Shown: positions 1 through 64,000 of the stretch, piece after piece | Layout of the letters: the number at the start of each line of letters is the position of its first letter | How positions within the stretch are numbered: position 1 is the first letter of the stretch | Source: Gammaproteobacteria bacterium | GTDB taxonomy: Bacteria > Pseudomonadota > Gammaproteobacteria > UBA4575 | NCBI GenBank assembly: GCA_963422595.1 | Contig: OY730298.1 | Location: 90,512-154,511 of the forward strand | Direction: 5' to 3' | Length of the DNA: 64,000 nucleotides | Notes under the pieces: model-generated | What the model saw: the letters and a program-made list of their open reading frames with translations, nothing else | The model's database searches: none | What the model was told of the DNA's origin: nothing | Made by a program: the position numbers and the translations under genes

Positions 1-88
1 TGTACAGGATATTCAGGATAATACGTAATACATTATTCAGTACCGGCACGGGGCCGGTGCCCACAATGGCGAACACCGGGGCTCGCCC

Positions 89-598
89 TTACTTAACTTC
101 AAATTGCGCGGCGGCGCGGTTTTTTTGCACCGCGTCCGCAGTAAAAACCTGTCCGTGCATGGCAAGGTATACGCCGGCCGGCAGGTGTTGGACGACGGCG
201 ATGGCGTAGCCTATATTAAACACTGCGTCTGTATGGCGAAACCTGGCGGGCTGCATGGCGCCGGTTAACACGATGGTTTTGCCTTTGATTTTTTGCAACC
301 GCCGGGCGGTGGCTATCATGGTGTCGGTGCCGTGAGTGATCAGGATGTGCGCGCAGCTGTCCGCCTGTACTTGAGTAAAAATATGCTGCCTGTCTGCATC
401 GGTAATTTCCAGGCTGTCCTTTTTAAGGATAGATTCTATGGCGTATGGAAATTTGGCGAGCGCCTCTGCAAGGATATTGGGGATTACCGGATCACCAATC
501 TGATATTGGCTTAGCGCATCAAAGTATATCTTGTCAATAGTGCCGCCGGTACAAAATATTTTGACGCGATGCTGGCGTGAACGTGGGTCGGCAGACAT
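89..598 (-). CDS. Asparaginase-family (N-terminal domain) protein
   Basis: 169 aa ORF with a 'FCTGGTIDK' motif resembling the asparaginase/GatD threonine-containing active-site loop (TGGTIAG). Short for a full asparaginase. Confidence 0.45.
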   Translation of the reverse strand: MSADPRSRQHRVKIFCTGGTIDKIYFDALSQYQIGDPVIPNILAEALAKFPYAIESILKKDSLEITDADRQHIFTQVQADSCAHILITHGTDTMIATARRLQKIKGKTIVLTGAMQPARFRHTDAVFNIGYAIAVVQHLPAGVYLAMHGQVFTADAVQKNRAAAQFEVK

Positions 599-626
599 AG
601 AAAACGGCCTTTAATTGTGCGTGGCA

Positions 627-1493
627 CTATTCGACATTTTGTACTTGTTCGCGCATTTGTTCAATTAAAACTTTCAGGTCAATAGCTGCTTGCGTGGTTT
701 CAATATCTGCGGATTTGGAGGCTAACGTATTGGCTTCACGGTAAAATTCCTGCGCGAGGAAGTCTAAACGACGACCCGTTGGCTGCTGACGAGTAAAAAT
801 GCAGTTCATTTCGTTAAGGTGGCTGTCTAAACGATCCAGTTCTTCGGCAACGTCGAGTTTTTGCGCCAGATATACCAGTTCTTGTTCTAAACGATTTTGG
901 TCTGCTTCCAGGTGTAGTTGTGCTATGCATTGTTGTAATTTGTCCCTGATGGCAATTAACACTTGCGGCTGCCGGCTGCGTATTGTTTGTACGATGGCTT
1001 TGATATCCGCGCATCGTTGTCGCAGCATTCGTTCGATACGCTGCCCCTCGGCGACACGCATGGAGACGAGTTCGTGCGTGGCTTGCTTAAATAGTTGGTA
1101 ACATGCAGCATGAAGATGTTGCAGGCACGTTGGAGCAGTTTGTAGCATGCCGGGCCAGGCCAGCACTTCCAGAGCCCTGGGCGCAGTATGTTGCGGTAGT
1201 TTGCTGTGCACGTTGGCGATTTGTCGTAGTAAACTCTTCAGTAGCGGCGCATTGAGGTCAAACGCCGCGCTTTGATTGTCGGTTGGCTGATGACGCAATA
1301 CACAGTCAACTTTGCCACGCGCAAGTTTGGTTTGCAGGTGTTTACGCAGCCGTGGTTCTAACCCGCGAGCTGCTTCCGGCAGGCGGAAGTTGAGATCCAG
1401 ATAACGATGGTTGACGGAGCGCAATTCCCAACTCAGGTGGCCCTGTTCGCAGGTGTCTTCGAGGCGCGCGAATGCGGTCATGCTGGATGGCAT
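627..1493 (-). CDS. yicC: YicC-family stress-induced protein (RNase-like)
   Basis: C-terminus '...DFLAQEFYREANTLASKSADIE...EQMREQVQNVE' matches the conserved YicC C-terminal domain. N-terminus 'MPSSMTAFARLE' matches the YicC start, so I trimmed the 363-aa track ORF to the internal Met. It sits divergent to rph, as in E. coli. Confidence 0.8.
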   Translation of the reverse strand: MPSSMTAFARLEDTCEQGHLSWELRSVNHRYLDLNFRLPEAARGLEPRLRKHLQTKLARGKVDCVLRHQPTDNQSAAFDLNAPLLKSLLRQIANVHSKLPQHTAPRALEVLAWPGMLQTAPTCLQHLHAACYQLFKQATHELVSMRVAEGQRIERMLRQRCADIKAIVQTIRSRQPQVLIAIRDKLQQCIAQLHLEADQNRLEQELVYLAQKLDVAEELDRLDSHLNEMNCIFTRQQPTGRRLDFLAQEFYREANTLASKSADIETTQAAIDLKVLIEQMREQVQNVE

Positions 1494-1634
1494 TGTCAAT
1501 GTGTCCTGTTTCCACTGATGGGCTGCACTTGCGTACTGGCAGACACGTATGTGGATATAGATTTTTTGCGTATTGCGTATAATGCGGGACTCTTTGTGAA
1601 AACACCAGATGGGTGAAGGCAGCAGCCAGTTTTT

Positions 1635-2366
1635 ATGAATTCTACAATCAACAGACCCAGCGGTCGTGGCCTGAAGCAATTGCGCGATATTCGGTTTACC
1701 CGCAATTATACCCGGCACGCGGAAGGTTCCGTGCTCACTGAATTTGGCGATACTAAGATTATTTGTACCGCGACCCTGACAGATCAGGTGCCCAGATTCT
1801 TAAGCGGCCAGGGGCAGGGCTGGATTAGCGCCGAATATGGAATGTTGCCGCGCTCTACTAATAGTCGCATGGCACGCGAGGCAGCGCGAGGCAGACAAGG
1901 CGGCCGCACCTTGGAAATTCAGCGTTTGATTGGCCGCTCGTTACGTGCCGCACTTGATTTGCGGAAATTGGGCGAGCGTTCTATCACTATAGATTGCGAC
2001 GTCATCCAGGCCGACGGGGGCACCCGCACCGCAGCTATCTCGGGTGGCTTTGTGGCCTTGTATGACGCTGTCCGGCAGTTAAGAAACAGCGGCGCAATTA
2101 CTACTGTTCCCATCGATCATTTTGTCGCCGCGGTATCTGTTGGTATGTTTCATCATACGCCGATATTGGATCTCGATTACGCCGAGGATCGCAGCGCGCA
2201 AACCGATATGAACGTGGTCATGAACGACGCTGAGGCTTTCATTGAAATTCAGGGCACGGCGGAAAAACAGGCGTTTACGCATGCTGAAATGATGGCGTTA
2301 CTGAACCTTGCCGGCACTGGCATCAGTGAGATTATCCGACAGCAGAAGGCTGTTCTGGGTGTATAG
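1635..2366 (+). CDS. rph: Ribonuclease PH
   Basis: Alignable along its length to E. coli Rph ('[28 protein letters not shown]...GDTKIICTA...[18 protein letters not shown]...'). Confidence 0.92.
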
Positions 2367-2379
2367 ATTGAGCGTATAA

Positions 2380-2970
2380 ATGGCTGACAAAATAGTGGTT
2401 GCCAGTACGAACGCCGCCAAGGTAAGTGAAATTCAGGCACTTTTTAATCCACAACGGGCGCAGCTTATACGGCAATCTGAATTGCACGTTGCTACAGTGG
2501 CGGAAACCGGCACGACTTTTGTGGAAAACGCGATTATTAAAGCAAGACACGCGGCCCGATACACCGGATTGCCGGCATTGGCGGATGATTCCGGCATTGA
2601 GGTGGATGCCTTGCACGGCGCGCCAGGGGTGTATAGCGCGCGCTACGCGGGAGCAGACGCGGACGACTATGCTAATAACGTAAAATTGCTGAGCCAGCTT
2701 AAGGGCTTGCCCAAGGCACAACGCACGGCACGTTTTCGGTGTGTGATGGTGTATCTGCGACACGCGCAAGACCCCATGCCAATCATTTGTGAGGGTACCT
2801 GGGAGGGCATGATTTTACAACGGGCGACAGGAAGCAATGGATTTGGCTATGATCCACTGTTCTACGTACCCACCCACCGCTGCGCTTCGGCAGAGCTGGA
2901 CGCGGCAGAAAAAAATCGCATCAGCCATCGGGCGCAGGCATTACAAAAATTACGGCGGGCGTTCGATTAG
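2380..2970 (+). CDS. rdgB: dITP/XTP pyrophosphatase (Ham1/RdgB family)
   Basis: 196 aa with 'KIVVASTNAAKVSEI' and Ham1-family motifs. It lies between rph and hemW, the conserved synteny. Confidence 0.85.
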   Translation: MADKIVVASTNAAKVSEIQALFNPQRAQLIRQSELHVATVAETGTTFVENAIIKARHAARYTGLPALADDSGIEVDALHGAPGVYSARYAGADADDYANNVKLLSQLKGLPKAQRTARFRCVMVYLRHAQDPMPIICEGTWEGMILQRATGSNGFGYDPLFYVPTHRCASAELDAAEKNRISHRAQALQKLRRAFD

Positions 2971-3012
2971 GATATTTGCCCGGCTACCCGGGTATTTAAT
3001 CAACACCGAATT

Positions 3013-4167
3013 ATGCTTAAAGTACCCTTGTCTCTTTATGTGCATATACCCTGGTGTGTTAAGAAGTGTCCGTATTGCGATTTTAATTCACATGAGGTTC
3101 GCTCTGCCTTTCCACAGGAGCGATATACAGATGCCTTAATTACCGATCTGCGAAAACAAGCAGAGGTTGCCCACGGACGCGAGATTATCAGTGTGTTTAT
3201 CGGTGGAGGCACGCCCAGTTTATTTTCGGCAACCAGCATACGGCGCCTGCTGGCAGCCGTTGAGGAGTACCTGACGCTGGCCAGGCACGCGGAAATTACT
3301 ATTGAGGCTAATCCCGGAACTTCGGATCAACAAAACTTTGCTGGCTTTCGGGACGCAGGGGTGAATCGAATTTCGATTGGCGCGCAAAGCTTCAGTAATG
3401 CGCAATTGCGCCGCTTAGGGCGCATTCACGATGCAGCGGCCATACATAACGCCGTCACGACAGCTAAAAACTCGGGTTTTGGGAATATTAACATTGACTT
3501 GATGTATGCCTTGCCTGAACAGTCCAGACGGCAGGCCGGCGAGGACCTCGAACAGGCGATGGCCTTGCATCCTACCCATATTTCTTATTATCAGCTAACT
3601 ATTGAGGCAAATACGCGGTTTCACCAACACCCGCCAGCCTTACCCGGCAGCGAAGCTGCCTGGGATATGCAGCAACAGGGCGCGGAGTTATTGGCTGAGC
3701 ACGGTTTTCGACAGTACGAGGTTTCCGCATACGCTAAGGACGATTTCGCGTGTCTGCATAACTTAAATTACTGGCGGTTTGGCGACTATATCGGCATTGG
3801 CGCCGGCGCCCATCAAAAAATAAGCTGCCGGCAGGAAAATACGGTTTCACGCTGTGAAAAGCCACGGCATCCACAGCAATATATGCGCCACACGTTTGAT
3901 GACGCACCACTGGAAACGACCCGATATTTAGCCCAGGAGGAGCTGGTGTTTGAGTTTTTAATGAATACACTGCGCCTGACGCACGGTTTTGAACGACAGC
4001 AGTTTGAACGCTATACAGGGCTGCCGTTCGCGCGCCTGCGCTCGCAACTGAAGCCCTTGCAGGATGATGGTTTGCTGATTATGGGGCACGCCGGCGCGCG
4101 CTGTAGCGACATGGGTTATCGCTTTCTGGATGAGCTGTTACAGCGGCTGCTGCCGGCGCGCGCGTAA
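3013..4167 (+). CDS. hemW: Radical SAM heme chaperone HemW (HemN-like, YggW)
   Basis: 'PWCVKKCPYCDFNS' is the CxxxCxxC radical SAM motif in the HemN-like N-terminal context. 384 aa, downstream of rdgB as in E. coli (rdgB-yggW). Confidence 0.85.
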   Translation: MLKVPLSLYVHIPWCVKKCPYCDFNSHEVRSAFPQERYTDALITDLRKQAEVAHGREIISVFIGGGTPSLFSATSIRRLLAAVEEYLTLARHAEITIEANPGTSDQQNFAGFRDAGVNRISIGAQSFSNAQLRRLGRIHDAAAIHNAVTTAKNSGFGNINIDLMYALPEQSRRQAGEDLEQAMALHPTHISYYQLTIEANTRFHQHPPALPGSEAAWDMQQQGAELLAEHGFRQYEVSAYAKDDFACLHNLNYWRFGDYIGIGAGAHQKISCRQENTVSRCEKPRHPQQYMRHTFDDAPLETTRYLAQEELVFEFLMNTLRLTHGFERQQFERYTGLPFARLRSQLKPLQDDGLLIMGHAGARCSDMGYRFLDELLQRLLPARA

Positions 4168-4384
4168 TGCCTTGCTGACAGCAGATATTTTGTGTTTTAC
4201 GATAGGGTTATGCACAATTGTGGTTCTGCTATCGTAAATGCTTGCCGTTATCGACTGGTTGTCGCTACAATTTCATATGCCATTATGCTTCTTAATAAAA
4301 TCAATGAGTTACTTAACTGTACGCTTTTTAGACAATTTAATAAAAATGTAAGATTGCGCAGGTGTTGATGTCAGGTATAAACGA

Positions 4385-4419
4385 ATATCCACAGATTTAT
4401 CCACAGATTTTGTGGACAA
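4385..4419. promoter_or_regulatory. Cluster of three DnaA-box 9-mers (ATATCCACA, TTATCCACA, inverted TTGTCCACA) in the hemW-rpmE intergenic region
   Basis: Direct reading 'aatATCCACAgatTTATCCACAgattTTGTGGACAAg'. Two boxes are direct and one is inverted, within 35 bp, in an AT-rich intergenic region about 150 bp upstream of rpmE. Confidence 0.5.
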
Positions 4420-4566
4420 GTCTTAAACCTCTGCAAGAATCAATACTTAAGCCTAATTACTAAAATATTTTTCAGAGATGCCAGCTAAGTTACAAGGCAT
4501 TACTTGAGTTACGGCGTGCGATTGAGTATGCTGCGCGCGTACTATTTGAAATTACGTCAATATAAA

Positions 4567-4776
4567 ATGAAACCGAATATCCACCCAAATTATCAGGCAG
4601 TGAAGGTAACTTGCAGTTGCGGAAATACGTTTACCACGCGCTCTACTTATGGTGCTGACGACTTGCACGTTGACGTGTGCTCGTTGTGCCATCCTTTTTT
4701 TACTGGTAAACAAAAAATTGTGGATTCAGCCGGACAGGTAGATAAATTCAGGAGACGTTACGGTAACAAGAGCTGA
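4567..4776 (+). CDS. rpmE: 50S ribosomal protein L31
   Basis: '[27 protein letters not shown]' with a CxC...CxxC zinc ribbon, typical of L31. The start was moved to the internal Met of the track ORF. Confidence 0.9.
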
Positions 4777-4855
4777 TCGATGCCGTGAGCAGGCCTGATA
4801 TTGCCTTCGATTTATGCGTTGGCGTACTGCACTCGCCTGTAAGCGTGTACTGATA

Positions 4856-6322
4856 ATGGATAAACAAATTCGACTGTTGGTAGCGGGCCTGGTATTGCCG
4901 GGCATATTGTTCCTCTGTGGATGTGCCACTAACCCGGTGACTGGCAAGCAGGATTTTGTGCTGATGTCGGAGGCACAGGAAATCAGTCTCGGCAAACGCG
5001 CGCATCAACAGGTCATGCAGCAGTATCGGCCTTACCATGATGCCGCACTGCAAGGCTACGTGGAAGGTCTGGTCAAAGAGCTTTCCAGAGAAAGTCATCG
5101 TAGTAATCTGATGTTCCACGTAACGGTGCTCGATAGCCCCCAGATTAATGCCTTCGCTTTGCCCGGTGGCTATATTTATATTACTCGCGGCATTATGGCG
5201 TATATGAATTCGGAAGCAGAACTGGCCGGCGTGCTTGGGCATGAGATTGGGCACGTGACGGCACGACACGGCGTGCGCCAACAGAGCATCGGCACGTTAA
5301 CCAGCCTGTTGAGTGCCAGCGTGGGCATACTCACTGGTAGCAGAGAGGCCGCGCAGATTGCGAATATAGGAACTACCGCGTTGGTACGCGGCTATGGCCG
5401 CAAACACGAGCTTGAGGCAGATCGTCTGGGGGCAGAGTATCTGGCACGCACAGGCTATGACCCGGAAGCAATGATTGATGTCGTCGGCATTCTGAAATCA
5501 CAGGAGGATTTCGACAAACAGCTGGCTAAAGAAGAAGGCCGTGAACCGCGCGCGTATCACGGCACCTTTTCCACTCATCCGGCAAACGATAAACGACTTC
5601 AGGAGGTGGTGATGGCAGCCAACAGGTTCAACACTGCCGCCACGCGCGAGGCTAATCGCGAGCTCTTCCTGGATTACATAGATGGCATGGCGCTTGGCCC
5701 ATCGGAACAGGATGGGGTGTTGCGCGGCAATAAGTTTTATCATAATGAGTTAAATCTGTTTGTGGAATTTCCGCCGGGCTGGAAGGTGGATAATCTGCCC
5801 GACCGTCTGCTGGCACAACCCAAAAGCCGGGGTACGCGGTTACAGATCATGACAGCCGAATTGCATAAACACCAGACCCCAAAGGAGTACTTGACGGGGC
5901 TTGTCAAAGGCCGGATTAGTGGCGGTCAAAACGTTAGAACGACCAGTTTTGAAGGCTATACGGGATACGTCACGTTAGATGATGCACAAATTGGTAATTT
6001 GCCTGTGCGGGTGGCCGCAGTTTTTGACAGTAAGCGCGCCTATCAAATATTCGTTACCCACAAAGATGCCGGTTCTTTTAACCGTAACGATAGCACTACC
6101 CTGACGATAATTAAAAGTCTGCGCCATTTGCAAGGTGGTGAGCGGAAGCTGGGTAAACCCAAACGTATCAAATTAATGCGTGCCAAATCGGGGGACACGT
6201 TCGCTGCATTAGCTGAACAATCCAGCCTGTCGCATCATCCTGTCACGCAGTTGCGCCTGTTAAACGGCATGTATCCGAATGGGGAACCCAACCCCGGACA
6301 GCTTATTAAAATCGTGCAGTAA
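4856..6322 (+). CDS. M48-family Zn metallopeptidase with C-terminal LysM domain (BepA/LoiP-like), signal peptide
   Basis: 'GVLGHEIGHVTARHG' is the HExxH motif in M48 context. N-terminal 'MDKQIRLLVAGLVLPGILFLCGC' looks like a signal/lipoprotein leader. The C-terminal 'KSGDTFAALAEQSSLSHHPVTQLRLLNGMYPNGEPNPGQLIKI' matches LysM. Confidence 0.8.
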   Translation: MDKQIRLLVAGLVLPGILFLCGCATNPVTGKQDFVLMSEAQEISLGKRAHQQVMQQYRPYHDAALQGYVEGLVKELSRESHRSNLMFHVTVLDSPQINAFALPGGYIYITRGIMAYMNSEAELAGVLGHEIGHVTARHGVRQQSIGTLTSLLSASVGILTGSREAAQIANIGTTALVRGYGRKHELEADRLGAEYLARTGYDPEAMIDVVGILKSQEDFDKQLAKEEGREPRAYHGTFSTHPANDKRLQEVVMAANRFNTAATREANRELFLDYIDGMALGPSEQDGVLRGNKFYHNELNLFVEFPPGWKVDNLPDRLLAQPKSRGTRLQIMTAELHKHQTPKEYLTGLVKGRISGGQNVRTTSFEGYTGYVTLDDAQIGNLPVRVAAVFDSKRAYQIFVTHKDAGSFNRNDSTTLTIIKSLRHLQGGERKLGKPKRIKLMRAKSGDTFAALAEQSSLSHHPVTQLRLLNGMYPNGEPNPGQLIKIVQ

Positions 6323-6388
6323 TTTCAGCGTTCAAAGGCCGCCTATAGATGCGATAACGGCGGCTCTGGCAGACCCGGGGGCCGGGCC

Positions 6389-7163
6389 CTACATGGTTGC
6401 TTCCGCAGAATTAAAACGGACTAGTTTGTTCCAATCAATTGTTCCGTTATCTTTACAGTATGTATTCGTAAAATCTTTGGTAAATTTGTTGAGCGTTTGT
6501 GAATATGATGCTACGAAGGCATCATTCTCTTGTTTTGCTTTATGCCCAAGCGGTTCAATGATTTTTGTGTAGAGCTGGTCATCGCCAGAGATAAATTCCC
6601 AAAAACGCTGACCACAATATTTGAAATAATCCCCCTTGTCCAGCTTGCTGTCCCTGCCGTAGCAACAACCGTTTACGGCCACTATATTCAATTTTGAATT
6701 ACTGGTTCGCAATGTTCTTTTAGCGGTTCTGAAATCTGTTGCCATTTTGGTTATTTGTGAACTGTTACCCCAGTTGGGACCCGATTTAATTGCCACGATG
6801 AATCTTTACTCCGTCACGGTTAAACTCAAGATCAATACCCGGGATGCCTGATTTATGCCCACCATAAACTTTATGGTTAACAAAAATAGCCAACCCTTCC
6901 AACCAATCACTAAAAATGGCTTCTTCACTCAATGAAACGTGCGCATCTGTCAGATTTTTTACAATCTGTGCAGCAGTCAGCACGTGTTTGGCCTTGAAAA
7001 GATATGGATTTTTGCGCCTGAGAACCTTGGATAATTTCAGTTTATCAAGGCTTTGAATACGTTTTTGGTGAAAAATCCCAATATTTCCTTCAACGTACTG
7101 AAATACGTCCATCAGGTTCAGCTTTTGCATATTCGGTCTCGGGTTCGCACAAACATAATTCAA
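6389..7163 (-). pseudogene. Putative type II restriction endonuclease, apparently split by a frameshift into two overlapping ORFs (6786..7163 and 6389..6796)
   Basis: Two same-strand ORFs (125 aa and 135 aa) overlap by 11 nt in different frames immediately downstream of, and overlapping, the methyltransferase gene. Together they are about 250 aa, a typical REase size. 'GIPGIDLEFNRDGVKIH' is a possible PD-(D/E)xK-like motif. The region is AT-rich relative to its flanks. Confidence 0.4.
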
Positions 7164-7968
7164 CCGGTTTTAACCTTTCTTCAACCATTTCGCAATACTC
7201 TGGCACCAGGTCAATACCGATTGCGTTGCGCCGCATGCGGTTAGCAACTATCAGGGTTGTGCCCGAACCCATAAAAGGATCAAGAACCACGTCACGTTGC
7301 TGTGTAAATAATCTGATAAACCATTCCGGCAACGTTTCAGGAAAAGCCGCGCTGTGGTTTTTGTTGTTGCACTCGGTAGCCAAATGTAAGACGTTGGTTG
7401 GATAAGCCTTGTCTCTGTTAAGCCAGTTTGAAACGTTCTTGCCAAACTTACTCCCCACTTTTGAGTGGTCACGAGTTTTATCGGTTGCGGAAAGATTCTT
7501 CAGTCTGGTGCCGGCCCATGCCCCGACCGGCACCATGACTGCTTCCTGATACATGTTGAATTTGCGAGTTTTATTGAATTGAAGCAGTCGTTCCCACGCA
7601 TCCCGAAAACGATTAGGCCATTTTCCCGGATAACAGTTTTTTTTATGCCAGACAAATTCTTCCGTCCATAACCAGCCCTGTTCGCGCATCTCCAGAATCA
7701 ATTTGATGACGTAGGTGCTGCGCTCTCCATTAACTGCTTTTTCCTTGATATTCAGGATGAACGTTCCCGTGGATTTAAGCACGCGCAAAAGCTGCTCTGA
7801 CCTGGGCAAAAACCATTCTATGTAGTTGTCGGGGTGAACGCCGCCATAGGTGTTGCTGCGTTGATCGGCGTATGGGGGAGAGGTAATTATCAGATCCACT
7901 GAGTTTTCCGGGAGCAGCTTTAATTGTTCTTTGCTGTCGCCACAGTATATATCGGCGGTGATTTCCAT
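7090..7968 (-). CDS. DNA methyltransferase, beta-class (N4-cytosine or N6-adenine), 'SPPY' catalytic motif
   Basis: 'LIITSPPYADQ' (motif IV) precedes 'DPFMGSGTTLIVA' (motif I, SAM binding). The IV-then-I order defines the beta class. 292 aa. Confidence 0.8.
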   Translation of the reverse strand: MEITADIYCGDSKEQLKLLPENSVDLIITSPPYADQRSNTYGGVHPDNYIEWFLPRSEQLLRVLKSTGTFILNIKEKAVNGERSTYVIKLILEMREQGWLWTEEFVWHKKNCYPGKWPNRFRDAWERLLQFNKTRKFNMYQEAVMVPVGAWAGTRLKNLSATDKTRDHSKVGSKFGKNVSNWLNRDKAYPTNVLHLATECNNKNHSAAFPETLPEWFIRLFTQQRDVVLDPFMGSGTTLIVANRMRRNAIGIDLVPEYCEMVEERLKPVELCLCEPETEYAKAEPDGRISVR

Positions 7969-8182
7969 TGCTAAATTGCCCGATGATAGTTGCTAACTGC
8001 CATTAGTGGCAGATTGGCAATATTGGACGTCAACTGCCTTTTAAGTGTCACTTCGATGTGCCAGATAATGCGCCTTGCGGTTGCAGTCACCAGGTAAAAT
8101 TGTAACACATATCAAAATAAGCGAATCTTAACGTGGATGATGCAAGACTCGGAAAATAAAATAACTGCTAAACGATCATCTG

Positions 8183-9316
8183 TTATCGTTTGGCGCCGAG
8201 GCGTAGCGCACGCTGACGGCTGGCTTCCCGATGTTGTGGCTGTGTAAGCTGCACAGTATCATCCGACCAATTCTTTGTATGCCGCAAAATGATTTGCGTC
8301 AGGGCCTGAATGTGGGCAGGTTCAGTATTTAAGGCTGGAATGTAGTTGAACGAGCGACCACCATGTTGTAAAAAAATTTCATGGTTTTGCATGTCAATTT
8401 CTTCCAGGGTCTCCAGGCAGTCCGCAGAAAAACCCGGACAGAATACATCGACGGAGGTGATGCCTTCGCCGGGTAGTTGAGTAAGGCGTTGGTCGGTATA
8501 GGGTTGTAGCCACTGCACTCTGCCAAAACGTGACTGAAAGGTAATTTCCCATTGGTCATCATACAAGGTGAGTTTTTCCGCGATTAAACGGGCGGTTTGC
8601 TGACACTCGCAATGGTAAGGATCACCTTGTAGCAGGTTTCGCTGGGGCAGACCGTGAAAAGAAAACAGTAGTTTTTGACTGCGTTGGTGCCGTTGCCAGT
8701 GTGTTTCTATACGTTGCACGCATGCGGCAATGTATTCCGCCTCCGCACCGTAGTGGTTCACCATGCGTAGCTCGGGTAACCACCGCAGCTTCCTGAATTC
8801 TCTGGCGATGGCATCAAACGTGGAGGCGGTGGTGCTGGCTGAGTATTGCGGGTATAGCGGTAACACCAGTATACGCCGCGCATTGCTGGCCAGTAGGGCA
8901 CGTAGCGCGGAGGGGATGGACGGTTGGCCATAGCGCATGGCTAATGCAACTTTTACGTTGCCGACATGAGCTTTGTCTAAGGCAGTTTGCAGTGCGGCAC
9001 GCTGCCGTTTGCTGATTACTAATAACGGGGAGCCTTCAGGCGTCCATATCTGCGCATAGGCCTTGGCTTTTTTAATCGGGCGCGTGGGTAACACAATGGC
9101 ATGCAGTAGTACCCACCATATTGGCCTGGGGATTTCTATCACGCGCGGATCCCATAAAAATTCCGCTAAATATTTTCTGATAGCGCGCGCGGTTGGTGCC
9201 GCTGGAGTGCCAAGATTGGTGATCAATACCCCTACACAGGTATCACTGCCGTGCGTGTAGTCTGATGTGCCTTTGTATCCGGACATTGCCTGCATATGCC
9301 GGGTTATGCGTGGCAA
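8183..9316 (-). CDS. hemH: Ferrochelatase
   Basis: 'VGVLITNLGTPAAPTARAIRKYLAEFLWDPRVIEIP' and overall collinearity with HemH. The true start may lie at an internal Met. Confidence 0.85.
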   Translation of the reverse strand: MPRITRHMQAMSGYKGTSDYTHGSDTCVGVLITNLGTPAAPTARAIRKYLAEFLWDPRVIEIPRPIWWVLLHAIVLPTRPIKKAKAYAQIWTPEGSPLLVISKRQRAALQTALDKAHVGNVKVALAMRYGQPSIPSALRALLASNARRILVLPLYPQYSASTTASTFDAIAREFRKLRWLPELRMVNHYGAEAEYIAACVQRIETHWQRHQRSQKLLFSFHGLPQRNLLQGDPYHCECQQTARLIAEKLTLYDDQWEITFQSRFGRVQWLQPYTDQRLTQLPGEGITSVDVFCPGFSADCLETLEEIDMQNHEIFLQHGGRSFNYIPALNTEPAHIQALTQIILRHTKNWSDDTVQLTQPQHREASRQRALRLGAKR

Positions 9317-9398
9317 TACTGTTGTCGTGTGCAGCCTTGTCGATGGCGGGGGACACGATACGCAAGTGGTCGATGCAGGTAGTTCACTGCGTTATCTG

Positions 9399-10025
9399 CT
9401 ACGTTAATCGGCTTAAACGTTTGTGTAACGGACTGGTGCGCGGAAAATGTGCCAGTAAAAATTTCATTTGATCAGCTAATACGCGACGACCTTGCAAGTA
9501 GATATATTCCGCATACGTAGGGGTAAACGGGATGGCTAATAGTTGCATGCCAGACTGTTCGGGCGTTTGTCCAGCCTTGTGATTATTACACCTTTTACAT
9601 GCCGTTACCACGTTATTCCAGTTATCAGCACCACCCAGACTTAGCGGTCTGATATGGTCACGTGATAAATCTTTATTGTCGAACTGGCGTCCACAATATA
9701 AACACAGATTGGCATCACGTTTGAACAACGCGCGATTATTTAGTGGCGGGGTGTAGTTGCCATGTAAAGATCGATTGTTGCCATAGGTGGCGATGATTGA
9801 ATGTACTTTGATGGCGCTGCGTAAACCGGTACGTGCATGGATGCCGCCGTGAATGACGTATAATGGCTCGCCACAGGTGTAAGCAATTTGCTCTGCATGA
9901 TACAGGCGCACGGCATTCTGGTAGTTTACCCATTCCATGGGCATGCCCGACACGTCCGTGCGTAGCACTTGTAGGCTTAGATCAATCATACTCGGAGTAA
10001 ACTGTAGCATAGGACGGACGAACAT
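9399..10025 (-). CDS. HNH endonuclease family protein
   Basis: 'CLYCGRQFDNKDLSRDHIRPLSLGGADNWNNVVTACKRCNNHK' is a canonical HNH motif with zinc-ligand cysteines. Confidence 0.75.
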   Translation of the reverse strand: MFVRPMLQFTPSMIDLSLQVLRTDVSGMPMEWVNYQNAVRLYHAEQIAYTCGEPLYVIHGGIHARTGLRSAIKVHSIIATYGNNRSLHGNYTPPLNNRALFKRDANLCLYCGRQFDNKDLSRDHIRPLSLGGADNWNNVVTACKRCNNHKAGQTPEQSGMQLLAIPFTPTYAEYIYLQGRRVLADQMKFLLAHFPRTSPLHKRLSRLT

Positions 10026-10246
10026 AGAGATTCAATCTGTAGGAATAGGCTTTTTTCAGGCCTTTTAAGATTAATTTCGGACAGGCACAGAGGCCGGTAC
10101 CTACAATAGCCAACACAGGAGGATTTGCACTCGGCTGGGCGAATAAATAAAGTTGCAAAGGGTGTGAATATGTTTCAAAATTGTGCGTATGAGCGTTTAT
10201 ACCAGTAGCAGACCAAACTTAATCAAACAATGGAGTACGATATACT

Positions 10247-10268
10247 CCCCCCCCCCCCCCCCCCCCCC
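10247..10268. repeat. Homopolymeric poly-C tract (about 22 nt) upstream of the first gene of the glycan island
   Basis: Read directly: 'tatactCCCCCCCCCCCCCCCCCCCCCCtcgaaaaagg'. It lies about 90-140 bp upstream of the candidate starts of the WecA-like gene. Confidence 0.9.
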
Positions 10269-10356
10269 TCGAAAAAGGTGTCCTTGAAGCAATTTTGCAG
10301 GGCATTAAATCAAACGTCAGTAAACGGATATTCATACTACTAATTTATAATTAGAG

Positions 10357-11532
10357 TTGTGTCAGGGCAGGATTCAGTTTAATCAGGTGGCCGTACATTA
10401 CATTATGCCTGTTATGCCTGAGCCTGCGGATATGGGCTGGCCAGTGTCACTGGGTCTGATGGTAAGCCTCGCGGTGAGCGCTCTGATCGTGTTGACTCAA
10501 CGCTGGCACGGTGCCCTTACCTTTGATACCTCAATAGGGCCGCAGAAGTTTCATGACGCACCTACCCCGAGGGTTGGCGGACTCGCGGTATTCGCAGGCT
10601 TCTGGGTGACCGCAAGCGTGATTCCCTATTCACCAGTGCGCGAACTTATGATTGCTATCGGCATGAGCGGGTGCGTGGTGTTTCTGGCCGGTCTGGCAGA
10701 GGATTTGACAAAACGAATCTCGGTCGGGTGGCGGTTGCTGGCAGCGTTATTGTCAGGCACGTTATTTTGCATCATGACCGGCTATTCTATCGACCGGGTG
10801 GATATCCAGCTGCTCGATCCTATTATAGGACTTCCCGTGGTGTCGTTCGCATTGACGGTGTTTGCAATGGCCAGTATGGCCAACGCTATAAATATGATTG
10901 ACGGATTCAACGGCCTTGCCACCGGCGCCGTGATTATTATGTTGTCGGCATTCGCGATGGCCGCTTATTTGGCGGGCGATTATACGCTGCTGTGGCTGGC
11001 GGTCTTTAGCATCGCGGCACTGTTGGGGTGTATGTTGCTGAATTTCCCGTATGGGTTGGTCTTCCTGGGCGATGGGGGGGCCTATTTTGCCGGCTTTGTG
11101 CTTGCTGCCATAGCCGTCATGCTGCCACTGCGTAATGCCGATGTGTCGGCATGGGTCAGCGTGGTGATATTGGCGTATCCGGTGCTGGAGATCACGCACG
11201 CGGTGATCCGCAAAACTCTCCACCGTGGCCGTCGGCCGACTAAACCGGATAAAGTCCACCTGCATATGCTGATCTATCGCGCGCTGGTAAAACGGACTGT
11301 AAAGGCAGCAGACAATAAACAACTTACCAATCCCATGACCAGTATGTTGCTATGGGCTGGACCTATGACGGGGCTGGCCTTTGTTGCGCTAAATATGCCC
11401 ACCTGGCAGGGCTCCATGCTGGCCTTTGCTTTGCAAACCCTGCTATACGTGCTGGTGTATCGGGGCATCGCCAGGTTTCTGCGCTATCAGTATCCGAAGA
11501 CGCAAAAAAAGCCGGCCGCGCAGAAAAACTGA
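10357..11532 (+). CDS. Polyprenyl-phosphate N-acetylhexosamine-1-phosphate transferase (WecA/MraY family, GT4-type PGT)
   Basis: The polytopic membrane protein carries the conserved 'MANAINMIDGFNGLATG' (NAxNxxDGxDGL) motif of the MraY/WecA family. The track start is a TTG, and the true start may be the ATG at 'MPVMPEP'. Confidence 0.8.
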   Translation: MCQGRIQFNQVAVHYIMPVMPEPADMGWPVSLGLMVSLAVSALIVLTQRWHGALTFDTSIGPQKFHDAPTPRVGGLAVFAGFWVTASVIPYSPVRELMIAIGMSGCVVFLAGLAEDLTKRISVGWRLLAALLSGTLFCIMTGYSIDRVDIQLLDPIIGLPVVSFALTVFAMASMANAINMIDGFNGLATGAVIIMLSAFAMAAYLAGDYTLLWLAVFSIAALLGCMLLNFPYGLVFLGDGGAYFAGFVLAAIAVMLPLRNADVSAWVSVVILAYPVLEITHAVIRKTLHRGRRPTKPDKVHLHMLIYRALVKRTVKAADNKQLTNPMTSMLLWAGPMTGLAFVALNMPTWQGSMLAFALQTLLYVLVYRGIARFLRYQYPKTQKKPAAQKN

Positions 11533-11619
11533 ATGAATGCCTTCAGTGGTAGCCCTGGTTGTGTTTTTGGCAACGCCGGCTGCCTGATTTGGTTAATCAC
11601 CAGTAAGTGAGTATTAACG

Positions 11620-12711
11620 TTGACCACGGAAGATAATAAAAAGCTGAAGATGCTGATGATCGGGCCGTTGCCTGCTGCCGAGCCGTCCACTACTAATGTG
11701 ATTGGGGGAAATAAGGTGTTGGCTGCGGAATCAATCCTGGAACTGGGTAAGCGGGGTTTTGAGATGAAGGTGGTCGACACTTCTGGGGACGTGACTAATC
11801 TGCCTGCCTGGAAAATTCACTGTTATCGCCTGGCCCGGTTGCTGCGAGTGCTCCGGAAAACCGCGAAAAGGCTGCGGTATTCCGACGTCGTGTTCCTGGT
11901 TATCGCACCCTATTCGGCATTGGTGCTGGGGACATTAATATGGATTATCTGCAAGATGGCGCGCCGCCCCCTGGTGCTACGGTTCTCCGGCTGCGGCTTT
12001 GTGGATACCTATGAAGGATACGGACCTTTGGCGCGCTGGGTGGCAAACCGTACCTATATGCGCTCCGCTCTGGTGTACGTGGAAACGCAGCAGACGCACC
12101 GCCGCTTCAAGGGGAGAGCCAATTTCCATTACTTCCCCAATACGAGAGACCTTGCAATGCCTGACCGGATCAGGCGCAATAAAGTCAACAGGCTCATCTT
12201 TTTCGCGCAACTGCATATGGACAAAGGGCTGGCAGAGGCACTGGAGGCGTGCCGGCATTTGCCCGATGACTGCCATCTTGAGGTGTTCGGTCCACGCATG
12301 TCCGACACAGATTTCTCCGGATTCGATGGCCATCCCCGAGCGAGCTATGGCGGCGTTTTGAAGCCGGCTGAGATCCCCCAGATTCTTAGTAAATATGACC
12401 TGCTGCTGTTCCCCAGCTATTGCAGAAGAGAGGGTTATCCCGGCTCTATTCTGGAAGCCTTCCAGTGCGGCCTGCCCGTGGTTGCTGCCAGATGGGGCGG
12501 CGTTCCCGAGCTGGTCGGGCATGAAGAAAGTGGGCTGCTGGTGGAACCCCGTTCCGCAGTGGCGATTCAGGCCGCAATTACGCGGCTACTGGAAGACCCA
12601 AAGTTGTACCAGCGTTTGTGCGAGGGGGCAAAACGACGGGGGGACTGCTTTCGTAACCCTGAGTGGTATGAACGCATGGCCGCTGATCTGAAGGGTTTAA
12701 GGGTGTTATGA
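11620..12711 (+). CDS. Glycosyltransferase, GT-B fold (GT4 family)
   Basis: C-terminal 'FPSYCRREGYPGSILEAFQCGLPVVAARWGGVPELV' is the retaining GT4 E-x7-E region. Confidence 0.75.
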   Translation: MTTEDNKKLKMLMIGPLPAAEPSTTNVIGGNKVLAAESILELGKRGFEMKVVDTSGDVTNLPAWKIHCYRLARLLRVLRKTAKRLRYSDVVFLVIAPYSALVLGTLIWIICKMARRPLVLRFSGCGFVDTYEGYGPLARWVANRTYMRSALVYVETQQTHRRFKGRANFHYFPNTRDLAMPDRIRRNKVNRLIFFAQLHMDKGLAEALEACRHLPDDCHLEVFGPRMSDTDFSGFDGHPRASYGGVLKPAEIPQILSKYDLLLFPSYCRREGYPGSILEAFQCGLPVVAARWGGVPELVGHEESGLLVEPRSAVAIQAAITRLLEDPKLYQRLCEGAKRRGDCFRNPEWYERMAADLKGLRVL

Positions 12712-12768
12712 AAACATGCGTATTGTCGAACCAGGTGCCCAACCCAAGGGACGGATATCCACCACAGT

Positions 12769-13755
12769 ATGACTGAAAACAGTGCCCAACGTATCCGGAA
12801 TTCCTGCCCTGGGGTTTCGGTTATTATCCCATCACGCAACGACGCGATGAACATTACAAACTCTCTCGATTCGATCTTTGCGCAGGATTATACGGGTTCG
12901 ATGGAGGTGATCGTTGCCGACGGTTCTGATACTTCGGCAACTGCTACTATGGTTCACCGACATTACCCGTCAGTGCGGGTGGTGCCAAACCCGGAGAAGT
13001 TGACCGGCTTCGGGGCGAACGCGGCGCTGCGAGCAGCCAGCGGGGAGGTCATCGTGCGATGCGACTCCCATACGAGGTTCCCGCCGGAATACGTGCGTCG
13101 TGCAGTGGCGACGCTGATGAGAACGGGAGCAGCCAACGTCGGCGGCCGACAACAGCCAGTGGGAACCACGTTTTTTGAGCGGGCAGTGGCACTGGCGATG
13201 ACCACTCCGCTGGGGGCCGGGAACGCCCGCTACCGTTTGGGAGGCACCGAGGGGGCCGTGGACACGGTCTTTCTCGGCACGTTCCAGCGCAAGGCACTGG
13301 AAGCAGTGGGGGGATACGATGGCGCCTTGGTCCGCAACCAGGACTACGAACTCAACTGGCGACTGCGACAGCATGGCGAGACGGTGTGGTTTGATCCTCA
13401 GCTCGTTGCCTATTACCGCCCACGCGGCACGTTGCGAAAGCTGGCCCGGCAGTATTTCGACTATGGCCGCTGGAAGCGGGTGGTGCTGCGGCAGCATCCG
13501 ACCTCAGTACGTGCGCGGCATTTGGCCGCGCCGCTGCTGGTATCTGGATTGGCTGCCGCGGGGCTGCTGGGGCTGGTCGGCGTTCCTTGGAAGGTCGTGG
13601 CGGCGACACCGCTGGCCTATCTGGTTGCCTTGGCGACCGGCGCCCTGGCAGTCGGCATCAGCCACCGCGAGAAGGCGGCCGTGCTGCTGCCGCTGGTGCT
13701 GGTCACCATGCACCTTTGCTGGGGTATCGGCTTTTTCCTGCCGCCTCGGAAATGA
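12769..13755 (+). CDS. Glycosyltransferase family 2 with C-terminal TM helices
   Basis: 'VSVIIPSRNDAMNITNSLDSIFAQDY...VIVADGSDTS' is a GT2 N-terminal DXD-type signature. Hydrophobic C-terminus. Confidence 0.75.
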   Translation: MTENSAQRIRNSCPGVSVIIPSRNDAMNITNSLDSIFAQDYTGSMEVIVADGSDTSATATMVHRHYPSVRVVPNPEKLTGFGANAALRAASGEVIVRCDSHTRFPPEYVRRAVATLMRTGAANVGGRQQPVGTTFFERAVALAMTTPLGAGNARYRLGGTEGAVDTVFLGTFQRKALEAVGGYDGALVRNQDYELNWRLRQHGETVWFDPQLVAYYRPRGTLRKLARQYFDYGRWKRVVLRQHPTSVRARHLAAPLLVSGLAAAGLLGLVGVPWKVVAATPLAYLVALATGALAVGISHREKAAVLLPLVLVTMHLCWGIGFFLPPRK

Positions 13756-13792
13756 TGCGTCTCCTTACAGTAGCGCATGGTGAAGTTCCTGA

Positions 13793-15568
13793 TTGTGCAT
13801 CCGAGAGCCGCCTGGCAGACGCCTGACTGTCGCGATCGTCGGTGTTCATGGTGGATGCGCTGTGATAGCGTCAACACGCCCTGAGTCAATGATGCAGATC
13901 GTGATTCCCATGTCCGGCTTCGGGGAGCGCTTCCGCATAGCGGGCTACAAGGTGCCCAAGCCGCTGATCAATATCGACGGCAAGCCCATCATCGCGCACG
14001 TGCTGAACCTGTTCCCCGGCGAAAGTAACTTCATCTTCGTATGCAACCAGGAGCATCTTGACGACCCCGAATACCGCATGGAGCAGATTCTGCGGTCTCT
14101 CTGTCCGACTGGACTGGTTCTCGGTATTCCACCGCATTCACTTGGCCCGGTGCATGCCGTGCGCCAGGTTGAGCATCAACTCGACCCCACCAGTCCAGTT
14201 GTAGTCAACTACTGCGACTTTTCCTGCTACTGGGACTGGAACCATTTCAGGCGATTTGTTGAGGAAGTGGCTTGCGTCGGAGCGATTCCAGCATACAGGG
14301 GATTTCATCCCCACTCGCTGGGAAGTACCAATTACGCCTATATGCGCGAAGCCAATGGTTGGGTTCAGGATATTCAGGAGAAAAAACCTTACACCAGTAA
14401 TCGCATGCAGGAGTTTGCATCGACTGGAACTTACTATTTTTCCTCAGCGCAAATCATGAGCCAGGCCTTCCGTGTGGCGATAGAGCAGAAACTGCATTTG
14501 GGCGGAGAATACTACGTTAGCCTGGCCTATAAGCCTTTGCTTGCCGAGGGCAAGCCTGTGGCCGTTTATCCACTGCAACATTTCATGCAATGGGGGACAC
14601 CCGAGGATGTCGCCGAATACAGGAGCTGGTGCAGGGCATTCCGAAGCCTGGTGGAGAAACCGGGCAGCGGCGCCAGCGTCAGACCTCAAGGCTCTGTCAT
14701 ACTGCCCATGGCTGGATTCGGCCGGCGCTTCGTCGAAGCAGACTACAGCGTGGCCAAACCGATGATCTCCGTATCCGGGAAGCCGATGGTGGTTCAGGCA
14801 ATACAGGCGCTGCCGCCCGCCGAGCATTATGTCTTCGTTCTAAGGAAGGATATGCCCGGGACCCGGGCGATCACCGATGAACTAAGACGCCTTTACCCGC
14901 AGGCGATTGTCGAGATACTCTCACAGGTCACCGAGGGGCAGGCCTGTACGGCCCTGCTCGGACTCGATGCGCTTGAACGAGCCGTTGGCAGGAGTGTGCC
15001 AGAGCCTGTGACTTTCGGTGCTTGCGATCATGGTGCCCTCTACGACGGCGTGGCGTTTCAGCAATTGGTCGACGACGACAACGTCGACGTCATTGTCTGG
15101 GGGGTGCGCGATCATGCCAATGCGCTTCGCCATCCGCAGATGTTCGGTTGGATCAAGGCTAATCACGGGTGGATAGAAAGAATTTCGGTCAAGACACCGC
15201 TCGATTCACCGGCTTCCGCCCCTATTGTATCTGGCACTTTTACATTTCGGCATGCAGATGACTTCCGACACTGTGTCGGACGACTGATCAAACGCAATGA
15301 CAGGATCAACGGCGAATTCTATCTCGACTCCTGCATCAACGACGCCGTGGAGTTGGGCCTGCGTTGTCGCCTGTTCGACCTTGACAGCTATTTGAGCTGG
15401 GGCACCCCGGATGATCTCCGGACCTTTGAGTATTGGCAGTCCTGCTTCCACAAATGGCCCGGGCATCCTTATCGGCTTGAGAATGACCAAAGGGTCGCCG
15501 TAGAGGCACTGGAGGATCTGGGCAAAACGTACTGCACCGTTGTGCCCAAGCCGGTAAAATTGACATGA
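13793..15568 (+). CDS. Tandem-duplicated sugar-phosphate nucleotidyltransferase (two LicC/GlmU-N-like NTP-transferase domains)
   Basis: Two homologous halves each begin with a nucleotidyltransferase glycine-rich loop: 'MMQIVIPMSGFGERFRIAGYKVPKPLINIDGKPII' and 'SVILPMAGFGRRFVEADYSVAKPMISVSGKPMV'. The likely true start is the ATG at 13889. Confidence 0.6.
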   Translation: MCIREPPGRRLTVAIVGVHGGCAVIASTRPESMMQIVIPMSGFGERFRIAGYKVPKPLINIDGKPIIAHVLNLFPGESNFIFVCNQEHLDDPEYRMEQILRSLCPTGLVLGIPPHSLGPVHAVRQVEHQLDPTSPVVVNYCDFSCYWDWNHFRRFVEEVACVGAIPAYRGFHPHSLGSTNYAYMREANGWVQDIQEKKPYTSNRMQEFASTGTYYFSSAQIMSQAFRVAIEQKLHLGGEYYVSLAYKPLLAEGKPVAVYPLQHFMQWGTPEDVAEYRSWCRAFRSLVEKPGSGASVRPQGSVILPMAGFGRRFVEADYSVAKPMISVSGKPMVVQAIQALPPAEHYVFVLRKDMPGTRAITDELRRLYPQAIVEILSQVTEGQACTALLGLDALERAVGRSVPEPVTFGACDHGALYDGVAFQQLVDDDNVDVIVWGVRDHANALRHPQMFGWIKANHGWIERISVKTPLDSPASAPIVSGTFTFRHADDFRHCVGRLIKRNDRINGEFYLDSCINDAVELGLRCRLFDLDSYLSWGTPDDLRTFEYWQSCFHKWPGHPYRLENDQRVAVEALEDLGKTYCTVVPKPVKLT

Positions 15569-15966
15569 AGGTCCGCTACGATTATTATATTCTGCGCTTC
15601 CTGCTAGTTGGCGTCGGATCGAATGTGGCCAATCTCCTGTGTTACCTGGCGATGCTGCACCTCCATACGCCAGTCTTTGTAGCCGCCGTTTCGGGATATT
15701 TGCTTGGGCTCACGTGCTCTTATCACTTCGGTAGAACCTGGGTCTTCCGCCGTAGATTCAATGCTAACTTGGGGAATATTACAAGATTTCTCATCGTGTA
15801 CATCGTCGGCGGAGTGGGTATGAGTGCAATCACCACCGTGTTGGTCAACGATTTGATGTTCAATTATGTGGCTGGCTGGCTGTTCGGGGCAGGATTTGCA
15901 GCTTGCAATAATTTTATCGGGCTGAAATTTATAGTCTTTAGATCGGAACAGCGCCTGGTAGATTGA
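15565..15966 (+). CDS. GtrA-family small membrane protein
   Basis: 133 aa with 4 predicted TM helices and 'YYILRFLLVGVGSNVANLLCYLAML', typical of GtrA. It is start/stop-coupled to its neighbours. Confidence 0.7.
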   Translation: MKVRYDYYILRFLLVGVGSNVANLLCYLAMLHLHTPVFVAAVSGYLLGLTCSYHFGRTWVFRRRFNANLGNITRFLIVYIVGGVGMSAITTVLVNDLMFNYVAGWLFGAGFAACNNFIGLKFIVFRSEQRLVD

Positions 15967-16691
15967 TGGCATCTAAATTTGGATTTTTCCTCCGGTTGGG
16001 GTTTTTGCAGGACTGGGCTTCCGCCTTTATTGCGAGCCTGAAGCCGGCCGTTCTGCACAATCTGGAAAAATACTATGCGCTCAAAAAGGTGTGCTACCTT
16101 TCCGCGATAGAAGACGTCGAGGGAGACTATCTTGAGTTCGGTGTTTTCACCGGCAGTTCGTTTTGCTACGCGCTCCGCTGCTGCAGGAAGCTCGCTCAAA
16201 TCAATCCGAATATTGTCGACACGAAGTTCTACGGCTTCGATTCGTTCGCCGGATTCGGCCCCCTTGAACAACAGGACATACATCCTTTCTATATTGACGA
16301 GAATTTTGCAGTCAGTTTGCCAAAGGTTGGGAACCGGGTTCGCAAGGCCGCCGGGGACATGGCGTTTCAATTGATTCCTGGCTTCTTCAGTGAATCGTTG
16401 CGGCATGGAGCACAACGGATGGGCATCAAAAAGGCTCGTATCATTTTTATCGACAGCGATACCTTCACCAGCGCAAGCCAGGCCCTGACCTTTTGCCGAC
16501 CGACGGTTCGACAAGGCACGTTTATCGTGTTGGACGACTATTTTTCCTATCGAGGCCGCGAAGACCGCGGCGTCCGGCGCGCTTTTTCCGAATTCACCAA
16601 CGCCAGCGGCATTGAGGCGCGGCACGTCTTCACCTATGGCATGGGCGGCAGCGTTTTTGTCGTATCAAAAGCGGTGCCAGATGCAGCCTGA
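15963..16691 (+). CDS. Class I SAM-dependent O-methyltransferase, TylF/MycF (macrocin-O-MTase)-like; likely sugar O-methylation
   Basis: 'EGDYLEFGVFTGSSF' and 'IIFIDSDTFTSASQALTF' resemble TylF-family motifs. Confidence 0.55.
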   Translation: MMASKFGFFLRLGFLQDWASAFIASLKPAVLHNLEKYYALKKVCYLSAIEDVEGDYLEFGVFTGSSFCYALRCCRKLAQINPNIVDTKFYGFDSFAGFGPLEQQDIHPFYIDENFAVSLPKVGNRVRKAAGDMAFQLIPGFFSESLRHGAQRMGIKKARIIFIDSDTFTSASQALTFCRPTVRQGTFIVLDDYFSYRGREDRGVRRAFSEFTNASGIEARHVFTYGMGGSVFVVSKAVPDAA

Positions 16692-17388
16692 ACTATCCAT
16701 CGTGATTCCCTGCTACAACGAGGCCGCTAACCTTCCCCTGTTGCTGGAGAGCTGTAATCATATTATCACGAGGCCGGGCACGGAGGTCATTCTGGTCAAT
16801 AACGGCTCGACGGACGATACACCTCGCATCCTGCGCGAGTTGCTGCCGAAGTATCCCGGTTGCCGAAGCGTGCGCGTGGCAATAAATCGGGGCTACGGCA
16901 ACGGCATTCTGGCCGGCCTGGCAGCGGCCGACGGAGATATTCTGGGCTGGACCCACGCCGACATGCAGACGGACCCCCAGGACGTCCTGCGCGGGCTTGA
17001 ACTGTTCCGAAACCATGGCCAAAATATCTTCGTCAAGGGCCACCGCCACGGCCGTCCGATGGCGGACGTTTTCTTCACGGCCGGCATGAGCGTGTTCGAG
17101 ACGGTTTTGCTCGCCAGGCCGATGCGGGATATCAATGCCCAGCCGACGATGTTTACCCGCGATTTTTATGAGACGTGGAAAGCGCCGCCCGACGATTTTT
17201 CGCTCGATTTGTACGCCTACTTTCAAGCCTGCGCCACCAACCTGCGCGTCTACCGCTTTCCGGTCAGGTTCGGTCGACGCGCTCACGGCCTCTCGCGCTG
17301 GAACGTTAACTGGTCGGCTAAGTGGAAATTCATCCGCAGGACTGCGGCCTTCAGTCTGCGCCTGAGAAAGTCCCTGAAATCATCATGA
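16681..17388 (+). CDS. GT2 polyprenyl-phosphate glycosyltransferase (GtrB/ArnC/DPM1-like)
   Basis: 'LSIVIPCYNEAANLPLLLESC...VILVNNGSTDDTPRI...DADMQTDP' fits the GtrB/DPM1-type GT2 pattern. It is paired with a GtrA-family gene. The ATG at 16681 was chosen over the longer track ORF. Confidence 0.7.
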   Translation: MQPELSIVIPCYNEAANLPLLLESCNHIITRPGTEVILVNNGSTDDTPRILRELLPKYPGCRSVRVAINRGYGNGILAGLAAADGDILGWTHADMQTDPQDVLRGLELFRNHGQNIFVKGHRHGRPMADVFFTAGMSVFETVLLARPMRDINAQPTMFTRDFYETWKAPPDDFSLDLYAYFQACATNLRVYRFPVRFGRRAHGLSRWNVNWSAKWKFIRRTAAFSLRLRKSLKSS

Positions 17389-17993
17389 AGTTGATCGTTC
17401 ATCGCCGCAACACGTTGCCGGAACTCAAAGCGACCCCAGAACAGTACGGCGTCGAGGTTGATATACGCAGTACCGGCAGGAAACTGATGATGCATCACGA
17501 TCCCTTCGTCACCGGCGAAGATTTCAGAGAATGGCTGGATGCCTATCGACACGCGACGTTGATCCTCAACGTCAAGGAAGACGGTCTGGAAAAACGTTTA
17601 ACCGCTCTGATGCAGACACAGGGCATCGAAGATTATTTTTTCCTGGATCAGTCTTTCCCTTCACTGGTGCAATGCGCCCGGGCGGGGCAACACCGCTGCG
17701 CGGTTCGCGTTTCCGAATTCGAATCGGTTGAGACGGCCCTGACCCTGGCCGGACGGATCGACTGGGTCTGGGTGGATTGCTTTACTCGTTTCCCGCTGAC
17801 GCCTGAAGACGTCCGCCGACTCCATGAAGCCGGTTTCAAGCTCTGCCTGGTGTCGCCGGAATTGCAGGGACGCACTGCCGCAACCAGTATCGCCGCTCTG
17901 GCCACGCAGCTCGGCAAGTGCCGCATTCGGCCCGATGCCGTTTGCACCAAGCACCCCGAGCTGTGGAAACAAGCTGGAAGCGGGGGAGGGTAG
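17385..17993 (+). CDS. Glycerophosphodiester-phosphodiesterase-like (GDPD/UgpQ-like) small protein
   Basis: 'IVHRRNTLPELKATPEQYGVEVDIRST' resembles the GDPD 'HRG..PENT...E.D' N-terminal motif. Its ATG overlaps the previous stop (ATGA). Confidence 0.45.
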   Translation: MKLIVHRRNTLPELKATPEQYGVEVDIRSTGRKLMMHHDPFVTGEDFREWLDAYRHATLILNVKEDGLEKRLTALMQTQGIEDYFFLDQSFPSLVQCARAGQHRCAVRVSEFESVETALTLAGRIDWVWVDCFTRFPLTPEDVRRLHEAGFKLCLVSPELQGRTAATSIAALATQLGKCRIRPDAVCTKHPELWKQAGSGGG

Positions 17994-17996
17994 AGC

Positions 17997-20058
17997 TATG
18001 AAAACGCTCTGCCTGCACCCAACGTTCTGGTTCGGACTGGCGATTCGCCTGACGTTGATGCTGGTCATGATGCCCGATCCGGTAAGTGATTGGTACGCGC
18101 CGTTCATGGATGTCAGCACGAACCGCTTCACGCTCGATCCCTGGGGTCTCTGGCTGGCCAGCGGAGGCGATTACGCCGCCTTTCCCTATGGTTATACGAT
18201 GTGGTTGGCTTTACTACCCCTGACCTTGCTCGCCAAGCTTTTTACGCTGCCGTTGCATCTTGGCTATTTGCTGACGCTGCTGGCCGCAGACATTACTCTG
18301 CTGTTCGTTTTGCGCCGGCTGTTTTCGGAGCTACAAACACACCTTCTGCTGTTTGTGTACTGGCTGTCGCCTATCGTCATTCTCACCAGCTATGCACTGG
18401 GACACAATGACCTGATCCCCGTTCTGTTTCTGGTTCTGTCGCTAGATCTCGTCCGCCGGGGCAAAAATCTCTACAGCGTCGCGGGGGTGGCGGCCATGGT
18501 GGCTATTTCGGCCAAGTTCAGCATGGTCATCGCCTTACCATTCCTGATCATCTATTTATACAACAACAAACCGCTGAGAAAACATCTACTGGCGTTTCTG
18601 AAAGGCTTGTTCCTGTCCGCCCTCATTCTGTTCGTTCCCTTCCTGTTGTCGCGGGGCGGTACACACATGCTGTTTGGAAACCCGGAGATGGAGAAAATCT
18701 ATTCTCTGATGTTTCACGTAAGCGATAATATGCAGGTCTATATCGTCCCGGCGGTTTATCTGATCATGCTGTACATGGTATGGCGGACCAGGCGTATGAG
18801 CTTCGATCTTTTTCTGGCCACTACAGGGCTAGCTTTCCTGGTGGTGGTCCTGCTGACACCGGCTTCTCCTGGCTGGTTTGTCTGGTTGTTGCCGTTCCTC
18901 GTCTTCTACCAGGCAATGGGCGTTCGCGCCATCGTATTGGTAACAACCTTTGCGTGGGCCTATACGCTGGGCACGCTGCTGGCTACGCCTCTCCAACTAT
19001 TCAATGGATACGTGTTTGACATTGGTGATGCCGCACGAGCGACCATGCCAGCCGGTGGTCAGATGGTCTTTTCTCTGTTCCATACCGGCATGACCGCGCT
19101 TGGCGTGGTTCTGGCCATTTACATGTGGTATGCCGCTGTCAGTCGAAATGATTTTTTCCGGTTTAGCCGCAAGCCTTTCACGATTGGAGTGGCGGGCGAT
19201 TCCGGGGCGGGTAAGGATCACTTCACAAACGCCCTCACGGGACTTTTTGGGGGAAATTCCGTAGCCAAGCTTCACGGCGACGACTATCACCTTTGGGACC
19301 GACACTTACCGATGTGGAAGGTGGTCTCCCACCTGAACCCGATGGCCAATGATCTGGAGCGCTTCGGCCATGACCTGGTTGCCATGATTAACAGGAGAGA
19401 TATCTGGTCCCGGCGCTACGATCATCAAACAGGAAAGATAACCGGGCCGTTTAAAACCAAGAGTAATGACTTCATTATCGCTAACGGCCTGCACTCGCTT
19501 TATCTGTCGATTTTCAGAGAGTGCTACGACCTCAAAATCTATCTCGACATGGATGAAGGATTGCGCCGCTACTTCAAACTGAAGCGTGATGTTCATCACC
19601 GCGGGCATGCGGCCAGTCAGTCAGCACAAGACATGGCAAAGCGCGAACCCGATTCCCATCGCTTCATTCGGCCACAAAAAACGCATGCAGACCTGGTTTT
19701 CTCCGTGCAGCCCGTCTGTCCCAACATGCTGCATGGGCTGGATGAGCAACGTACTGCCCGACTGAAGCTGGCAGTCCGCATCCGACATAGCTTCAATGAA
19801 GCGTCGCTGGCCCGCGCACTAATCGGAATCTGCGGTCTGCACGTCGACGTGTCGATTGGCAGCGACAGCGAGGAAATATTGATGACGATTGATGGGGAAA
19901 TATCGGCCCAGGATATGATCCTGATCGCCGAGCGGCTCTGTCCCTGTGCCCTGGACTTGCTCGACACTCAGGCGCAGTGGCAAAATGGCGTCACTGGCCT
20001 GATGCAACTGATCACCCTGTGCCATATTAATAGAACTCTGGCGAAACGCCTGATATGA
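17997..20058 (+). CDS. Fusion protein: N-terminal polytopic membrane domain (about 420 aa) plus C-terminal uridine-kinase/phosphoribulokinase-family P-loop kinase domain
   Basis: The C-terminal domain has 'TIGVAGDSGAGKDHFTNAL' (PRK/Udk P-loop), 'KLHGDDYHLWDRH' and 'YFKLKRDVHHRGH' (the Udk RD..ERG-like region). Before it are about 10 predicted TM helices. The ATG at 17997 was chosen, since the upstream part of the track ORF overlaps the GDPD-like gene. Confidence 0.6.
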
Positions 20059-20822
20059 AGATTCACAATTCGGAGAAGTTTGAACACCGACCGCACGCCG
20101 TCTTGTTTGATATGGATAATACGCTATATCCCTATGACCTGGCGCATACCGCCGGTTGGCAGGCAGTGCAGGACAAAATGTGCGGTATGTTTTCCATCAC
20201 CGCGAAAGATTTCGACAAGATGTCGCAGGCAGCCAGAACTGAAGTAAAAAGTCGACTCGATGGCACGGCCTCGTCTCATAGCCGCCTGCTCTATTTTCAT
20301 CTCATGTTGGAAGTCATGGGATTGGGTTCCCGGGTGCTGCTGGCACTGGATTTAGAGCAGACGTACTGGCGTACCTTTTTGAGGAAGGCCGTGCTGTTCG
20401 ACGGCGTTAAGGAGTTGATCAATATTATCCGTTTTTTCGATATCCCGGCGGCAGTTGTGACCAATCTGGCGGCACACACTCAATTCAAAAAACTGGTGTA
20501 TTGGGAGCTTGACAGTTGTTTCGATTACGTTGTCACCAGTGAGGAAGCCGGCTTCGACAAACCACATCAAGCTATTTTCACGCTGGCTTTGGATAAAATT
20601 CAACCGGCCGGCGATATCGTCTGGATGATCGGCGACGATCTTGAAAAGGACATCAGGGGGGCAAGAGAGGGCATCGGCGCCGTGACACTTCAAAAAACGC
20701 ATCAGGGCGTGTCCACTGGACGTGGCCACATGACTCCAGATGCAACGTTTTCAAGTTTCCATGAGGTGCATAAGTTCATCAGGCAGCTGGCATCCACTGG
20801 CATGGAGGACATTGCACAATGA
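20055..20822 (+). CDS. HAD-superfamily hydrolase (phosphatase)
   Basis: 'AVLFDMDNTLY' is HAD motif I (DxDxT). C-terminal 'MIGDDLEKDIRGAREGIG' fits motif IV. Confidence 0.75.
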   Translation: MKIHNSEKFEHRPHAVLFDMDNTLYPYDLAHTAGWQAVQDKMCGMFSITAKDFDKMSQAARTEVKSRLDGTASSHSRLLYFHLMLEVMGLGSRVLLALDLEQTYWRTFLRKAVLFDGVKELINIIRFFDIPAAVVTNLAAHTQFKKLVYWELDSCFDYVVTSEEAGFDKPHQAIFTLALDKIQPAGDIVWMIGDDLEKDIRGAREGIGAVTLQKTHQGVSTGRGHMTPDATFSSFHEVHKFIRQLASTGMEDIAQ

Positions 20823-21886
20823 GGGACGCCATTCAGGAATTCTGCGCTCGTATCGGCAAAGACCCCTTGCTGGTTCAAGGTGCTGGCGGCAATGTGTCAT
20901 GGAAGGACAGTGACGTACTGTGGGTCAAGGCATCGGGAACATGGCTGGCGGACGCTGAGAACAGCAATATTTTCGTGCCGGTGGATCTGCAGGAAATCCG
21001 GGCCGCGCTCCAGGGAAGCGCATCGGACGAGGGTATCCACCACCCGTCGGGGGCGGCTGGCAAACCCCCGCTGCGCCCCTCAATCGAGACCTCTTTGCAC
21101 GGTATCCTGCCGCACAAGGTGGTCGTTCATCTGCATGCGGTCGAGGCACTTGCCGTCCTGGTTCGGGCCGGAGCATATGGTGAGTTGAGGGATCGTCTGG
21201 GCCGTTCTGTTCGCTGGGAATTCGTCGAATACCACCAACCCGGCGGCGCACTTGCGCAAGCGGTGTTGGCCACCTTGCGCCAGATGCCGGATGCCGACGT
21301 CATTTTTTTGCAAAACCACGGGGTCATCGTTGCCGGCGATACGGTGGACGCCGTGGAACAGCGCGTCGCGGACGTCGTCTCGGCCCTAAAGAAAGATGTT
21401 CCCGTTGCAACAACGGAGGCGGAACGAAGCATCCGAAAGCGATTGCCGCACACTCTGGAGCATACCGCTATGGAGTGCTATGCCGCAGTCGAAGATATGC
21501 GGATTCAAAGCATGGTTCACCGAGAGGATCTCTATCGCAGACTGTCGACGGCGTGGGCACTCTACCCGGATCATGTCGTCTTTCTGGGCGCGCAGGCGCA
21601 GGTGTTTGATTCGCGGGATCATGCCGCGGCGTTTTGCAGAACGCGCCAGCCGCCCGTGGTCTTCATCCGTTCCGACGGCGTTTTCGCGAGACCGGAATTC
21701 GGCGACGCCGGACGAGCGCAGCTCAGATGTTATTACGAAGTGCTGGTCAGACAGAAATCCTGGGACACTTTGGTTGAATTGACCCAAAGTGACATAGACG
21801 CCCTTACCAACTGGGAAGCCGAACGATATCGGGTAAATCAAGCCCCGTCGAACGGTTTTCGATATACTGAGACAACGCCGCAATGA
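20819..21886 (+). CDS. Class II aldolase/adducin-family protein (extended)
   Basis: 'LLVQGAGGNVSWKDSDVLWVKASG' and 'HKVVVHLHAVEALAV' are typical of the class II aldolase/epimerase fold (AraD/FucA/MtnB family). An extra C-terminal domain of about 130 aa follows. Confidence 0.6.
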   Translation: MRDAIQEFCARIGKDPLLVQGAGGNVSWKDSDVLWVKASGTWLADAENSNIFVPVDLQEIRAALQGSASDEGIHHPSGAAGKPPLRPSIETSLHGILPHKVVVHLHAVEALAVLVRAGAYGELRDRLGRSVRWEFVEYHQPGGALAQAVLATLRQMPDADVIFLQNHGVIVAGDTVDAVEQRVADVVSALKKDVPVATTEAERSIRKRLPHTLEHTAMECYAAVEDMRIQSMVHREDLYRRLSTAWALYPDHVVFLGAQAQVFDSRDHAAAFCRTRQPPVVFIRSDGVFARPEFGDAGRAQLRCYYEVLVRQKSWDTLVELTQSDIDALTNWEAERYRVNQAPSNGFRYTETTPQ

Positions 21887-23853
21887 AAAAGCTGAATTTT
21901 CAAGCCTTGTTCACAATATTAAACAGCGTGGCGGACGTGTGCGTGCGTTCACGCTACGCCATCTTCGCCTTGCTGCTGGTGTTTTTTCTCACTGCGTCGG
22001 CATGGATTTTCAATATGAACAGCCACGACATGACTCGTGCACACGCTGACGAGAATCACACGCTGTTAAAAGTGCGCAACTTACAATCCACATTTAGTCA
22101 GGTCGGCGAAATGAACAGGTGGTTCGTACGTTTGCTTTACCCCGCAGGTATTTATTACATGAACAACCATATGGGAGGAGCTATCCTTTCGCAGGGCTGG
22201 AGATATCCTGGCGGTTATTATCTTCAAAAGGAATTTAAAAAACCAGATGCCGTTCAGCACGACCCGAATATTCAAGATTTTGTTTTCTTTATGAGGCTGG
22301 CATTCGGCGTATTAGCCGTTTGTTCTTTCTGCCTGGTGATATGGGTGTTGTTCAGTCGGTTCAGCTGGGTGGCTGCAACAATTTATGGGACCCTGATACT
22401 GAGCTCTCCGCTGGTCTTTAAACAATTTCGCTTTTTCTATTCCGAGACCACGATGTTTATCATTTTCAACATCGTGGCGTTTCTTTGTCTTTTTTCCCGA
22501 ACGCCGACCCATCGCACCGCCGCCTATCTGGGCATACTGTCTGCCGCTGCATTATCCACCAAGCTGACCGGCACCGTGCTGGTCGTCGCGCCGGTGCTTG
22601 CTTATATGTTCGTCAATATCGGGCGCGCGCAGGGGCACAAGGTGGATTTTCGCATCGAACTCCATCTTTTGTTCGCCCTGGCGTTCCTGATATTGATTAA
22701 TCTGCCCTATGGTTCCTATTTTGAATTTGTCAATACGACTCTTAGTAACGTCTATCATCTGAAAGCCGGAAACTCCGTCGTTTCCGGGGAGAGCGCGGTT
22801 GATTTCCTCTTCAGATTCCTCGCCGCTTTGAAATACCCGGTGGTTTTATTGTTTGTAGCCAGCCTGTTATGGTTGGCGCATGCTCCGAAACGACAGCTTG
22901 TACCTGTCTATGTATTAGGTCTGGGCATCGCGTTTTTTATCTGGTCTTTGTCAAATACGCCGTATTATTATAGTCGCAATATGGCCTCTGTCTACGTTGC
23001 AATGAGTTTGGTCGTTGCCCTGGGTATCGGAGATTTCCTGAAATCAGGAATATCCGTGCATAAAAACGTGTCTGGGGTATTTTCTTTGGGTTTAATGTTG
23101 ATATTCGCCTGGGGCGTCGGCAATGTTTTTCTGAACCGGATCTCGCCCCTGAGCGAGACGTTTTTCGAGAGAAACGCTGAAAGAATTGAAACATGCAGCA
23201 GCATCGGCAGCATTGGACTGTCGAATGACGATCTTCAGGCTCTTGGCAAGGACGAAACGATTACTTCTTATGACCAAATCCGGGGGCCTTTCATTTTTCA
23301 TGAGGATCGTGAAGAAATCTTTGGTAAATACCTTCAGTTCGATTGCCTTGTCGTGCGCCGGCAAGGGCAGACCAAAAAGGTATCGAACTCGTTTGCCCCG
23401 CAACCCTACAATTTAGTGGATCGCATCGGCAATTTGTTTTTTTTCGTCGAAAACCCTGAGTCCCTTGTAGGACTCTATTGGAGACTGAGTAAGGAATCCG
23501 AACCGGTTATCCGCTCCCATTATAGCGTGTATCTGGATCGCAACACTCTGGTGTACGTCAAGAACGACTGTCGCTTTAAGCGAGACACCGCAGCCCGCTT
23601 CTTTCTGCATGTCATACCGGTTGATGAAAGCAATCTTTCGGAAGATCAGAGGAAGCACGGTGCGGCCGGCCTCGATTTTAATTTCAGTGACGCTGGTGGC
23701 TTCCTGTGGAATGACCAATGCTTTGTGGTTCGCGAGCTGCCCGACTATGCCATCAAGTACATTCGCACCGGCCAATTTCGACATGTGGCAGGTGGCTATG
23801 ATAACCTCTGGGATGCCAGTTTTGATTTCACCGAACGTGAGGACGACCGCTAG
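21883..23853 (+). CDS. Large polytopic membrane protein, putative GT-C-fold glycosyltransferase (ArnT/PMT-like)
   Basis: 656 aa with about 11 predicted TM helices in the first 420 aa. There is an acidic 'HADENH' in the first extracytoplasmic loop, and a soluble domain of about 230 aa follows. It co-occurs with GtrA and GtrB-like genes. Confidence 0.4.
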   Translation: MKKLNFQALFTILNSVADVCVRSRYAIFALLLVFFLTASAWIFNMNSHDMTRAHADENHTLLKVRNLQSTFSQVGEMNRWFVRLLYPAGIYYMNNHMGGAILSQGWRYPGGYYLQKEFKKPDAVQHDPNIQDFVFFMRLAFGVLAVCSFCLVIWVLFSRFSWVAATIYGTLILSSPLVFKQFRFFYSETTMFIIFNIVAFLCLFSRTPTHRTAAYLGILSAAALSTKLTGTVLVVAPVLAYMFVNIGRAQGHKVDFRIELHLLFALAFLILINLPYGSYFEFVNTTLSNVYHLKAGNSVVSGESAVDFLFRFLAALKYPVVLLFVASLLWLAHAPKRQLVPVYVLGLGIAFFIWSLSNTPYYYSRNMASVYVAMSLVVALGIGDFLKSGISVHKNVSGVFSLGLMLIFAWGVGNVFLNRISPLSETFFERNAERIETCSSIGSIGLSNDDLQALGKDETITSYDQIRGPFIFHEDREEIFGKYLQFDCLVVRRQGQTKKVSNSFAPQPYNLVDRIGNLFFFVENPESLVGLYWRLSKESEPVIRSHYSVYLDRNTLVYVKNDCRFKRDTAARFFLHVIPVDESNLSEDQRKHGAAGLDFNFSDAGGFLWNDQCFVVRELPDYAIKYIRTGQFRHVAGGYDNLWDASFDFTEREDDR

Positions 23854-24006
23854 ATAGTAGCCATCATGAGTATGAAGCCATTCATCAATAGCTCAACACG
23901 TTAGGCACATGCGGTGTCGCAGGGGTTTTTCAGAAAGACAGTTTCGCCTCCGACCTGCACGAGAGGTTGTGGCCCAAATGACGGACAGCATTAAGTTAAG
24001 GATGAA

Positions 24007-25155
24007 TTGCCAGGTAGATTGCCGACCATGACAATTCGAATGCTTTGCATCCTTCCAATCAGCACGGATGCCAGGATTGCCAAGCGTATTGATATGCTGC
24101 GGCGGGTGGGCTTGCAGGTTGAGGCACTAGGCTTCGAACGCAAACACTATCTGGGCAGCCGGCCAAACTGCCCATTCGCTAAACTAGGGAATATTTCGAA
24201 TGGGCGTTACGCTGCCCGAATCGGGAAATTAATGTCGGCCATACCAAAGACACGAGGTGCAATGCAACGCAATGACGTCATTTATGCGTTCAGCGCCGAT
24301 ATGGCCCTCCTGTCTCTGATCTCCGGAGCAGGATTGAGGATGCCAGTTATTGTCGAGATGGCTGACATCAGAGAGATTCAGGTCGCGGGCGGTCTGATCG
24401 GCTGCGTGGTTCGCGGCATTGATAAGCTGACGACTCGCGCCTGTCGACTGCTGGTGCTGACGACCGATAGCTACCTGAGCTACTACCGCAACTGGCTGGA
24501 GATAGAAACGCCGAGTGTGATCATCGAAAATAAGGTTGATGGATGGTTTTCGGCGGCCGTTCGCGCCAAGCGTGCGTATCCCTTGAGCGGCCGACCGCTG
24601 GTGGACCGACCACTGCGTATTGGCTGGTTCGGCTACTTGAGAGATGAATGGTCGCTGCGAGTTCTGCACTTGTTGACGCGATCAACTGACCAGTTCTCCG
24701 CAATTCTCGCCGGGTCGCAATCGGAGCCCTGCCGGAGACTCATTGACGAATTGGGGGAAATGCCCAACAGTGAGATTCTCGGACCCTACGACCATCCGGC
24801 AGATCTGTCGGCTCTCTACGGCCGCGTTGACATGGCCATGGCCTGTTATCCGCCAGAGGCACCGCACGGCTGGTCCCGGTCGAACAGGTACTACGACGCC
24901 TGCCTGTTCCAGAGGCCGATCATCGTTCGTGGCGGTTGCGGGGATGCCGATCGGGTGCGGCAGCTCGATATCGGACTAACTATCGTCTCGTCCGAAATTG
25001 AGGGAGCAGCGGCGGAGATATGCGACATCGAGGCCGCAACATGGGATCGCTGGCGTGCTAGTATGGTGGCTTTGCCACCCGAGGAATACACTATGGGGAA
25101 TGAGGATATTGTACTGCGGGATACAATCAAAGACATCGTGAGGGGATTGGCATGA
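24007..25155 (+). CDS. Hypothetical protein, possibly a GT-B-like glycosyltransferase
   Basis: 382 aa soluble protein inside the glycan island with no strong motif I could identify. Confidence 0.3.
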   Translation: MPGRLPTMTIRMLCILPISTDARIAKRIDMLRRVGLQVEALGFERKHYLGSRPNCPFAKLGNISNGRYAARIGKLMSAIPKTRGAMQRNDVIYAFSADMALLSLISGAGLRMPVIVEMADIREIQVAGGLIGCVVRGIDKLTTRACRLLVLTTDSYLSYYRNWLEIETPSVIIENKVDGWFSAAVRAKRAYPLSGRPLVDRPLRIGWFGYLRDEWSLRVLHLLTRSTDQFSAILAGSQSEPCRRLIDELGEMPNSEILGPYDHPADLSALYGRVDMAMACYPPEAPHGWSRSNRYYDACLFQRPIIVRGGCGDADRVRQLDIGLTIVSSEIEGAAAEICDIEAATWDRWRASMVALPPEEYTMGNEDIVLRDTIKDIVRGLA

Positions 25156-26498
25156 ATTGGACTGGTGTTGCGAACATCGTCCACCGGCTTGCCGGGCATG
25201 GTTACGCCAACCGGGTTCGAGATGCGCTGGTTGGCGGTACTTCCGTACTCGGCGTGATCGCCCGGCGCCTGTCGTTTCCCGGCGACAGCCTTGCTCTGCT
25301 GGCTTTGCTGCTGGCGGCGAACTTGCTGCGCATCTACCTTCCCGGCCTGGTCACCGATGGCGTCTTCGGGATGACGGTCCTACTCCTCGCGCTGTCGCTG
25401 TTCCGGGAGCCATTTCCAGCCTCCGCGCGGACGACCGCCCTCTGCTTCGCGGTGCTGCTGACGGTCTACGTGGTCGGCCTGCTGGTGGAGTTCAGCATCC
25501 AGGGCGCCAGCAATCTTGCCGGGATTCTGTTCGCCGGCGTCATCTTTCTGTTCTGCTGGCGCAATGCTCCGACATTGATTCGGGCCAAGTACGTTATCCC
25601 CCTCTTGCTGACAGCAGCCTCGGCACTATTTCCGCTGTACCTGCTGCCGGCCGGACTCAACGCAAATAGCTTTAGCAGCATCTTCGGATACTTGCTGCTG
25701 ACCGTCGGGCTTATCCTGATAGCCCGCTCTGAGTGCCGAAGAAAACGGCATTTATGGGTACACGTCTTGTTCTTGCTGGTTATGGCGATTGGCGTCATTT
25801 TCGGAACCCGGATACTTGTACTTATCGCGCTATTGGCTTACCCGCTGTACTGGAGCGGGTACTTTTTCCTGCGAAACCGATTGGGTGCCGGACTGGGGGC
25901 AGCAACCGCGGGGTTGCTGATCTGCTTTCCTATCGTGTTTTTGGGCACGCCTTACTTCAGTGAAGTCATGGCGACACTCGAGAGCTTCAGTCGAAAGTAT
26001 ACAGGGAGCGGCATACAAACTGGACGTGAGACATTTTGGCGGCACTCGCTGGCCGCTATCTCTGAGTCCCCTTGGCTTGGCAGAGGTCCCGGCGCAGGTG
26101 TTTCAGGTCTGACGAACGGTGACTCGTCCCTTTCCGAACGACAGTTGGAGCTTCCTCTTTCCTGTCTGAATGCAACAAACCCGGGCTTGAGGGCCGACTG
26201 CGAGATTCTACTGGGGGCGCGCAACAGCTTGACCACTGATCCTGAACTTCTCTGGACCTGGGTGCCATTCCGCCCTCTGGATTCCTGGCGGGGTATGAAG
26301 GTAGGCGGTGCGCCGCCGCGGGTGGTGGCAATAAACATTCATGAGCGGGGATTGCGCGGCGTTATTCCGCCGGCACTGGGGCGACTGGACAAGTTGGAGT
26401 CGCTGAGGCTAAGCAACAATGCCCTGACTGGCCCGATTCCGCCCGAGCTGGGCGGCTGCGCAACCTGCGGGTGCTGGCGCTCAACGACAATGCGTTGA
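25152..26498 (+). CDS. N-terminal part of Wzy_C (O-antigen-ligase/PglL-type) membrane protein, running into the first LRR module and truncated by a frameshift
   Basis: Nine predicted TM helices, then 'FSRKYTGSGIQTGRETFWRHSLAAISESPWLGRGPGAG', the Wzy_C periplasmic-loop motif. Next come an LRRNT-like cap ('DCEILLGARNSLTTDPELLWTWVPFRPLDSWRGMKVGG') and LRRs. The frame ends at 26498 shortly after a GGG run that is GGGG in the duplicated copy downstream. Confidence 0.7.
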   Translation: MNWTGVANIVHRLAGHGYANRVRDALVGGTSVLGVIARRLSFPGDSLALLALLLAANLLRIYLPGLVTDGVFGMTVLLLALSLFREPFPASARTTALCFAVLLTVYVVGLLVEFSIQGASNLAGILFAGVIFLFCWRNAPTLIRAKYVIPLLLTAASALFPLYLLPAGLNANSFSSIFGYLLLTVGLILIARSECRRKRHLWVHVLFLLVMAIGVIFGTRILVLIALLAYPLYWSGYFFLRNRLGAGLGAATAGLLICFPIVFLGTPYFSEVMATLESFSRKYTGSGIQTGRETFWRHSLAAISESPWLGRGPGAGVSGLTNGDSSLSERQLELPLSCLNATNPGLRADCEILLGARNSLTTDPELLWTWVPFRPLDSWRGMKVGGAPPRVVAINIHERGLRGVIPPALGRLDKLESLRLSNNALTGPIPPELGGCATCGCWRSTTMR

Positions 26499-27930
26499 GC
26501 GGCCCCGTCCCGCCGCAACTCGGAGCGCTCGAAAACCTTGAGGAGCTGCGGTTACGCGGCAACCGGCTGAGCGGCGAAGTGCCGTTAGAACTGGCGAATC
26601 TAACTAACCTGTCGCTGTTACGTCTTGCCGGCAACGATTTCACCGGCACACCGCCGCCGACGCTGCACGATACGGCGGACCATGACCTCGACCAAGACTC
26701 GCTCTGCCTACCCTTATTGCACGTCGGCGAGGGGCTGCTCAGCGACTGCGAGACTCTGCTGGCCGCGCGGGACGTTCTGGCCGGTAACGCCACGCTCGAC
26801 TGGAAACGATCCAGGCCTATCGCGGCATGGCAGGGCGTGGCAATTGGCAAGACTTCAGGGGGCATACGAGTAGTCAGGCTGGACTTGACGGATCTCGGGC
26901 TGAGCGGCTCAATTCCGCCGGAACTCGGCGGGCTGGATCAACTTATGTCGTTGCGCCTCGCCGGCAACTGGCTCACCGGTTCCATTCCGCCGGAACTGGG
27001 GGAACTCATGCGCCTGAGGGAGTTACGGCTCGCAAACAACCGGCTGAGCGGCGACATCCCGCCGGAACTCGGTTGGCCGTTCGGTCTGTCGATTCTGCGT
27101 CTTGCCGGGAATGATTTCACGAGCGACTTGCCAGCAACGCTTGACCATGTCGGCGAGCACGATTGGGGTCTTGAGCTGTTCTGCCTGCCCGCCGGCAAAG
27201 CAGGCATCCCATCGCCGGGTATCAGCACTGCCATGCTCGAAGATTGCACCGTGCTGCTGGAAGTGCAGGACGTTCTGGCCGGGGAAGCGATGCTCAACTG
27301 GAAACAGTCCCGGCCCATCGGGACGTGGCAGGGTGTGAAGGTAGGCGGCGCGCCGCCGCGGGTGGTGGCAATAAACATTCATGAGCGGGGATTGCGCGGC
27401 GTTATTCCGCCGGCACTGGGGCAACTGGACAAGTTGGAGTCGCTGAGGCTGAGCAACAATGCCCTGACTGGCCTGATTCCGCCCGAGCTGGGGCGGCTGC
27501 GCAACCTGCGGGTGCTGGCGCTCAACGACAATGCGTTGAGCGGCCCCGTCCCGCCGCAACTCGGAGCGCTCGAAAACCTTGAGGAGCTGTGGTTACGCAG
27601 CAACCGGCTGAGTGGCGAAGTGCCGTTAGAACTGGCGAATCTAACTAACCTGTCGCTGTTACGTCTTGCCGGCAACGACTTCACCGGCACACCGCCGCCG
27701 GCGCTGCACGATACGGCGGACCATGACCTCGACCAGGACTCGCTCTGCCTACCCTTATCGCACGTCGGCGAGGGGCTGCTCAGCGACTGCGAGACTCTGC
27801 TGGCCGCGCGGGACGTTCTGGCCGGTAACGCCACGCTCGACTGGAAACGATCCAGGCCTATCGCGGCATGGCAGGGCGTGGCAATTGGCAAGACTCCAGG
27901 GGGTATACGAGTAGTCGGGCTGGACTTGAC
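26281..27930 (+). repeat. Intragenic tandem duplication: about 620-bp segments at 26281-26900 and 27311-27930 are about 97-98% identical (period about 1,030 bp)
   Basis: Direct base-by-base comparison of the two stretches ('...ggtgtgaaggtaggcgg.gcgccgccgcgggtggtggcaataaacattcatgagcggggattgcgcggcg...ctgacggatctc') shows only scattered substitutions. One difference is a 1-nt indel in a G-run. Confidence 0.85.
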
Positions 27931-30900
27931 GGATCTCAGGCTGAGCGGCTCAATTCCGCCGGCACTGGGGAAGCTTGCGTATCTGAAAGAACTGTGGCTG
28001 AACGACAACGAATTGAGCGGCGATATCCCATCCGAATTGGCGATGCTGAGCAATCTGTCCTCGCTGCGACTTGCCGGCAATGAATTATCGGGCACCGCGC
28101 TACGCGATGTCGCGGCCCATGATCTCGACCGCGATCTGCGCTGCCGCCACGCGGCACCCCGGAGTAACCCCGGCCTGGTCCACGATTGCGCCGTGTTGCT
28201 GTCCGCACGGGATGTTCTGGCCGGCGCTGCCTCTTTGAATTGGGACGACTCGATGCCTCTTGAATATTGGGAAGGTGTGGTACTGGACGGTGTGCCGGCA
28301 CGGGTGACGGGGCTGATTCTGCCGGAGAAGGGACTGAGCGGCCGCATTCCCCCGACCCTCTCGGAGTTGGACCGGCTTGCAGTGCTGCGTATCCACCGCA
28401 ATCGGTTCACCGGCGCCATCCCGCCAGAGTTGGGGCGGCTGACCCACTTGCGCGAGCTTGTGCTTGCTTCCAACGTCCTGAGCGGTCCTATTCCGCCGCA
28501 GCTCGGCGATCTGGAGCGGCTCACTCTGCTGCACCTGTACGGAAACCGCCTCAGTGGTCCAATTCCGCCCGAGTTGGGGAAATTGCGCAGCCTGCGCGGC
28601 TTGAGCCTGGCTTCCAACCGTTTAACCGGTCCAATTCCGGTGGAAGTGGGGCGCCTTGCGAACCTCAAGTGGCTAAATCTCCAGTTCAATCGCCTGTCCG
28701 GTTCCATCCTGCCGACGTTGAGAAGGCTTGAGAAACTAGAGTCCATCAAACTATCGCATAACGATTTCGTCGACGCGGTGCCGGAAGACTCCAGACGTGA
28801 CAATGTCGATCCGGAGTCTGCCGCGCCTGCACTGGCAGGCAGGCATGACCCCGGCCTGTCCAGCCCGACATCCCTCCAGAACAACCCCGACCTGCTTGCC
28901 GACCGTGCGATTCTGCTGTCCGCACAGGACGTTCTGGCCGGCGCCGCCTCCTTGAATTGGGACGACTCGATACCCCTTGAATATTGGGAAGGTGTGATGC
29001 TGGACGGTGTGCCGACGCGGGTGACGGGGCTGAATCTGCCGGAGAAGGGACTGAGCGGCCGCATTCCCCCGCAACTGGGAGAATTAAATCGACTTGCATC
29101 ACTGCGCCTGCACCGCAACCAGCTGACTGGTGACATTTCACCAGAACTGGGAAAACTGGCTAATTTGCGGGAGCTGGCACTTGGATTTAACGCCCTGAGC
29201 GGCACTATTCCTCCGCAACTGGGCGACCTGGAGCAACTTACCTTGTTACACTTGCACCGCAACCGGCTGACCGGACCGATTCCGCAGGAGCTTGCAAGAC
29301 TGACGAGCTTGAGGACGTTGACGCTCGATTCCAATGCGTTGAGCGGCGAGGTGCCGCCGCAGTTGGCGAAGCTGCCGAACCTTGGGGAGCTGTGGCTTGA
29401 CGGTAGTCAATTGGACTTACCACTGGAGTTAGCGACATTCAATGAGTCGCCGACCTTGGGCCCGAATGGTAGTTCCGCTGCGATCACGACCGCACCACGT
29501 GTCGATCCCGATCTGCTCTGCCCGAGCGCCGATGGTGACGGACTGGGTGACGATTGCGCCGCCTTGCTGACCGCAAGGGATGCTTTGGACGGTGATAGCA
29601 CGTTGAACTGGAATCGTGTTACGCCCGTCGGCGCATGGCAAGGCGTCAGACTGGGTGGCCAGCCGCCGCGTGTGTTCGCAGTGGACCTGTCACAGGCGGG
29701 GTTGAGTGGCCATGTCCCAGCGGAACTGGGAAGGCTGGAGATGCTCGTTTGGCTGGATCTCGACGGCAACGCCCTGACCGGTTCGATTCCGTCCGAACTG
29801 AGAAAGCTTGCCAACCTGCGAAGACTGGATCTCGACGGCAACGCCCTGACAGGCCCCATCCCGCCGGAATTGGGAGGTATGTTGAACCTGGAGGAGTTGT
29901 CGTTACGAGGTAATCGGCTGACCGGCCATGTTCCACCGGAACTGGGGGCACTGCCCAAGCTCTTGACCCTGCGACTCGGCGGCAATGAATTCAGCGGCTG
30001 CCTCCCGTGGGAACTGCAAGATATGGCGGACCGTGAGCTGGAGCTCGACCTGCTATGCAGCCCGTCAATGGTGAGCGGCCGCGGCCTGTACGAAGACGTT
30101 ATCGCCTTGATGGAGATGCGCGACATCCTGGCCGGCAGCATCCGCCTGAATTGGAGCTACGCATCGCCCATCTCTGCCTGGGAGGGCGTCACCGTGAGTC
30201 CGGTGCGGCCCGCTGGTCGGGGAGCGCGAGCGGGGGCCGCTGCACAGGAAACGAAGCGTGTGGTCGGGCTGGATTTGTCGGGGATGGGTCTCGATGGGCG
30301 TCTGCCGGCGGAGTTGGCGGAGTTGGACCAACTCATCTGGCTGCGCCTTAACGACAACCGGCTCACCGGCGCCATCCCGCCGGAGCTGGGCAGGCTCGTT
30401 GAGCTACGGGAACTGGCACTGGATTCCAACGTCCTGACCGGCACTATCCCTCCGCAACTCGGCCGACTTGCGAACCTTTCGGAGTTGTGGCTTGGACACA
30501 ACCGTCTGACTGGCGCTATCCCGCCGGAATTGGCGGCACTTGACACGCTATGGATTCTGCGGCTCGGCGGCAACGAATTGCAGGATAATTCACCGGACAA
30601 AGAATTCCCCACCTGGAACAAGGCCGTTAAGATCGTGAATAAGGCCATAGACCCATCGGCTCCCGGCGGCATCCCGCGATCCACCCATAATCTGTTCTTG
30701 CAGGTGGGGGTACAGACGGGGATTTTTGGCCTTGGCGCTCTGGCACTGCTGTGCGTCTCTCTGATTTTCAACCTGCGAACGCGGAGGGGAAAGAAGGTCA
30801 CGCCGGTGCAGTGTTTTGCTGCCGCCTGTACCACTATTATCCTTGTTCATAACACGTTCGAGGTCTTCCTGCTGCAAAACCTGTTCACGATAGGATGTGT

Positions 30901-30976
30901 CACTTGGATTTTGATCGGGCTCGGCGCCGGAGCGGTCAATCTGCAGGTGGTGAACAGCCGCCAGCAGGCGCCTTGA
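26471..30976 (+). CDS. Giant plant-type leucine-rich-repeat protein with C-terminal Wzy_C TM helices (continuation of the 25152 gene in another frame)
   Basis: 1,501 aa. Repeated modules consist of a Cys-containing cap ('LCLPL.HVGEGLLSDCETLLAARDVLAGNATLDWKRSRPIAAWQGVAIG') followed by 24-residue LRRs ('LxxLxxLxLxxNxLSGxIPPELGxL'). The C-terminus 'PRSTHNLFLQVGVQTGIFGLGALALLCVSLIF...' carries the HNxxL...G..G motif and final TM helices of the O-antigen ligase/Wzy_C family. The reading frame is open upstream of 26471 back to the frameshift site. Confidence 0.75.
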   Translation: MLALNDNALSGPVPPQLGALENLEELRLRGNRLSGEVPLELANLTNLSLLRLAGNDFTGTPPPTLHDTADHDLDQDSLCLPLLHVGEGLLSDCETLLAARDVLAGNATLDWKRSRPIAAWQGVAIGKTSGGIRVVRLDLTDLGLSGSIPPELGGLDQLMSLRLAGNWLTGSIPPELGELMRLRELRLANNRLSGDIPPELGWPFGLSILRLAGNDFTSDLPATLDHVGEHDWGLELFCLPAGKAGIPSPGISTAMLEDCTVLLEVQDVLAGEAMLNWKQSRPIGTWQGVKVGGAPPRVVAINIHERGLRGVIPPALGQLDKLESLRLSNNALTGLIPPELGRLRNLRVLALNDNALSGPVPPQLGALENLEELWLRSNRLSGEVPLELANLTNLSLLRLAGNDFTGTPPPALHDTADHDLDQDSLCLPLSHVGEGLLSDCETLLAARDVLAGNATLDWKRSRPIAAWQGVAIGKTPGGIRVVGLDLTDLRLSGSIPPALGKLAYLKELWLNDNELSGDIPSELAMLSNLSSLRLAGNELSGTALRDVAAHDLDRDLRCRHAAPRSNPGLVHDCAVLLSARDVLAGAASLNWDDSMPLEYWEGVVLDGVPARVTGLILPEKGLSGRIPPTLSELDRLAVLRIHRNRFTGAIPPELGRLTHLRELVLASNVLSGPIPPQLGDLERLTLLHLYGNRLSGPIPPELGKLRSLRGLSLASNRLTGPIPVEVGRLANLKWLNLQFNRLSGSILPTLRRLEKLESIKLSHNDFVDAVPEDSRRDNVDPESAAPALAGRHDPGLSSPTSLQNNPDLLADRAILLSAQDVLAGAASLNWDDSIPLEYWEGVMLDGVPTRVTGLNLPEKGLSGRIPPQLGELNRLASLRLHRNQLTGDISPELGKLANLRELALGFNALSGTIPPQLGDLEQLTLLHLHRNRLTGPIPQELARLTSLRTLTLDSNALSGEVPPQLAKLPNLGELWLDGSQLDLPLELATFNESPTLGPNGSSAAITTAPRVDPDLLCPSADGDGLGDDCAALLTARDALDGDSTLNWNRVTPVGAWQGVRLGGQPPRVFAVDLSQAGLSGHVPAELGRLEMLVWLDLDGNALTGSIPSELRKLANLRRLDLDGNALTGPIPPELGGMLNLEELSLRGNRLTGHVPPELGALPKLLTLRLGGNEFSGCLPWELQDMADRELELDLLCSPSMVSGRGLYEDVIALMEMRDILAGSIRLNWSYASPISAWEGVTVSPVRPAGRGARAGAAAQETKRVVGLDLSGMGLDGRLPAELAELDQLIWLRLNDNRLTGAIPPELGRLVELRELALDSNVLTGTIPPQLGRLANLSELWLGHNRLTGAIPPELAALDTLWILRLGGNELQDNSPDKEFPTWNKAVKIVNKAIDPSAPGGIPRSTHNLFLQVGVQTGIFGLGALALLCVSLIFNLRTRRGKKVTPVQCFAAACTTIILVHNTFEVFLLQNLFTIGCVTWILIGLGAGAVNLQVVNSRQQAP

Positions 30977-31222
30977 TGCCTGACTGCGGGGCTGCAAATT
31001 GATAAGGATGAGATGTTTTCGTTCTTCAGCCGGGTTCTGTTCCCCATGTCCGTCCTTAATAATAGGACTGAAGATGATAGCAGGGGAAAGCAGACGCGAG
31101 GCACTACCTGATACCCGGCAGATCAGTTGGTCGTATGAAAACATTGTAACGGGTCGGCCCGCAGATTCATTTTGCATGTGGATATTGGAGAGTGTCAAAC
31201 CGCCGCAGATTTTTCCGGCACT

Positions 31223-32644
31223 ATGAACGCGAAAACTGACCCGGCCGGTGTTGAGGCCACGTCATCGAATGAGCACGGCTGCGCGGCTGTGCCTGACGTG
31301 CCATTGCCCGGTAGTGGCAGCGGGCGCGCGGCGCATGAGGTTGCCCAAGTGTTTGGTACCCGGATTGGGGTGTACGGCATCGGTATTCTCGGCCAGAGCT
31401 TGCTGGCATACCTGCTGTTGCCTGCCGGTCGCGGTGAATATGCGGTGTGCGTGGCATTCGGTAGCCTGCTCGGTGTGCTGTTCCCGATCAGTGCCGCCTA
31501 CGGCGCTCAGTATTACACGGTGTCGGGGCGGATTAGCCTGTCGAAGTGTCTGTGCGGGGCAGTCGGCGTGTGCCTGGCCGGTAGTGTAGTGGCTGCGGTG
31601 GTGGCACTGCCGCTTATTTATAGCGGTACGACTTTTTTCCGCAAGGCGGACCCGGCTGCGTTCCAACTGGCCTTGTGGCTGGTGCCACTCATTTCGGTCT
31701 CCAGCGTGGCGGAGCTGCAGCTCGCTGGGCTCAGACGCTTCATGCCGTTGGCAGGGTTTTTACTGCTTCAGTCCGTTACTATGGTGTTGGGGATATTGGT
31801 GCTGGCGTGGAAGCTGGATGCGGGGGTGAATGGCGCACTGCTGGCACTGATTGCGGGCTATGTGGTGAAATTGGCGTGCTGCATTGGGTATCTGCACAAA
31901 GCATGTGGTCTGCGGTTCGAGTTGCCGTCTGCCGCGGAGCTTCGCCGTATCGTCGGGTACGGCCTGCGCTATCACGTCGCACAAGTGGGAAACGACGTGG
32001 AACCGCGCATCGGTGTATTCGTGCTGGGGACGTTGGCCGGACGCGCCGATATCGGACTGTTCGCGGCCGCCAGTACAATCATGCTGCGCCTCGGCTATTT
32101 GCTGAGCGCGGTGGCACCGGTGCTGTATCCGCGCGTGGCCAGGAACCCGGCGAGGTCAATGGAGGCAATCGGGTGTTCCTTGCGCCTGATTTGCCTGACC
32201 ACCGCCGGCGCGGTCGCAGCATTTCTCGCTATCTGCGAGCCTGTCGTCCGCATCCTGCTGTCCGAGGCATTTATGCCTACGGTGCCGCTGCTGTGGATTA
32301 TGGCACCGGGCGTTGTCGCCTATGCCGGGGCGAACGTGTTCATCGCTTATTTCACGGGCAGTGACCGTCCCGGGATCTGTTCCTCGGCTTTGTGGCTGAG
32401 TCTGACCGTTAACATCGCTGCTTCCCTGGTGTTGTATCCGATGCTCGGCATCCGCAGCGTCGCCTGGGCGATGACCGCAGGGCTGTTTGCCCGAGGCGTG
32501 TTTCTCGCCGTTACGTTTCACCGCACCACCGGCTTGTCCTGGCGGTCTCTGTGGCTGCCGCGACGCGGCGACGCGAGCTTTTTGTGGGGGCTGGTGCGCT
32601 CTATGCTGGCACGTGGGGGCAGAAAATTTCCAATCAGGAGATAG
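31223..32644 (+). CDS. wzx: Wzx-like polysaccharide flippase (MOP/PST family)
   Basis: About 470 aa with roughly 12-14 predicted TM helices and a polysaccharide-biosynthesis-protein-like profile, adjacent to Wzy and Wzz. The start was moved to the ATG at 'MNAKTD'. Confidence 0.65.
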   Translation: MNAKTDPAGVEATSSNEHGCAAVPDVPLPGSGSGRAAHEVAQVFGTRIGVYGIGILGQSLLAYLLLPAGRGEYAVCVAFGSLLGVLFPISAAYGAQYYTVSGRISLSKCLCGAVGVCLAGSVVAAVVALPLIYSGTTFFRKADPAAFQLALWLVPLISVSSVAELQLAGLRRFMPLAGFLLLQSVTMVLGILVLAWKLDAGVNGALLALIAGYVVKLACCIGYLHKACGLRFELPSAAELRRIVGYGLRYHVAQVGNDVEPRIGVFVLGTLAGRADIGLFAAASTIMLRLGYLLSAVAPVLYPRVARNPARSMEAIGCSLRLICLTTAGAVAAFLAICEPVVRILLSEAFMPTVPLLWIMAPGVVAYAGANVFIAYFTGSDRPGICSSALWLSLTVNIAASLVLYPMLGIRSVAWAMTAGLFARGVFLAVTFHRTTGLSWRSLWLPRRGDASFLWGLVRSMLARGGRKFPIRR

Positions 32645-32793
32645 AAAATCAGCTTGAAATTGCACAGTTTTGTAGCGTATCTGAAGGTGGTTGTTGCGTG
32701 GGGCGGTGTACTCGAACTCGTCGGGCACAAAAAGGCGGTTGCTGGAAGGACAACTCTGTATTGACGGTTCTGCGCGAGTGCCAAACACCAGGG

Positions 32794-32823
32794 GATTGCC
32801 TGCACAATGCAAAATGGCATAAT
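32794..32823 (+). promoter_or_regulatory. Candidate sigma70-like promoter (TTGCCT-16nt-CATAAT) upstream of the canonical wzy-like gene
   Basis: 'TTGCCTgcacaatgcaaaatggCATAATcacg' sits in the AT-richer 240-bp gap between wzx and wzy. Pattern match only. Confidence 0.25.
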
Positions 32824-32886
32824 CACGTGGCTGCGAACTTGAGGATATGCGCTTGAATCTGTGCTGGAAACGGATTCTGCGTCCAA

Positions 32887-34296
32887 TTGAACAACTGCTC
32901 ACGCAGAGGCAACCGATGGGAAATGAACAAGTTGTTGTGCGAACATACCAGAGAGCGAATGAGTATGACGCCTGGTAACCGGCGGCCGGTAAATCTGTCA
33001 ATACATGTGGCATTCTGGCTGATGGCGGCTATGCTGTTGCTTAACGTGGTCTGGATTCCGACGCTGATTGGACTCGGTAGAGCGGTGAGCTGGCTTGTTG
33101 CGCTGCCGCTGCTGCTCAGCCAGATGTTCCTGGTCAGTCTTGCCTTTCGCCTTCCGCTACGGCGGGCGATGGGTAGCGCCGGCTTCCTTATCGTGGCCGC
33201 GCTGGCATACTACTTTTTCATCGGCTCGTCTATGGCCATCGGCACGGTACCGTACCCGTTTGAGAGTATGCTGAAAATTATTTACTCTGCCATGGCCGTG
33301 GTGGCAGCGGCGGTGGGCAGTTCGCTGGTGCTGAGACAAACCGGAATTGACGGGCTGGTTACCGGAATGCTGGCACTGCTTGGCGTGACGTGCACACTCA
33401 TTATCGCGTCGCCGCTGCTCAGGAACGTGTTCTCATTTCAGCATCAGGATTTCTTTGATCAGTTCTTCGGGGTTTTCATGGACCCGAATGACGCGGGCTA
33501 CATGGGTTGTCTGGCGGCGGTGCTGGCCCTGGCGTCGCTCACTCCGCATAGCCGATGCCGAAAGCTGGCAGCCGCGGTGCTGATGCTAAGTGTGGTGGCC
33601 ACGATTTTGACCAATTCGAGGAGCGCGATCGTTACGCTTGGGCTGACACTGTTCTTTTTTCTGCCGTCTCTATACCGTGCCTTGAGGGCATTTTGGCCAG
33701 CTATCGTGGGTGTAGTGATCGGTATGACCCTGCTGGTGGCCAACGTTCTCGACTTTGCGTCATTGTTCTCGGAAAAGAATATCCGCAGGTTTACGCAGAT
33801 GACGCAGCCTTTTGAAGCAAATGTCCTCGAAGATAGCCGCTTGTTCCTGTGGCGAATCGCGCTGCCACAAATTGCGGAGGCGCCTGTTCTTGGCGGCGGT
33901 TTGGGAAAGATGCAGTACCTCGACGGCACCATTTGCGGCGGTTCGATCTACGCCGTTTGCGGAGTGCATAATACGTACCTATTGCTGTTGGGAGAGGCGG
34001 GCATGGTTGCGCTGACGCTGTTTCTGCTATTTCTCGCTACCTTGTTGTGGCAACGCTGGCGGTGGGGAGCTTCCATCGCCACTAACGTGGCCGCTGGTTG
34101 GACGCTGGTGCTCGCCGTTAATGCCATGATGTTTCACCATTTGCTGAGTACGCTATGGTGTGGCTTCGTTATCGGCGTGAGTTGCGCAATGGCAGCATAC
34201 GCCGCTGAGACTGTGTCCGCTCCGACTAAAGTTGACCTGATGCAGCCGAGTCCCCGTGGCGGGACAGGCTTGTCAACCCCGGGAGGCCACACGTAG
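32887..34296 (+). CDS. wzy: Canonical O-antigen polymerase/ligase family protein (Wzy_C)
   Basis: 'LTNSRSAIVTLGLTLFFF' and 'RLFLWRIALPQIAEAPVLGGGLGKMQ...VHNTYLLLLGEAGMVAL' are Wzy_C hallmark motifs. Polytopic. Confidence 0.7.
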   Translation: MNNCSRRGNRWEMNKLLCEHTRERMSMTPGNRRPVNLSIHVAFWLMAAMLLLNVVWIPTLIGLGRAVSWLVALPLLLSQMFLVSLAFRLPLRRAMGSAGFLIVAALAYYFFIGSSMAIGTVPYPFESMLKIIYSAMAVVAAAVGSSLVLRQTGIDGLVTGMLALLGVTCTLIIASPLLRNVFSFQHQDFFDQFFGVFMDPNDAGYMGCLAAVLALASLTPHSRCRKLAAAVLMLSVVATILTNSRSAIVTLGLTLFFFLPSLYRALRAFWPAIVGVVIGMTLLVANVLDFASLFSEKNIRRFTQMTQPFEANVLEDSRLFLWRIALPQIAEAPVLGGGLGKMQYLDGTICGGSIYAVCGVHNTYLLLLGEAGMVALTLFLLFLATLLWQRWRWGASIATNVAAGWTLVLAVNAMMFHHLLSTLWCGFVIGVSCAMAAYAAETVSAPTKVDLMQPSPRGGTGLSTPGGHT

Positions 34297-35706
34297 CGTG
34301 AGAAACGGCCTCACCCCCAGGGAATCGAGGAATAACGCGCCGCCCATCGCCACAATTAACCCAAAGACGCCGGCAAGGATTGCATAGATGAGAAGTGCAA
34401 TGGCCTTCATGTCAGGAGTGAGTACCGCGTTGGATGCCATACGAAGCGTCAGGTTAGCGGCGGCATCTTCAACGACCATCTCTACGGATTCATTTTCCAG
34501 GTTAACCAACGCTTCCTCCAAACGGTCTCGATTCCCGGCCAGTCGTCTGCGTTCGGTACTCACCTCTTCCTTTCTACGTTGCATCTCCTGAAGGTCATTC
34601 TCCAACTTTGAAATACGTTGTGAGAACAGCCCTTCGGCCAAGGCTAAACCTGATAATTCGGAGTTCCCGTTACCGGACAGGCCGTCGGAGAAATTGGCGA
34701 TTTCTGCTTCGATTTGCTGGATTTGGCTTTGCAACATTTGAATGAAGGCATCAACATCGGCCCGCTGGTCGGCCACGTTGTCGTGCATCGCGTCCAGGTC
34801 GTCGAACGCAAACTCCCAGTTATCGTAACCAGAGGCAGAATAAGTGAACGCCCGGGTCTTGAGCAGCAGGATTGCCAACCCGTTCGACCTGACACCTGTT
34901 TCGTCTGCACTCCTGATTTGCTTGCGAAGTCCACGCGCGTCGTTGAGAAGCCCATGGAGTAGCCGCCAGCGATTAAAGATGTCAGTGCGACTTAAGCGTT
35001 GCGTTTCCGCGACCTCTTCAATCTCTTGTGTCTTTTCCTCTATCTGCCGATCAATCCTGTTGATTTCATTGCGGGTGATATGCTCTTTCAGTTTCGACTG
35101 GGCAAGCGTGTATTCGTCCAGTATACGGGTTATCCCCTGCATGACCGCACTGTGCCTTTCCCGCGACGAAATCCACACGAGATTCACCTCGCGAACATAT
35201 TCCTCACCCCAGGTATCGGCAATGCTCAGTGCCTTCTCTGGTGAGTCGGCGGTCACCTTAATACTGATCAAGTCACTAAGATTTTGTCTGCTTTGGGCGC
35301 CGGACAGATAGGCAGAAACAGAGCTCATCAGCCAAGTCATATTACGTTCTTCTGCATCCAACTGTCCGCCAATGCGTTTAAGCACGGCCGTGGCTACCTT
35401 GCCGTTGTAGACGAGACCAAGCATAGCAGCCTGCCTGGAAGTAATGGCGGGAAGCCCTTCCAGTTCCGAGGTTTTTGAAACAATCAGTACCGTAGCTATA
35501 GCCGTATAGCTGGGACTTAATAAGTGCTGGTAGCTCCAGGATATGGCAAAGGTGAGTGCCGTAACCAGAACAAAAACCAAGCTAAACTCCCGCCACCAGG
35601 AGAATAACCTGATCAGGTGTCGACGAAGGTCGATTTTATCGGGCCAGGCAGATTCGCGCGGGCGCAACGGTCGTTGCGGGGAAGTAGTCTCTGTTGTTTC
35701 AGCCAT
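34273..35706 (-). CDS. wzz: Polysaccharide co-polymerase / chain-length determinant (Wzz/PCP family)
   Basis: An N-terminal TM helix ('LVFVLVTALTFAISW'), a long coiled-coil periplasmic region and a C-terminal TM helix ('IALLIYAILAGVFGLIVAMGGALFL') give the PCP topology. Confidence 0.7.
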   Translation of the reverse strand: MAETTETTSPQRPLRPRESAWPDKIDLRRHLIRLFSWWREFSLVFVLVTALTFAISWSYQHLLSPSYTAIATVLIVSKTSELEGLPAITSRQAAMLGLVYNGKVATAVLKRIGGQLDAEERNMTWLMSSVSAYLSGAQSRQNLSDLISIKVTADSPEKALSIADTWGEEYVREVNLVWISSRERHSAVMQGITRILDEYTLAQSKLKEHITRNEINRIDRQIEEKTQEIEEVAETQRLSRTDIFNRWRLLHGLLNDARGLRKQIRSADETGVRSNGLAILLLKTRAFTYSASGYDNWEFAFDDLDAMHDNVADQRADVDAFIQMLQSQIQQIEAEIANFSDGLSGNGNSELSGLALAEGLFSQRISKLENDLQEMQRRKEEVSTERRRLAGNRDRLEEALVNLENESVEMVVEDAAANLTLRMASNAVLTPDMKAIALLIYAILAGVFGLIVAMGGALFLDSLGVRPFLTLRVASRG

Positions 35707-35789
35707 AATCAGGAATTATACACGGGATGATAGTCCCGTTGCACAGATTTTGTCTTGCAGAACGGGTTTCGCCGACGTAGGTCTGGCGT

Positions 35790-37673
35790 TCAGTTGGCGA
35801 TTTCATTAATCATTTGATTGAGTCTGTTTATGAAAGCAGCCGGGTCTTCAAGCTGCCCCCCTTCTGCAAGGATGGCCTGATCAAATAAGATTTTTGCCCA
35901 GTCTGTAAATCGGTCTTCAATGCGTTCGCTTGCCATGCGTTTGACCAGGGCGTGGGCCGGATTGATCTCTAAAACCGGCCTGGTGGATGGCAGATCATGC
36001 CCGGCCTGCTTCATTAAACGTTGCATGTAGAGTGCCATGTCATGCTCATTTAAGACAATGCACGCGGGAGAGGTGGTGAGTCGGCGCGAGACGCGCACGT
36101 CTTCAACCTGATGTTGTAGTACTTTTTTGATACGTTCGAGCAGGTGTTTGGCTTGCTGGTGTTGCACTTGTTGGTCTGCTTCGCCACTTATCCCGCCAAG
36201 GTGCAACTCACCTTTGGCAATTGAGGCGAAGGATTTTTCCTGATACTCGGTCAGATGGCTCATTAACCATTCGTCGACGCGATCAATCAATAATAACACT
36301 TCGATATTTTTAGCGCGAAAGATCTCCAGATGGGGACTGTTGTTGGCGGCAGCGTAGTTGTCCGCAGTGATGTAGTAAATTTTATCTTGCCCGGGCTGCA
36401 TGCGAGTGACGTAGTCGTCCAATGAGACATTTTGTATATCGTCATCGTTACGTGTCGAAGCAAATCTTAGTAATTTGGCAATTTTTTCTTTATTCGCAAA
36501 ATCTTCTGCAGGGCCTTCCTTTAGAACTTTGCCAAATACAGACCAGAATTGTTGGTATTTTTCTGCCTTGTCTGTGGCCATGCCGGCAAGCAGGCTGAGA
36601 ATTTTCTTTACGGAACCGGAGCGAACGTTGTCGATGATTTTATTGCTTTGTAAAATCTCTCGTGAAATATTAAGCGGCAGGTCGTTGGAGTCGATAACAC
36701 CGCGCACGAAGCGTAAATAACGCGGCAATAATTCTTTTATGCCATCCATAATAAACACGCGCTGCACATAGAGTTTGATACCGTAGGTCGGGTTTGGCTC
36801 AAACAGGTCAAACGGGGCTTGCTCAGGAATGTATAGCAGTGAGGTGTATTCGGTTTTCCCTTCGACGCGATGGTGCGTCCAAGCTAACGGATCGGCAGGG
36901 TCGTGCCCCACGTGTTTATAGAATTGTTTGTATTGGTCATCACTAATCTCGCGCTTAGGCCGTGTCCATAGTGCCGAGGCCTGATTTACGGTTTGCCAGG
37001 TTGCGGTAGGCTGACCTTTGTCATTTTCTTCGCGCATTTCAATCGGCAGGGGTATATGGTCGGAGTATTTGGTAAGAATTGAACGCAAACGCCAGCCATT
37101 AAGCAGTTCATGCTCTGCTTTTTTAAGGTGCAGCGTTACTTCGGTGCCACGCTTATGTCGTTCTACAGGTTGCAGGGTGTAGGTGCCGGTGCCATCAGAC
37201 TCCCAACGTGTGGCCTGATCCTGGCTCTGACCAGCTCTGCGGGTAATCAGCGTAACCCGGTCGGCAACGATAAACGCCGAATAAAATCCAACCCCAAATT
37301 GGCCAATGAGGTGGGCGTCTTTGCTCTGATCTCCAGTTAATCGTTGAAGAAATTCTTTGCTGCCAGACTTGGCGATGGTGCCAATATTTTGAATAACCTC
37401 GTCACGACTCATGCCAATACCGTTGTCGCGCACGGTGATGACGTGATCGTGTTTGTCAAACTCGACTTGTATTTTAAGTTCGGTGTCTTTGCTTAGTAAT
37501 GAGTTGTCCGAGATGGCTTCAAAACGTAGTTTGTCACATGCGTCTGAGGCGTTAGAGATTAGTTCACGTAAAAATATTTCTTTATTTGAGTACAGGGAGT
37601 GAATCATTAAGTGTAGAAGCTGCGCGACTTCTGTTTCAAATTGTAAGGTTTGTTTGTTGGTTTTGGTGCTCAT
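35790..37673 (-). CDS. htpG: Chaperone HtpG (Hsp90)
   Basis: 'FETEVAQLLHLMIHSLYSNKEIFLRELISNASDACDKLR' is the GHKL ATPase N-terminus of HtpG. 627 aa. Confidence 0.95.
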   Translation of the reverse strand: MSTKTNKQTLQFETEVAQLLHLMIHSLYSNKEIFLRELISNASDACDKLRFEAISDNSLLSKDTELKIQVEFDKHDHVITVRDNGIGMSRDEVIQNIGTIAKSGSKEFLQRLTGDQSKDAHLIGQFGVGFYSAFIVADRVTLITRRAGQSQDQATRWESDGTGTYTLQPVERHKRGTEVTLHLKKAEHELLNGWRLRSILTKYSDHIPLPIEMREENDKGQPTATWQTVNQASALWTRPKREISDDQYKQFYKHVGHDPADPLAWTHHRVEGKTEYTSLLYIPEQAPFDLFEPNPTYGIKLYVQRVFIMDGIKELLPRYLRFVRGVIDSNDLPLNISREILQSNKIIDNVRSGSVKKILSLLAGMATDKAEKYQQFWSVFGKVLKEGPAEDFANKEKIAKLLRFASTRNDDDIQNVSLDDYVTRMQPGQDKIYYITADNYAAANNSPHLEIFRAKNIEVLLLIDRVDEWLMSHLTEYQEKSFASIAKGELHLGGISGEADQQVQHQQAKHLLERIKKVLQHQVEDVRVSRRLTTSPACIVLNEHDMALYMQRLMKQAGHDLPSTRPVLEINPAHALVKRMASERIEDRFTDWAKILFDQAILAEGGQLEDPAAFINRLNQMINEIAN

Positions 37674-37839
37674 GGTTTATTCACGGGTTTCCGTCTTTAA
37701 ATAATTAACGGTTGATGTTTCCTTCGACTTGCAGCGATAGGGCTTCACACGCGACCAAAAGGATGAATTGGTCAGGTCTTGTAGTGTGGCGCGAATATCT
37801 TTGCTGCCGTTGTCTGCCATTATTATCTTCCGATGATGA

Positions 37840-38544
37840 TTATTTTAGGGTCGATTTTTGAAAAATAAAGTCTTCCAGAAGTTTTTTTAGTATGTTACCG
37901 GCATGCCGAAATTTGTCAGCCGATGCCAGTATTTTATCTACACTTTGAGTATATGGGCCGGATTTTTCAAGCTTGCCAGAGGCCTGATATATAGCCCGGA
38001 CATGAGTTGGCAGTAGCTCAAGGTGAAATTGCAGGCCGAGCGTGGTGTCTCCATAAATAAAGGCTTGATTCGCGCACCCTTCACTGACTAAAAAATTGGT
38101 CGCTCCAGATGGAGTTTCAAAGGTGTCCTGATGCCAATGCAGGGCGTCAAAGCTGGCGGGAAGGCTTTGTAGACGTTCATTCGGTAGCCGGTTAACCCGC
38201 TTAACCGGGAACCAGCCGATCTCTGTATGCAGGTTTTGAGTTACTGCCGCACCTAAAACATCGGCGATCAGCTGTGCGCCCAGGCAGACTCCTAAAACCG
38301 GTACTTGCCGCCGCATAACGGAGGCAATAAACACTTTTTCTAAAGTTAACCATGGGTGTTGGTCTGCATGGTGCACGGACATGGGCCCACCCATAATAAT
38401 TAGTGCGTCCAGCTGGTGGATGGAGGGCAGGGGTTGTTCCCGATACATGCTGGTGTAAGATAGTTTGCAACCCTTGTCGAGCAGCATATTTTGCATGCAG
38501 CCTAAACCTTCATAGGGTACATGCTTCAGGTAGTGTATGTGCAC
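37840..38544 (-). CDS. Class I glutamine amidotransferase-like protein
   Basis: 'ALIIMGGPMSVHHADQHPWL...PVLGVCLGAQLIADVLG' is the GATase1 catalytic Cys region. Confidence 0.7.
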   Translation of the reverse strand: MHIHYLKHVPYEGLGCMQNMLLDKGCKLSYTSMYREQPLPSIHQLDALIIMGGPMSVHHADQHPWLTLEKVFIASVMRRQVPVLGVCLGAQLIADVLGAAVTQNLHTEIGWFPVKRVNRLPNERLQSLPASFDALHWHQDTFETPSGATNFLVSEGCANQAFIYGDTTLGLQFHLELLPTHVRAIYQASGKLEKSGPYTQSVDKILASADKFRHAGNILKKLLEDFIFQKSTLK

Positions 38545-38670
38545 GTGGTTGTATTGGCTATAGAGATGTTAAGCATGGATAAACAGGATTAAAATGTGTA
38601 TTACAAGATTAGTTTATGTACAGGCAAGAGGGGTTTTTCATGGGCTCGCTGATGACTGACGTGGCGTCAT

Positions 38671-39147
38671 TCAGGTGGCGCAACGATGTGCCTGTTCATG
38701 GTTTAGTAGCCATTGTTTGCGCGACACCAGGCTGCCATCGGTATCTCCCATAAATCCACCTGGCCCATTGATGCTGACGACACGATGACATGGAATAATC
38801 AGTAGTAGCCTGTTACGACGACAGGCATTGCCCACTGCACGCGGCGCGGAGTTGACGTTGCTGGCAATTTGACCATAGGTTTGGGTGCTGCCAAACGGTA
38901 CGTTGCTGATTTGTTGCCATACGCGCACTTGAAAATCTGTGCCGTTTGCAAATAAAAACGGTATATCAAACTTTTGCAAGTCACCAGCAAAGTAGGCTTG
39001 TAGCTGCCGGTCGATTTCTCTGGCGAAATATTCTTTGTTTGAGGTGGCGCATGGCGACGATATGAGTGGCTGCACTGCCAAGACCAAATCACTTGCATAG
39101 GTGACCGCTAATTTTCCTATTGGGGTTGCGGTGATAAGTTGACGCAC
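38671..39147 (-). CDS. ogt: Methylated-DNA-protein-cysteine methyltransferase
   Basis: 'LLLIIPCHRVVSINGPGGFMGD' is the MGMT PCHRV active site. The N-terminal part aligns to Ogt from 'VRQLITATPIGKLAV', probably a GTG start. The track ORF extends further upstream through a terminator hairpin and into rplS, so I shortened it. Confidence 0.65.
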   Translation of the reverse strand: MRQLITATPIGKLAVTYASDLVLAVQPLISSPCATSNKEYFAREIDRQLQAYFAGDLQKFDIPFLFANGTDFQVRVWQQISNVPFGSTQTYGQIASNVNSAPRAVGNACRRNRLLLIIPCHRVVSINGPGGFMGDTDGSLVSRKQWLLNHEQAHRCAT

Positions 39148-39184
39148 GTGTTTGCCAGTGATGCTGTGAGATAATAATTTTACC

Positions 39185-39220
39185 TTGTGAAAATAAAAGC
39201 GCCTCGTGTCACGAGGCGCT
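39185..39220 (-). terminator. Rho-independent terminator downstream of rplS
   Basis: A perfect 11-bp inverted repeat 'AGCGCCTCGTG/CACGAGGCGCT' is followed, on the minus strand, by 'TTTTATTTTCAC'. Confidence 0.6.
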
Positions 39221-39247
39221 GCGGCGAATATTTTTAACGGTGCGTAA

Positions 39248-39592
39248 TTAAATTTTTTCCTTGATTCTGGCCGCCTTGCCAGTTCTGCCCCGCAGGTAGT
39301 AGAGCTTGGCACGCCTTACGTCGCCTTTGCGCTTAACTGTAATGCCCGCTATCATCGGGCTATGCGTTTGAAAAACCCGCTCCACACCTTCACCATGTGA
39401 AATTTTTCTTACGGTAAATGCGGAGTTAAGTCCACGATTGCGCTTGGCAATAACTACTCCCTCGAATGCCTGTAAACGCTGACGACTGCCTTCTTTTACT
39501 TTGACCTGCACCACGACATTGTCACCCGGGCTGAATTCCGGGACGTCGCTTTTTAGCTGCCGTTGGTTGAGTTCGTGGATGATGTTGGTCAT
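39248..39592 (-). CDS. rplS: 50S ribosomal protein L19
   Basis: '[65 protein letters not shown]' is clear L19. Start at the internal Met. Confidence 0.9.
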
Positions 39593-39605
39593 TACGTGCT
39601 TCTTG

Positions 39606-40346
39606 CTAATCAGTTTGTCGTTCTCGCAAATATTCTTCAAGCAGGGCTTGCTGTTCCGTGTCTAACCCTTGTTGCGCAATTAAATCGGGCCGGCGCAGAT
39701 AGGTACGACCTAATGATTGTTTGTTCCGCCATAATTGTATCGCCTGGTGATCACCTTGCAATAACAATTGCGGCACAGAACGACCATCTATGCTTGCCGG
39801 GCGGGTATAATGCGGGCAATCCAGTAATCCGTCAACAAATGAATCGCGAGAAGCCGAGTGCTTATGCCCCAAGGCCCCGGGTATATGCCTGATCATAGCA
39901 TCAATCATGAGCATGGCGGGTAATTCCCCACCGCTGACGACAAAATCACCAACGGAAACTTCTTCATCCACTTCGGCTTCTATCAGCCTTTCATCAATGC
40001 CTGCATAGCGCCCGGCAATCAGTACCAGATGCGGATGCACTTTTAACCTTTCAATATCCGCGTGTTGCAGGAGTTTGCCCTGCGCAGAAAGACAAACGAT
40101 GTGACTGTCAACAACACCTTGAGTGGCGTATCGAATGGCTGTTTGCAGCGGCTTAAATTGCATTACCATGCCGGGCCCACCGCCGTAGGGGCGAGCATCA
40201 ACACGGCGACGGGGAGGCATGGAAAAATCGCGCGGATTAATGGTGTTCAGGCTTACCAGCCGGTTTTCAATAGCCCTGCCAATGACTCCGTATTTGGCTA
40301 AGTTTAACACCATTTCCGGGAACAGGGTGATGACATCAATGCGCAT
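39606..40346 (-). CDS. trmD: tRNA (guanine37-N1)-methyltransferase
   Basis: '[12 protein letters not shown]...' and the SPOUT-fold TrmD sequence throughout, in conserved operon position. Confidence 0.9.
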
Positions 40347-40357
40347 GGGTTTGTCCG

Positions 40358-40834
40358 TTACACGTAGTCGGTCTGCCAGTCTACCGTAATTAGCCGTCGA
40401 TCCAGATCCACGTCTTTGATTACGTCTCTATATATGTAAGGGATCAGGAGTTCCTGCGCACGTGCATCATCCTGTACCACGAGCACGTCGTTGGCGCCGG
40501 TCTCTATTAAATTTCTGACTTTGCCGAGGATTTGCTCGTCCACCGTGACCACGGTTAAGCCCGTGAGTTGGTACCAGTAGTATTCGCCTGAAGATAACGT
40601 TGATAGTTCAGAGGTCGGTATCCATATTTCCGCGGCTACGAGCGTTGCGGCTTGAGTGCGCGTGTCTATGCCTGATAATTTGGCAATAATGCTATTACCA
40701 TGGCGCTTGCCTTGTGCCAGCGAATAGCACCGCTCACTGCCGTTGAGACGTAGTCGCCAGGTGGCATAAGTGAGAATTTGCGCTTTAGGACGAGAATATG
40801 AGAACGGTTTAAGCCAGCCCTTGATTCCAAACAC
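40358..40834 (-). CDS. rimM: Ribosome maturation factor RimM
   Basis: Operon position between rpsP and trmD, RimM-like PRC-barrel C-terminus. The start is probably internal to the track ORF. Confidence 0.8.
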   Translation of the reverse strand: MFGIKGWLKPFSYSRPKAQILTYATWRLRLNGSERCYSLAQGKRHGNSIIAKLSGIDTRTQAATLVAAEIWIPTSELSTLSSGEYYWYQLTGLTVVTVDEQILGKVRNLIETGANDVLVVQDDARAQELLIPYIYRDVIKDVDLDRRLITVDWQTDYV

Positions 40835-40921
40835 GCTTTGAATATGACCAAGCTGAATAAATGAGGTTTGACTCAGGTTTTTGGACAGATTAAGGGGCCT
40901 CTCTTATGCCGCTGCCGCTGG

Positions 40922-41161
40922 TCAAAGGTGTTGCTTAACCAGACCGGCGACACGCTGCGAAGGCTGCGCACCGTGACTTAGCCAGTGGTGGTAACGTTCC
41001 ATGGCAATGGAAAAACGTACCTGCTGAGCTTTTGCCAGGGGGTTGAAGTAGCCAATGCGCTCAATGTAACCACTGTCTCTGCGCTTGCGTGAGTCGGTTA
41101 CCACGAGGTGATAAAAAGGACGCTTTTTAGCTCCGCCTCTGGACAGTCGAATCGTTACCAT
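40922..41161 (-). CDS. rpsP: 30S ribosomal protein S16
   Basis: '[41 protein letters not shown]' is canonical S16. Confidence 0.92.
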
Positions 41162-41384
41162 ACGCTATAGTTACGTTGTATCAGGTGGTTGAAATTAAAA
41201 TTGCAGCTCGCACTGTACGTAAGTTCACCAGAAAAAGAAAGCCACCTGGTATTTATAACCAGCATGGATGCGCTGGAACCTGACTTTTTATGAAGATAAC
41301 TTTTTTACGTCCTGAGGTGACACTTTGTCCTTAACCCTATGCTGGAGCTTAACTTTTTCAGGATTTCGGGCAACCGATTTGCCA

Positions 41385-41456
41385 TTATCGAGCCATTATC
41401 GAGCCATTATCGAGCCATTATCGAGCCATTATCGAGCCATTATCGAGCCATTATAT
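41385..41456. repeat. Tandem repeat: 11-bp unit 'CGAGCCATTAT' in about 6.5 perfect copies in the ffh-rpsP intergenic region
   Basis: Read directly: 'gccattatCGAGCCATTATCGAGCCATTATCGAGCCATTATCGAGCCATTATCGAGCCATTATatcgg'. Confidence 0.9.
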
Positions 41457-41642
41457 CGGTTTGGTGGGAGTACACCAAATAAAACGACTGGCCCTGTGTT
41501 TCCAGAGTTCTACTACCAGCACCGCGCATTATAGTGGCAGGATAAATAAATGTCAACCCCTTTGTTATGGAGATAACCCGGTATTATGCCAGCCTGGAAC
41601 CGATGCCATACTGCTTGCGAGCCATGCCCATGCCGTAGTAGT

Positions 41643-42998
41643 TTATCCCAGTCCAGGGGGTAGCTTTCCCGGCATGGTTCGCAACATCTTTTGTATACCG
41701 CCTTTAGAGTATTTCTTCATCATTTTCCGCATCTGTAAATGTTGTTTGAGCAAGCGGTTTACGTGTTGCACTGAGGTGCCGGAACCAGCTGCAATTCTGC
41801 GTTTGCGGGTGTTTTTAATGATGTCGGGAAATCGCCGCTCGCGTGGGGTCATGGAGTTAATGATGGCGATCATACGTGGCAGGGACTTATTGTCATGGGC
41901 CGCCTGGAGGTTGTTTGGTAAGCCCATCGTACCGGGAATTTTGTCCAGTAAACCGGCTATTCCACCCATGCTTAACATTTGCTCAAGCTGGTTTTTCAAA
42001 TCAACGAGGTCAAAACCCTTGCCTTTGCTGATTTTTCTGGCTAGCTTTTGCGCTTTATCCCGATCGACCTTGCGTTCAACTGCTTCAACCAGGCTTACTA
42101 CGTCACCCATTCCCAGTATGCGCGAGGCGATCCTGTCCGGATGAAAGGGTTCTAATGCTGTGGTTTGTTCGCCGGTGCCCAGAAATTTAATCGGTTTGCC
42201 GGTGATGCGCCGCACCGATAATGCTGCACCGCCGCGCGCATCACCATCCGTTTTGGTAAGAATGACGCCAGTAAGCGGCAAAACGTCATTAAACACTCGC
42301 GCCGCGTTTGCAGCATCCTGCCCACTCATACTGTCAACCACAAATAAGGTCTCGGTTGGCTGCACGGCCTGATGCAGTGTGATGATTTCCCGCATCATTT
42401 CGTCATTGACGTGTAAACGACCGGCGGTATCAATCAATAAGACGTCTTTAAATCGCTTTTTGGCATGCTCGACAGCGCGATTGGCAATATCAAGGGGCGT
42501 TTGTGAAGTTGTGCTTGGAATAAACTCCACAGCTACTTGTTTGGCTAACGCCTGTAACTGCTGAATGGCCGCCGGCCGATATATATCGCAGCTTACTACC
42601 GCTACGGATTTTTTTTGTTGCTGGCTTAACCAGCGTGAGAGTTTGGCGATGCTTGTGGTTTTGCCGGCACCCTGAAGGCCGGCGATTAAAATAATCACCG
42701 GGGGCGGCGCGCTTAAAGTGAGCGTTGCATTGGCATCGCCCATCAGATGCACTAATTCATCGTGTACGATTTTGGTGAAGGCCTGACCGGGAGAAAGACT
42801 TTGTATGACTTCCTGCCCTAATGCTTTGTTTGTCACGCTCTCTATGAACTCACGTACTACGGGCAATGCGACATCGGCCTCTAATAAGGCCACGCGCACG
42901 TCACGCAGGGTGCCGCGAATATTTTCTTCGGAGAGACGCGCCTGCCCGCGCAGTTTTTTGACGGTACCAGAAAGTCGATTAGCTAAGTTTTCAAACAT
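41643..42998 (-). CDS. ffh: Signal recognition particle protein Ffh
   Basis: 'MFENLANRLSGTVKKLRGQARLSEENI' and 'GLQGAGKTTSIAKL' (the GTPase P-loop), with an M-domain C-terminus. The start was trimmed to the Ffh-consensus Met. Confidence 0.9.
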   Translation of the reverse strand: MFENLANRLSGTVKKLRGQARLSEENIRGTLRDVRVALLEADVALPVVREFIESVTNKALGQEVIQSLSPGQAFTKIVHDELVHLMGDANATLTLSAPPPVIILIAGLQGAGKTTSIAKLSRWLSQQQKKSVAVVSCDIYRPAAIQQLQALAKQVAVEFIPSTTSQTPLDIANRAVEHAKKRFKDVLLIDTAGRLHVNDEMMREIITLHQAVQPTETLFVVDSMSGQDAANAARVFNDVLPLTGVILTKTDGDARGGAALSVRRITGKPIKFLGTGEQTTALEPFHPDRIASRILGMGDVVSLVEAVERKVDRDKAQKLARKISKGKGFDLVDLKNQLEQMLSMGGIAGLLDKIPGTMGLPNNLQAAHDNKSLPRMIAIINSMTPRERRFPDIIKNTRKRRIAAGSGTSVQHVNRLLKQHLQMRKMMKKYSKGGIQKMLRTMPGKLPPGLG

Positions 42999-43313
42999 GT
43001 TTATTCGCGTTCGATGAAGCGGAAAATAATTTCGAGGCCACGCGGTGAGGCGTGGCAAAACTATCTGATAGGTAGTGTACTGCAAAACCTGAAGCAGTTG
43101 CATAGCACTATTCGATAACCTGGTGTTTGCCTCGGGTTGCGGATGCAGAAACTGCGGCTAATGATTAACAACCAATTAGTGGTATGCTGCACAAGCTGGT
43201 AAAAGTGGGGTCTGGTTAAGACCCTGAAGGTTGTTACAATAATGAGCGATCACGGGAACAGGCAGGTATTCGCCCGGCACGAGCATCCTTATGTGACGCA
43301 AGTCGTATAGTCC

Positions 43314-44150
43314 ATGGATTTTATGTCAGGTATTCTGAAGTACGGCGCAACGTTGTTGTATACGCTGACTTTCGCATTGATATTATGGCGCACGCATCGT
43401 TTGTCTGGTGGCCAACAATCGGGGCGACGAGGGTTGATGTTGGTTTTATGGGGCCTCGCGTGTTTATTACACGTGCTCCATCTTTATCCACAAACGTTTA
43501 CTCAACACGGGCTAAATCTCACCTTTTATAATGCGGTTTCGGTGGTTTTTTTTATTATCTCTGCACTCATTCTGATGCTGTCAATTACTAAAAAAAGAGA
43601 ATTTCTGGGATTGCTGATATTGCCTGTTGTGGCAGTAAGCGTCGGCTTGACGATTCTTAAGCCGGAGGTTGCGGCATCTGCATCGAACCTGCATGGACTA
43701 CAGTTGCATATCGTGGCGTCTCTGTTTGCGTTTAGTATATTAACGATCTCCGCGGTGCAGTCTATTTTGCTGTTTACTCAGGACCGACAAATACGTAAGC
43801 ATCATCCCGCGGGCATTGCCCGTGCCTTTCTCTCGTTACAGGATACCGAAAATTTTTTATTCCAAACAATTTCCGTCGGATTTGTGTCGTTGAGCATCGC
43901 GCTGGCAAGCGGTTTTTTGTTTCTGGAAAATATGTTTGAGCAGCACATCGCTCACAAGACGATACTCTCTATATTGGCGTGGATGGTATTCGCGCTGCTG
44001 CTATGGGGACGCTGGCAGTTTGGTTGGCGCGGACGAGTGGCGATTCGCTGCACCCTGGGTGGTTTCGGATTCCTGATATTGGCGTATTTGGGCAGTAAGT
44101 TTGTGCAAGAGCTGATACTTTATCGGGTTATTACTGTACCTGTTACTTGA
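43314..44150 (+). CDS. Inner-membrane cytochrome c assembly-family protein (YpjD/CcsA-like)
   Basis: Polytopic 278-aa protein divergent from ffh, the conserved ypjD-ffh arrangement. Confidence 0.55.
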   Translation: MDFMSGILKYGATLLYTLTFALILWRTHRLSGGQQSGRRGLMLVLWGLACLLHVLHLYPQTFTQHGLNLTFYNAVSVVFFIISALILMLSITKKREFLGLLILPVVAVSVGLTILKPEVAASASNLHGLQLHIVASLFAFSILTISAVQSILLFTQDRQIRKHHPAGIARAFLSLQDTENFLFQTISVGFVSLSIALASGFLFLENMFEQHIAHKTILSILAWMVFALLLWGRWQFGWRGRVAIRCTLGGFGFLILAYLGSKFVQELILYRVITVPVT

Positions 44151-44210
44151 CAATTCGCGCTACACGGCGGTTAATGTAACCCGGTTTATTACAGGAGGGT
44201 CGTATAGACC

Positions 44211-45488
44211 TTGGAAGATTATTCGACAGGCACGCTATTTTTGGCGTTGTGCATTTTATTTTTCCTCTCAGCATTTTTTTCCGGTTCAGAAACTGCGTTA
44301 ATGGCGCTGAATCGCTATCGCTTGCGTCACCTGGCTAACACCAACCAACGCGGTGCCAAACAAGCACAGAAATTACTGGAGAAACCAGATCGCTTAATTG
44401 GTCTTATTCTGCTCGGTAATAATGTAGTCAATATTTTAATTGCCCAACTGTCGGCTTATATCGGCTATCGATTACATGGCGACGTAGGTATTGCTATAGC
44501 AACTTTAATATTGATTTTCGCGATTTTAATCTTTGCCGAACTTACGCCTAAAACACTCGCGGCATTACACGCTGAAAAACTGGCTCTGCCGGCAGCGATC
44601 ATTTACACGCCTTTACTTATGGTTGCGTATCCCTTTGTTTGGATCGTGAACTTATGCGCAAATTCTCTACTGCATTTGTTTGGGGTCTACGTGAAGGAGA
44701 ATCCGTTAATCTCGCTCACGCGCGAGGAGCTGCGTACCGTGGTCAACCACGAGGGTACTTCCATATCAAGTGAGCATCAGAAAATGCTGCTCGGCGTGCT
44801 TGATCTGGAAGACGTGACTGCCGAAGATATTATGGTGCCTAAAAATGAGATTGTTGGTATAGATATAGAAGACGATTGGGAAGATATTGTCGCCCAATTA
44901 AAAAATATGTCTTATACACGAATCCCGGTTTATCGCGGCAACATTGATAACGTTGTCGGCTTTTTGCATTTGCGTAAACTTTTGCTCGATATCATCCATA
45001 AAGACATTGAACCCGAAGACCTTGAAAAGGCGCTGCGCACACCGTACTTCATTCCTGAGGGTACGAATTTAAAAAAACTGTTGTTTGAATTTCAAAACAA
45101 AAAACGCCGCTTTAGTTTGGTGGTAGATGAATTTGGAGATATCCAGGGCCTGGTGACGCTGGAGGATTTGTTGGAAGAAATTGTCGGTGAATTTACTAAT
45201 GATCCGGCTACTTACGACGCGGGAATACACCCTCAGGACGATGGCACGCATGTCGTTGATGGCAGTACCCACGTGCGCGATATTAATAAAATTTTAGCCT
45301 GGGAACTGCATGAAGACGGGCCAAAAACGATTAACGGCTTAATTTTAGAGCATCTGGAATCTATCCCCCAACCTGGTACCAGCGTACTTATTGACGGCTA
45401 CCCAATCGAAGTAGTACAAATACAAAATAACGCGGTGCGCACTGCGCGTATAAGCCCGCGTCTTCCTCAACATGAAGAAGTCGCATAA
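44211..45488 (+). CDS. CNNM/CorC-HlyC family transporter-associated protein (DUF21 + CBS pair + CorC_HlyC)
   Basis: N-terminal DUF21 TM domain, two CBS domains ('IMVPKNEIVGIDIED...'), C-terminal 'GDIQGLVTLEDLLEEIVGE'. Confidence 0.7.
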   Translation: MEDYSTGTLFLALCILFFLSAFFSGSETALMALNRYRLRHLANTNQRGAKQAQKLLEKPDRLIGLILLGNNVVNILIAQLSAYIGYRLHGDVGIAIATLILIFAILIFAELTPKTLAALHAEKLALPAAIIYTPLLMVAYPFVWIVNLCANSLLHLFGVYVKENPLISLTREELRTVVNHEGTSISSEHQKMLLGVLDLEDVTAEDIMVPKNEIVGIDIEDDWEDIVAQLKNMSYTRIPVYRGNIDNVVGFLHLRKLLLDIIHKDIEPEDLEKALRTPYFIPEGTNLKKLLFEFQNKKRRFSLVVDEFGDIQGLVTLEDLLEEIVGEFTNDPATYDAGIHPQDDGTHVVDGSTHVRDINKILAWELHEDGPKTINGLILEHLESIPQPGTSVLIDGYPIEVVQIQNNAVRTARISPRLPQHEEVA

Positions 45489-45603
45489 AACGCGCTGATT
45501 TATTTGCTAATATTGCATCGGCCAACTGTAAATCACCGGGAGTTTAATGCGTCTTTATAGCATCGGTATTGGCGTAAAGATCAGGTGATAAGTTGCACAC
45601 TAT

Positions 45604-46260
45604 TTGCCTGATGGCTATTTGAAATCCGTATGCAAAACTCCGACGAAAGGGATTACGATGTTTTTATCGGGTAAGAGAATGCGATCACCGACTGTAGAGC
45701 AGACGGCGGCACGTCATTATGTCAATGGTAATGAGTTATCTCCACCATTTCCCGCAAATATGGAGTTGGCTATGTTTGGTTTAGGTTGTTTTTGGGGGGC
45801 CGAGAGAGAGTTTTGGCAATTGCCGGGGGTTTATTCCACTGCCGTGGGATATGCTGGTGGACATACGCCAAACCCAACCTATGAGGAGGTGTGTACGAGC
45901 ATGACGGGGCATAACGAAGTGGTGCGCGTAGTGTTTGACCCGGACCTTGCCCGCTATGCACGGCTGTTAAAGTTATTTTGGGAATCACATGACCCCACTC
46001 AGGGCATGCGCCAGGGCAATGACGTGGGTACGCAATATCGCTCTGGCATCTACGTGTACAACCAAAATCAGAAACTACTGGCTGAGCAAACGCGACAGCA
46101 GTATCAGCAGGTACTGCAACAAAACGGTTTTGGAGTTACTACCACTGAGATCACCGGGGCACCGAAATTTTATTACGCCGAAGATTACCATCAGCAGTAT
46201 TTAGCTAAAAATCCAAATGGTTATTGTGGCCTTGGCGGCACTGGTGTGCCCCTGGAGTAG
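45604..46260 (+). CDS. msrA: Peptide methionine sulfoxide reductase A
   Basis: '[45 protein letters not shown]' is the MsrA GCFWG active site. The true start may be the second Met. Confidence 0.88.
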
Positions 46261-46313
46261 CAGACGCTGCAAGCCGCCAGGGGCGCGACCTTCCAAGGGT
46301 ATGTTGAAGACCT

Positions 46314-46976
46314 ATGGAAAATTTGATGACCACAAATAACGACGTTCATGAATTACGCAAAAACTACCAGACGGTAGTGCTGGAAACACAAACGGCCAAT
46401 AAGGACCCGGTTGTGCAGTTCAAACTCTGGTTTGAAGACGCGCTAGCCGCGAAATTGATCGAACCTAACGCAATGAACCTGGCAACCGTTGACAAAAATG
46501 GGGAACCTTCCTCACGTATGGTGTTGTTAAAGTCGTTCGATGCATCCGGGTTTGTTTTTTTTACTAATTACAACAGTCAAAAAGCGCAGGATTTGCACAA
46601 CACGCGCCGCGCCGCGCTCAATTTTTGGTGGGATAAGCTATATCGACAAGTGCGGGTCTGCGGAGTAGCCGGAAAAATCTCCAGAAAAGATTCGATGGCG
46701 TATTTCCAAATGCGACCCGTGGGTAGCCAGTTAGGCGCACTCGCTTCACAACAAAGCCGGGTGATAGCAAGCTATACGGTGCTGATAAAAGAATTTCGAC
46801 GCCTGGCGCAACACTACCAAAATCAGCATATTCCCTGCCCGCAACACTGGGGGGGATATCGCGTGATACCTGACAGCTTTGAGTTTTGGCAGGGGCGCCC
46901 TAACCGCCTGCATGATCGCTTACGCTATACTAAAACCTCCACAAACGAATGGCAGATAGTACGACTATCCCCTTAA
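46314..46976 (+). CDS. pdxH: Pyridoxamine 5'-phosphate oxidase
   Basis: 'AMNLATVDKNGEPSSRMVLLKSFDASGFVFFTNYNSQKAQDL' plus the C-terminal 'RLHDRLRY' PNPOx motif. Confidence 0.85.
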   Translation: MENLMTTNNDVHELRKNYQTVVLETQTANKDPVVQFKLWFEDALAAKLIEPNAMNLATVDKNGEPSSRMVLLKSFDASGFVFFTNYNSQKAQDLHNTRRAALNFWWDKLYRQVRVCGVAGKISRKDSMAYFQMRPVGSQLGALASQQSRVIASYTVLIKEFRRLAQHYQNQHIPCPQHWGGYRVIPDSFEFWQGRPNRLHDRLRYTKTSTNEWQIVRLSP

Positions 46977-47015
46977 AGCCGTTATCCCGGCCTTTGCCTG
47001 AACTTGTGACCTTCC

Positions 47016-47234
47016 CTAGTCGTAAATGATATGCCACTCAGGATCAGGCTTAAGTTTTTCCGGCCAATAGGTTTTATGCGGATTTTCTGAATTCAGTTCT
47101 GCACATTTTTTGCGCGCTTCACCATATGTCATGGTTTCGTGTTTGAATTTGCCCGTTTCAAAGTCATATTTACGTTTCCACGCAATAATGTAGCCGGTGT
47201 CTTCATTACGTCGAACTAAATTTTCTGCAATCAT
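47016..47234 (-). CDS. Small hypothetical protein (72 aa)
   Basis: Compact ORF with no overlap and no family I could identify. Confidence 0.3.
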   Translation of the reverse strand: MIAENLVRRNEDTGYIIAWKRKYDFETGKFKHETMTYGEARKKCAELNSENPHKTYWPEKLKPDPEWHIIYD

Positions 47235-47504
47235 GTCTGGTTCCTGTATAGCATGCGTATTTATGATTCGAAACGTGGCTTTCCCAGCTATAATTATTGT
47301 GCCAAATTATCGGAGAATTACCAGCGAAATATGTTCGCGTCGCCACGCGGATTAAAGGTTGATTATCATGACAATCGTAATTGCCTGAGGATACTCGTAA
47401 TGATGATTGCGGATGACTGTGCCCGGTTGACTGCGGCCAGTAACTCCATTATTGGCGATTATCGGCAATAATCACTAAAATCGTATACAGACAGTCAACA
47501 ACTA

Positions 47505-49670
47505 TCAATCAGTAACGTCAAAAACTTTTAACAAAAAAGCGTACATTAGTGCAGTTTCTTTAAGGTAATCGAATCTGCCGGAAGCTCCACCGTGACCAGC
47601 TTCCAGGTTCACTTTTAATACCAGTAAGTTGTAGTCCGTTTTTTGATCACGCAATCTCGCGACCCATTTTGCGGGTTCCCAATAGGTTACCCGGGGGTCG
47701 GCAAGCCCGGCAGTAACAAAGATGTGCGGATAAGACTGCCGGGTAACATTGTCATAAGGCGAATATTCACGAATTGACAGGTAATCGTCGCGGCTGGTGA
47801 TTGGGTTTCCCCATTCCGGCCATTCCGGCGGCGTTAGCGGCAAGGTGTCATCGCTCATGGTATTGAGTACGTCCACAAAGGGCACCTCGGCAACGGCCGC
47901 GTTGAACAGCTCAGGACGCATATTAATTACTGCGCCAACTAACATGCCACCAGCGGATGCGCCATGCACTGCAAGTTTTCCCGCTCGTGTATAGTTTTGT
48001 TTAATTAAATATTCCGCGCAGGCAATGTAGTCCTTAAAAGTATTGATCTTGTGTGCCAGCTTTCCATTACGATACCAGGCGTACCCTTGCTCCATGCCAC
48101 CCCGTACGTGCGCGATTGCGTACACAAACCCGCGCCTGACTAATGATAAACGATTGGTAGAAAAACCAGCCGGCATCGAGTTACCATAAGAACCGTAGGC
48201 GTATAACAGCAGGGGGGCACTTCCATCTAACGGCAGGCTTTTTTTGTACAGCAAAGATATGGGTATCGCCTTGCCATCTTCGGCGGTAGCAAATAGTCTG
48301 CGCGTAACGTATTCGTCTTCGTTATGCCCGCTCGGCACTTGTTGCTGTTTTTTCAGTTCGCGTTTGTGAACAGACATGTGATAGTCAAATATCTGCGTTG
48401 GCGTTGTCATGGAGGTGTACAAGAAACGTAACTTATCACTATCAAATTCATAGCCGGGTATCACCTCCAAATCAAAGGTCTCCTCTGTAAACGTAATGCT
48501 ACGTTCGTTACTAAACGTGCCCTTGTCTGATTTGACAATCGTAATTCCCGGTAATCCACGTATGCGTTCCGAGCGCACCAGGTAGTTTTTAAATAGATAA
48601 ATTTCTCTTAACAAAGTACCGACAGGCGGCACATAAAAATCGTGCCAGTCTTTACTGGTGGTATGACTTGTAGCAGTTCGCATAATTTTGTAATCTTCAG
48701 CGCCATCTTTGTTGGTTACAATGTAAAAAAATTCACCATGATGCGAAACTTCATACTCGATGCCGGGTTCACGTCTGGCAAACAGCTTTGCCGCCTGATC
48801 CGGTTTGCAGGCATCGATGACGTGTACTTCACTGGTTATGTGGTCATGCGTTGATATCAAAATAAAATTTCCGGATTCCGTGATATCAAGAGAAACAAAA
48901 AATCCAGGGTCGGTCTCCTGATACACCATTACGTCCCGACTGCTTGCTTCGCCTAATACGTGGCGAAAGACTTTGTCGGGGCGATGATTGTTATCTAATG
49001 TAGTATAAAAAAGAGTGCGGTTATCCTGCGCCCATACAAAATCGCTTTGTATGTTTTCAATGCGGTCGGGCAATAAACTTCCATCTGTCAGGTTACGGAT
49101 GAACAATGTATAGAATTCGGCGCCTCGCACGTCGACGCTGTAGGCGAAGTGACGATGGTCAGGGCTGTGCCCGGCATCGCCAATATTAAAATAACTGAAT
49201 TCTGTTGCCGCTTCATTACCATCAAGCAAAATTTCTTTGCTGGCCGGTTGAGCAGCGGGATAACGACAATAGACGGGATATTGTCGGTCTGCTTCATAAC
49301 GCACAAAGTAGTAGTAATCACCATCTTTTTCCGGCACCGAGCTATCGTCTTCTTTAATGCGAGCGCGTAATTCTATAAACAAATCCTTTTGTAACTGTGC
49401 CGTGTCTTCCAGCACGGTGTTCAAATAACGATTTTCAGCCTCCAGATATTCACGAATTTCAGTCGATAATTGTGTATCACCCCTGATCACTTTTTGCCAA
49501 CGCGGATCTTTCAACCACGCGTAATTATCAGTCCGCTGATGACCATGCAAAGTCAGTGTTCGTGGTTTCCTGCTGGCTCTTGGAGGAGCACTATCAGATA
49601 TTGTGCGTTTGGGGGACATATCTGCAAATACAGGAAAAGTGGTTGGCTGACTTAACGTTAGAGTGAACAA
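47505..49670 (-). CDS. ptrB: Oligopeptidase B / prolyl oligopeptidase family (S9A) serine protease
   Basis: 721 aa. Beta-propeller N-terminus plus 'LAVHGASAGGMLVGAV' (the GxSxGG nucleophile elbow) and a C-terminal catalytic domain. Confidence 0.8.
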   Translation of the reverse strand: MFTLTLSQPTTFPVFADMSPKRTISDSAPPRASRKPRTLTLHGHQRTDNYAWLKDPRWQKVIRGDTQLSTEIREYLEAENRYLNTVLEDTAQLQKDLFIELRARIKEDDSSVPEKDGDYYYFVRYEADRQYPVYCRYPAAQPASKEILLDGNEAATEFSYFNIGDAGHSPDHRHFAYSVDVRGAEFYTLFIRNLTDGSLLPDRIENIQSDFVWAQDNRTLFYTTLDNNHRPDKVFRHVLGEASSRDVMVYQETDPGFFVSLDITESGNFILISTHDHITSEVHVIDACKPDQAAKLFARREPGIEYEVSHHGEFFYIVTNKDGAEDYKIMRTATSHTTSKDWHDFYVPPVGTLLREIYLFKNYLVRSERIRGLPGITIVKSDKGTFSNERSITFTEETFDLEVIPGYEFDSDKLRFLYTSMTTPTQIFDYHMSVHKRELKKQQQVPSGHNEDEYVTRRLFATAEDGKAIPISLLYKKSLPLDGSAPLLLYAYGSYGNSMPAGFSTNRLSLVRRGFVYAIAHVRGGMEQGYAWYRNGKLAHKINTFKDYIACAEYLIKQNYTRAGKLAVHGASAGGMLVGAVINMRPELFNAAVAEVPFVDVLNTMSDDTLPLTPPEWPEWGNPITSRDDYLSIREYSPYDNVTRQSYPHIFVTAGLADPRVTYWEPAKWVARLRDQKTDYNLLVLKVNLEAGHGGASGRFDYLKETALMYAFLLKVFDVTD

Positions 49671-49676
49671 TATGGC

Positions 49677-50048
49677 TTACACAGCAGTGTCTTTTGCCTG
49701 CGCGTCCAACGCTACTTGCCACTGCACGTGATACACATTTTGACGTGGAATTGGCCCTTTCGGACCGCTGTGACTAATGACCGAAGCCTGCGGGCCTAAT
49801 ACTTGCTGGTAATACTTTACAACCGTTCCTGAAAACTCATCACACTTAAAGGGCAGATCATAATGAACCTCAAAGGATAACACCCCGTTTTCTTCTTCAG
49901 GCGGGTAAATATCAGCCAATAAATGTGAGTGAAATCTTCCCGCAAAGTCGACATCAAACAGAATTTTGCAAATCTGTCTGCCTTGGTTTTTATCAGCTTC
50001 AACGTGATCAGGGAACACGCCATGAAAAAAGAAATTTGCTTTAGCCAT
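49677..50048 (-). CDS. Hypothetical small protein (123 aa)
   Basis: ORF directly downstream of ptrB. No motif recognised. Confidence 0.3.
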   Translation of the reverse strand: MAKANFFFHGVFPDHVEADKNQGRQICKILFDVDFAGRFHSHLLADIYPPEEENGVLSFEVHYDLPFKCDEFSGTVVKYYQQVLGPQASVISHSGPKGPIPRQNVYHVQWQVALDAQAKDTAV

Positions 50049-50497
50049 TGTTACATAATAATACGGTATAATTTATTAATGCAGTATAAATTGGAAACCA
50101 GGGTGTCAACGTTCCTGATTCAGCAAGAACCGCTGGGTATGTGGGACCTTTGGGTGGATGGCATGCCCACGCTTACTTTTGCGGCGCCGGAAGATGCCGC
50201 CAAGGCCGTGTATGAACAAAATTCCGGCTATACCGTTTGGGATCAACTGGAAGAACATACGGCACCACGTGACCTAAGCGGGTGGCAACAAGTAGAATAG
50301 CGCAGTCTCTATTAAAGTGACTAAATCACCATTTTCTTACTATCAATAATAACCAAAACTGCTGGACTCTCACAAATTCACTGATTGCGGATTTAGAAAA
50401 ATTTTTGAAGCTGAGTCTGGACGTAGTTTGTTATGACTTGAAACAGGTCTTTCACGCTTGCCAAATACTGCGCATTAAAATTTCATAAAAAATAATT

Positions 50498-51703
50498 ATG
50501 CCGCACGTGGCTTTTCATTTAGCAGAGGAGTTTATTCCCGAAGATTTGGATTATTATTTTTCTACGCGGCGCGATAAGAACAATCAAATCCGCCCGGATG
50601 ACAATATTCATAGTATGACACCCACGTCGCCGCACTTGAGTGTAAGGCCGAACAGCCGGCAAGTGACAAATTTTTTCTACCCTTGCCCGCCGAATTTTGC
50701 GGACCGAATTTATATCGGCATCAGCGTGCCATTGTTCGCAAATAACTGGGGTGCTGCTTTTCTGTTACAGCTGTTAAAAACGCTAACACCGGGCGGCGCA
50801 ATAATTTTACCAGTGTACCCGGAGGGACAGGCGCAGGAAAAAGGTTATTGGTCACGAAGTTTTTTAGAGAACGTCTTTTTAAGCCGACAGCGTTGGACCG
50901 GCTTTAGCAATGTAACCGCTGAAAACGATGGTGTGATGTCTTTACGAGTCGGTCGCAAATGGCCAGGCCCGATGCCGAGCACCATCGAATGGTTTTACCA
51001 ACAACGTGCTAACCTTGTGTTGGCAAGATTGCTGGAGTCGGATAACGATGATGACGTGCGTTATATCTACACGCATGCGGTGGCAAAGGTCTGGAGAAAT
51101 TACCATCACAGTGCCGTTGTTGAAAGCATAATTTCAGACAATTTTGGCACTAAGACGCCGGTTACGGTGCAGAGCGTAAGTGACGATTACGGTTTGCTGG
51201 TTACTGATCTGTTGTTAAGTCCATACGTTAACGTCAGCAACGCGATAACCCATGATATTGCCAGTGATGCGGAAATTATCGCGCGAAATTTCAAAGCTTA
51301 CTTTGCACCACACGTCAAGGGTCGTCACCAAATCATAGCTGGTGACGTGGCAAACATAGTCTTGCAGAAAAAATCACGGGTAATCTGTCTGATAAACGCG
51401 CTAACCGGGCTATCTAAATCGGCTCAGGAAGCTCTGCTCAGGCAGGCATGGGGGCAGGTGGAGTCTATGGGTTTGTTGATTATCTATGAAGACCTGCAAG
51501 CAGATCAAAGGGGTTGCAACGTGGCTGATTTGAGAAGCACGCTGGAGAAATTTGGTGATGTGCAAATATATTCATCTATCGTGGCCACAAAAATTCATGC
51601 ACATATTGACATAAGCCACTATTCTTCTATTCAGGAATCCAGACTGATCGAGGAAAAGCGTGAGCAGACTAAAGCATTCAGAGTCGTACAAAAAACAACC
51701 TGA
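50498..51703 (+). CDS. Hypothetical protein (about 360-400 aa)
   Basis: Long ORF with no motif I could recognise. The start is uncertain. Confidence 0.3.
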   Translation: MPHVAFHLAEEFIPEDLDYYFSTRRDKNNQIRPDDNIHSMTPTSPHLSVRPNSRQVTNFFYPCPPNFADRIYIGISVPLFANNWGAAFLLQLLKTLTPGGAIILPVYPEGQAQEKGYWSRSFLENVFLSRQRWTGFSNVTAENDGVMSLRVGRKWPGPMPSTIEWFYQQRANLVLARLLESDNDDDVRYIYTHAVAKVWRNYHHSAVVESIISDNFGTKTPVTVQSVSDDYGLLVTDLLLSPYVNVSNAITHDIASDAEIIARNFKAYFAPHVKGRHQIIAGDVANIVLQKKSRVICLINALTGLSKSAQEALLRQAWGQVESMGLLIIYEDLQADQRGCNVADLRSTLEKFGDVQIYSSIVATKIHAHIDISHYSSIQESRLIEEKREQTKAFRVVQKTT

Positions 51704-51833
51704 TGATTTTAATTAAATTTCGCATGATACGTTGTCGTAACCAGTCAGCGTCAGCACACATGATAACTTGTTTGCCACCGGATTGCTTCACCACCGTCAT
51801 GGTGAGAGATATGATGACAATTGTGCCCTTTGG

Positions 51834-52790
51834 TCATTGAGCGTTCGGTTGCCGCATGTTTTTCAACTGCTCGCTGTACTGTACACACGCATCCTGATTC
51901 GTATGGCTGGGGGTAAAATATAAAATATCAAATACTGCGGGTGTTTCATGCAGGTAGTCTTCAGGGTTGAGCAATTCCGGAAGCACCGAAATAAACGCTA
52001 TAGAGAGATGTGAAAGACGCGGATACCGGCGCGATAGCTGCATCGGGATTGCGTAATTGTTGCGCACGTGCCCACTCCCGGCAATCAGTACCACAGGTAA
52101 TTTGCTGTTAACCAGGGCAGATGTCATGGCGTGATCCCGCTGTAATTGCGCGTTTGCCATAAACTCAATAAACGTATCATCTGCATAACCACAATGCGAT
52201 GTGGCAATATCACGTTTCAACTGTTGGAATTCCTTAGCTGAAATCTGATACCTGGCAAGAGCTTCCTCTGACGTATAATGATCAGTTTTATGCGTCCATT
52301 CGCGCAACGCTTCACTATCAACGTTACCAGCCAGTAACTCAAGATTATGTTGCACCACAGATTGTAAGACAGGCGTGTATAACTGCCACGGCCAGCCGCC
52401 GTTACGTGCTCTCGCCTGCGTTTGCAAAACCTCCAGATGGTCCCAGGTGCGTGGCTGATCCTGCCAGAATTTTGCTACCAGCATTTCCATTACTACGGCT
52501 GGCTTGGCCCCAGCGGTTACGAGATAATCCAGGAAACGAGCCTGGAGTATATGATGGTCCAGATTATCGTGTGTTTCACCCAACAAAATGTAGTCGTATG
52601 TCAACAGCTCTAAACTTAGCTGCCTTTCGGTGATCCAGGTATTCCTGTTAGTATCCCAGATTTTCCCAACCAGCGAATGGTCACGAAAAAACGGTGACTC
52701 CCAGTTTTGCGCAAATACGTTGTTACTGATTAACAACAACAGAACCGGTAACAATGATAATTTATAGTGTCTCAACAAACGAATAATCAT
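51834..52790 (-). CDS. ChaN-like (haem-binding-uptake/Tiki superfamily) periplasmic protein
   Basis: Signal peptide 'MIIRLLRHYKLSLLPVLLLLISNNVFAQ'. 'YILLGETHDNLDHH' matches the ChaN/Tiki GETH motif. Confidence 0.5.
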   Translation of the reverse strand: MIIRLLRHYKLSLLPVLLLLISNNVFAQNWESPFFRDHSLVGKIWDTNRNTWITERQLSLELLTYDYILLGETHDNLDHHILQARFLDYLVTAGAKPAVVMEMLVAKFWQDQPRTWDHLEVLQTQARARNGGWPWQLYTPVLQSVVQHNLELLAGNVDSEALREWTHKTDHYTSEEALARYQISAKEFQQLKRDIATSHCGYADDTFIEFMANAQLQRDHAMTSALVNSKLPVVLIAGSGHVRNNYAIPMQLSRRYPRLSHLSIAFISVLPELLNPEDYLHETPAVFDILYFTPSHTNQDACVQYSEQLKNMRQPNAQ

Positions 52791-52803
52791 TACAATATTA
52801 AAA

Positions 52804-53916
52804 ATGCAAATTGAGGTAATTAACAGTAGCGACAGATTGCAGGCATTCTGCACGCACGTGGCCAAACAGGAGTGGCTGGCGCTTGATACTGAGTTTATGC
52901 GTGAAACCACATATTATCCAAATTTATGTTTAATTCAAATCGCCACCGATGAACGCATAGCTTGTATTGACACTATCGCGATTGATGATCTGTCTGCCTT
53001 TAAGAGGCTTGTGTATTCAAGTGCCATAACCAAGGTATTTCACGCCGCCAGTCAGGATCTGGAAATATTTTTCAATCTCTATGCAGACCTGCCCACCCCA
53101 ATTTTTGATACGCAAATTGCCGCCAGCGCACTTGGCTATGGCGAACAGATAAGTTACGCACGCCTGGTAAAAGCAATATGTGGCGTTACTTTAGATAAAT
53201 CTTTATCCCGCACCTCGTGGAACAGGAGACCACTGTCTAATAAAGAAATTCAATACGCGGTTAATGATGTGAAATATCTTGCGGAAATGTATCATTATCT
53301 TAAAAATGAGCTTGAGCAGCATGGACGCAGCCATTGGGTGGCAGATGAATACCAGCGCATTAGTAATATAAAAAAATATAAAATCAGTTCGGATGAGCTT
53401 TGGAAATCAGTTAAGGGCACCAGCAAGCTGGCACCACACCAGCTTATTGTGCTTAAAGAGTTAGCGGCCTGGCGGGATCAACAAGCGATCCGGGAAAATA
53501 AGCCGCGACAATGGATCTTGCGTGATAAGTCTTTACGCGCGCTCTGCGTTGAGCAGCCGACATGCGCCCTGGCATTACCGGAAATAGCAGGACTCACCGC
53601 CTCAAAGCTCACCCGCTACGCGGATGCCATTATCAAGCATATTCGTAAAGCCCGAAAAATACCTGATCGGCAATGGCCCAAGGCACAACGACCTACGCCG
53701 TTAAATCGTGAACAACGTAAAGCATTAAAATATGCACTACAGTTAATTCGTAAGCGGGCAACAGAGCTAAACGTGTCCCCGAATCTTCTGGCAACGCGAA
53801 ATATGCTGGGAAAATTAATCCGCGGCCAACGAAGACCCGATGTTTTATCAGGCTGGAGAGAGGAACTTATCGGCACCGAGCTGGCTACGCTCCTGGAAAA
53901 AAGCAGCGCCCCCTAA
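52804..53916 (+). CDS. rnd: Ribonuclease D
   Basis: 'LALDTEFMRETTYYPNLCLIQIATDERIACIDTIAI...HAASQDLEIF' is the DEDDy 3'-5' exonuclease domain, collinear with E. coli Rnd including the HRDC region. Confidence 0.85.
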   Translation: MQIEVINSSDRLQAFCTHVAKQEWLALDTEFMRETTYYPNLCLIQIATDERIACIDTIAIDDLSAFKRLVYSSAITKVFHAASQDLEIFFNLYADLPTPIFDTQIAASALGYGEQISYARLVKAICGVTLDKSLSRTSWNRRPLSNKEIQYAVNDVKYLAEMYHYLKNELEQHGRSHWVADEYQRISNIKKYKISSDELWKSVKGTSKLAPHQLIVLKELAAWRDQQAIRENKPRQWILRDKSLRALCVEQPTCALALPEIAGLTASKLTRYADAIIKHIRKARKIPDRQWPKAQRPTPLNREQRKALKYALQLIRKRATELNVSPNLLATRNMLGKLIRGQRRPDVLSGWREELIGTELATLLEKSSAP

Positions 53917-54038
53917 ACCAGAACCATGCAACAGGATATACATCAGCAGCACCTGATACTGCCACCAATAGTAAAGTCCGGTAAAATAGTACTCTCCTGC
54001 AAAGGAATAATTAACCTCTTTAACCCTGAATATATAGT

Positions 54039-54284
54039 ATGACTACAGATGAAATAAAAAATTTAATCGAAATGGGGGTGCCAGATTCTAAGGCTATCGT
54101 TACAGGTGGTGATAGTAAATATGAAGCGACTGTAATCAGTGATAGTTTTACCGGCATGAGCCTGGTTAAAGAACACCAGCTGGTTTACTCGACCGTCAAA
54201 GCACAAATTGCAAGCGGTGAATTACATGCCTTAAGTATTAAGGCCTTCACTCGTACGGAATGGAGCGAGCGAAACTCCAGGTAA
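54039..54284 (+). CDS. BolA-family protein (IbaG/YrbA-like)
   Basis: 81 aa with 'VISDSFTGMSLVKEHQLVYSTV', typical of BolA. Confidence 0.65.
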   Translation: MTTDEIKNLIEMGVPDSKAIVTGGDSKYEATVISDSFTGMSLVKEHQLVYSTVKAQIASGELHALSIKAFTRTEWSERNSR

Positions 54285-54345
54285 GCTGCCATCCAGGTTA
54301 CACATCGGGTGTGAGAACGACGCGCCGAAGGGCGGCGGGAGTCCC

Positions 54346-54660
54346 GTGCCCCTTCCCGCTTCCGGCCCGACGCTGACGAAGTTCGCAGCCGAATACGTCG
54401 AGCGGCGCTCGCCTTCGTGGAAGCCGTCCACAGTGAAGGCGACCCTGAGCTACCTCAACAGCGCCCCCTGCCCGCTCTCGGCCATCTCCGCGTCGCGGCT
54501 CGGTCGTGCGTGCCGACATTGCCCGCTTCTTCCACGAATACGGATGCAGAAAGCCGGGCGGCGCGAACCGAAGTCATGAGATACTGCGCAACATGTTCGA
54601 CTGCGCCATCGCCTGGAGCCATCGGCCCGAAGCCGCCGGGAACCTCCCCAGTTAGGATAT
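54346..54660 (+). pseudogene. Remnant of a tyrosine-recombinase (phage integrase) gene, N-terminal portion, broken across frames
   Basis: GC-rich segment encoding 'TLTKFAAEYVERRSPSWKPSTVKATLSYLN' (an integrase N-terminal SAM-like domain) and, in another frame, 'ILRNMFDCAIAWSHRPEAAGNLP'. There is no intact catalytic domain. Confidence 0.5.
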
Positions 54661-54749
54661 TTGACGATTTCCAATGCTCTCCAGTGGCGGCTTCAGTACC
54701 AGCGAGTTATTGATCGGGCGGGAACCGTGGACGGCTTATTGCGAGTGAG

Positions 54750-56261
54750 TTGAAGATGTCCGCTAAGAACAACACGAAGGTGGAGTACGGGGACTTTCAG
54801 ACCCCGGATATTCTTTGTGACAAGATATGCAGTCTTCTTTCTGATTTGAACGTCGCACCGAATTCTGTGGTCGAGCCTACCTGTGGGACAGGTTCCTTTC
54901 TTCGAGCATCCGCAAAAGCCTTCCCTGACTGTAGGCAGATTCTGGGATTTGACATTAACCCGAACTACGTATTGGCGTCGCGGACTGTCGAGCGTGCACT
55001 AGTACAATGCGACGATTTTTTTGAGAAGGACTGGCCTTCGACACTCGATAGCCTGAAGGCACCAATCCTTGTCTTGGGTAATCCGCCTTGGGTGACAAAT
55101 GCAGCGGTGGGTATGATAAGTGGCAAGAACTTGCCCAAGAAGTCAAATTTTCATCACCTCAATGGTTTCGACGCGATTACTGGGAAGAGCAATTTTGATA
55201 TTTCGGAATGGATGCTTCTTCATCTTCTTGAGTGGCTTTCAGGAAATTCCGCTGTGCTTGCAATGCTGTGTAAGACGGTGGTTGCACGCAAGGTGCTGCA
55301 ATATGCATGGAGCAAGCGGTTGCAGGTCAAGTCATCCGTGACATACTCGGTGAATGCACTAGAGCATTTCGGGGCGTCTGTGGAGGCGTGCTTGTTGGTT
55401 TGCATCCTTGAACCAGGAGCTGGTTCCCAAGAATGTGAAGTTTATCGGGATCTTGACGAGAGTACCGCGTATTCCAGATTCGCTTTTCGCAATGGTCGAT
55501 TGGTTGCAAATTTGAATGCGTTTGAAAGATATGGGTACTTGTATGGACGCTCTCCTCTAAAATGGCGTTCTGGAATCAAACATGACTGTTCTCGGATTAT
55601 GGAGCTGCATGTTTGTGGTGCACAGTCTTTCAAGAACGGATTCGGCGACGTTGTAAAATTGGAACCAACATATCTATATCCTATGTTTAAGAGTTCTGAG
55701 TTGGCAAAGGAAGCTTCGGAACCATTGCGTTGCATGCTTGTAACTCAACGGAATGTCGGGGAAGATACATCTTCAATACAGCACAAGGCACCTCGTACAT
55801 GGAAGTATTTGGAAAAATATGCATCGCGTCTTGACAGTAGGGCTAGTTCTGTTTATCGCAATCGTCCCCGATTTTCGATGTTTGGAGTGGGACCATATGC
55901 TTTTTCACCTTGGAAGGTGGCCATATCAGGATTCTACAAGAATCTCCGATTTCGAGCTGTCGGGCCAGCGGACAGTAGACCTGTTGTGTTCGATGACACG
56001 TGCTACTTCTTGCCTTGTCAGTCAGAGGACGAGGCGCGGGAGCTACTGAAGTTGTTGAGCTCTCAAGCGGCCAGGGGGTTCTTCGACTCCGTTGTTTTCC
56101 GGGATGCAAAGCGACCAATTACTGCGGACGTGCTCGGGATTCTCAATCTTGGTGCTTTGGCGATGGAGTTGGGGGTGTCGCTACCCGGCCAAGTGGGAAA
56201 GACGATGGAACTAACACTTTGGCAGAGTCATGGGCCTCCGATGACGGGAGAGGGTCTGTGA
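54750..56261 (+). CDS. N6-adenine DNA methyltransferase (gamma-class-like), apparently solitary
   Basis: 'VVEPTCGTGSFL' is SAM-binding motif I, followed by 'LVLGNPPWV' (motif IV, NPPW). 503 aa. No adjacent endonuclease was recognised. Confidence 0.65.
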   Translation: MKMSAKNNTKVEYGDFQTPDILCDKICSLLSDLNVAPNSVVEPTCGTGSFLRASAKAFPDCRQILGFDINPNYVLASRTVERALVQCDDFFEKDWPSTLDSLKAPILVLGNPPWVTNAAVGMISGKNLPKKSNFHHLNGFDAITGKSNFDISEWMLLHLLEWLSGNSAVLAMLCKTVVARKVLQYAWSKRLQVKSSVTYSVNALEHFGASVEACLLVCILEPGAGSQECEVYRDLDESTAYSRFAFRNGRLVANLNAFERYGYLYGRSPLKWRSGIKHDCSRIMELHVCGAQSFKNGFGDVVKLEPTYLYPMFKSSELAKEASEPLRCMLVTQRNVGEDTSSIQHKAPRTWKYLEKYASRLDSRASSVYRNRPRFSMFGVGPYAFSPWKVAISGFYKNLRFRAVGPADSRPVVFDDTCYFLPCQSEDEARELLKLLSSQAARGFFDSVVFRDAKRPITADVLGILNLGALAMELGVSLPGQVGKTMELTLWQSHGPPMTGEGL

Positions 56262-56743
56262 GAGAGGGAGTGCTACGAATTATCGTTTTCGGCATTCAGT
56301 AAGCTTGACTGTCTGGTCGGGCTTTGATGGGGTTGTCGGGACTGACGCGCACAAAGTGGATCGGTGGCGGTCACGGGCAGAAGATGCCATTATCGTGTCC
56401 TGAGAGTTGAGCGGGCACCGGGTAAGGGGAAGGCGGTACAAGCAGCCGTTATCTCGTAAGGCGCTGAAAAAGCACTATTGATTTTCTTTCGGATATGGTG
56501 CTTGTGCTGGGAATGGGTCTGCATCAACGATGTGTCGGGTGTGAACCCCGGTGTTCGCCATTGTCGGGAACAATGATTGTGATTCCTTAAGGCTTTTCCA
56601 GCGCAATCAAGTTAAATACTGCCCTGCATAGTAATTATTGCGTATTATCCTGTGTATCCATGTTTATATCTTTACTACACCTTTGGCGTGGCAATGGCTA
56701 AATCTGTATCTGAATAATTGCTGTAATCTGCGTTCGAGCACAA

Positions 56744-57313
56744 TCAGTTTTCGAATAAGTGTACTTTACTTTTACTTCTGATGACGACGGTGCCGGCCAA
56801 CTTGTCATGCCAACCTTGCTTCCTGGGATCGAGCGCTATCCACATGATGCCGATTCCCAGGCATAGGATTGCGGGAATATAGGCAAGATATCGGCCCACA
56901 CATTGCCAATTTGAAGGCTTCCTTCCGCTGTATTCATCCACAATCTTTGCCTGTATGGCCATTTTCCCCGGCGTGGCTTGCCAATACATCCAGAAAAGTA
57001 TTACGGCAACGAATAGCAATACCACGGTGAAAATAAAATCTATAGGCCCTGCAAAGATGTTATCGCTACACAAGACGATGTCAAAGTAGCCCCAGCCGTA
57101 AATTATCAGCAGTATAGGCGTGGTGACAATAACAAATAAAAAATGGTCAGCAGCGAATGCCGCCACTCTAACCAGGAAGCCGGCATATTCAAACTCACTT
57201 ACATGTGTCATGGGGTGGTTTTTTCTACCGATAAATTTGACCTGGGCGGGAGGTTGAGTAATCATGGAGCAGTTTTCTCTACTGGTAAATTTGACTGCAT
57301 TACTGTAACCCAA
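56744..57313 (-). CDS. RDD-family membrane protein
   Basis: Small polytopic protein with an N-terminal region conserving R and D/E positions ('EYAGFLVRVAAFAADHFLF'). Confidence 0.4.
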   Translation of the reverse strand: MGYSNAVKFTSRENCSMITQPPAQVKFIGRKNHPMTHVSEFEYAGFLVRVAAFAADHFLFVIVTTPILLIIYGWGYFDIVLCSDNIFAGPIDFIFTVVLLFVAVILFWMYWQATPGKMAIQAKIVDEYSGRKPSNWQCVGRYLAYIPAILCLGIGIMWIALDPRKQGWHDKLAGTVVIRSKSKVHLFEN

Positions 57314-57494
57314 ATGCTATTGGCACTTCAACAGATGGCATCCTGTCTCGCTTTACCGCATTTAATTCAGGCAACAAACCAATAAACCCGCCACGATCTG
57401 TGACCAGCACAAGACACGTCAGACGCATACACGGACCGGGTAAAACAAGTATTAAGGAAGTTTACCCAACAGCGAATAACAGGATAACCAATTT

Positions 57495-58769
57495 ATGAAG
57501 ATGGAAACACTTGCCATACACAGTGGTTACACGCCAGATCCCACGACTAAAGCCGTTGCGGTGCCGATTTATCAAACTACTTCTTACGCGTTTGATAATA
57601 CTCAGCATGGAGCAGATTTGTTTGACTTAAAAGTTGAAGGTAACATCTATACGCGCATCATGAATCCAACCACCGCGGTGTTGGAACAGCGCGTCGCCGC
57701 AATGGAAGGAGGCGTAGGGGCATTAGGATTGTCCTCGGGGATGGCCGCCATTTCGTATGCGATTTTCGCAATTGCAGAACAAGGAGATAACATCGTTTCG
57801 GTTGCCACTTTATATGGCGGCACTTATAACTTTTTTGCGCATACCCTGCCAAAACTGGGGATTGAAGCGCGCTTTGTGGATTACCGGGATATGGATGCCA
57901 TGGCCGCAGCAATCGATGATAAAACCAAAACCGTATTCTGCGAGTCATTAGGCAACCCAGCCGGGAATGTGATTGATTTAGAGAAAACTGTTGACGTGGC
58001 ACACAGTAAAGGCGTACCCGTCATGGTAGATAATACCGTACCTACCCCTTATTTATGCCAACCCTTTACGTACGGTGCTGATATTTCGATTCATTCATTA
58101 ACCAAGTATATGGGAGGACACGGGACTTCAATTGGGGGCATTATCGTAGATTCCGGAAATTTCCCGTGGCAGGAACATAAGCAACGCTTTCCCATGCTCA
58201 ATGAACCTGACCCTTCTTATCATGGAGTGGTGTATACCGAAGCGTTGGGGAAGGCTGCCTATATCGGGCGCGTGCGCGTAGTGCCGTTACGTAATATGGG
58301 TTCGGCAATCTCTCCCTTCAACAGTTTTTTAAGTTTGCAGGGTATTGAAAGCCTGGCGGTGCGCATGGATCGACATTGTGAAAATGCACTTTCGGTCGCC
58401 CAGTATCTGGAAAGGCATGCCGGTGTTGCGTGGGTGAATTACGCGGGACTTCCCACCCATGAAGATCATGCCCTGGTTAAAAAGTATTTTAACGGCAAGG
58501 CTTCGGGCATACTAAGTTTTGGCATTAAAGGCGGACTGAAGGCTGGCATAAGGTTTATTGACGCGCTTAATTTAGTCGTCAGGCTGGTAAATATCGGCGA
58601 TGCTAAATCTCTGGCCTGTCATCCCGCCACCACCACGCATCGGCAATTATCGCCAGAGGAACAGGCAGCAGCCGGCGTTAGCGAAGATCTGATACGGCTG
58701 TCAATAGGCATAGAACACATAGACGATATTCTGCAAGACCTGGAGCAGGCACTTGATAAAGCCAGGTAA
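57495..58769 (+). CDS. metY: O-acetylhomoserine sulfhydrylase (PLP-dependent)
   Basis: 'METLAIHSGYTPDPTTKAVAVPIYQTTSYAF' and 'SLTKYMGGHGTSIGG' (the PLP-lysine region) fit the Cys/Met-metabolism PLP family. 424 aa. Confidence 0.85.
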   Translation: MKMETLAIHSGYTPDPTTKAVAVPIYQTTSYAFDNTQHGADLFDLKVEGNIYTRIMNPTTAVLEQRVAAMEGGVGALGLSSGMAAISYAIFAIAEQGDNIVSVATLYGGTYNFFAHTLPKLGIEARFVDYRDMDAMAAAIDDKTKTVFCESLGNPAGNVIDLEKTVDVAHSKGVPVMVDNTVPTPYLCQPFTYGADISIHSLTKYMGGHGTSIGGIIVDSGNFPWQEHKQRFPMLNEPDPSYHGVVYTEALGKAAYIGRVRVVPLRNMGSAISPFNSFLSLQGIESLAVRMDRHCENALSVAQYLERHAGVAWVNYAGLPTHEDHALVKKYFNGKASGILSFGIKGGLKAGIRFIDALNLVVRLVNIGDAKSLACHPATTTHRQLSPEEQAAAGVSEDLIRLSIGIEHIDDILQDLEQALDKAR

Positions 58770-58783
58770 AGTTACTTATCTGT

Positions 58784-59200
58784 ATGGTGTATCACAAACG
58801 TGTTGCGGCGGGTATGTCCGGCGCTGTCTCCCGGTGGCTTGGCTCGGTCGAAGGGCTGTCTGAGATCGCGCAGCGGCTCCAGCGTGTGCAGATCGAGAAT
58901 GCGCCGGCGGTCGAGGTCATCCAGCGCTACGACACGGCCGAGACTGTGTTCTACCTTGATCCGCCATATGTCCATTCGGCACGTGGCGATGCAGCGGCCT
59001 ACGGCTACGAGATGACCGACGACGAGCACGTTGAGTTATCCGAGGTTCTTCATACCATCCGGGGCCGCGCCGTACTGTCCGGCTATCGCACGGACCTCTA
59101 CGACCGTCTCTACAGCGGCTGGCGCCGGGTGGATGCGCCGCCGCGCAACTGCCATTCCGTCCGCCGGCCGCGTCAAGAATCAGCCTGGTTGAATTTCTGA
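58784..59200 (+). pseudogene. Truncated Dam-type (D12-class) N6-adenine methyltransferase, C-terminal half only
   Basis: 'VFYLDPPYVHSARGDAAAYGYEMTDDEHVELSEVL...AVLSGY' is the DPPY motif IV plus the C-terminal region. The N-terminal SAM-binding half is absent. GC-rich. Confidence 0.55.
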
Positions 59201-59203
59201 CCA

Positions 59204-60271
59204 ATGGACAATGAGATAGTACAGGATTCGCTGGATGCCGTGTGGCAGAAGGCCCTAGTGGTCGGATCAGACGATCCCAATCCAGAAGTTGACCGGCTTA
59301 TCAACTCCCCGGTAGTCTCAATTCGCTATGCGGTTGTGACCCAGATGCCAGGGAAGGTTCACGATCCCAACCGAAGCCTCATGTTCTTTCAGAGTGGCGA
59401 AGATGAAGACTTGGGTGCCTGGAACGCCAGAAGCTTCTGCGACGCTGTCGTGGTGCCGTGGGTTGCGAAGAATCACGATGTACTCGGTACGAGCCAAGAG
59501 CCATATGCCAGCAAGCCACTCCGGCGGGTGCGCTTGGAGAGGGATATGGACAACGTGCGCAACCGAGCGGAGTGGAATGCCCTCTACGATTACTTCGCCC
59601 CACTGGAAGAAGCGTCACCGGATGAACTGGAGCTTGAGTTTGAGCGCTGTCTGGAGAGTGTGGCACGGCGGCTGGCGAAGCAATCGTTCAAGTACCAGAT
59701 CCCGACACGCATCGCTTTGCCGGTCCTCTGCGGCATCCTTGAGGAGTATCTGAGCGAGCCTAGCGGAGGGCATCGCGCGCTCGCGATCAGCACTGCCGTG
59801 ATGCATCTTTTGGGAGATGAATTTTCCCTTTTCGCGCGCGTCGATTCTCAAGGGCTGAATGAGGCGGATGTCGCCTCGGGCGCACCTGGAGACATCATGT
59901 GTTACGACGAATCTGGCGACATGATACTTGCGGTTGAGGTCAAGGACAGAAACCTCGCGCTTATGGATGTCACATCTTCGACGCGGAAAGTGCGGGAGGC
60001 TGGCGGAACGTTGACCAGCCTCCTTTTTGCCGTTCCGGGTTTGAAGAGCGGAGACAAGACGGCAATCCATGAATCTGCGAGTGGCGCGTGGGCTACCGGT
60101 CTGAACATCTATCAGGCCAAGATCGTCAACCTCGTCTATCACTCGTTCGTTCTACTGCCCGAGGACCGTCGGCCAAAGCTCTTGCGACAGATTGGGAACG
60201 AACTCAATAAGCGAGGCGACCACACACATCGGCGTGCGTGGCACGATATCCTCTCCAAATTGGCGGAGTAG
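59204..60271 (+). CDS. Hypothetical protein (355 aa), candidate restriction endonuclease partner of the decayed Dam-type methylase
   Basis: GC-rich ORF immediately following the truncated Dam fragment. No motif recognised. Confidence 0.3.
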   Translation: MDNEIVQDSLDAVWQKALVVGSDDPNPEVDRLINSPVVSIRYAVVTQMPGKVHDPNRSLMFFQSGEDEDLGAWNARSFCDAVVVPWVAKNHDVLGTSQEPYASKPLRRVRLERDMDNVRNRAEWNALYDYFAPLEEASPDELELEFERCLESVARRLAKQSFKYQIPTRIALPVLCGILEEYLSEPSGGHRALAISTAVMHLLGDEFSLFARVDSQGLNEADVASGAPGDIMCYDESGDMILAVEVKDRNLALMDVTSSTRKVREAGGTLTSLLFAVPGLKSGDKTAIHESASGAWATGLNIYQAKIVNLVYHSFVLLPEDRRPKLLRQIGNELNKRGDHTHRRAWHDILSKLAE

Positions 60272-60499
60272 CACTGCTATGACTGACGACAACCCCACCG
60301 TGCGGGTGAAGCCGCACAGCTACCAGCCGTCGAAGGCAGAGTTAGAGGAGCCGATCATCCTCCACAAGCCCGATGGCTCAGCGCCCACGGTGGACGAAGT
60401 GGTCTCAGCTGTCCTGCGCTCCGTCAAAGTGGTCGAAGACCCGGACGCTTAGGCGCCGCCGTGGCACTCTCGTATATAATCCCTAATTAAAAGTATTAT

Positions 60500-62535
<2,036 letters not shown>

Positions 62536-62536
62536 T

Positions 62537-63505
62537 ATGCCCCTAAACGTTGCCATTATAGGACCTGGTCGAAGTAAACAGGGGACTGGCCCTTATATTG
62601 CGAGAACCTTACACCAACTGGGCGCAAGTATTAAAGGCGTAGTGAGCAGTTCACTGGCATCCGCAAGGCTTGCTTCACGACAACTAAAAAACGACTTTGG
62701 GTTCGATTGCCAGGCTTATGCCGACCTGGATAAACTACTCGAAAAGCACTGCATTGACGTTATAGCCATCTGTAGTCCTTACGATTCGCATCAACAATAT
62801 TTGTATTCCGCAATTCAGGCAGGTTGTCACGTGTTTTGTGAGAAGCCTCTTTGGTGGCCATCTGCCACCGTGACTTCCGAGGTTAACGTACAATATATCA
62901 CTGCCGAAGCTGCAAAATTGGCAGGTCTCTGCAAAACCAACAACGTGGTTTTACAACTCAACGTGCAATGGCCTTTTACCCTGCCCGCTTATTACCAGAT
63001 TTACCCTCAGCACCGACCAGATACTGCCTCCATCAAGACGTTCGCAATGTGGTTATCCCCACAAAGCACGGGCCGGAATATGATTATTGATGCCGCACCA
63101 CATCTGTTGAGTATGCTTTACGCCTTGCTTGGTTCTGGCCGTATTCAGAATATTATATCCGGTTATCGGTCAAACAAACTAAACGCTGTACTTGAAATTG
63201 AGTTCGATTATCTACATGCTGCCGGAGATAGTAAAATTTTCCTTGCATTGAACTCCACAAGTATTATTCCTAAGCCCGCTGCCTATGCCATTAACGGTGG
63301 ACGCGTGGAGAGACGTGTTGAACTCCCGAATTACCTGATAGTATTACACGCGCCAGATAAGCGATTACCCATAGCGGATCCTTTGGTATGCTCTATTAAG
63401 AATTTCTTATGTTCAATCCAGGCTAAATCATCATCTGATGAAAACGCATTGATCGACGGGATGATGCATTTGGCGCAAATTTATAACGCTGTGAAAATAA
63501 ATTAA
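62537..63505 (+). CDS. Gfo/Idh/MocA-like NAD(P)-dependent oxidoreductase
   Basis: 'MPLNVAIIGPGRSKQG...' is an N-terminal Rossmann start typical of the family. The start was trimmed to leave room for the divergent thiC leader. Confidence 0.45.
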   Translation: MPLNVAIIGPGRSKQGTGPYIARTLHQLGASIKGVVSSSLASARLASRQLKNDFGFDCQAYADLDKLLEKHCIDVIAICSPYDSHQQYLYSAIQAGCHVFCEKPLWWPSATVTSEVNVQYITAEAAKLAGLCKTNNVVLQLNVQWPFTLPAYYQIYPQHRPDTASIKTFAMWLSPQSTGRNMIIDAAPHLLSMLYALLGSGRIQNIISGYRSNKLNAVLEIEFDYLHAAGDSKIFLALNSTSIIPKPAAYAINGGRVERRVELPNYLIVLHAPDKRLPIADPLVCSIKNFLCSIQAKSSSDENALIDGMMHLAQIYNAVKIN

Positions 63506-63509
63506 TAGC

Positions 63510-64000
63510 ATGGAAAAAATACATTCCGAAGGCGGTGAGGTATTAATACAGGTCTCGCCTCTTATTGATTTTACCAAACACGAATCAGCGGTGGACAAGA
63601 GCGCGTCAACAGTTCCACTGCACGTAAAATCATTTGTCCACGAGGTAAAAAAACAGACTGAACTCTCGCCCTTGCACGATTTTATGGGGAAGCTGCGTCA
63701 GCCCGCAGCGCTGGAAAACCTGAAAGCGTATGTGCGCTGGCAAACGCAGTGGCGCAACGGCTACGCGGCGAACTCTGTGACCATTGAAGAGGCCTTGGAA
63801 AAAGCACCAACGAATGCCCCCGTCTCTATCAATTTAGACGTTACTACGGCCTGCAATTATCGCTGTGATCATTGCGTGGATATGGATATCCTGAATAAAA
63901 ACATCAACTATGAGCACCAGCTATTAAAAGATTCGCTGGAATATCTGGCGAATCATGGCCTGCGTTCGGTGATTATTATAGGTGGGGGCGAACCCACTGC
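63510..64000 (+). CDS. Radical SAM domain protein (partial, runs off window end)
   Basis: 'INLDVTTACNYRCDHCVDMD' is CxxxCxxC, followed by the 'IIIGGGEP' glycine-rich SAM motif. The ORF is open to the end of the window. Confidence 0.6.
   Translation, partial: MEKIHSEGGEVLIQVSPLIDFTKHESAVDKSASTVPLHVKSFVHEVKKQTELSPLHDFMGKLRQPAALENLKAYVRWQTQWRNGYAANSVTIEEALEKAPTNAPVSINLDVTTACNYRCDHCVDMDILNKNINYEHQLLKDSLEYLANHGLRSVIIIGGGEPT

Follow-up and report, generated by a model that had tools for sequence, protein, structure and literature searches.

A Wzx/Wzy-type surface polysaccharide locus carrying a mobile cassette that may make and transfer its own lipid-linked five-carbon sugar

Positions 10357-35706 of the window (the whole 64,000-nucleotide stretch that was analysed) hold, in the reading we favor with moderate confidence, a composite accessory locus that directs synthesis of a cell-surface heteropolysaccharide by the Wzx/Wzy route, with a recruited cassette. 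This cassette, ~9-10 genes at 13.8-23.9 kb, is the unique piece of the source genome relative to its family, and is somewhat more plausibly than otherwise a periplasmic glycosylation module of the Gtr type that supplies its own donor, starting from ribulose-5-phosphate. Its product is probably a lipid-linked five-carbon sugar destined for transfer, outside the cytoplasm, onto a surface glycan. ORF calls, Pfam and NCBIfam agree with the gene content that an earlier sequence-only reading had placed here, and the region is a block of glycan genes without genes of another kind; all lie on the plus strand except a Wzz-like gene on the minus strand. That reading had suggested that the region could be a periplasmic glycan or protein modification system instead of a plain O-antigen cluster; a decoration module is present here in addition to a Wzx/Wzy cluster and does not replace it.

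We assign to the Wzx/Wzy route, on the same moderately favorable footing, a PGT, a GT4, a GT2, U382, Wzx, the Wzy_C proteins and a PCP-like protein. The putative initiating PGT is a WecA/MraY-family polyprenyl-phosphate sugar-phosphate transferase (10357..11532; Pfam Glycos_transf_4 91.7 bits, cut-off 27) with ~10 hydrophobic segments, which matches the WecA model TIGR02380 at E 4e-23, under its cut-off. It is followed by a GT4 (GT-B) glycosyltransferase (11620..12711; Glycos_transf_1 82.9 bits), 62-63% identical in amino acids to the GT4 of metagenome contig L002 and 32% to its best full-length match in a family genome, and by GT2a, a GT2 glycosyltransferase with C-terminal TM segments (12769..13755; Glycos_transf_2 70.9 bits), whose homologue in relative G016 (60% aa) adjoins that genome's Wzy_C::LRR gene. 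Beyond the cassette lies U382 (24007..25155), a 382-aa protein with no match in Pfam, NCBIfam or PDB; its homologue in relative G009 (58% aa) sits between Wzx and Wzy_C::LRR. The next gene (25152..30976) encodes a Wzy_C membrane protein into which ~1400 aa of LRRs are inserted; it is read as two ORFs, one with the Wzy_C N-part and LRRs (25152-26498) and one with LRRs and the Wzy_C C-part (26471-30976), split by a one-base frameshift (GGG at ~26450 versus GGGG in a 98%-identical duplicate at 27491). The gene is uninterrupted in L002 (2059 aa) and G009 (2031 aa). A Wzx/MOP-family flippase (31172..32644; Polysacc_synt 40.8 bits, cut-off 28.2) and a second Wzy_C-family membrane protein, polymerase or ligase (32887..34296; Wzy_C 58.7 bits, cut-off 31.7; ~11 hydrophobic segments), complete the plus-strand genes. 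The minus-strand candidate chain-length regulator (34273..35706) has a hydrophobic segment at each end and coiled-coil hits, but scores 20.1 bits against Pfam Wzz, below the cut-off of 25.5. Of the Wzx/Wzy/Wzz pathway originally proposed, PGT, Wzx and Wzy_C thus stand above threshold, and the Wzz assignment is weak.

The cassette opens with a 591-aa double-domain NTP-transferase (IspD/MobA/GlmU-N-like; 13793..15568) that matches Pfam NTP_transf_3 and NTP_transferase at residues 38-224 and, in its second domain, PDB 4evw at 302-394 and NTP_transf_3 weakly; it is 56-70% identical (aa) across 64 loci. Gene 2 encodes a GtrA-family small membrane protein, a candidate polyprenyl-phosphate-sugar flippase (15565..15966; GtrA_DPMS_TM 57.3 bits, cut-off 26.1), and a similar small hydrophobic ORF occupies this position in 35 of 59 loci. 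Gene 3, a TylF-like O-methyltransferase (15963..16691; TylF 54.3 bits), is optional: it occurs in only 5 of 79 related loci and is two ORFs in metagenome contig L101. Gene 4 encodes a short soluble GT2, a candidate polyprenyl-phosphate glycosyltransferase (16612..17388; Glycos_transf_2 95 bits). Among solved structures it most resembles DPMS (5mlz, E 1e-10, whole catalytic domain), ArnC (1e-9) and GtrB (2e-8), as the earlier reading had it, although unlike GtrB and ArnC it has no TM segment. Searches of Pfam and PDB gave no hit for gene 5, the 201-aa protein U201 (17385..17993). Its family is 55-71% identical, with invariant H6, N9, E24, D26, R28 and H38 and near-invariant R7 and D39, and the E. 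coli homologue is labelled by PGAP as a PI-PLC/GDPD family protein; we call it GDPD/PI-PLC-like. Gene 7 encodes a HAD phosphatase (20055..20822) nearest the haloarchaeal ribulose-1,5-bisphosphate (RuBP) 5-phosphatase model NF053830 (E 2.7e-49, 167.9 bits, cut-off 330; runner-up HAD family 89.6 bits). Gene 8 encodes an enzyme of the class II aldolase/epimerase family (20819..21886; Aldolase_II 68 bits) that has an additional domain at its C-terminus and weak similarity to the ribulose-1-phosphate aldolase model NF053831 (E 2.9e-4, below the equivalog cut-off). Its family retains invariant H104, H106, H167, E90 and G23-G24-N25-x-S27, which by analogy with FucA would be the three zinc ligands, the catalytic glutamate and the phosphate-binding pocket, respectively.

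Both large polytopic proteins are predicted by AlphaFold2 and Foldseek to carry a GT-C fold, as had been proposed. Gene 9 (21883..23853) encodes a 656-aa protein modelled at pLDDT 88 and pTM 0.85, in which an alpha/beta domain lies on the periplasmic side and the last ~110 aa form a beta domain; its top 19 PDB matches are all GT-C enzymes (ALG9, ALG12, ArnT, STT3, AftA/B, Pmt; E 6e-7 to 6e-2), and D56 and E57, just past TM1, are near-invariant. Gene 6, whose start is most likely 17998 (MKTLCLH...) and not 17997 as first given, ends at 20058 and joins a GT-C-fold membrane domain (~residues 1-385) to a class II phosphoribulokinase (PRK)-type kinase domain (Pfam PRK 98.3 bits); it has 1497 homologues. 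The membrane domain matches Gpi14/PIG-M (9wno, TMt 0.63), ALG6 (6snh, TMt 0.56) and ArnT (5ezm), and the model is poor in the kinase half (pLDDT below 50). By sequence, the kinase scores 180 bits against NCBIfam PRK07429 (E 5e-53, cut-off 236; uridine kinase E 8e-20) and aligns without gaps over 200 aa to Synechococcus PRK (6hzk, E 3e-34). As in the class II enzymes of cyanobacteria, plants and archaea (6hzk, 6kev, 5b3f, 9qko), every block is present (P-loop, DDYH..DR, L.P.AN, Y.H.TG, GLH, YLD.D...K..RD...RGH, R.PD...I.PQ..HAD); unlike them, this kinase is fused to a GT-C-fold domain. Photo_RC was not found, and the cassette host is a non-phototroph.

From these families and folds we infer the catalytic steps, the sugar and the acceptor. 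In the cytoplasm, the PRK domain would convert ribulose-5-phosphate to RuBP, and the HAD enzyme would strip the 5-phosphate to leave ribulose-1-phosphate. The aldolase-family enzyme, the GDPD/PI-PLC-like enzyme and the two-domain nucleotidyltransferase would then yield a nucleotide-activated C5 sugar, which TylF may O-methylate in some cassette versions. The soluble DPM1-like GT2 would place this sugar on polyprenyl phosphate, GtrA would carry it across the inner membrane, and the kinase-fused conserved GT-C and the hypervariable second GT-C would pass it, in the periplasm, to the glycan. Ribulose-1-phosphate bears its phosphate on C1, and its anomeric carbon is C2. Because this phosphate is not anomeric, a plain nucleotidyltransferase and GT2 route would not turn the compound into a glycosyl donor, and the scheme has to suppose additional chemistry. 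Also counting against the mechanism, the HAD, PRK and ArnC-like scores all fall below NCBIfam equivalog cut-offs.

Several known pathways share parts of this scheme. The pairing of the cassette's HAD enzyme with its class II aldolase recalls the RuBP 5-phosphatase (NF053830) and ribulose-1-phosphate aldolase (NF053831) of the haloarchaeal non-carboxylating pentose bisphosphate pathway. That route belongs to archaeal catabolism, uses soluble enzymes and obtains RuBP from R15P isomerase, whereas the cassette enzymes belong to a glycan unit in which RuBP would come from PRK, and both scores lie under the equivalog cut-offs. ArnC/ArnT and the mycobacterial DPA and methylthioxylose capping systems (GT2 or UbiA synthase with a GT-C) also supply a polyprenyl-phosphate-linked pentose-type donor to a GT-C, and ArnT, AftA and AftB are among our structural matches, as ArnC is among the GT2 sequence matches; the cassette locus lacks Ara4N, DprE-type epimerase and UbiA genes, and sequence identity to the enzymes of those systems is only 9-15%. 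The three-component pentofuranose side-chain systems of Citrobacter youngae O1/O2 (Kelly et al. 2024, PMC11127046; commentary PMC11194591) similarly add a pentose from central pentose-phosphate metabolism outside the cytoplasm, with a HAD phosphatase, a GtrA-like protein and a GT-C. Their starting compound is PRPP, their polyprenyl-phosphoribose synthase is UbiA-like, and they require no nucleotide sugar (PMC11127046); the cassette instead combines a PRK-type kinase with an NTP-transferase and a GT2. That paper makes no mention of kinase-, aldolase- or ribulose-based routes.

In these systems the substrates of the HAD phosphatase are lipid-linked pentose-5-phosphates (PMC11127046, PMC11194591), which lends some weight to an unlikely alternative: that kinase, HAD and aldolase do not make the donor, which would be a common sugar-1-phosphate activated by the NTP-transferase, while the PRK-like domain phosphorylates a lipid-linked intermediate or another sugar and the HAD later dephosphorylates it, as in the decaprenyl-phosphoribose or Und-P-Ribf-5-P pathways. 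The tethering of the kinase to a polyprenyl-phosphate-binding type of fold, the missed equivalog cut-offs and the lack of anomeric activation in ribulose-1-phosphate all point the same way. By contrast, the gap-free retention of every PRK block, a HAD far nearer RuBP 5-phosphatase than other HAD families, and an aldolase that its conserved residues suggest is catalytically complete, in a gene that always adjoins the kinase and HAD genes, argue for donor synthesis from ribulose-5-phosphate. The class II aldolase family acts on ketose-1-phosphates.

The cassette is widespread and mobile. All six core genes are present in 57 of 78 fetched loci, in conserved order in 51, and the loci span beta-, gamma-, alpha- and deltaproteobacteria, Planctomycetia, Melainabacteria, Prochlorococcus and Leptospiraceae at 45-70% aa identity. 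Where an ORF follows the aldolase gene (48 loci), it encodes a 490-670-aa polytopic membrane protein in 36, and these proteins share only 11-20% identity with one another, the pattern of GtrC. A 33-kb E. coli plasmid carries an eight-gene unit alone between IS26 copies, and the fusion gene is also plasmid-borne in Azospirillum and Hirschia. The literature searched held no mention of the cassette. By these sequence comparisons, the GT2 and GT-C genes belong with the kinase, HAD, aldolase, GDPD-like and NTP-transferase genes to a single conserved mobile unit; the glycosylation module first described had comprised GtrA, GT2 and GT-C and missed the other five.

The unit resembles the Gtr systems of Shigella and Salmonella phages, which glucosylate O-antigen: there too a GT2 loads a sugar onto polyprenyl phosphate, a GtrA-family protein presumably flips it and periplasmic transfer is the work of a GT-C, with conserved donor genes and a hypervariable acceptor-specific GT-C in a mobile, self-contained unit. 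Gtr draws on housekeeping UDP-glucose, whereas the cassette has six extra conserved genes (kinase, HAD, aldolase, GDPD-like, double NTP-transferase, second GT-C) and a GT2 without TM helices, and was not found in 50,697 phage records. Travelling alone on the E. coli plasmid, or beside ABC-transporter O-antigen genes in Solimicrobium, it does not depend on the Wzx/Wzy cluster of the source genome, so its acceptor could be lipid A/core, a protein of the periplasm or outer membrane (O-glycosylation) or some other glycan. The fold matches include ArnT and PMT, and the Wzy_C family, encoded here two to three times, includes O-oligosaccharyltransferases. We nevertheless doubt this: the cassette is embedded in polysaccharide clusters in the window, in Solimicrobium and in L002, which joins homologues of GT4, cassette, GT-C and Wzx to the intact LRR::Wzy_C gene; the hypervariable second GT-C suits diverse glycan acceptors, as GtrC does; and no candidate acceptor protein was found. 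The adjacent Wzx/Wzy polymer is our preferred acceptor.

A horizontal origin of the cassette is strongly supported by sequence comparison, because none of the other 55 family genomes searched carries it and because it is 84% identical in nucleotides (96% in the gene 9 GT-C gene) to contig L101, whose unrelated flanking genes reach only 29-45% aa identity to the source genome. Horizontal acquisition had been proposed for the whole region; U382, Wzy_C::LRR, Wzx (51-52% aa) and GT2a recur in two of the 55 genomes at another chromosomal site, so "island" strictly fits the cassette only. Insertion between hemH and htpG likewise describes the source genome and not its relatives. The left flank, hemH with an HNH gene (8183..10025, minus strand; Ferrochelatase 387.6 bits, HNH_5 66.1 bits), is a core pair kept adjacent in 10 of 10 relatives examined (HNH identity 80-87%), and the HNH gene named earlier as a boundary is itself part of the conserved core; htpG (35790..37673, minus strand; NCBIfam HtpG 821 bits) lies tens to hundreds of kb from hemH in all ten, with 3-18 kb of unrelated variable DNA at its 3' flank. 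Rather than a single insertion between neighbors, the region is a mosaic placed where a rearrangement has joined two variable hot spots.

The GC-rich block reported earlier is borne out by windowed profiles: GC is 0.569 over 12.7-34.3 kb versus 0.482 genome-wide (5-kb windows: mean 0.482, sd 0.047, 95th percentile 0.567), and GC3 of the island genes, 0.57-0.74, falls at the 81st-98.5th percentile of 887 long genome ORFs. That the locus is native and owes its GC-richness to biased amino-acid and codon usage in LRR and membrane proteins is very improbable, and for the cassette largely refuted: the LRR::Wzy_C regions of G009 and G016 are also GC-richer than their surroundings, the genome has ~13 further GC-rich patches, and no integrase, tRNA or flanking direct repeats were found to mark the region, but high GC3 extends to the soluble enzymes, and the cassette's absence from the family, its identity to L101 and its spread on plasmids and across phyla all oppose it. 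A chimeric assembly in which the block comes from some other organism of the sample, suggested by a composition unlike the flanks, is scarcely credible for a genome in one 1.78-Mb contig (completeness 99.87%, contamination 0.05%), with related modules in family genomes and uneven GC within the block (0.48 in the GT-C gene at 21883-23853, host-like, and 0.485 in GtrA). As the earlier reading had remarked, spurious antisense ORFs are numerous in the block, including one of 651 aa opposite the LRR gene. A 22-nt poly-C tract (10248..10269, plus strand), read directly, lies between the HNH gene and the PGT gene, upstream of the first gene of the cluster.

The region at 10357-35706 of the window holds 17 co-directional genes and one minus-strand gene, every one of which relates to glycan assembly. 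On the plus strand, a WecA/MraY-type PGT (10357-11532), a GT4 (11620-12711) and a GT2 glycosyltransferase (GT2a; 12769-13755) are followed by genes for a 591-aa NTP-transferase (13793-15568), a GtrA protein (15565-15966; Pfam PF04138), a TylF-like methyltransferase (15963-16691), a short GT2 (16612-17388), a 201-aa protein of no family, U201 (17385-17993), a membrane domain fused to a PRK-family kinase (17998-20058), a HAD hydrolase (20055-20822), a class II aldolase (20819-21886; Pfam Aldolase_II) and a 656-aa polytopic protein that has no family by sequence (21883-23853). We refer to the genes from NTP-transferase to 656-aa protein (13793-23853) as the cassette. Beyond it, on the same strand, lie genes for a 382-aa protein of no family, U382 (24007-25155), a Wzy_C/LRR gene in two frames (25152-30976), Wzx (31172-32644; Pfam Polysacc_synt) and a Wzy_C protein (32887-34296; Pfam Wzy_C), and a Wzz-like protein is encoded on the minus strand (34273-35706). 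The genome is a single 1.78-Mb contig with a GC content of 0.482; between 12.7 and 34.3 kb GC is 0.569, at about the 95th percentile among 5-kb genome windows, and the GC3 of the island genes falls at the 81st-98.5th percentile of the genome's long ORFs (n=887). The gene content and GC-richness reported by the sequence-only reading are thus reproduced, as are its abundant antisense ORF artefacts, many of which we saw. The GC rise is uneven across the island, the 656-aa gene having a GC of 0.48, and about 13 further GC-rich patches occur elsewhere in the genome. Taken whole, the island is an ordinary type of accessory glycan locus; the cassette embedded in it is a new version among extracytoplasmic glycosylation systems.

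The two large membrane proteins of the cassette had been described as GT-C-like. Searches of Pfam (E ≤ 10), NCBIfam and the PDB (phmmer and profile) gave no match for the 656-aa protein, and structure prediction alone resolved it where sequence methods failed. When its AlphaFold2 model (pLDDT 88, pTM 0.85) was compared with the PDB, the best 19 matches were all GT-C (probability 0.99-1.00, E 6e-7 to 6e-2, TM 0.26-0.50), including ALG9, ALG12, ArnT, STT3, AftA, AftB and Pmt1/2. Residues D56 and E57, kept in at least 90% of 43 aligned homologues, follow just after TM1 (helix 24-48), and the model would place them in the first extracytoplasmic (periplasmic) loop. The AlphaFold2 model of the fusion protein has a mean pLDDT of only 62.7, with most of the N-domain at 70-93; by Foldseek this domain matches Gpi14 (GPI mannosyltransferase I; 9wno, TM normalised on target 0.63, E 3e-4), ALG6 (6snh, 0.56 on the same scale), PIG-U (9ub7) and ArnT (5ezm). 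The C-terminal half matches PRKs, but this part of the model is of too low quality for use. In the N-domain, residue D47 is invariant. These structural matches confirm the GT-C fold for both the 656-aa protein and the membrane half of the fusion. Both GT-Cs would take their sugar from a polyprenyl-phosphate carrier and transfer it outside the cytoplasm. The C-terminus of the 656-aa protein (window 23480-23850, residues ~535-650) forms a beta domain of ~110 aa that is a widespread repeat; an exhaustive search found as many as 10 copies in a protein, with protein lengths reaching 1851 aa, and the domain has no Pfam model.

The GtrA-family protein predicted for this module was recovered at 57.3 bits against a Pfam cut-off of 26.1. 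It has 133 aa and at least three hydrophobic segments, and scores only 20.1 on NCBIfam gtrA_1 (cut-off 50). For the short GT2, the first PDB phmmer match is partial (chondroitin synthase 2z87, E 6.5e-11, residues 25-133 only); next comes Pyrococcus DPMS, whose match spans the whole catalytic domain (5mlz, residues 26-229, E 1e-10), and then ArnC (1e-9) and GtrB (5ekp, 2e-8), in keeping with its earlier description as GtrB/ArnC/DPM1-like. That description fails at the level of the equivalog: the 258 aa contain no hydrophobic segment, and so the protein is without the C-terminal TM helices of GtrB and ArnC, and its score on the ArnC model (48.7 bits) is far under the cut-off of 529. Sequence comparison thus sets the short GT2 apart from GtrB and ArnC equivalogs; it may nevertheless work as a polyprenyl-phosphate glycosyltransferase. 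DPM1 forms without a TM helix exist, and the short GT2 may function likewise.

The kinase domain of the fusion (residues ~385-686) aligns gap-free over 200 aa with Synechococcus PRK (6hzk), with every motif block kept, and scores 180.3 on NCBIfam PRK07429 (cut-off 236), far above its score on the uridine kinase model. A search with Photo_RC found no photosynthetic reaction-centre gene in the genome. The HAD hydrolase scores 167.9 bits on NF053830, the haloarchaeal ribulose-1,5-bisphosphate (RuBP) 5-phosphatase family, under the equivalog cut-off of 330; the next best HAD family reaches 89.6 bits, little more than half as much. The aldolase matches Aldolase_II at 68 bits (cut-off 22.2), a family that acts on ketose-1-phosphates. 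Its residues H104, H106, H167, E90 and G23-G24-N25-x-S27 (GGNxS) are invariant in 29 homologues, and by analogy with FucA we take them to be the zinc triad, catalytic Glu and phosphate pocket. Searches of Pfam (E ≤ 10), NCBIfam and the PDB (phmmer and profile) returned nothing for U201. PGAP labels its E. coli homologue a PI-PLC/GDPD family protein, a label that fits the mostly invariant His, Asn, Glu, Asp and Arg residues of U201.

The cassette is a widespread plug-in glycosylation system. It spans several phyla and occurs on plasmids, and its signature fusion protein has 1497 homologues, mostly of ~683 aa, ~58% identical and mostly labelled 'uridine kinase'. Solimicrobium silvestre and a metagenome contig have in common the string NTP-transferase, (GtrA), (TylF), GT2, 201-aa protein, fusion, HAD, aldolase and large membrane protein. 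Among species-representative genomes, a scan recovered 78 loci, 57 of which have all six core genes, 51 in the same order, at 45-70% amino-acid identity. Hosts include Pseudomonas, Erwinia, Yersinia, Massilia, Nitrosomonas, Legionella, Methylococcaceae, Geobacter, Roseibium, Planctomycetia, Melainabacteria, Prochlorococcus and Leptospiraceae. Where an ORF was found downstream of the aldolase gene (48 loci), it encodes a polytopic membrane protein of 490-670 aa in 36. These proteins share 11-20% mutual identity, and 35 of the 36 have no Pfam match, the other being DUF2298; profile comparison with the protein family P0002 is weak (66% probability, E 5.5e-5). By analogy, such a combination of conserved donor genes with a variable, presumably acceptor-specific transferase is the GtrC pattern.

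In E. coli, a 33-kb plasmid carries the eight-gene unit by itself, flanked by IS26 copies. On this plasmid (NZ_CP145712.1, 4986-17325), from a human stool isolate, one of the two IS26 copies is frameshifted; a near-identical cassette plasmid occurs in a bullfrog E. coli. Among 5426 complete E. coli genomes the cassette is present in two, on plasmids in both, and the fusion gene is also carried by Azospirillum and Hirschia plasmids. A phage origin, as for gtr operons, was rejected, as the fusion gene is absent from the phage collection searched.

We found no mention of the cassette in full-text literature searches. It follows the same logic as GtrABC and the three-component pentofuranose systems (Kelly et al. 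2024, PMC11127046, PMC11194591) but differs from both in its donor pathway and its GT-C::kinase fusion, in which a membrane glycosyltransferase is linked to a kinase of the Calvin-cycle type. In the mechanism that we propose, ribulose-5-phosphate (Ru5P) would be converted to RuBP and then to ribulose-1-phosphate (Ru1P), which would undergo epimerisation or another conversion and then nucleotide activation; the GT2 would load the sugar on polyprenyl phosphate, GtrA would flip the lipid-linked sugar, and the two GT-Cs would transfer it in the periplasm. The mechanism has a chemical weak point: Ru1P bears its phosphate at C1 rather than at the anomeric C2, so that further chemistry would fall to the GDPD/PI-PLC-like enzyme and the second nucleotidyltransferase domain. 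The cassette would imply a route from Ru5P to a lipid-linked sugar that has not yet been described.

A more specific version, drawn purely from gene content and in our estimate improbable, is that the cassette is the missing route to ketopentofuranose (D- or L-xylulofuranose, Xulf) O-antigen side branches. O-antigens that contain Xulf are known from E. coli O95/O97 and from Yersinia enterocolitica O:5,27 and O:10. The D-Xulf donor genes of E. coli O95/O97 are reported as not found (PMC7685785), and the L-Xulf donor genes of Yersinia enterocolitica O:10 have only been guessed (PMC11380512). Along this route, the PRK would convert Ru5P to RuBP, the HAD would convert RuBP to Ru1P, and the class II aldolase would turn Ru1P into xylulose-1-phosphate by retro-aldol/aldol epimerisation. 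The first NTP-transferase domain would then make NDP-1-xylulose, from which the PI-PLC/GDPD-like enzyme would form a 1,2-cyclic phosphate and then a 2-phosphate, moving the phosphate to the anomeric carbon. The second NTP-transferase domain would yield NDP-2-Xulf, the GT2 polyprenyl-P-Xulf, and after flipping by GtrA the GT-C would transfer the sugar to the glycan. If true, this route would give each conserved gene a role and represent a new mode of ketose activation.

The serotype of a bacterial surface, its specificity as a phage receptor and its recognition by the immune system are all determined by periplasmic side-chain glycosylation. Solving the cassette could explain orphan sugars of known O-antigens, yield a new donor pathway for glycoengineering, and name thousands of genes now annotated 'uridine kinase'.

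Horizontal acquisition had been proposed for the island as a whole. We compared it with a family set of 56 genomes, in which the source genome is the sole member of its genus. For the cassette the proposal holds: composition across the island is atypical, and the fusion gene is in none of the other 55 genomes. On L101, a metagenome contig of GC 0.59, the cassette is 84% and the GT-C gene 96% identical at the nucleotide level, and the flanking genes have at most 29-45% amino-acid identity to this genome. Such near-identity despite unrelated flanks is direct sequence evidence of a recent transfer of the cassette between unrelated lineages. The L101 copy has its TylF methyltransferase gene (2439-3167) split into ORFs of 183 and 54 aa and an extra 535-aa gene between aldolase and GT-C (8359-9966), suggesting that the cassette is remodelled on short time scales.

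The proposal holds only in part for Wzx, U382, Wzy_C::LRR and GT2a, which have homologues of 49-60% amino-acid identity in two of the 55 relatives, both of another genus. There they lie at a different chromosomal site, between lapB-pyrF-galU and amiC, and the core proteins of these two genomes are 65-74% identical to those of this genome. Another metagenome contig, L002 (GC 0.66), unites homologues of the GT4, the cassette, the GT-C and Wzx with an intact 2059-aa LRR::Wzy_C gene. The 25 kb are thus a mosaic of modules with different histories, of which only the cassette is unique to this genome. From the earlier interpretation, the module and its foreign origin are therefore retained, and a single hemH/htpG island and an alternative to an O-antigen cluster are not.

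The cluster is flanked on the left by hemH and an HNH endonuclease gene (9399-10025, minus strand) and on the right by htpG, whose closest named homologues are from uncultured Gammaproteobacteria. This, with the lack of a reaction-centre gene, led us to reject a cyanobacterial source, which the length of hemH and the LRR proteins had suggested. The ends of the island were to be fixed by comparison with relatives. The HNH gene was rejected as an island marker: it is adjacent to hemH in all 10 relatives examined and is the better conserved of the pair (80-87% amino-acid identity, against 61-77% for hemH), and so it behaves as a core gene and not as a homing or mobile element. hemH and htpG are neighbours in none of the 10, so no simple empty site can be defined and the insertion of a single island between them is not upheld. 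We found no tRNA in the window, no direct repeats flanking the island, and no integrase or transposase among its ORFs.

Past htpG, the relatives have 3-18 kb of unrelated variable DNA and then a block located here at 824-830 kb. Past HNH, they have 2-4 kb of variable DNA, followed in 8 of the 10 by a block located here at 347-357 kb and in two genus-g10 relatives by the one located here at 55-66 kb. Because the relatives' flanking blocks sit elsewhere in this genome, we conclude that the cluster lies where a rearrangement has joined two variable hot spots. A gene for a 2032-aa fn3/Ig-repeat protein of GC ~0.60 (G000:C1:817369-823467, outside the window) abuts the 824-830 kb block, which in most relatives lies next to the htpG variable region; the present order hemH-island-htpG may thus have arisen when two variable regions rearranged with each other. 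In this genome, then, a streamlined bacterium would remodel its surface at a rearrangement hot spot, assembling modules that differ in origin. Throughout the family, DNA on the 3' side of htpG is a hot spot for cargo, the content of which differs by genome (G013, locus L007, 3955-10911; G015, locus L006, 5939-7654; G001, locus L003, 14715-16898): a giant Rhs/Tc-like protein of 2318 aa, a colicin-DNase/WHH nuclease protein, or genes for a sugar epimerase and an aminotransferase.

The PGT, Wzx and Wzy-type proteins exceed their Pfam cut-offs (Glycos_transf_4 91.7 bits, Polysacc_synt 40.8, Wzy_C 58.7), as expected of the Wzx/Wzy-dependent pathway that had been recognised here; the suggestion of a modification module instead of an O-antigen cluster is not borne out. 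The Wzz-like protein scores 20.1 bits on Wzz (cut-off 25.5) and has a PCP-like layout, in which a coiled-coil stretch lies between terminal hydrophobic segments.

Within the LRR gene, a stretch of ~550 bp (26286-26839) is duplicated ~1.04 kb downstream (27326-27880) at 96-100% identity. Near 26450-26453, copy one reads CTGGGCGGCTG and copy two CTGGGGCGGCTG; through this loss of one G, the Wzy_C::LRR gene falls into two ORFs (25152-26498 and 26471-30976). In L002 and in the family genome G009 the gene is uninterrupted and encodes 2059 and 2031 aa, respectively. In G009 (C1:1482000-1501000; 2795-13285 of this locus, L108), three tandem paralogues of 2031, 637 and 824 aa lie in the galU-amiC interval, after Wzx and a homologue of U382, indicating that genes for Wzy_C with an LRR insert form a family that recurs and is expanding within this bacterial family. 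U382 itself drew nothing from Pfam (E ≤ 10), NCBIfam or PDB phmmer and profile searches; its N-terminus (MTIRMLCILPISTDARIAKRIDML...) is similar, by eye only, to the start of GT-B glycosyltransferases, and where found (this window and G009) it is always alongside Wzx and Wzy_C::LRR. Upstream of the cluster, a run of 22 C (10248-10269) lies in the 330 bp that separate its first gene from the HNH gene; this tract could be prone to slippage and affect expression of the cluster.

Follow-up and report, generated by a model that had tools for sequence, protein, structure and literature searches.

In textbooks, phosphoribulokinase (PRK) is tied to CO2 fixation. In Gtr-type systems, a lipid-linked sugar is made in the cytoplasm, flipped, and used by a GT-C glycosyltransferase outside; an NDP-sugar from housekeeping metabolism serves as their donor, and the GtrB-type GT2 enzyme carries C-terminal membrane helices. 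As outlined in one account, Gtr-type glycosylation acts in the periplasm and has three components: GtrA, GtrB, and a serotype-specific GT-C enzyme (PMC11127046). In haloarchaea, a ribulose-1,5-bisphosphate (RuBP) 5-phosphatase is described as strictly specific for RuBP and as yielding ribulose 1-phosphate (Ru1P), and its gene adjoins that of a class II aldolase (PMC9700705).

Here we describe a gene that fuses a PRK domain to a GT-C membrane domain. We found no study of this fusion family or of the cassette that encodes it. In particular, our literature search, which covered few subscription journals, returned none joining phosphoribulokinase to O antigen, GtrA, ribulose 1-phosphate, undecaprenyl, GT-C or polyprenyl.

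The fusion gene, its operon, and its distribution

The window is the whole stretch of 64,000 nucleotides that was analysed. Its fusion gene begins with the ATG at 17998, which is preceded by a GGGGGAGG ribosome-binding site, and ends with the stop codon at 20056-20058; the gene upstream stops at 17993. The initial annotation gave 17997..20058, of which the end holds and the start lies one base too early. In the AlphaFold model (pLDDT 87.8), the N-terminal ~385 residues form a 12-helix membrane domain and the C-terminal ~300 residues a full PRK fold. The kinase is thus fused to a polytopic domain, as the initial annotation had it, but that domain spans about 385 rather than ~420 residues and has 12 rather than ~10 transmembrane helices.

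The fusion gene sits in a nine-gene operon whose genes, in the order given below, are coupled by overlapping stops and starts. ATGA or TGATG overlaps occur at six of the eight junctions; the ATG of the GT2 gene lies 11 nt inside the methyltransferase gene, and the gap before the fusion gene is 4 nt. The features are as follows.

13793..15568, + strand: tandem sugar-phosphate nucleotidyltransferase, 591 aa, with two NT domains (~aa 33-280 and 294-590)
15565..15966, + strand: GtrA-family small membrane protein (PF04138, E 2.2e-15); its ATG overlaps the upstream stop as ATGA
15966..16691, + strand: TylF-like O-methyltransferase (PF05711, E 1.5e-14)
16681..17388, + strand: GT2 of the polyprenyl-phosphate type (DPMS/ArnC/GtrB-like), ~235 aa (PF00535, E 6.2e-27)
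17385..17993, + strand: GDPD/PI-PLC-like protein, ~200 aa (motifs; PGAP names of orthologues)
17998-20058, + strand: PRK/GT-C fusion gene, a single uninterrupted ORF of 686 aa
17998..19152, + strand: N-terminal GT-C glycosyltransferase-fold domain of the fusion, aa 1-385, 12 helices (VIA-align of the AlphaFold model)
19168..20058, + strand: C-terminal phosphoribulokinase domain of the fusion, aa 391-686 (profiles, PRK structures, fold)
19195-19221, + strand: P-loop G400-D-S-G-A-G-K406-D407, within the kinase domain
20055..20822, + strand: HAD phosphatase (NF053830 over its full length); ATGA overlap with the fusion stop
20819..21886, + strand: class II aldolase/epimerase-fold enzyme (PF00596, E 1.3e-18)
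21883..23853, + strand: second GT-C glycosyltransferase (by fold), with a C-terminal alpha/beta domain and a beta-sandwich domain

The N-terminal half of the nucleotidyltransferase matches Pfam NTP_transf_3 and NTP_transferase; the C-terminal half gives a weak second NTP_transf_3 match, and residues 302-394 match PDB 4evw (E 1.9e-6). The nearest solved structures of the GT2 are DPMS 5mlz (E 1.5e-10, aa 4-206), ArnC, and GtrB 5ekp. The GtrA-family protein is a candidate flippase for the lipid-linked donor, and the methyltransferase is an optional insert, present in 7 of the 80 related loci. Pfam and NCBIfam searches with the GDPD-like protein gave no match. Its family conserves H27-R28, E45-x-D47, and H59-D60, which resemble the GDPD motifs, and PGAP labels the E. 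coli, Azospirillum, and Hirschia orthologues as 'PI-PLC/GDPD family'. The polyprenyl-phosphate-sugar synthase, GDPD-like protein, HAD phosphatase, and class II aldolase fold that the initial annotation had placed around the kinase are all found by profiles, structures, motifs or PGAP name, and its placement of the kinase in a glycan locus is likewise supported.

The core of the cassette recurs co-linearly in 80 loci from several phyla, with sources in Pseudomonadota, Acidobacteriota, Planctomycetia, Nitrospira, and Geobacter. In related loci with room for the gene in question, the HAD phosphatase is present in 75 of 75, the aldolase-fold enzyme in 74 of 74, the GDPD-like protein in 73 of 75, the GT2 in 66 of 71, and the nucleotidyltransferase in 63 of 67; tblastn detects GtrA in 22 of the 80 loci (25-50% identity). 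Both halves of the protein are fused in every one of the 80 loci, as well as in 109 of the best 150 cluster representatives. A homologue scan confirmed 131 stretches that encode a relative, and at E 1e-30 or better the kinase domain matches 545 cluster representatives. Stand-alone soluble kinases (~300 aa, with their own N-termini) account, by appearance, for about 5 of the best 150.

The cassette is horizontally mobile and portable. The fusion is carried on an IS26-flanked segment of a 33-kb plasmid in a human-derived E. coli and on Azospirillum and Hirschia plasmids, and it was not found in the 40 relatives searched. In E. coli plasmid p5-S1-CAM-01-A, the cassette between the IS26 copies measures roughly 9 kb. 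The Hirschia plasmid variant encodes a UDP-glucuronate decarboxylase and has no tandem nucleotidyltransferase within 9 kb. No fusion match was obtained by tblastn in 50,697 phage records, and RuBisCO (PF00016) has no match in the host genome (99.87% complete, 1.78 Mb).

The two GT-C proteins

The membrane part of the fusion, read in the initial annotation as a tether only, has the fold of a GT-C glycosyltransferase. In VIA-align comparisons, it matches ALG6 (6sni, Z 26.1 over 353 aa), PIG-M (9wno, Z 26.0), ALG3 (9s6r, Z 25.5), PIG-U (7w72, Z 22.5), PimE (9dm5, Z 18.6), and ArnT (5f15, Z 18.5), and both the conserved N-terminal helix module of GT-C enzymes and their juxtamembrane helices are found in it. 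At the sequence level, Pfam gives zero matches on residues 1-391 at E up to 10, and a precomputed PF05208 (ALG3) match is present on 2 of the 120 fusion homologues listed. Residues D98, N137, D138, K173, N228, and E230 are identical in all 41 sequences; by alignment, K173 may be the counterpart of the phosphate-binding lysine of PimE. GT-C enzymes carry a catalytic aspartate in the first outer loop. In the fusion family, this loop has no invariant acidic residue among the 41 sequences: D47 is Asp in 35 and Asn in 6, and D38 is Asp or Glu in 31.

The protein encoded at the end of the operon is assigned to the GT-C class because of its fold, not its sequence. Residues 19-420 of its AlphaFold model (pLDDT 81.7) match Pmt1-Pmt2 (6p2r, Z 23.8), ALG12 (Z 22.4), AglB (Z 20.3), AftB (Z 19.1), and ArnT (Z 18.5), and PF02366 or PF03901 is found on 2 of its 50 homologue clusters. 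A large polytopic protein (536-745 aa) occupies this position in ~43 of 62 loci, as counted from the locus rows, and sequence clustering divides these proteins into at least 13 unrelated groups; the remaining ~19 loci show no large polytopic gene immediately behind that of the aldolase. When the second GT-C family is compared, profile against profile, with the fusion family and two other variable families, the result is a weak local match near S-x-K-L (probability 11.5%) and no further match.

The presence of two GT-C proteins raises the alternative that the fused one is a scaffold or a lipid-donor-binding module and that the variable one alone transfers the sugar. PIG-U is such a non-transferase module in the GPI transamidase, and it is among the best fold matches of the fused domain. 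The lack of an invariant acid in the first outer loop is consistent with this alternative, as is the separate, acceptor-variable GT-C with its beta-sandwich downstream, where most loci have a large polytopic protein. However, the membrane domain is highly conserved across phyla, its six invariant polar residues exceed the needs of an anchor, and ~19 of the 62 loci show no large polytopic protein right after the aldolase. We consider a scaffold unlikely and favour a glycosyltransferase role for the fused domain.

The kinase domain is predicted to lie in the cytoplasm and the GT-C active site in the periplasm, on opposite faces of the membrane, because the model has 12 helices, aligns to the 12-helix PimE with both termini cytoplasmic, and contains a kinase that needs ATP. 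The positive-inside rule by itself is ambiguous for two loops of this topology.

The kinase domain and the enzymes encoded next to it

Assignment of the C-terminal domain to the PRK/uridine-kinase family, as first proposed from the motifs GVAGDSGAGKDHF (aa 397-409), GDDYH (aa 427-431), and RDVHHRGH (aa 530-537), all of which are located at these positions, is far beyond chance. PF00485 matches residues 396-572 with E 5.7e-28 and 98.5 bits, against a gathering cut-off of 22. The best NCBIfam model is phosphoribulokinase NF005655 (180.5 bits, aa 391-640; curated cut-off 236), compared with only 71.4 bits for uridine kinase. PRK structures rank first in both sequence and fold comparisons: the cyanobacterial PRKs 6hzk and 6kev match by sequence (E 1.1e-33), and the modelled domain superimposes on the PRK structures 9qko (Z 28.5, 280 residues, aa 391-680) and 5b3f (Z 26.9). 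The latter aligns to residues 385-671 and thereby includes the PRK-specific C-terminal extension beyond the uridine-kinase core. We found no publication for the 'cyanobacteria-specific PRK' entries 9qkn-9qkp. A homodimer prediction with two copies of residues 385-686 scored 0.00 and is uninformative on dimerisation either way.

The residue roles used here draw in part on mutagenesis of Rhodobacter PRK. Roles of PRK active-site residues are otherwise taken from PMC6800369. In the alignment to 6hzk, the equivalents of DDYH, R435, Y474/H476, H499, K527, R530-D531, R535, and R549 are all retained, and these catalytic and ribulose-5-phosphate-site residues are invariant or nearly so in 41 family members. 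Specifically, D428, D429, Y430, H431, R435, Y474, H476, H499, D531, G536, R549, and Q560 are invariant in the 41 sequences, and K406 is likewise invariant in these sequences, which come from several phyla. The active site of the kinase appears complete. Two changes at the Mg-ATP site are family-wide: GKS becomes GKD (D407), and EGLH becomes NGLH in this protein and SGLH in most relatives. Because the Walker A Ser/Thr is Asp and the Glu of EGLH is Asn or Ser, catalysis by the domain is a point that we infer.

The same two changes would fit a pseudo-kinase or sensor that binds ATP or pentose phosphate and regulates the GT-C domain, making no RuBP, and the NCBIfam PRK score below its cut-off could be read in the same way. 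However, the changes are complementary, with one carboxylate lost and one gained near the Mg site, and they are fixed rather than drifting. In addition, K406, D428, H431, R435, D531, and R549 are invariant in the 41 sequences from several phyla, and a sensor would leave the HAD and aldolase-fold partners without a source of substrate. A pseudo-kinase is quite improbable.

The initial annotation proposed that the kinase is held at the membrane to phosphorylate a substrate that is lipid-linked or close to the membrane, for instance a polyprenol-linked sugar or polyprenol. Its covalent tie to a fold that binds polyprenyl-phosphate sugars fits such a role, and the departures of the Mg-ATP site from PRK (GKD, S/NGLH) leave room for altered chemistry. 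The rest of the evidence points elsewhere: no residue that aligns with soluble PRK's sugar-phosphate site varies, a few stand-alone soluble kinases seem to exist among the best representatives, the coupled HAD gene resembles a RuBP-specific phosphatase, and the kinase and the GT-C site are predicted by homology to face opposite sides of the membrane. We regard a lipid substrate as improbable. Soluble ribulose 5-phosphate (Ru5P) is the likeliest substrate, because the Ru5P-site residues are kept, soluble homologues occur, and the coupled HAD protein is nearest to RuBP 5-phosphatase.

This HAD protein matches NF053830, the model of haloarchaeal ribulose-1,5-bisphosphate 5-phosphatase, over its full length (E 2.7e-49), and its 167.9 bits lie below the curated cut-off of 330. 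Both the PRK and the HAD scores being below NCBI curated cut-offs, neither protein is an equivalog by that test. NF053830 is the top-scoring family for this protein and for all of the 24 orthologues tested (25 of 25 cassette HADs). It reaches 138-188 bits where the second-best family reaches 78-121, which puts it 50-100 bits ahead. Conservation extends to the HAD motifs.

The class II aldolase-fold enzyme keeps the Zn and Glu residues E90, H104, H106, and H167 across 70 sequences and has an extra conserved C-terminal part of ~165 aa. With the model of the haloarchaeal Ru1P aldolase it scores 20 bits, and it is not close to that enzyme. Splitting of Ru1P into DHAP and glycolaldehyde, with the cassette using the C2 or C3 fragment and not the pentose, is very improbable: haloarchaea do encode a RuBP phosphatase in one operon with a class II Ru1P aldolase, as described in PMC9700705, and the Zn and Glu residues are kept, but the match to that aldolase is poor, the C-terminal part is additional, and the trio is nearly always found co-linear with nucleotidyltransferase, GT2, and GtrA genes, whose products require a sugar phosphate.

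Proposed pathway and comparison with known systems

The domain identities, the fusion, the coupling of the operon, and the co-linear conservation of the cassette are observed, and from them we infer a pathway. On balance, we favour the reading that the bifunctional fusion is central to a self-contained, horizontally mobile Gtr-type glycan-decoration cassette, whose donor starts with the sequence Ru5P to RuBP to Ru1P. In this pathway, the cytoplasmic PRK domain would convert Ru5P to RuBP, and the translationally coupled HAD phosphatase would strip the 5-phosphate to give Ru1P. Taken together, these two steps would spend one ATP to shift the phosphate from C5 to C1 and would free O5, which would allow the pentulose to form a furanose ring. 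Next, the class II aldolase-fold enzyme would edit the ketose 1-phosphate, most likely by epimerisation through retro-aldol and aldol steps. The tandem nucleotidyltransferase would activate the product, the DPMS-like GT2 would load the activated sugar on undecaprenyl phosphate, and GtrA would flip the lipid-linked sugar. In a ketose 1-phosphate, the phosphate is not on the anomeric carbon; because of this, the usual sequence of sugar 1-phosphate, NDP-sugar, GT2, and polyprenyl-phosphate sugar is not directly applicable. The GDPD-like protein has no step within the proposed pathway.

At the periplasmic face, the GT-C enzymes would transfer the sugar, with the variable second GT-C as the acceptor-specific transferase. 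The catalytic role of the fused GT-C is less obvious because of this second GT-C in the same operon; it may carry out a step in which donor and acceptor are both conserved, such as the addition of a further residue of the same sugar, or at least bind the donor. The fusion would hold the first and last steps at a 1:1 ratio and would have RuBP made beside the membrane machinery.

More tentatively, RuBP may be a dedicated biosynthetic intermediate in hundreds of non-autotrophic bacteria, and the sequence from Ru5P to Ru1P may open a new route to an activated pentofuranose that GT2, GtrA, and GT-C enzymes add to O antigens or other surface glycans. The sugar of such a route could be a ketopentose such as xylulofuranose or ribulofuranose, or D-arabino- or ribofuranose after isomerisation of the ketose 1-phosphate to an aldose 1-phosphate. 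If so, the genes still missing for xylulofuranose side chains would be provided by the cassette. For E. coli O95 and O97, a 2019 review places the genes for the Xulf precursor outside the O-antigen clusters (PMC7685785). A blastn search in 'distant' mode with a Yersinia cassette as query matched 2 of 5,426 complete E. coli genomes, both on a ~33 kb plasmid, in a scan that more divergent copies escape and in a collection that possibly lacks O95/O97 strains. The one host chromosome of the plasmid cassette that we examined has an O35-type wzx/wzy cluster, not O95/O97. Besides E. coli O95 and O97, candidates for strains with Xulf or D-Araf in the O antigen are Yersinia enterocolitica O:10 and O:5,27.

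The cassette is widespread and mobile, and it very probably alters surface antigens and, through them, serotype, phage receptors, and recognition by the immune system. Should the sugar prove to be a pentulofuranose or D-arabinofuranose, a gap of long standing in O-antigen genetics would be closed, and glycoengineers would also gain a portable module.

Compared with Gtr-type systems, the cassette likewise encodes a GtrA-family protein, a DPMS/GtrB-like GT2, and GT-C enzymes in one overlapping operon; it is mobile, and one GT-C varies between loci as GtrC does. It differs in having its own precursor branch (kinase, phosphatase, aldolase-fold enzyme, and tandem nucleotidyltransferase) and a GDPD-like protein, in having two GT-C enzymes, one of them conserved and kinase-fused, in having no copy among the 50,697 phage records, and in its GT2, which is only ~235 aa long and covered by DPMS over residues 4-206. 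The GT-C domain of the fusion resembles PimE, ALG6, ALG3, and PIG-M, which use polyprenyl-phosphate monosaccharide donors, in fold, length (~385-480 aa), number of helices (12-14), and the lack of a large soluble domain. However, its identity to them is only 11-14%, no Pfam GT-C model scores, and the first outer loop lacks a strictly conserved catalytic Asp.

The polyprenyl-phosphoribose routes to pentofuranose side chains (mycobacterial DPA; Citrobacter youngae PPPRS, MATE flippase, and GT136, PMC11127046) also turn a pentose phosphate of central metabolism into a lipid-linked donor for GT-C enzymes, and they share a phosphatase step and the use of auxiliary epimerases to diversify the sugar. 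Those routes start from PRPP with a phosphoribosyltransferase, an enzyme that the cassette lacks; in the cassette, the entry point would instead be a kinase that phosphorylates a ketopentose phosphate, and both a nucleotidyltransferase and a GT2 are encoded. With the haloarchaeal non-carboxylating pentose bisphosphate pathway, as described in PMC9700705, the cassette shares a HAD protein nearest to RuBP phosphatase next to a class II aldolase-fold gene. In haloarchaea, RuBP arises through ribose-1,5-bisphosphate isomerase and the pathway serves nucleoside catabolism, whereas in the cassette RuBP would come from PRK, the context is biosynthetic, and the aldolase-fold protein belongs to another branch.

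Finally, the kinase domain shares its whole fold, including the PRK-specific C-terminal part, with class II PRKs of cyanobacteria, plants, and archaea (6hzk, 6kev, 9qko, 5b3f), and it keeps DDYH as well as the sugar-phosphate cleft's Arg, His, Tyr, and Lys residues. It differs from them in having GKD instead of GKS/T, S/NGLH instead of EGLH, and Ala in place of the Cys of the PRK P-loop GDSGCGK. Moreover, it lies behind a 12-helix membrane domain and is encoded in a glycan operon, not a Calvin-cycle one, in a host without RuBisCO. A complete PRK fused to a glycosyltransferase in heterotrophs that lack RuBisCO points to a second, biosynthetic use of RuBP.

The fusion gene and its kinase domain

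The fusion is encoded by a single open frame of 686 codons at window positions 17998-20058 (+), with its ATG 4 nt downstream of the stop of the preceding gene and behind a ribosome-binding site, GGGGGAGG. The initial annotation located this ORF with its start wrong by one base, and every sequence motif that it cited is found in the protein.

The union of a kinase with a membrane domain is real. The 120 homologues listed share 56-61% identity at 98-100% query coverage, and all 80 loci retained from the species-genome scan carry the fused form, three of them clipped by contig ends. A search with the kinase domain only, against 1.84 billion cluster representatives, gives 2,802 matches at E 0.001 or better. 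Among the best 150 of these, 109 have lengths of 600 aa or more and a C-terminal kinase, and the other 41 are shorter (169 to 538 aa). Most of the 41 appear to be incomplete gene models; ten of them were inspected, and about five of these have short N-termini of their own and may be stand-alone kinases. The fusion is thus the normal form among homologues.

The kinase domain belongs with phosphoribulokinase (PRK). The Pfam PRK family PF00485 matches residues 396-572 (E 5.7e-28), and the top NCBIfam model is phosphoribulokinase NF005655 (residues 391-640), at 180.5 bits under a cut-off of 236; the uridine kinase model reaches just 71 bits. The closest solved structures by sequence are the cyanobacterial PRKs 6hzk and 6kev (E 1.1e-33), and the alignment with the archaeal PRK 5b3f extends to residue 671. 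We modeled the fusion with AlphaFold from a 41-sequence alignment (pLDDT 87.8, pTM 0.84). The top Foldseek ranks for the kinase domain are all PRKs, and VIA-align superimposes it on 9qko with Z 28.5 (280 aa aligned, rmsd 2.6) and on 5b3f with Z 26.9. Therefore, the domain has the complete class II PRK fold, beyond the uridine-kinase core. Together with the surrounding operon, these matches bear out the earlier proposal of a PRK/Udk-family kinase in a glycan locus.

The active site appears to be retained. In a HMMER alignment with 6hzk, residues D428, D429, Y430, H431, R435, Y474, H476, H499, K527, R530, D531, R535, and R549 match their PRK counterparts, and all 13 are invariant or nearly so across the 41 family members, which span several phyla. 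The Asp and His of the DDYH motif presumably have the roles reported from mutagenesis of Rhodobacter PRK. The active site reported for Thermosynechococcus PRK comprises the P-loop, Arg50, Lys142, Asp146, and Arg164 (PMC6800369), which correspond to residues kept in the fusion. Two changes are family-wide. The residue following the P-loop Lys is Asp (GKD), not Ser/Thr, and the Glu of EGLH is replaced by Asn in the fusion and by Ser in most relatives. Together they remove one carboxylate near the Mg-ATP site and supply another, and both are fixed, which suggests that a metal ligand has moved and not that the site has decayed.

The membrane domain

Residues 1-391 match no sequence family in Pfam searches. 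In the model, however, ~350 residues of this region superimpose on GT-C enzymes whose donors are polyprenyl-phosphate monosaccharides, a relationship that the initial annotation overlooked. The VIA-align matches are ALG6 (Z 26.1), PIG-M (Z 26.0), ALG3 (Z 25.5), the non-catalytic PIG-U (Z 22.5), PimE (Z 18.6), and ArnT (Z 18.5), all well above the Z of ~13-14 typical of unrelated helical bundles. Twelve membrane helices are present in the model, and the PimE alignment runs end to end. PimE is reported to span the membrane with 12 helices and to have its N- and C-termini in the cytoplasm (bioRxiv 10.1101/2024.09.17.613550). On this basis, we predict that the kinase domain lies in the cytoplasm and that the GT-C site faces the periplasm.

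Residues D98, N137, D138, K173, N228, and E230 are invariant in 41/41 sequences. The acids of the first outer loop vary: position 47 is D in 35 sequences and N in 6, and position 38 is D/E in 31 of the 41. Given the second GT-C protein of the operon (gene 9 below), the GT-C domain of the fusion may serve in elongation, as a transferase whose donor and acceptor are both conserved. Alternatively, it may be a non-catalytic scaffold that binds the donor.

The operon and a putative precursor branch

The fusion lies within a nine-gene operon:

Window 13793-23853, nine-gene operon
Gene 1, tandem nucleotidyltransferase
Gene 2, GtrA
Gene 3, 15966-16691, TylF-like methyltransferase, inserted between GtrA and GT2
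Gene 4, GT2, with DPMS, ArnC, and GtrB as closest solved relatives
Gene 5, GDPD/PI-PLC-like protein, named from motifs and PGAP names
Gene 6, 17998-20058 (+), fusion
Gene 7, HAD
Gene 8, class II aldolase-fold protein, with Glu and three His retained
Gene 9, 21883-23853, 656-aa membrane protein

ATGA stop/start overlaps occur at 15565, 17385, 20055, 20819, and 21883, with a TGATG at 15966, and the GT2 start (16681) is 11 nt within the preceding gene. The AlphaFold model of the gene 9 protein (pLDDT 81.7) matches Pmt1-Pmt2 (Z 23.8), ALG12 (Z 22.4), AglB (Z 20.3), AftB (Z 19.1), and ArnT (Z 18.5), and carries C-terminal alpha/beta and beta-sandwich domains. Judging from this model, it is a second GT-C.

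The window genes were compared with the 80 loci by tblastn, counting co-occurrence only in loci with sufficient flanking DNA. The fusion is accompanied by HAD in 75/75 loci, the aldolase-fold protein in 74/74, the GDPD-like protein in 73/75, GT2 in 66/71, and the nucleotidyltransferase in 63/67, in a nearly constant gene order. The window GtrA query finds just 22/80 loci, at low identity, and the remaining glycosyltransferase, Wzy, and flippase genes of the window are found in 0-2 of 80. The TylF-like methyltransferase is present in only 7/80 cassettes, chiefly the Vicinamibacterales loci L016-L018 and L072, which suggests that O-methylation is an optional step for the transferred sugar.

The HAD protein suggests what the kinase acts on. 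In NCBIfam it scores highest with the haloarchaeal ribulose-1,5-bisphosphate (RuBP) 5-phosphatase, matched over the full length at E 2.7e-49 and 168 bits against a cut-off of 330; the next-best family reaches 90 bits. The same family ranks first in 24/24 HAD orthologues tested (138-188 bits versus 78-121 bits). The archaeal phosphatase is reported to accept RuBP alone among 12 substrates tested, giving ribulose 1-phosphate (Ru1P), and its gene to adjoin a class II aldolase gene (PMC9700705). The aldolase-fold protein of the operon scores just 20 bits against the archaeal Ru1P aldolase and so is no near relative of it. The genome of the window, a single 1.78-Mb contig that is 99.87% complete, has no match to the RuBisCO large subunit and no strong PF00485 gene besides the fusion.

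The simplest reading is that the fused kinase would convert ribulose 5-phosphate (Ru5P) to RuBP and the coupled phosphatase RuBP to Ru1P, in place of the lipid-linked substrate first suggested for the kinase, which appears to be wrong. The net effect would be to shift the phosphate from C5 to C1, leaving O5 free to close the ring. Next, the aldolase-fold enzyme would edit the sugar, the nucleotidyltransferase activate it, GT2 link it to lipid, and GtrA flip it for the GT-C enzymes. Because a ketose 1-phosphate carries its phosphate on a non-anomeric carbon, the usual route from NDP-sugar through GT2 is not directly applicable. We speculate that the GDPD-like protein acts at this step, for example via a cyclic phosphate; an equally speculative alternative is isomerization of ketose 1-phosphate to aldose 1-phosphate, as by MtnA-type enzymes in reverse.

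Mobility and comparison with Gtr-type modules

The fusion is not found in 40 relatives searched (24 of the same family, 16 of the same class), which give just weak matches to other PRK-family kinases. GC content is 0.54-0.63 over the whole glycan locus (window 12001-34000), with a dip to 0.48 at 22-24 kb, and 0.45-0.53 in the flanks. The raised GC fits a horizontally acquired island in a small genome. Downstream of the cassette, a 382-aa ORF (24007-25155) that matches neither Pfam nor NCBIfam families under the thresholds applied precedes a Wzy_C-type membrane protein with a very long LRR insert, spread over two ORFs (25152-30976).

By blastn, the cassette is present in 2/5,426 complete E. coli genomes, on a ~33 kb plasmid. 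At locus L081 (NZ_CP145712.1, 4986-17325), on the 33-kb plasmid of an E. coli from human stool, the eight genes of the cassette lie between a frameshifted and an intact copy of IS26. In the chromosome of this host, the one examined, copies of IS903B interrupt an O-antigen cluster of the O35 type. Plasmids of Azospirillum brasilense and Hirschia baltica also carry full-length fusions, the former adjoining an ABC-transporter O-antigen-type cluster. The Hirschia locus (L090, NC_012983.1, 57630-77660) has a variant layout: UDP-glucuronate decarboxylase, a further glycosyltransferase, and GtrA lie upstream, the aldolase-fold gene is ~6 kb off on the opposite strand, a second GtrA and a SAM methyltransferase are present, and no tandem nucleotidyltransferase is found within 9 kb. 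Phage records give no match to the fusion.

Our literature searches found no paper on the fusion or the cassette. For E. coli O95 and O97, a review places the xylulofuranose (Xulf) precursor genes outside the O-antigen clusters (PMC7685785), and the L-Xulf side chain of Yersinia enterocolitica O:10 is described with its genetics unassigned (PMC11380512).

Directly 3' of the aldolase gene, in the position of gene 9, large polytopic proteins with lengths of 536-745 aa are encoded in ~43/62 loci by our count. These proteins form at least 13 clusters with undetectable mutual sequence similarity. GT-C-related Pfam matches occur in 2/37 tested, PMT_2 (weak) and DUF2298 (E 1e-35), the latter a family that we take to be related to GT-C. 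In Pseudomonas piscis MC042, two cassette copies on two scaffolds (L005 and L035) have identical coordinates and identities, and in both ~1.6 kb separates HAD from the aldolase-fold gene, presumably the variable membrane gene in that position; similar spacing occurs in L027, L059, L068, and L076.

The variable membrane-protein slot resembles the pattern of the acceptor-specific (serotype-specific) GtrC in gtr clusters. The cassette would function in the same way as a Gtr-type three-component glycosylation module, in which a lipid-linked sugar is made in the cytoplasm, flipped, and transferred outside by a GT-C enzyme, to which it adds a putative RuBP-based precursor branch and the fusion, both new.

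Follow-up and report, generated by a model that had tools for sequence, protein, structure and literature searches.

Two non-adjacent blocks of 644 bp within a Wzy_C-LRR gene are probably kept alike by intragenic gene conversion, and the frameshift in the first of them, a run of three G where comparable blocks have four, is best read as an error in the consensus sequence of a metagenome assembled from long reads, a reading to which we give a probability of about one half. The two blocks are predicted to be old paralogous modules that predate the split from the closest relative's gene. The gene lies in a 64,000-nt window (the whole stretch of DNA analysed) and appears there as two ORFs, which are to be annotated as one gene with a putative single-base lesion and not as two genes, while the repeat is not to be called a fresh duplication.

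Gene architecture and Wzy_C likeness

ORF1 (25152-26498, forward strand, as are all features below) encodes 448 residues, of which residues 1-434 are native; the last 14, before the stop, are out of frame. Besides its hydrophobic segments and the N-terminal Wzy_C part, the native part contains the module-1 cap and ~1.5 LRRs. ORF2 (26471-30976) encodes 1501 residues from a GTG codon; its frame is open from 26399, and the two frames overlap at 26399-26498. It carries what is left of module 1, then modules 2-8 and, at its C-terminus, two hydrophobic helices (30719-30919; residues 1417-1435 and 1465-1483), and hydropathy analysis finds no N-terminal hydrophobic segment in it. Judging from the intact homologs, the undivided gene would count ~1,941 codons and encode a single polytopic Wzy_C-like membrane protein, with eight cap-plus-LRR modules predicted to be inserted in a large loop. 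The eight to nine hydrophobic segments of ORF1 and the two at the end of ORF2 agree with a polytopic protein having a large loop between late helices. Within the array, a 28166-28568 stretch of module 5 is 77% identical to 28883-29285 in module 6, an older internal repeat with an offset of 717 nt.

The polytopic N-terminal domain is common to this protein and to the Wzy_C/O-antigen ligase family (PF04932; WaaL, Wzy-type), and the family profile is matched on either side of the large loop. In ORF1, profile positions 3-105 score 27.8 bits, while positions 122-147 match residues 1422-1447 of the 26399-30976 translation, near its C-terminus and just before the first C-terminal helix (16.7 bits). 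The gene also resides in a glycan island, where its neighbours are a Wzx/MurJ-like flippase and, at 32887-34296, a canonical Wzy_C gene (58.7 bits). However, it departs from the family in that its scores are slightly below the curated cut-off of 31.7 bits, as is that of the intact protein of its closest intact homolog, L021 (30.7 bits in two stretches), in that the loop carries ~1,450 residues of LRR modules, and in that the domain is additionally split by the frameshift in the present assembly.

Origin of the near-identical blocks

Copy 1 (26286-26928) runs from the WxGV end of the module-1 cap through five LRRs and a linker to the module-2 cap and its first LRR. Copy 2 (27326-27969), which is in frame and carries GGGG, likewise comprises the end of the module-3 cap, five LRRs, a linker, and the module-4 cap with its first LRR, and each copy thus differs from the two cap-plus-LRR modules that the sequence-only reading had ascribed to it. 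The near-identity noticed in that reading is real. The copies agree at 624 of 644 columns (96.9%), with 19 substitutions and one indel, as compared with 60-78% for the other module pairs of the same array, a similarity far beyond chance. The location of the repeat was also right, except that copy 2, placed at 27311-27930, was ~10 nt off register, and the separation of about 1,030 bp becomes an offset of 1040 nt before the G-run and 1041 nt after it. The copies are in frame, 347 codons apart, in a two-module register.

A recent tandem duplication had been proposed for this pair, and the extent of the likeness argues against it. Identity is restricted to 644 nt of the 1041-nt period and falls to background at both edges, the flanks of the two copies being 35-47% identical. 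The 397 nt between the copies (26929-27325), which hold LRRs 2-4 of module 2 and most of the module-3 cap, are unlike the blocks, and the arrangement is therefore not head-to-tail; this spacer is no closer to 27970-28366 than to the remainder of the array. TRF reports no tandem repeat, a silence that is uninformative for a 1041-nt period given its period limit of 500. Moreover, L021, an independent assembly, contains both blocks at the same places and with the same 1041-nt offset.

The site patterns point in the same direction. Inside the block, 13 sites are concerted (both copies here alike and differing from both L021 copies) and three are positional, whereas the two flanks, with 17 and 16 positional sites, lack concerted ones altogether. 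Outgroup polarisation of the 13 concerted sites assigns seven as derived in both copies here and five as derived in both L021 copies. Over 26476-26928, the right-hand part of the block, the segment at position 2 reaches only 66-75% identity in more distant homologs, so that diverged paralogs probably represent the older state. The derived bases shared within each genome, together with sharp tract edges and flanks that follow positional orthology, indicate gene conversion, the direction and timing of which we infer. The ends of the tract fall in the most conserved motifs, namely WxGV of the cap and IPPxLG of the LRR. A further tract specific to the present genome had been considered on the basis of 40 L021-copy-1 singletons at 26291-26471, and was withdrawn as unproven because that part of L021 lies in a long L019-like tract.

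Repeat modules of bacterial surface proteins can undergo concerted evolution through intragenic recombination or gene conversion. As in the streptococcal alpha C/Rib-type proteins and the staphylococcal wall proteins, the paralogous in-frame modules described here are more similar within than between genomes, their number differs among relatives, and the tract ends lie in conserved motifs. Unlike in those proteins, the units are cap-plus-LRR modules in a Wzy_C-like loop and not a wall-anchored fibril, and the homogenised blocks are non-adjacent, with the unlike spacer between them. The block pair indicates that gene conversion and unequal exchange drive the evolution of the LRR modules in this family, which would explain why array length and internal identity are so different among relatives.

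The missing G

The frameshift site is a GGG at 26450-26452 in copy 1, inside the overlap of the two frames, one G short of the GGGG found in all three comparable blocks (copy 2, at 27490-27493, and both L021 blocks). The codons read CTG GGC GGC here and CTG GGG CGG elsewhere. Within the conserved part of the gene, this G is the only gap relative to L021 that is not a multiple of three, which bears out the earlier proposal that one base splits the gene. The 1,507 codons downstream of the lesion are intact, no second lesion is found in these 4.5 kb, and all homologs examined are single uninterrupted ORFs. A programmed -1 ribosomal frameshift was considered and rejected, since the zero-frame CTG GGC GGC contains no slippery heptamer and all homologs are unshifted.

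According to the proposed scheme, copy 1 would have lost one G of a G4 run, and the single, isolated lesion would cut the Wzy_C domain in two. As assembled, the gene would be a null allele: ORF1 ends 14 codons past the shift, and the ORF2 product would consist of the array and the last two helices, with neither an export signal nor a membrane-entry segment. Loss of function through the frameshift is thus what the predicted products suggest.

The sequence-only reading had set a pseudogenising event against a sequencing error, and this was the right pair of alternatives. We lean towards the error on the strength of a genome-wide frameshift census over 1170 ORFs shared with a comparator MAG, G009. 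In the present genome, the single-copy prs gene has a one-base frameshift at genome position ~896,976, although identity persists at 86% over its C-terminal 56 residues; also frameshifted are a DegT aminotransferase, HsdR, a GT3/TrpD-like gene, a patatin gene (twice), a 1037-aa protein, and others. The comparator MAG has its own frameshifted genes, which we take, from their sequences by eye, to be purD, a class I aldolase, and cas9. Together, the frameshifts of the two genomes make assembly errors plausible. Five further census hits in the present genome (G000 positions 1022780, 244375, 275357, 293737, and 340803) were discarded as false positives due to spurious N-terminal extensions by the ORF caller. 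The lesion thus resembles the residual one-base indel errors of long-read MAGs: it is isolated, it shortens a short homopolymer by one base, and the frame around it is otherwise perfectly conserved. Other single-base frameshifts accompany it, both in the same assembly, where one of them hits an essential single-copy gene, and in the comparator MAG. The lesion departs from plain errors of this kind in that the frameshifted genes here lean to accessory functions.

This last point belongs to a competing explanation that we hold to be nearly as likely as an artefact. The repeat would be the same conversion-homogenised one, and the missing G would be a real and very recent loss-of-function mutation, by which a recently imported Wzy_C-LRR gene begins to decay in a small genome that sheds accessory genes. 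Most of the other frameshifts lie in accessory-type genes, namely HsdR, the patatin gene with its two lesions, the DegT aminotransferase, and the 1037-aa protein. Six of the eight frameshifted genes, accessory ones by type (restriction, patatin, sugar aminotransferase), were not found in a more distant genome; this fits real decay in a 1.78-Mb genome, but the skew is not significant, two of the eight belonging to the 47% core fraction (one-sided binomial ~0.19, in a comparison that covered the first two thirds of G028). The gene is foreign by its GC content (58-63% versus 48.2% genome-wide), and a recently imported and GC-discordant gene belongs to a class that often decays, which counts against an artefact. 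So do the private substitutions, nine in copy 1, of which seven are nonsynonymous, versus five in copy 2, and so does the fact that G4-to-G3 errors are uncommon in high-accuracy long reads. The loss may also be tolerated, as the canonical Wzy_C gene is still in the island. On the other hand, a real mutation would have to be very young, given the clean downstream frame and the counts of derived changes: with 39 nonsynonymous to 24 synonymous on the present branch and 24 to 17 on the L021 branch, these counts give no sign of excess decay or extra relaxation on the present branch. It would also leave the prs frameshift of the same assembly, the reality of which is difficult to credit.

Taken by itself, the frameshift matters only locally, and its consequences depend on which of the two explanations applies. 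If it is real, a large membrane protein bearing LRRs, presumably exposed at the surface, has only just been lost from this organism; if the missing G is an artefact, coding sequence in this assembly contains about one indel every 100-200 kb, and every "pseudogene" call made on it is affected. A search for an independent assembly of the same organism found none, the nearest non-self protein being 89% identical, and two pattern scans of metagenome contigs for either tract length at copy 1 returned no match.

Switching hypotheses and the mobile context of the gene

The missing G had also been proposed to be a slipped-strand, phase-variable event, which is very unlikely. The run is of 3-4 nt, the three comparable blocks all have G4, and the homologs examined are each a single open frame. 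Contingency tracts in Neisseria, Haemophilus, and Campylobacter loci are typically of at least 7 nt. The window contains 371 occurrences of GGGG, fewer than the shuffle mean of 499, and runs of G3 or G4 are both too common and too short for a contingency tract. As in the homopolymer loci of those genera, a one-base change in a G-run shifts the frame of a surface-glycan-type gene; however, the run described here, well short of their tract length, is part of an ordinary Leu-Gly codon pair of the LRR consensus and exhibits no length variation among comparable blocks or homologs. Long G/C tracts are present elsewhere in the genome, such as a 22-nt C run at 10247-10268.

A fresh ~1 kb tandem duplication enclosing a phase-variable G-tract would account for the 97% identity of the repeat and its in-frame spacing of 347 codons, and for a difference that is a homopolymer length change, in a genome where long G/C tracts exist. 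We nevertheless regard it as highly improbable: the likeness extends over only 644 of 1041 nt, L021 has the pair as well, derived sites are common to both copies in each genome, the tract is of 3-4 nt and GGGG, albeit common in the window, is under-represented relative to shuffles, and all homologs are in frame.

Just as improbable is a recombination-reversible OFF state, in which a real frameshift in copy 1 would be periodically repaired, or created anew, by conversion from copy 2, as a slow cassette-like switch within one gene. In a variant of this scheme, a crossover 5' of the G-run would delete 347 codons and yield an in-frame six-module protein. Conversion between the blocks has probably occurred since the split from L021, near-identical sequence surrounds the site (164 nt on the 5' side and 476 nt on the 3' side), and module number varies widely among relatives; yet none of the relatives examined is in an OFF state, and one lesion in one assembly does not make a system. 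A broader version, to which we attach only slightly more weight and still consider very unlikely, would place the gene in a recombining cross-lineage pool where module conversion acts as a slow, reversible on/off and length switch, the frameshifted copy 1 being an OFF state that copy 2 can repair.

The proposal that the repeat is a substrate for recombinational gain or loss of modules is plausible. Relatives carry their own internal repeats, 92-100% identical, and their lengths range from 643 to 2443 codons (1366-2443 in L017-L020, 1990 in L021, and 643-2089 in G009 and G016). L021 was considered as a sister strain and rejected, its flanks having ~64% GC and its PFK and H+-PPase genes being 66-71% identical to those of the present genome; "lineage" therefore refers here to the gene lineage.

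By its composition and distribution, the gene is foreign and would lie on a horizontally acquired island. It forms a mosaic common to genomes labelled as four different lineages. Patches of it reach 91-99% identity between genomes in which housekeeping genes agree at only 66-71%, and two MAG labels as far apart as Nitrospirales and Arenicellales go with islands that are 89-94% identical. This mobile mosaic context is of more interest than the repeat and the frameshift, which are ordinary findings. Upstream, the gene at 24007-25155, which encodes a 382-residue protein with no Pfam match, also accompanies the LRR gene at its loci in the other genomes.

Architecture of the split LRR gene

The Wzy_C-like LRR gene is assembled as two overlapping ORFs on the forward strand, ORF1 (25152-26498, 448 residues) and ORF2 (26471-30976, 1501 residues from a GTG, the frame being open from 26399). 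ORF1 displays 8-9 hydrophobic segments and matches positions 3-105 of the Wzy_C profile (27.8 bits, for a cut-off of 31.7), and a match to profile positions 122-147 falls close to the C-terminal end of the ORF2 reading frame, at residues 1422-1447 when 26399-30976 is translated. Therefore, the LRR array is located inside the Wzy_C domain. In each of its eight modules, a Cys-containing cap (LLxxRDxLxGxxxLxW...WxGV) precedes 3-6 LRRs, each 24 residues long. ORF2 is devoid of an N-terminal hydrophobic segment and ends with two helices; as assembled, the array is presumably cut off from the membrane domain expected to put it outside the cytoplasm. Just 3' of the LRR gene, a Polysacc_synt/MurJ-like flippase is encoded at 31172-32644, and a canonical Wzy_C protein lies further downstream at 32887-34296 (469 residues, 58.7 bits, above the cut-off). 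An ordinary ligase/polymerase-type gene therefore stays in the island, irrespective of whether the LRR gene is intact.

Every homolog examined is a single open frame. This holds for those from metagenome-assembled genomes (MAGs) titled Thermodesulfobacteriota (2035 codons), Nitrospirales (2067), Arenicellales (2443) and Pseudomonadales (1366), for that of the comparator G016 (2089 codons), for the closest relative of the gene, P0005 of locus L021 (1990 residues), and for three tandem paralogs of the same-family comparator G009 (L023, G009:C1:1483000-1496500; 2053, 643 and 841 codons). Of note, these paralogs share many cross-matches at 86-98% identity, including an N-terminal domain of 1258 nt at 98%.

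Exchange between the two repeat blocks

Within the array, copy 1 (26286-26928) and copy 2 (27326-27969), both on the forward strand, align at 96.9% identity; their 644 aligned columns contain a single gap and 19 substitutions, of which 12 are nonsynonymous and 7 synonymous. The offset is 1040 nt 5' of this gap and 1041 nt (347 codons) 3' of it. The sequence-only reading, which had reported two such blocks and a GGG/GGGG difference between them, was essentially correct; the repeat is real, although its copy 2 was misplaced by ~10 nt and its separation of ~1,030 nt is wrong by as much. Each copy contains the WxGV end of a cap, five LRRs, a linker, and the next cap with its first LRR. The intervening 397 nt (26929-27325) are no closer to the 397 nt following copy 2 than to the rest of the array, and identity between the copies falls to 35-47% in their 60-nt flanks. 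The two copies thus form an interspersed, sharp-edged pair of blocks rather than a head-to-tail duplication. Besides, L021 possesses both blocks at matching places, 1041 nt apart.

Comparison of the two window blocks with their two L021 counterparts reports 13 concerted sites, at which both window copies agree and differ from both L021 copies, and only 3 positional sites, at which each copy matches its counterpart. In contrast, the flanks of the blocks yield 17 and 16 positional sites and no concerted one. With the position-1 segments of L018 and L019 (the Nitrospirales- and Arenicellales-titled loci) as outgroups, 7 out of the 13 concerted sites are derived in both window copies and 5 in both L021 copies; therefore, since the two gene lineages split, sequence has been exchanged between the blocks in each. 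To judge from these site patterns, the exchange is gene conversion, which, together with the sharp edges and the presence of both blocks in L021, contradicts the recent tandem duplication proposed earlier. Measured against the right-hand part of the block (26476-26928), more distant homologs reach 73-91% identity in their position-1 segments and only 66-75% in their position-2 segments; diverged paralogs therefore represent the older state. Since the divergence between copies (3.1%) is close to that between the window and L021 arrays (1-4%), the last homogenisation was not especially recent.

Internal repeats of high identity are a general feature of the family. Those of G016 (locus L022, G016:C1:240000-249500) are fresher module exchanges than the window pair, with 997 nt at 100% (3411-4407 and 4449-5445, offset 1038) and 1036 nt at 99.7% (5351-6385 and 6230-7265, offset 879). 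Others are found in L019 (1786 nt, 91.7%, offset 717) and L018 (325 nt, 98%, offset 144). A second, older repeat of the window gene involves modules 5 and 6 (28166-28568 and 28883-29285, 77%, offset 717 nt), and its 717-nt unit is triplicated in L019 (86-92%).

Nature of the missing G

Copy 1 reads CTG GGC GGC, with GGG at 26450-26452, and copy 2 reads CTG GGG CGG, with GGGG at 27490-27493. As a result, ORF1 contains 434 native residues, then 14 wrong residues and a stop. Both L021 blocks possess GGGG, and 26449/26450 is the sole gap that is not a multiple of three in the conserved part of the gene when aligned with L021. The suggestion that the run is phase-variable is not supported: known contingency tracts are far longer than 3-4 nt, the window contains 371 occurrences of GGGG, a count below that of its shuffles, the motif here encodes plain Leu-Gly of the LRR consensus, and no out-of-frame member was found among the homologs examined. 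In contrast to this run, long tracts do exist elsewhere in the genome, such as a run of 22 C where the glycan island begins (10247-10268), long enough to slip. Programmed frameshifting was also rejected, as CTG GGC GGC does not fit the X XXY YYZ pattern of a slippery site. Near-identical sequence extends 164 nt 5' and 476 nt 3' of the lesion, in common with an intact donor at a distance of 1,041 nt. Conversion from copy 2 could hence erase the lesion, and a crossover 5' of the G run would yield an in-frame protein two modules shorter, but we found no evidence of regulated switching at the lesion by either route.

A second assembly of the source organism was not found among the proteins and metagenome contigs searched. 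We therefore turn to a census by tblastn of all ORFs of at least 120 residues in the complete G009 genome against the source genome (G000), in which 1170 had good matches. It recovers the LRR-gene lesion and reports one-base frameshifts in six to seven further genes. Single-copy prs (PRPP synthetase; G000:C1:896176-897146, outside the window) has a one-base deletion at ~896,976, beyond which the 56 C-terminal residues are encoded in a different frame, still 86% identical to those of G009; an assembly error is the probable cause. The others on G000:C1 are a DegT/DnrJ aminotransferase (~998050), HsdR (~1718750), a GT3/TrpD-like gene (~727850), a patatin gene with two insertions (~261890/262055), a 1037-residue protein (~1104800) and, possibly, an outer-membrane-type protein. 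The reverse search returns about four frameshifted genes in G009, among them what we take, by eye, to be class I fructose-bisphosphate aldolase (~835070), purD (~1195454) and cas9 (~1356800). The prs, purD and aldolase frameshifts can hardly be taken as real; assemblies of this kind therefore do carry indel errors.

Alternatively, the G may be truly missing, a reading only slightly less probable. In its favour, six of the eight frameshifted source-genome genes look accessory and have no counterpart in the more distant comparator G028 (75% of which was compared), although this skew is not significant (2/8 core, with 47% of shared residues 'core'; one-sided binomial about 0.19). However, no second defect was found downstream of the lesion, and nonsynonymous/synonymous branch changes number 39/24 for the window gene and 24/17 for L021; if real, the lesion must therefore be very young. 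This required youth tips the tie slightly towards an artefact, to which we assign a probability of about 0.5. Between the pseudogene and the sequencing error first envisaged, the balance leans slightly to the latter.

A mosaic gene in a shared island

The LRR gene is foreign: its GC content (58-63%) and that of its locus (24500-34500, 55-63%) depart from the genome (48.2%). The segment 23998-32644, comprising the LRR gene, a 382-residue upstream gene, a GT2 and the Wzx/MurJ-like flippase, shares 72-99% nucleotide identity with loci L017-L021, found notably in single-contig MAGs titled Thermodesulfobacteriota, Nitrospirales, Arenicellales and Pseudomonadales. The L021 organism was ruled out as a close relative: its flanks have ~64% GC, and identity to the source genome is 66-71% in the PFK and H+-PPase genes. 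The array (26,650-30,100) is nonetheless 92-99% identical to L021, whereas the 5' part of the gene is a patchwork. Over 25602-26651, L021 and L019 share 91-96% identity, and the window gene is 93-94% identical to L017 (the Thermodesulfobacteriota-titled locus) over 25602-26051 and 95% to L018 and L019 over 25452-25601. Because of this mosaicism, we make no claim of source-genome-specific conversion in the left 190 nt of copy 1. L018 and L019, though titled different phyla, have ~9 kb in common at 89-94%, with unrelated flanks of lower GC. On these comparisons, 23998-32644 has the appearance of a horizontally mobile island whose LRR gene has undergone mosaic recombination, and this sharing and mosaicism are of more interest than the repeat and its frameshift, themselves ordinary.
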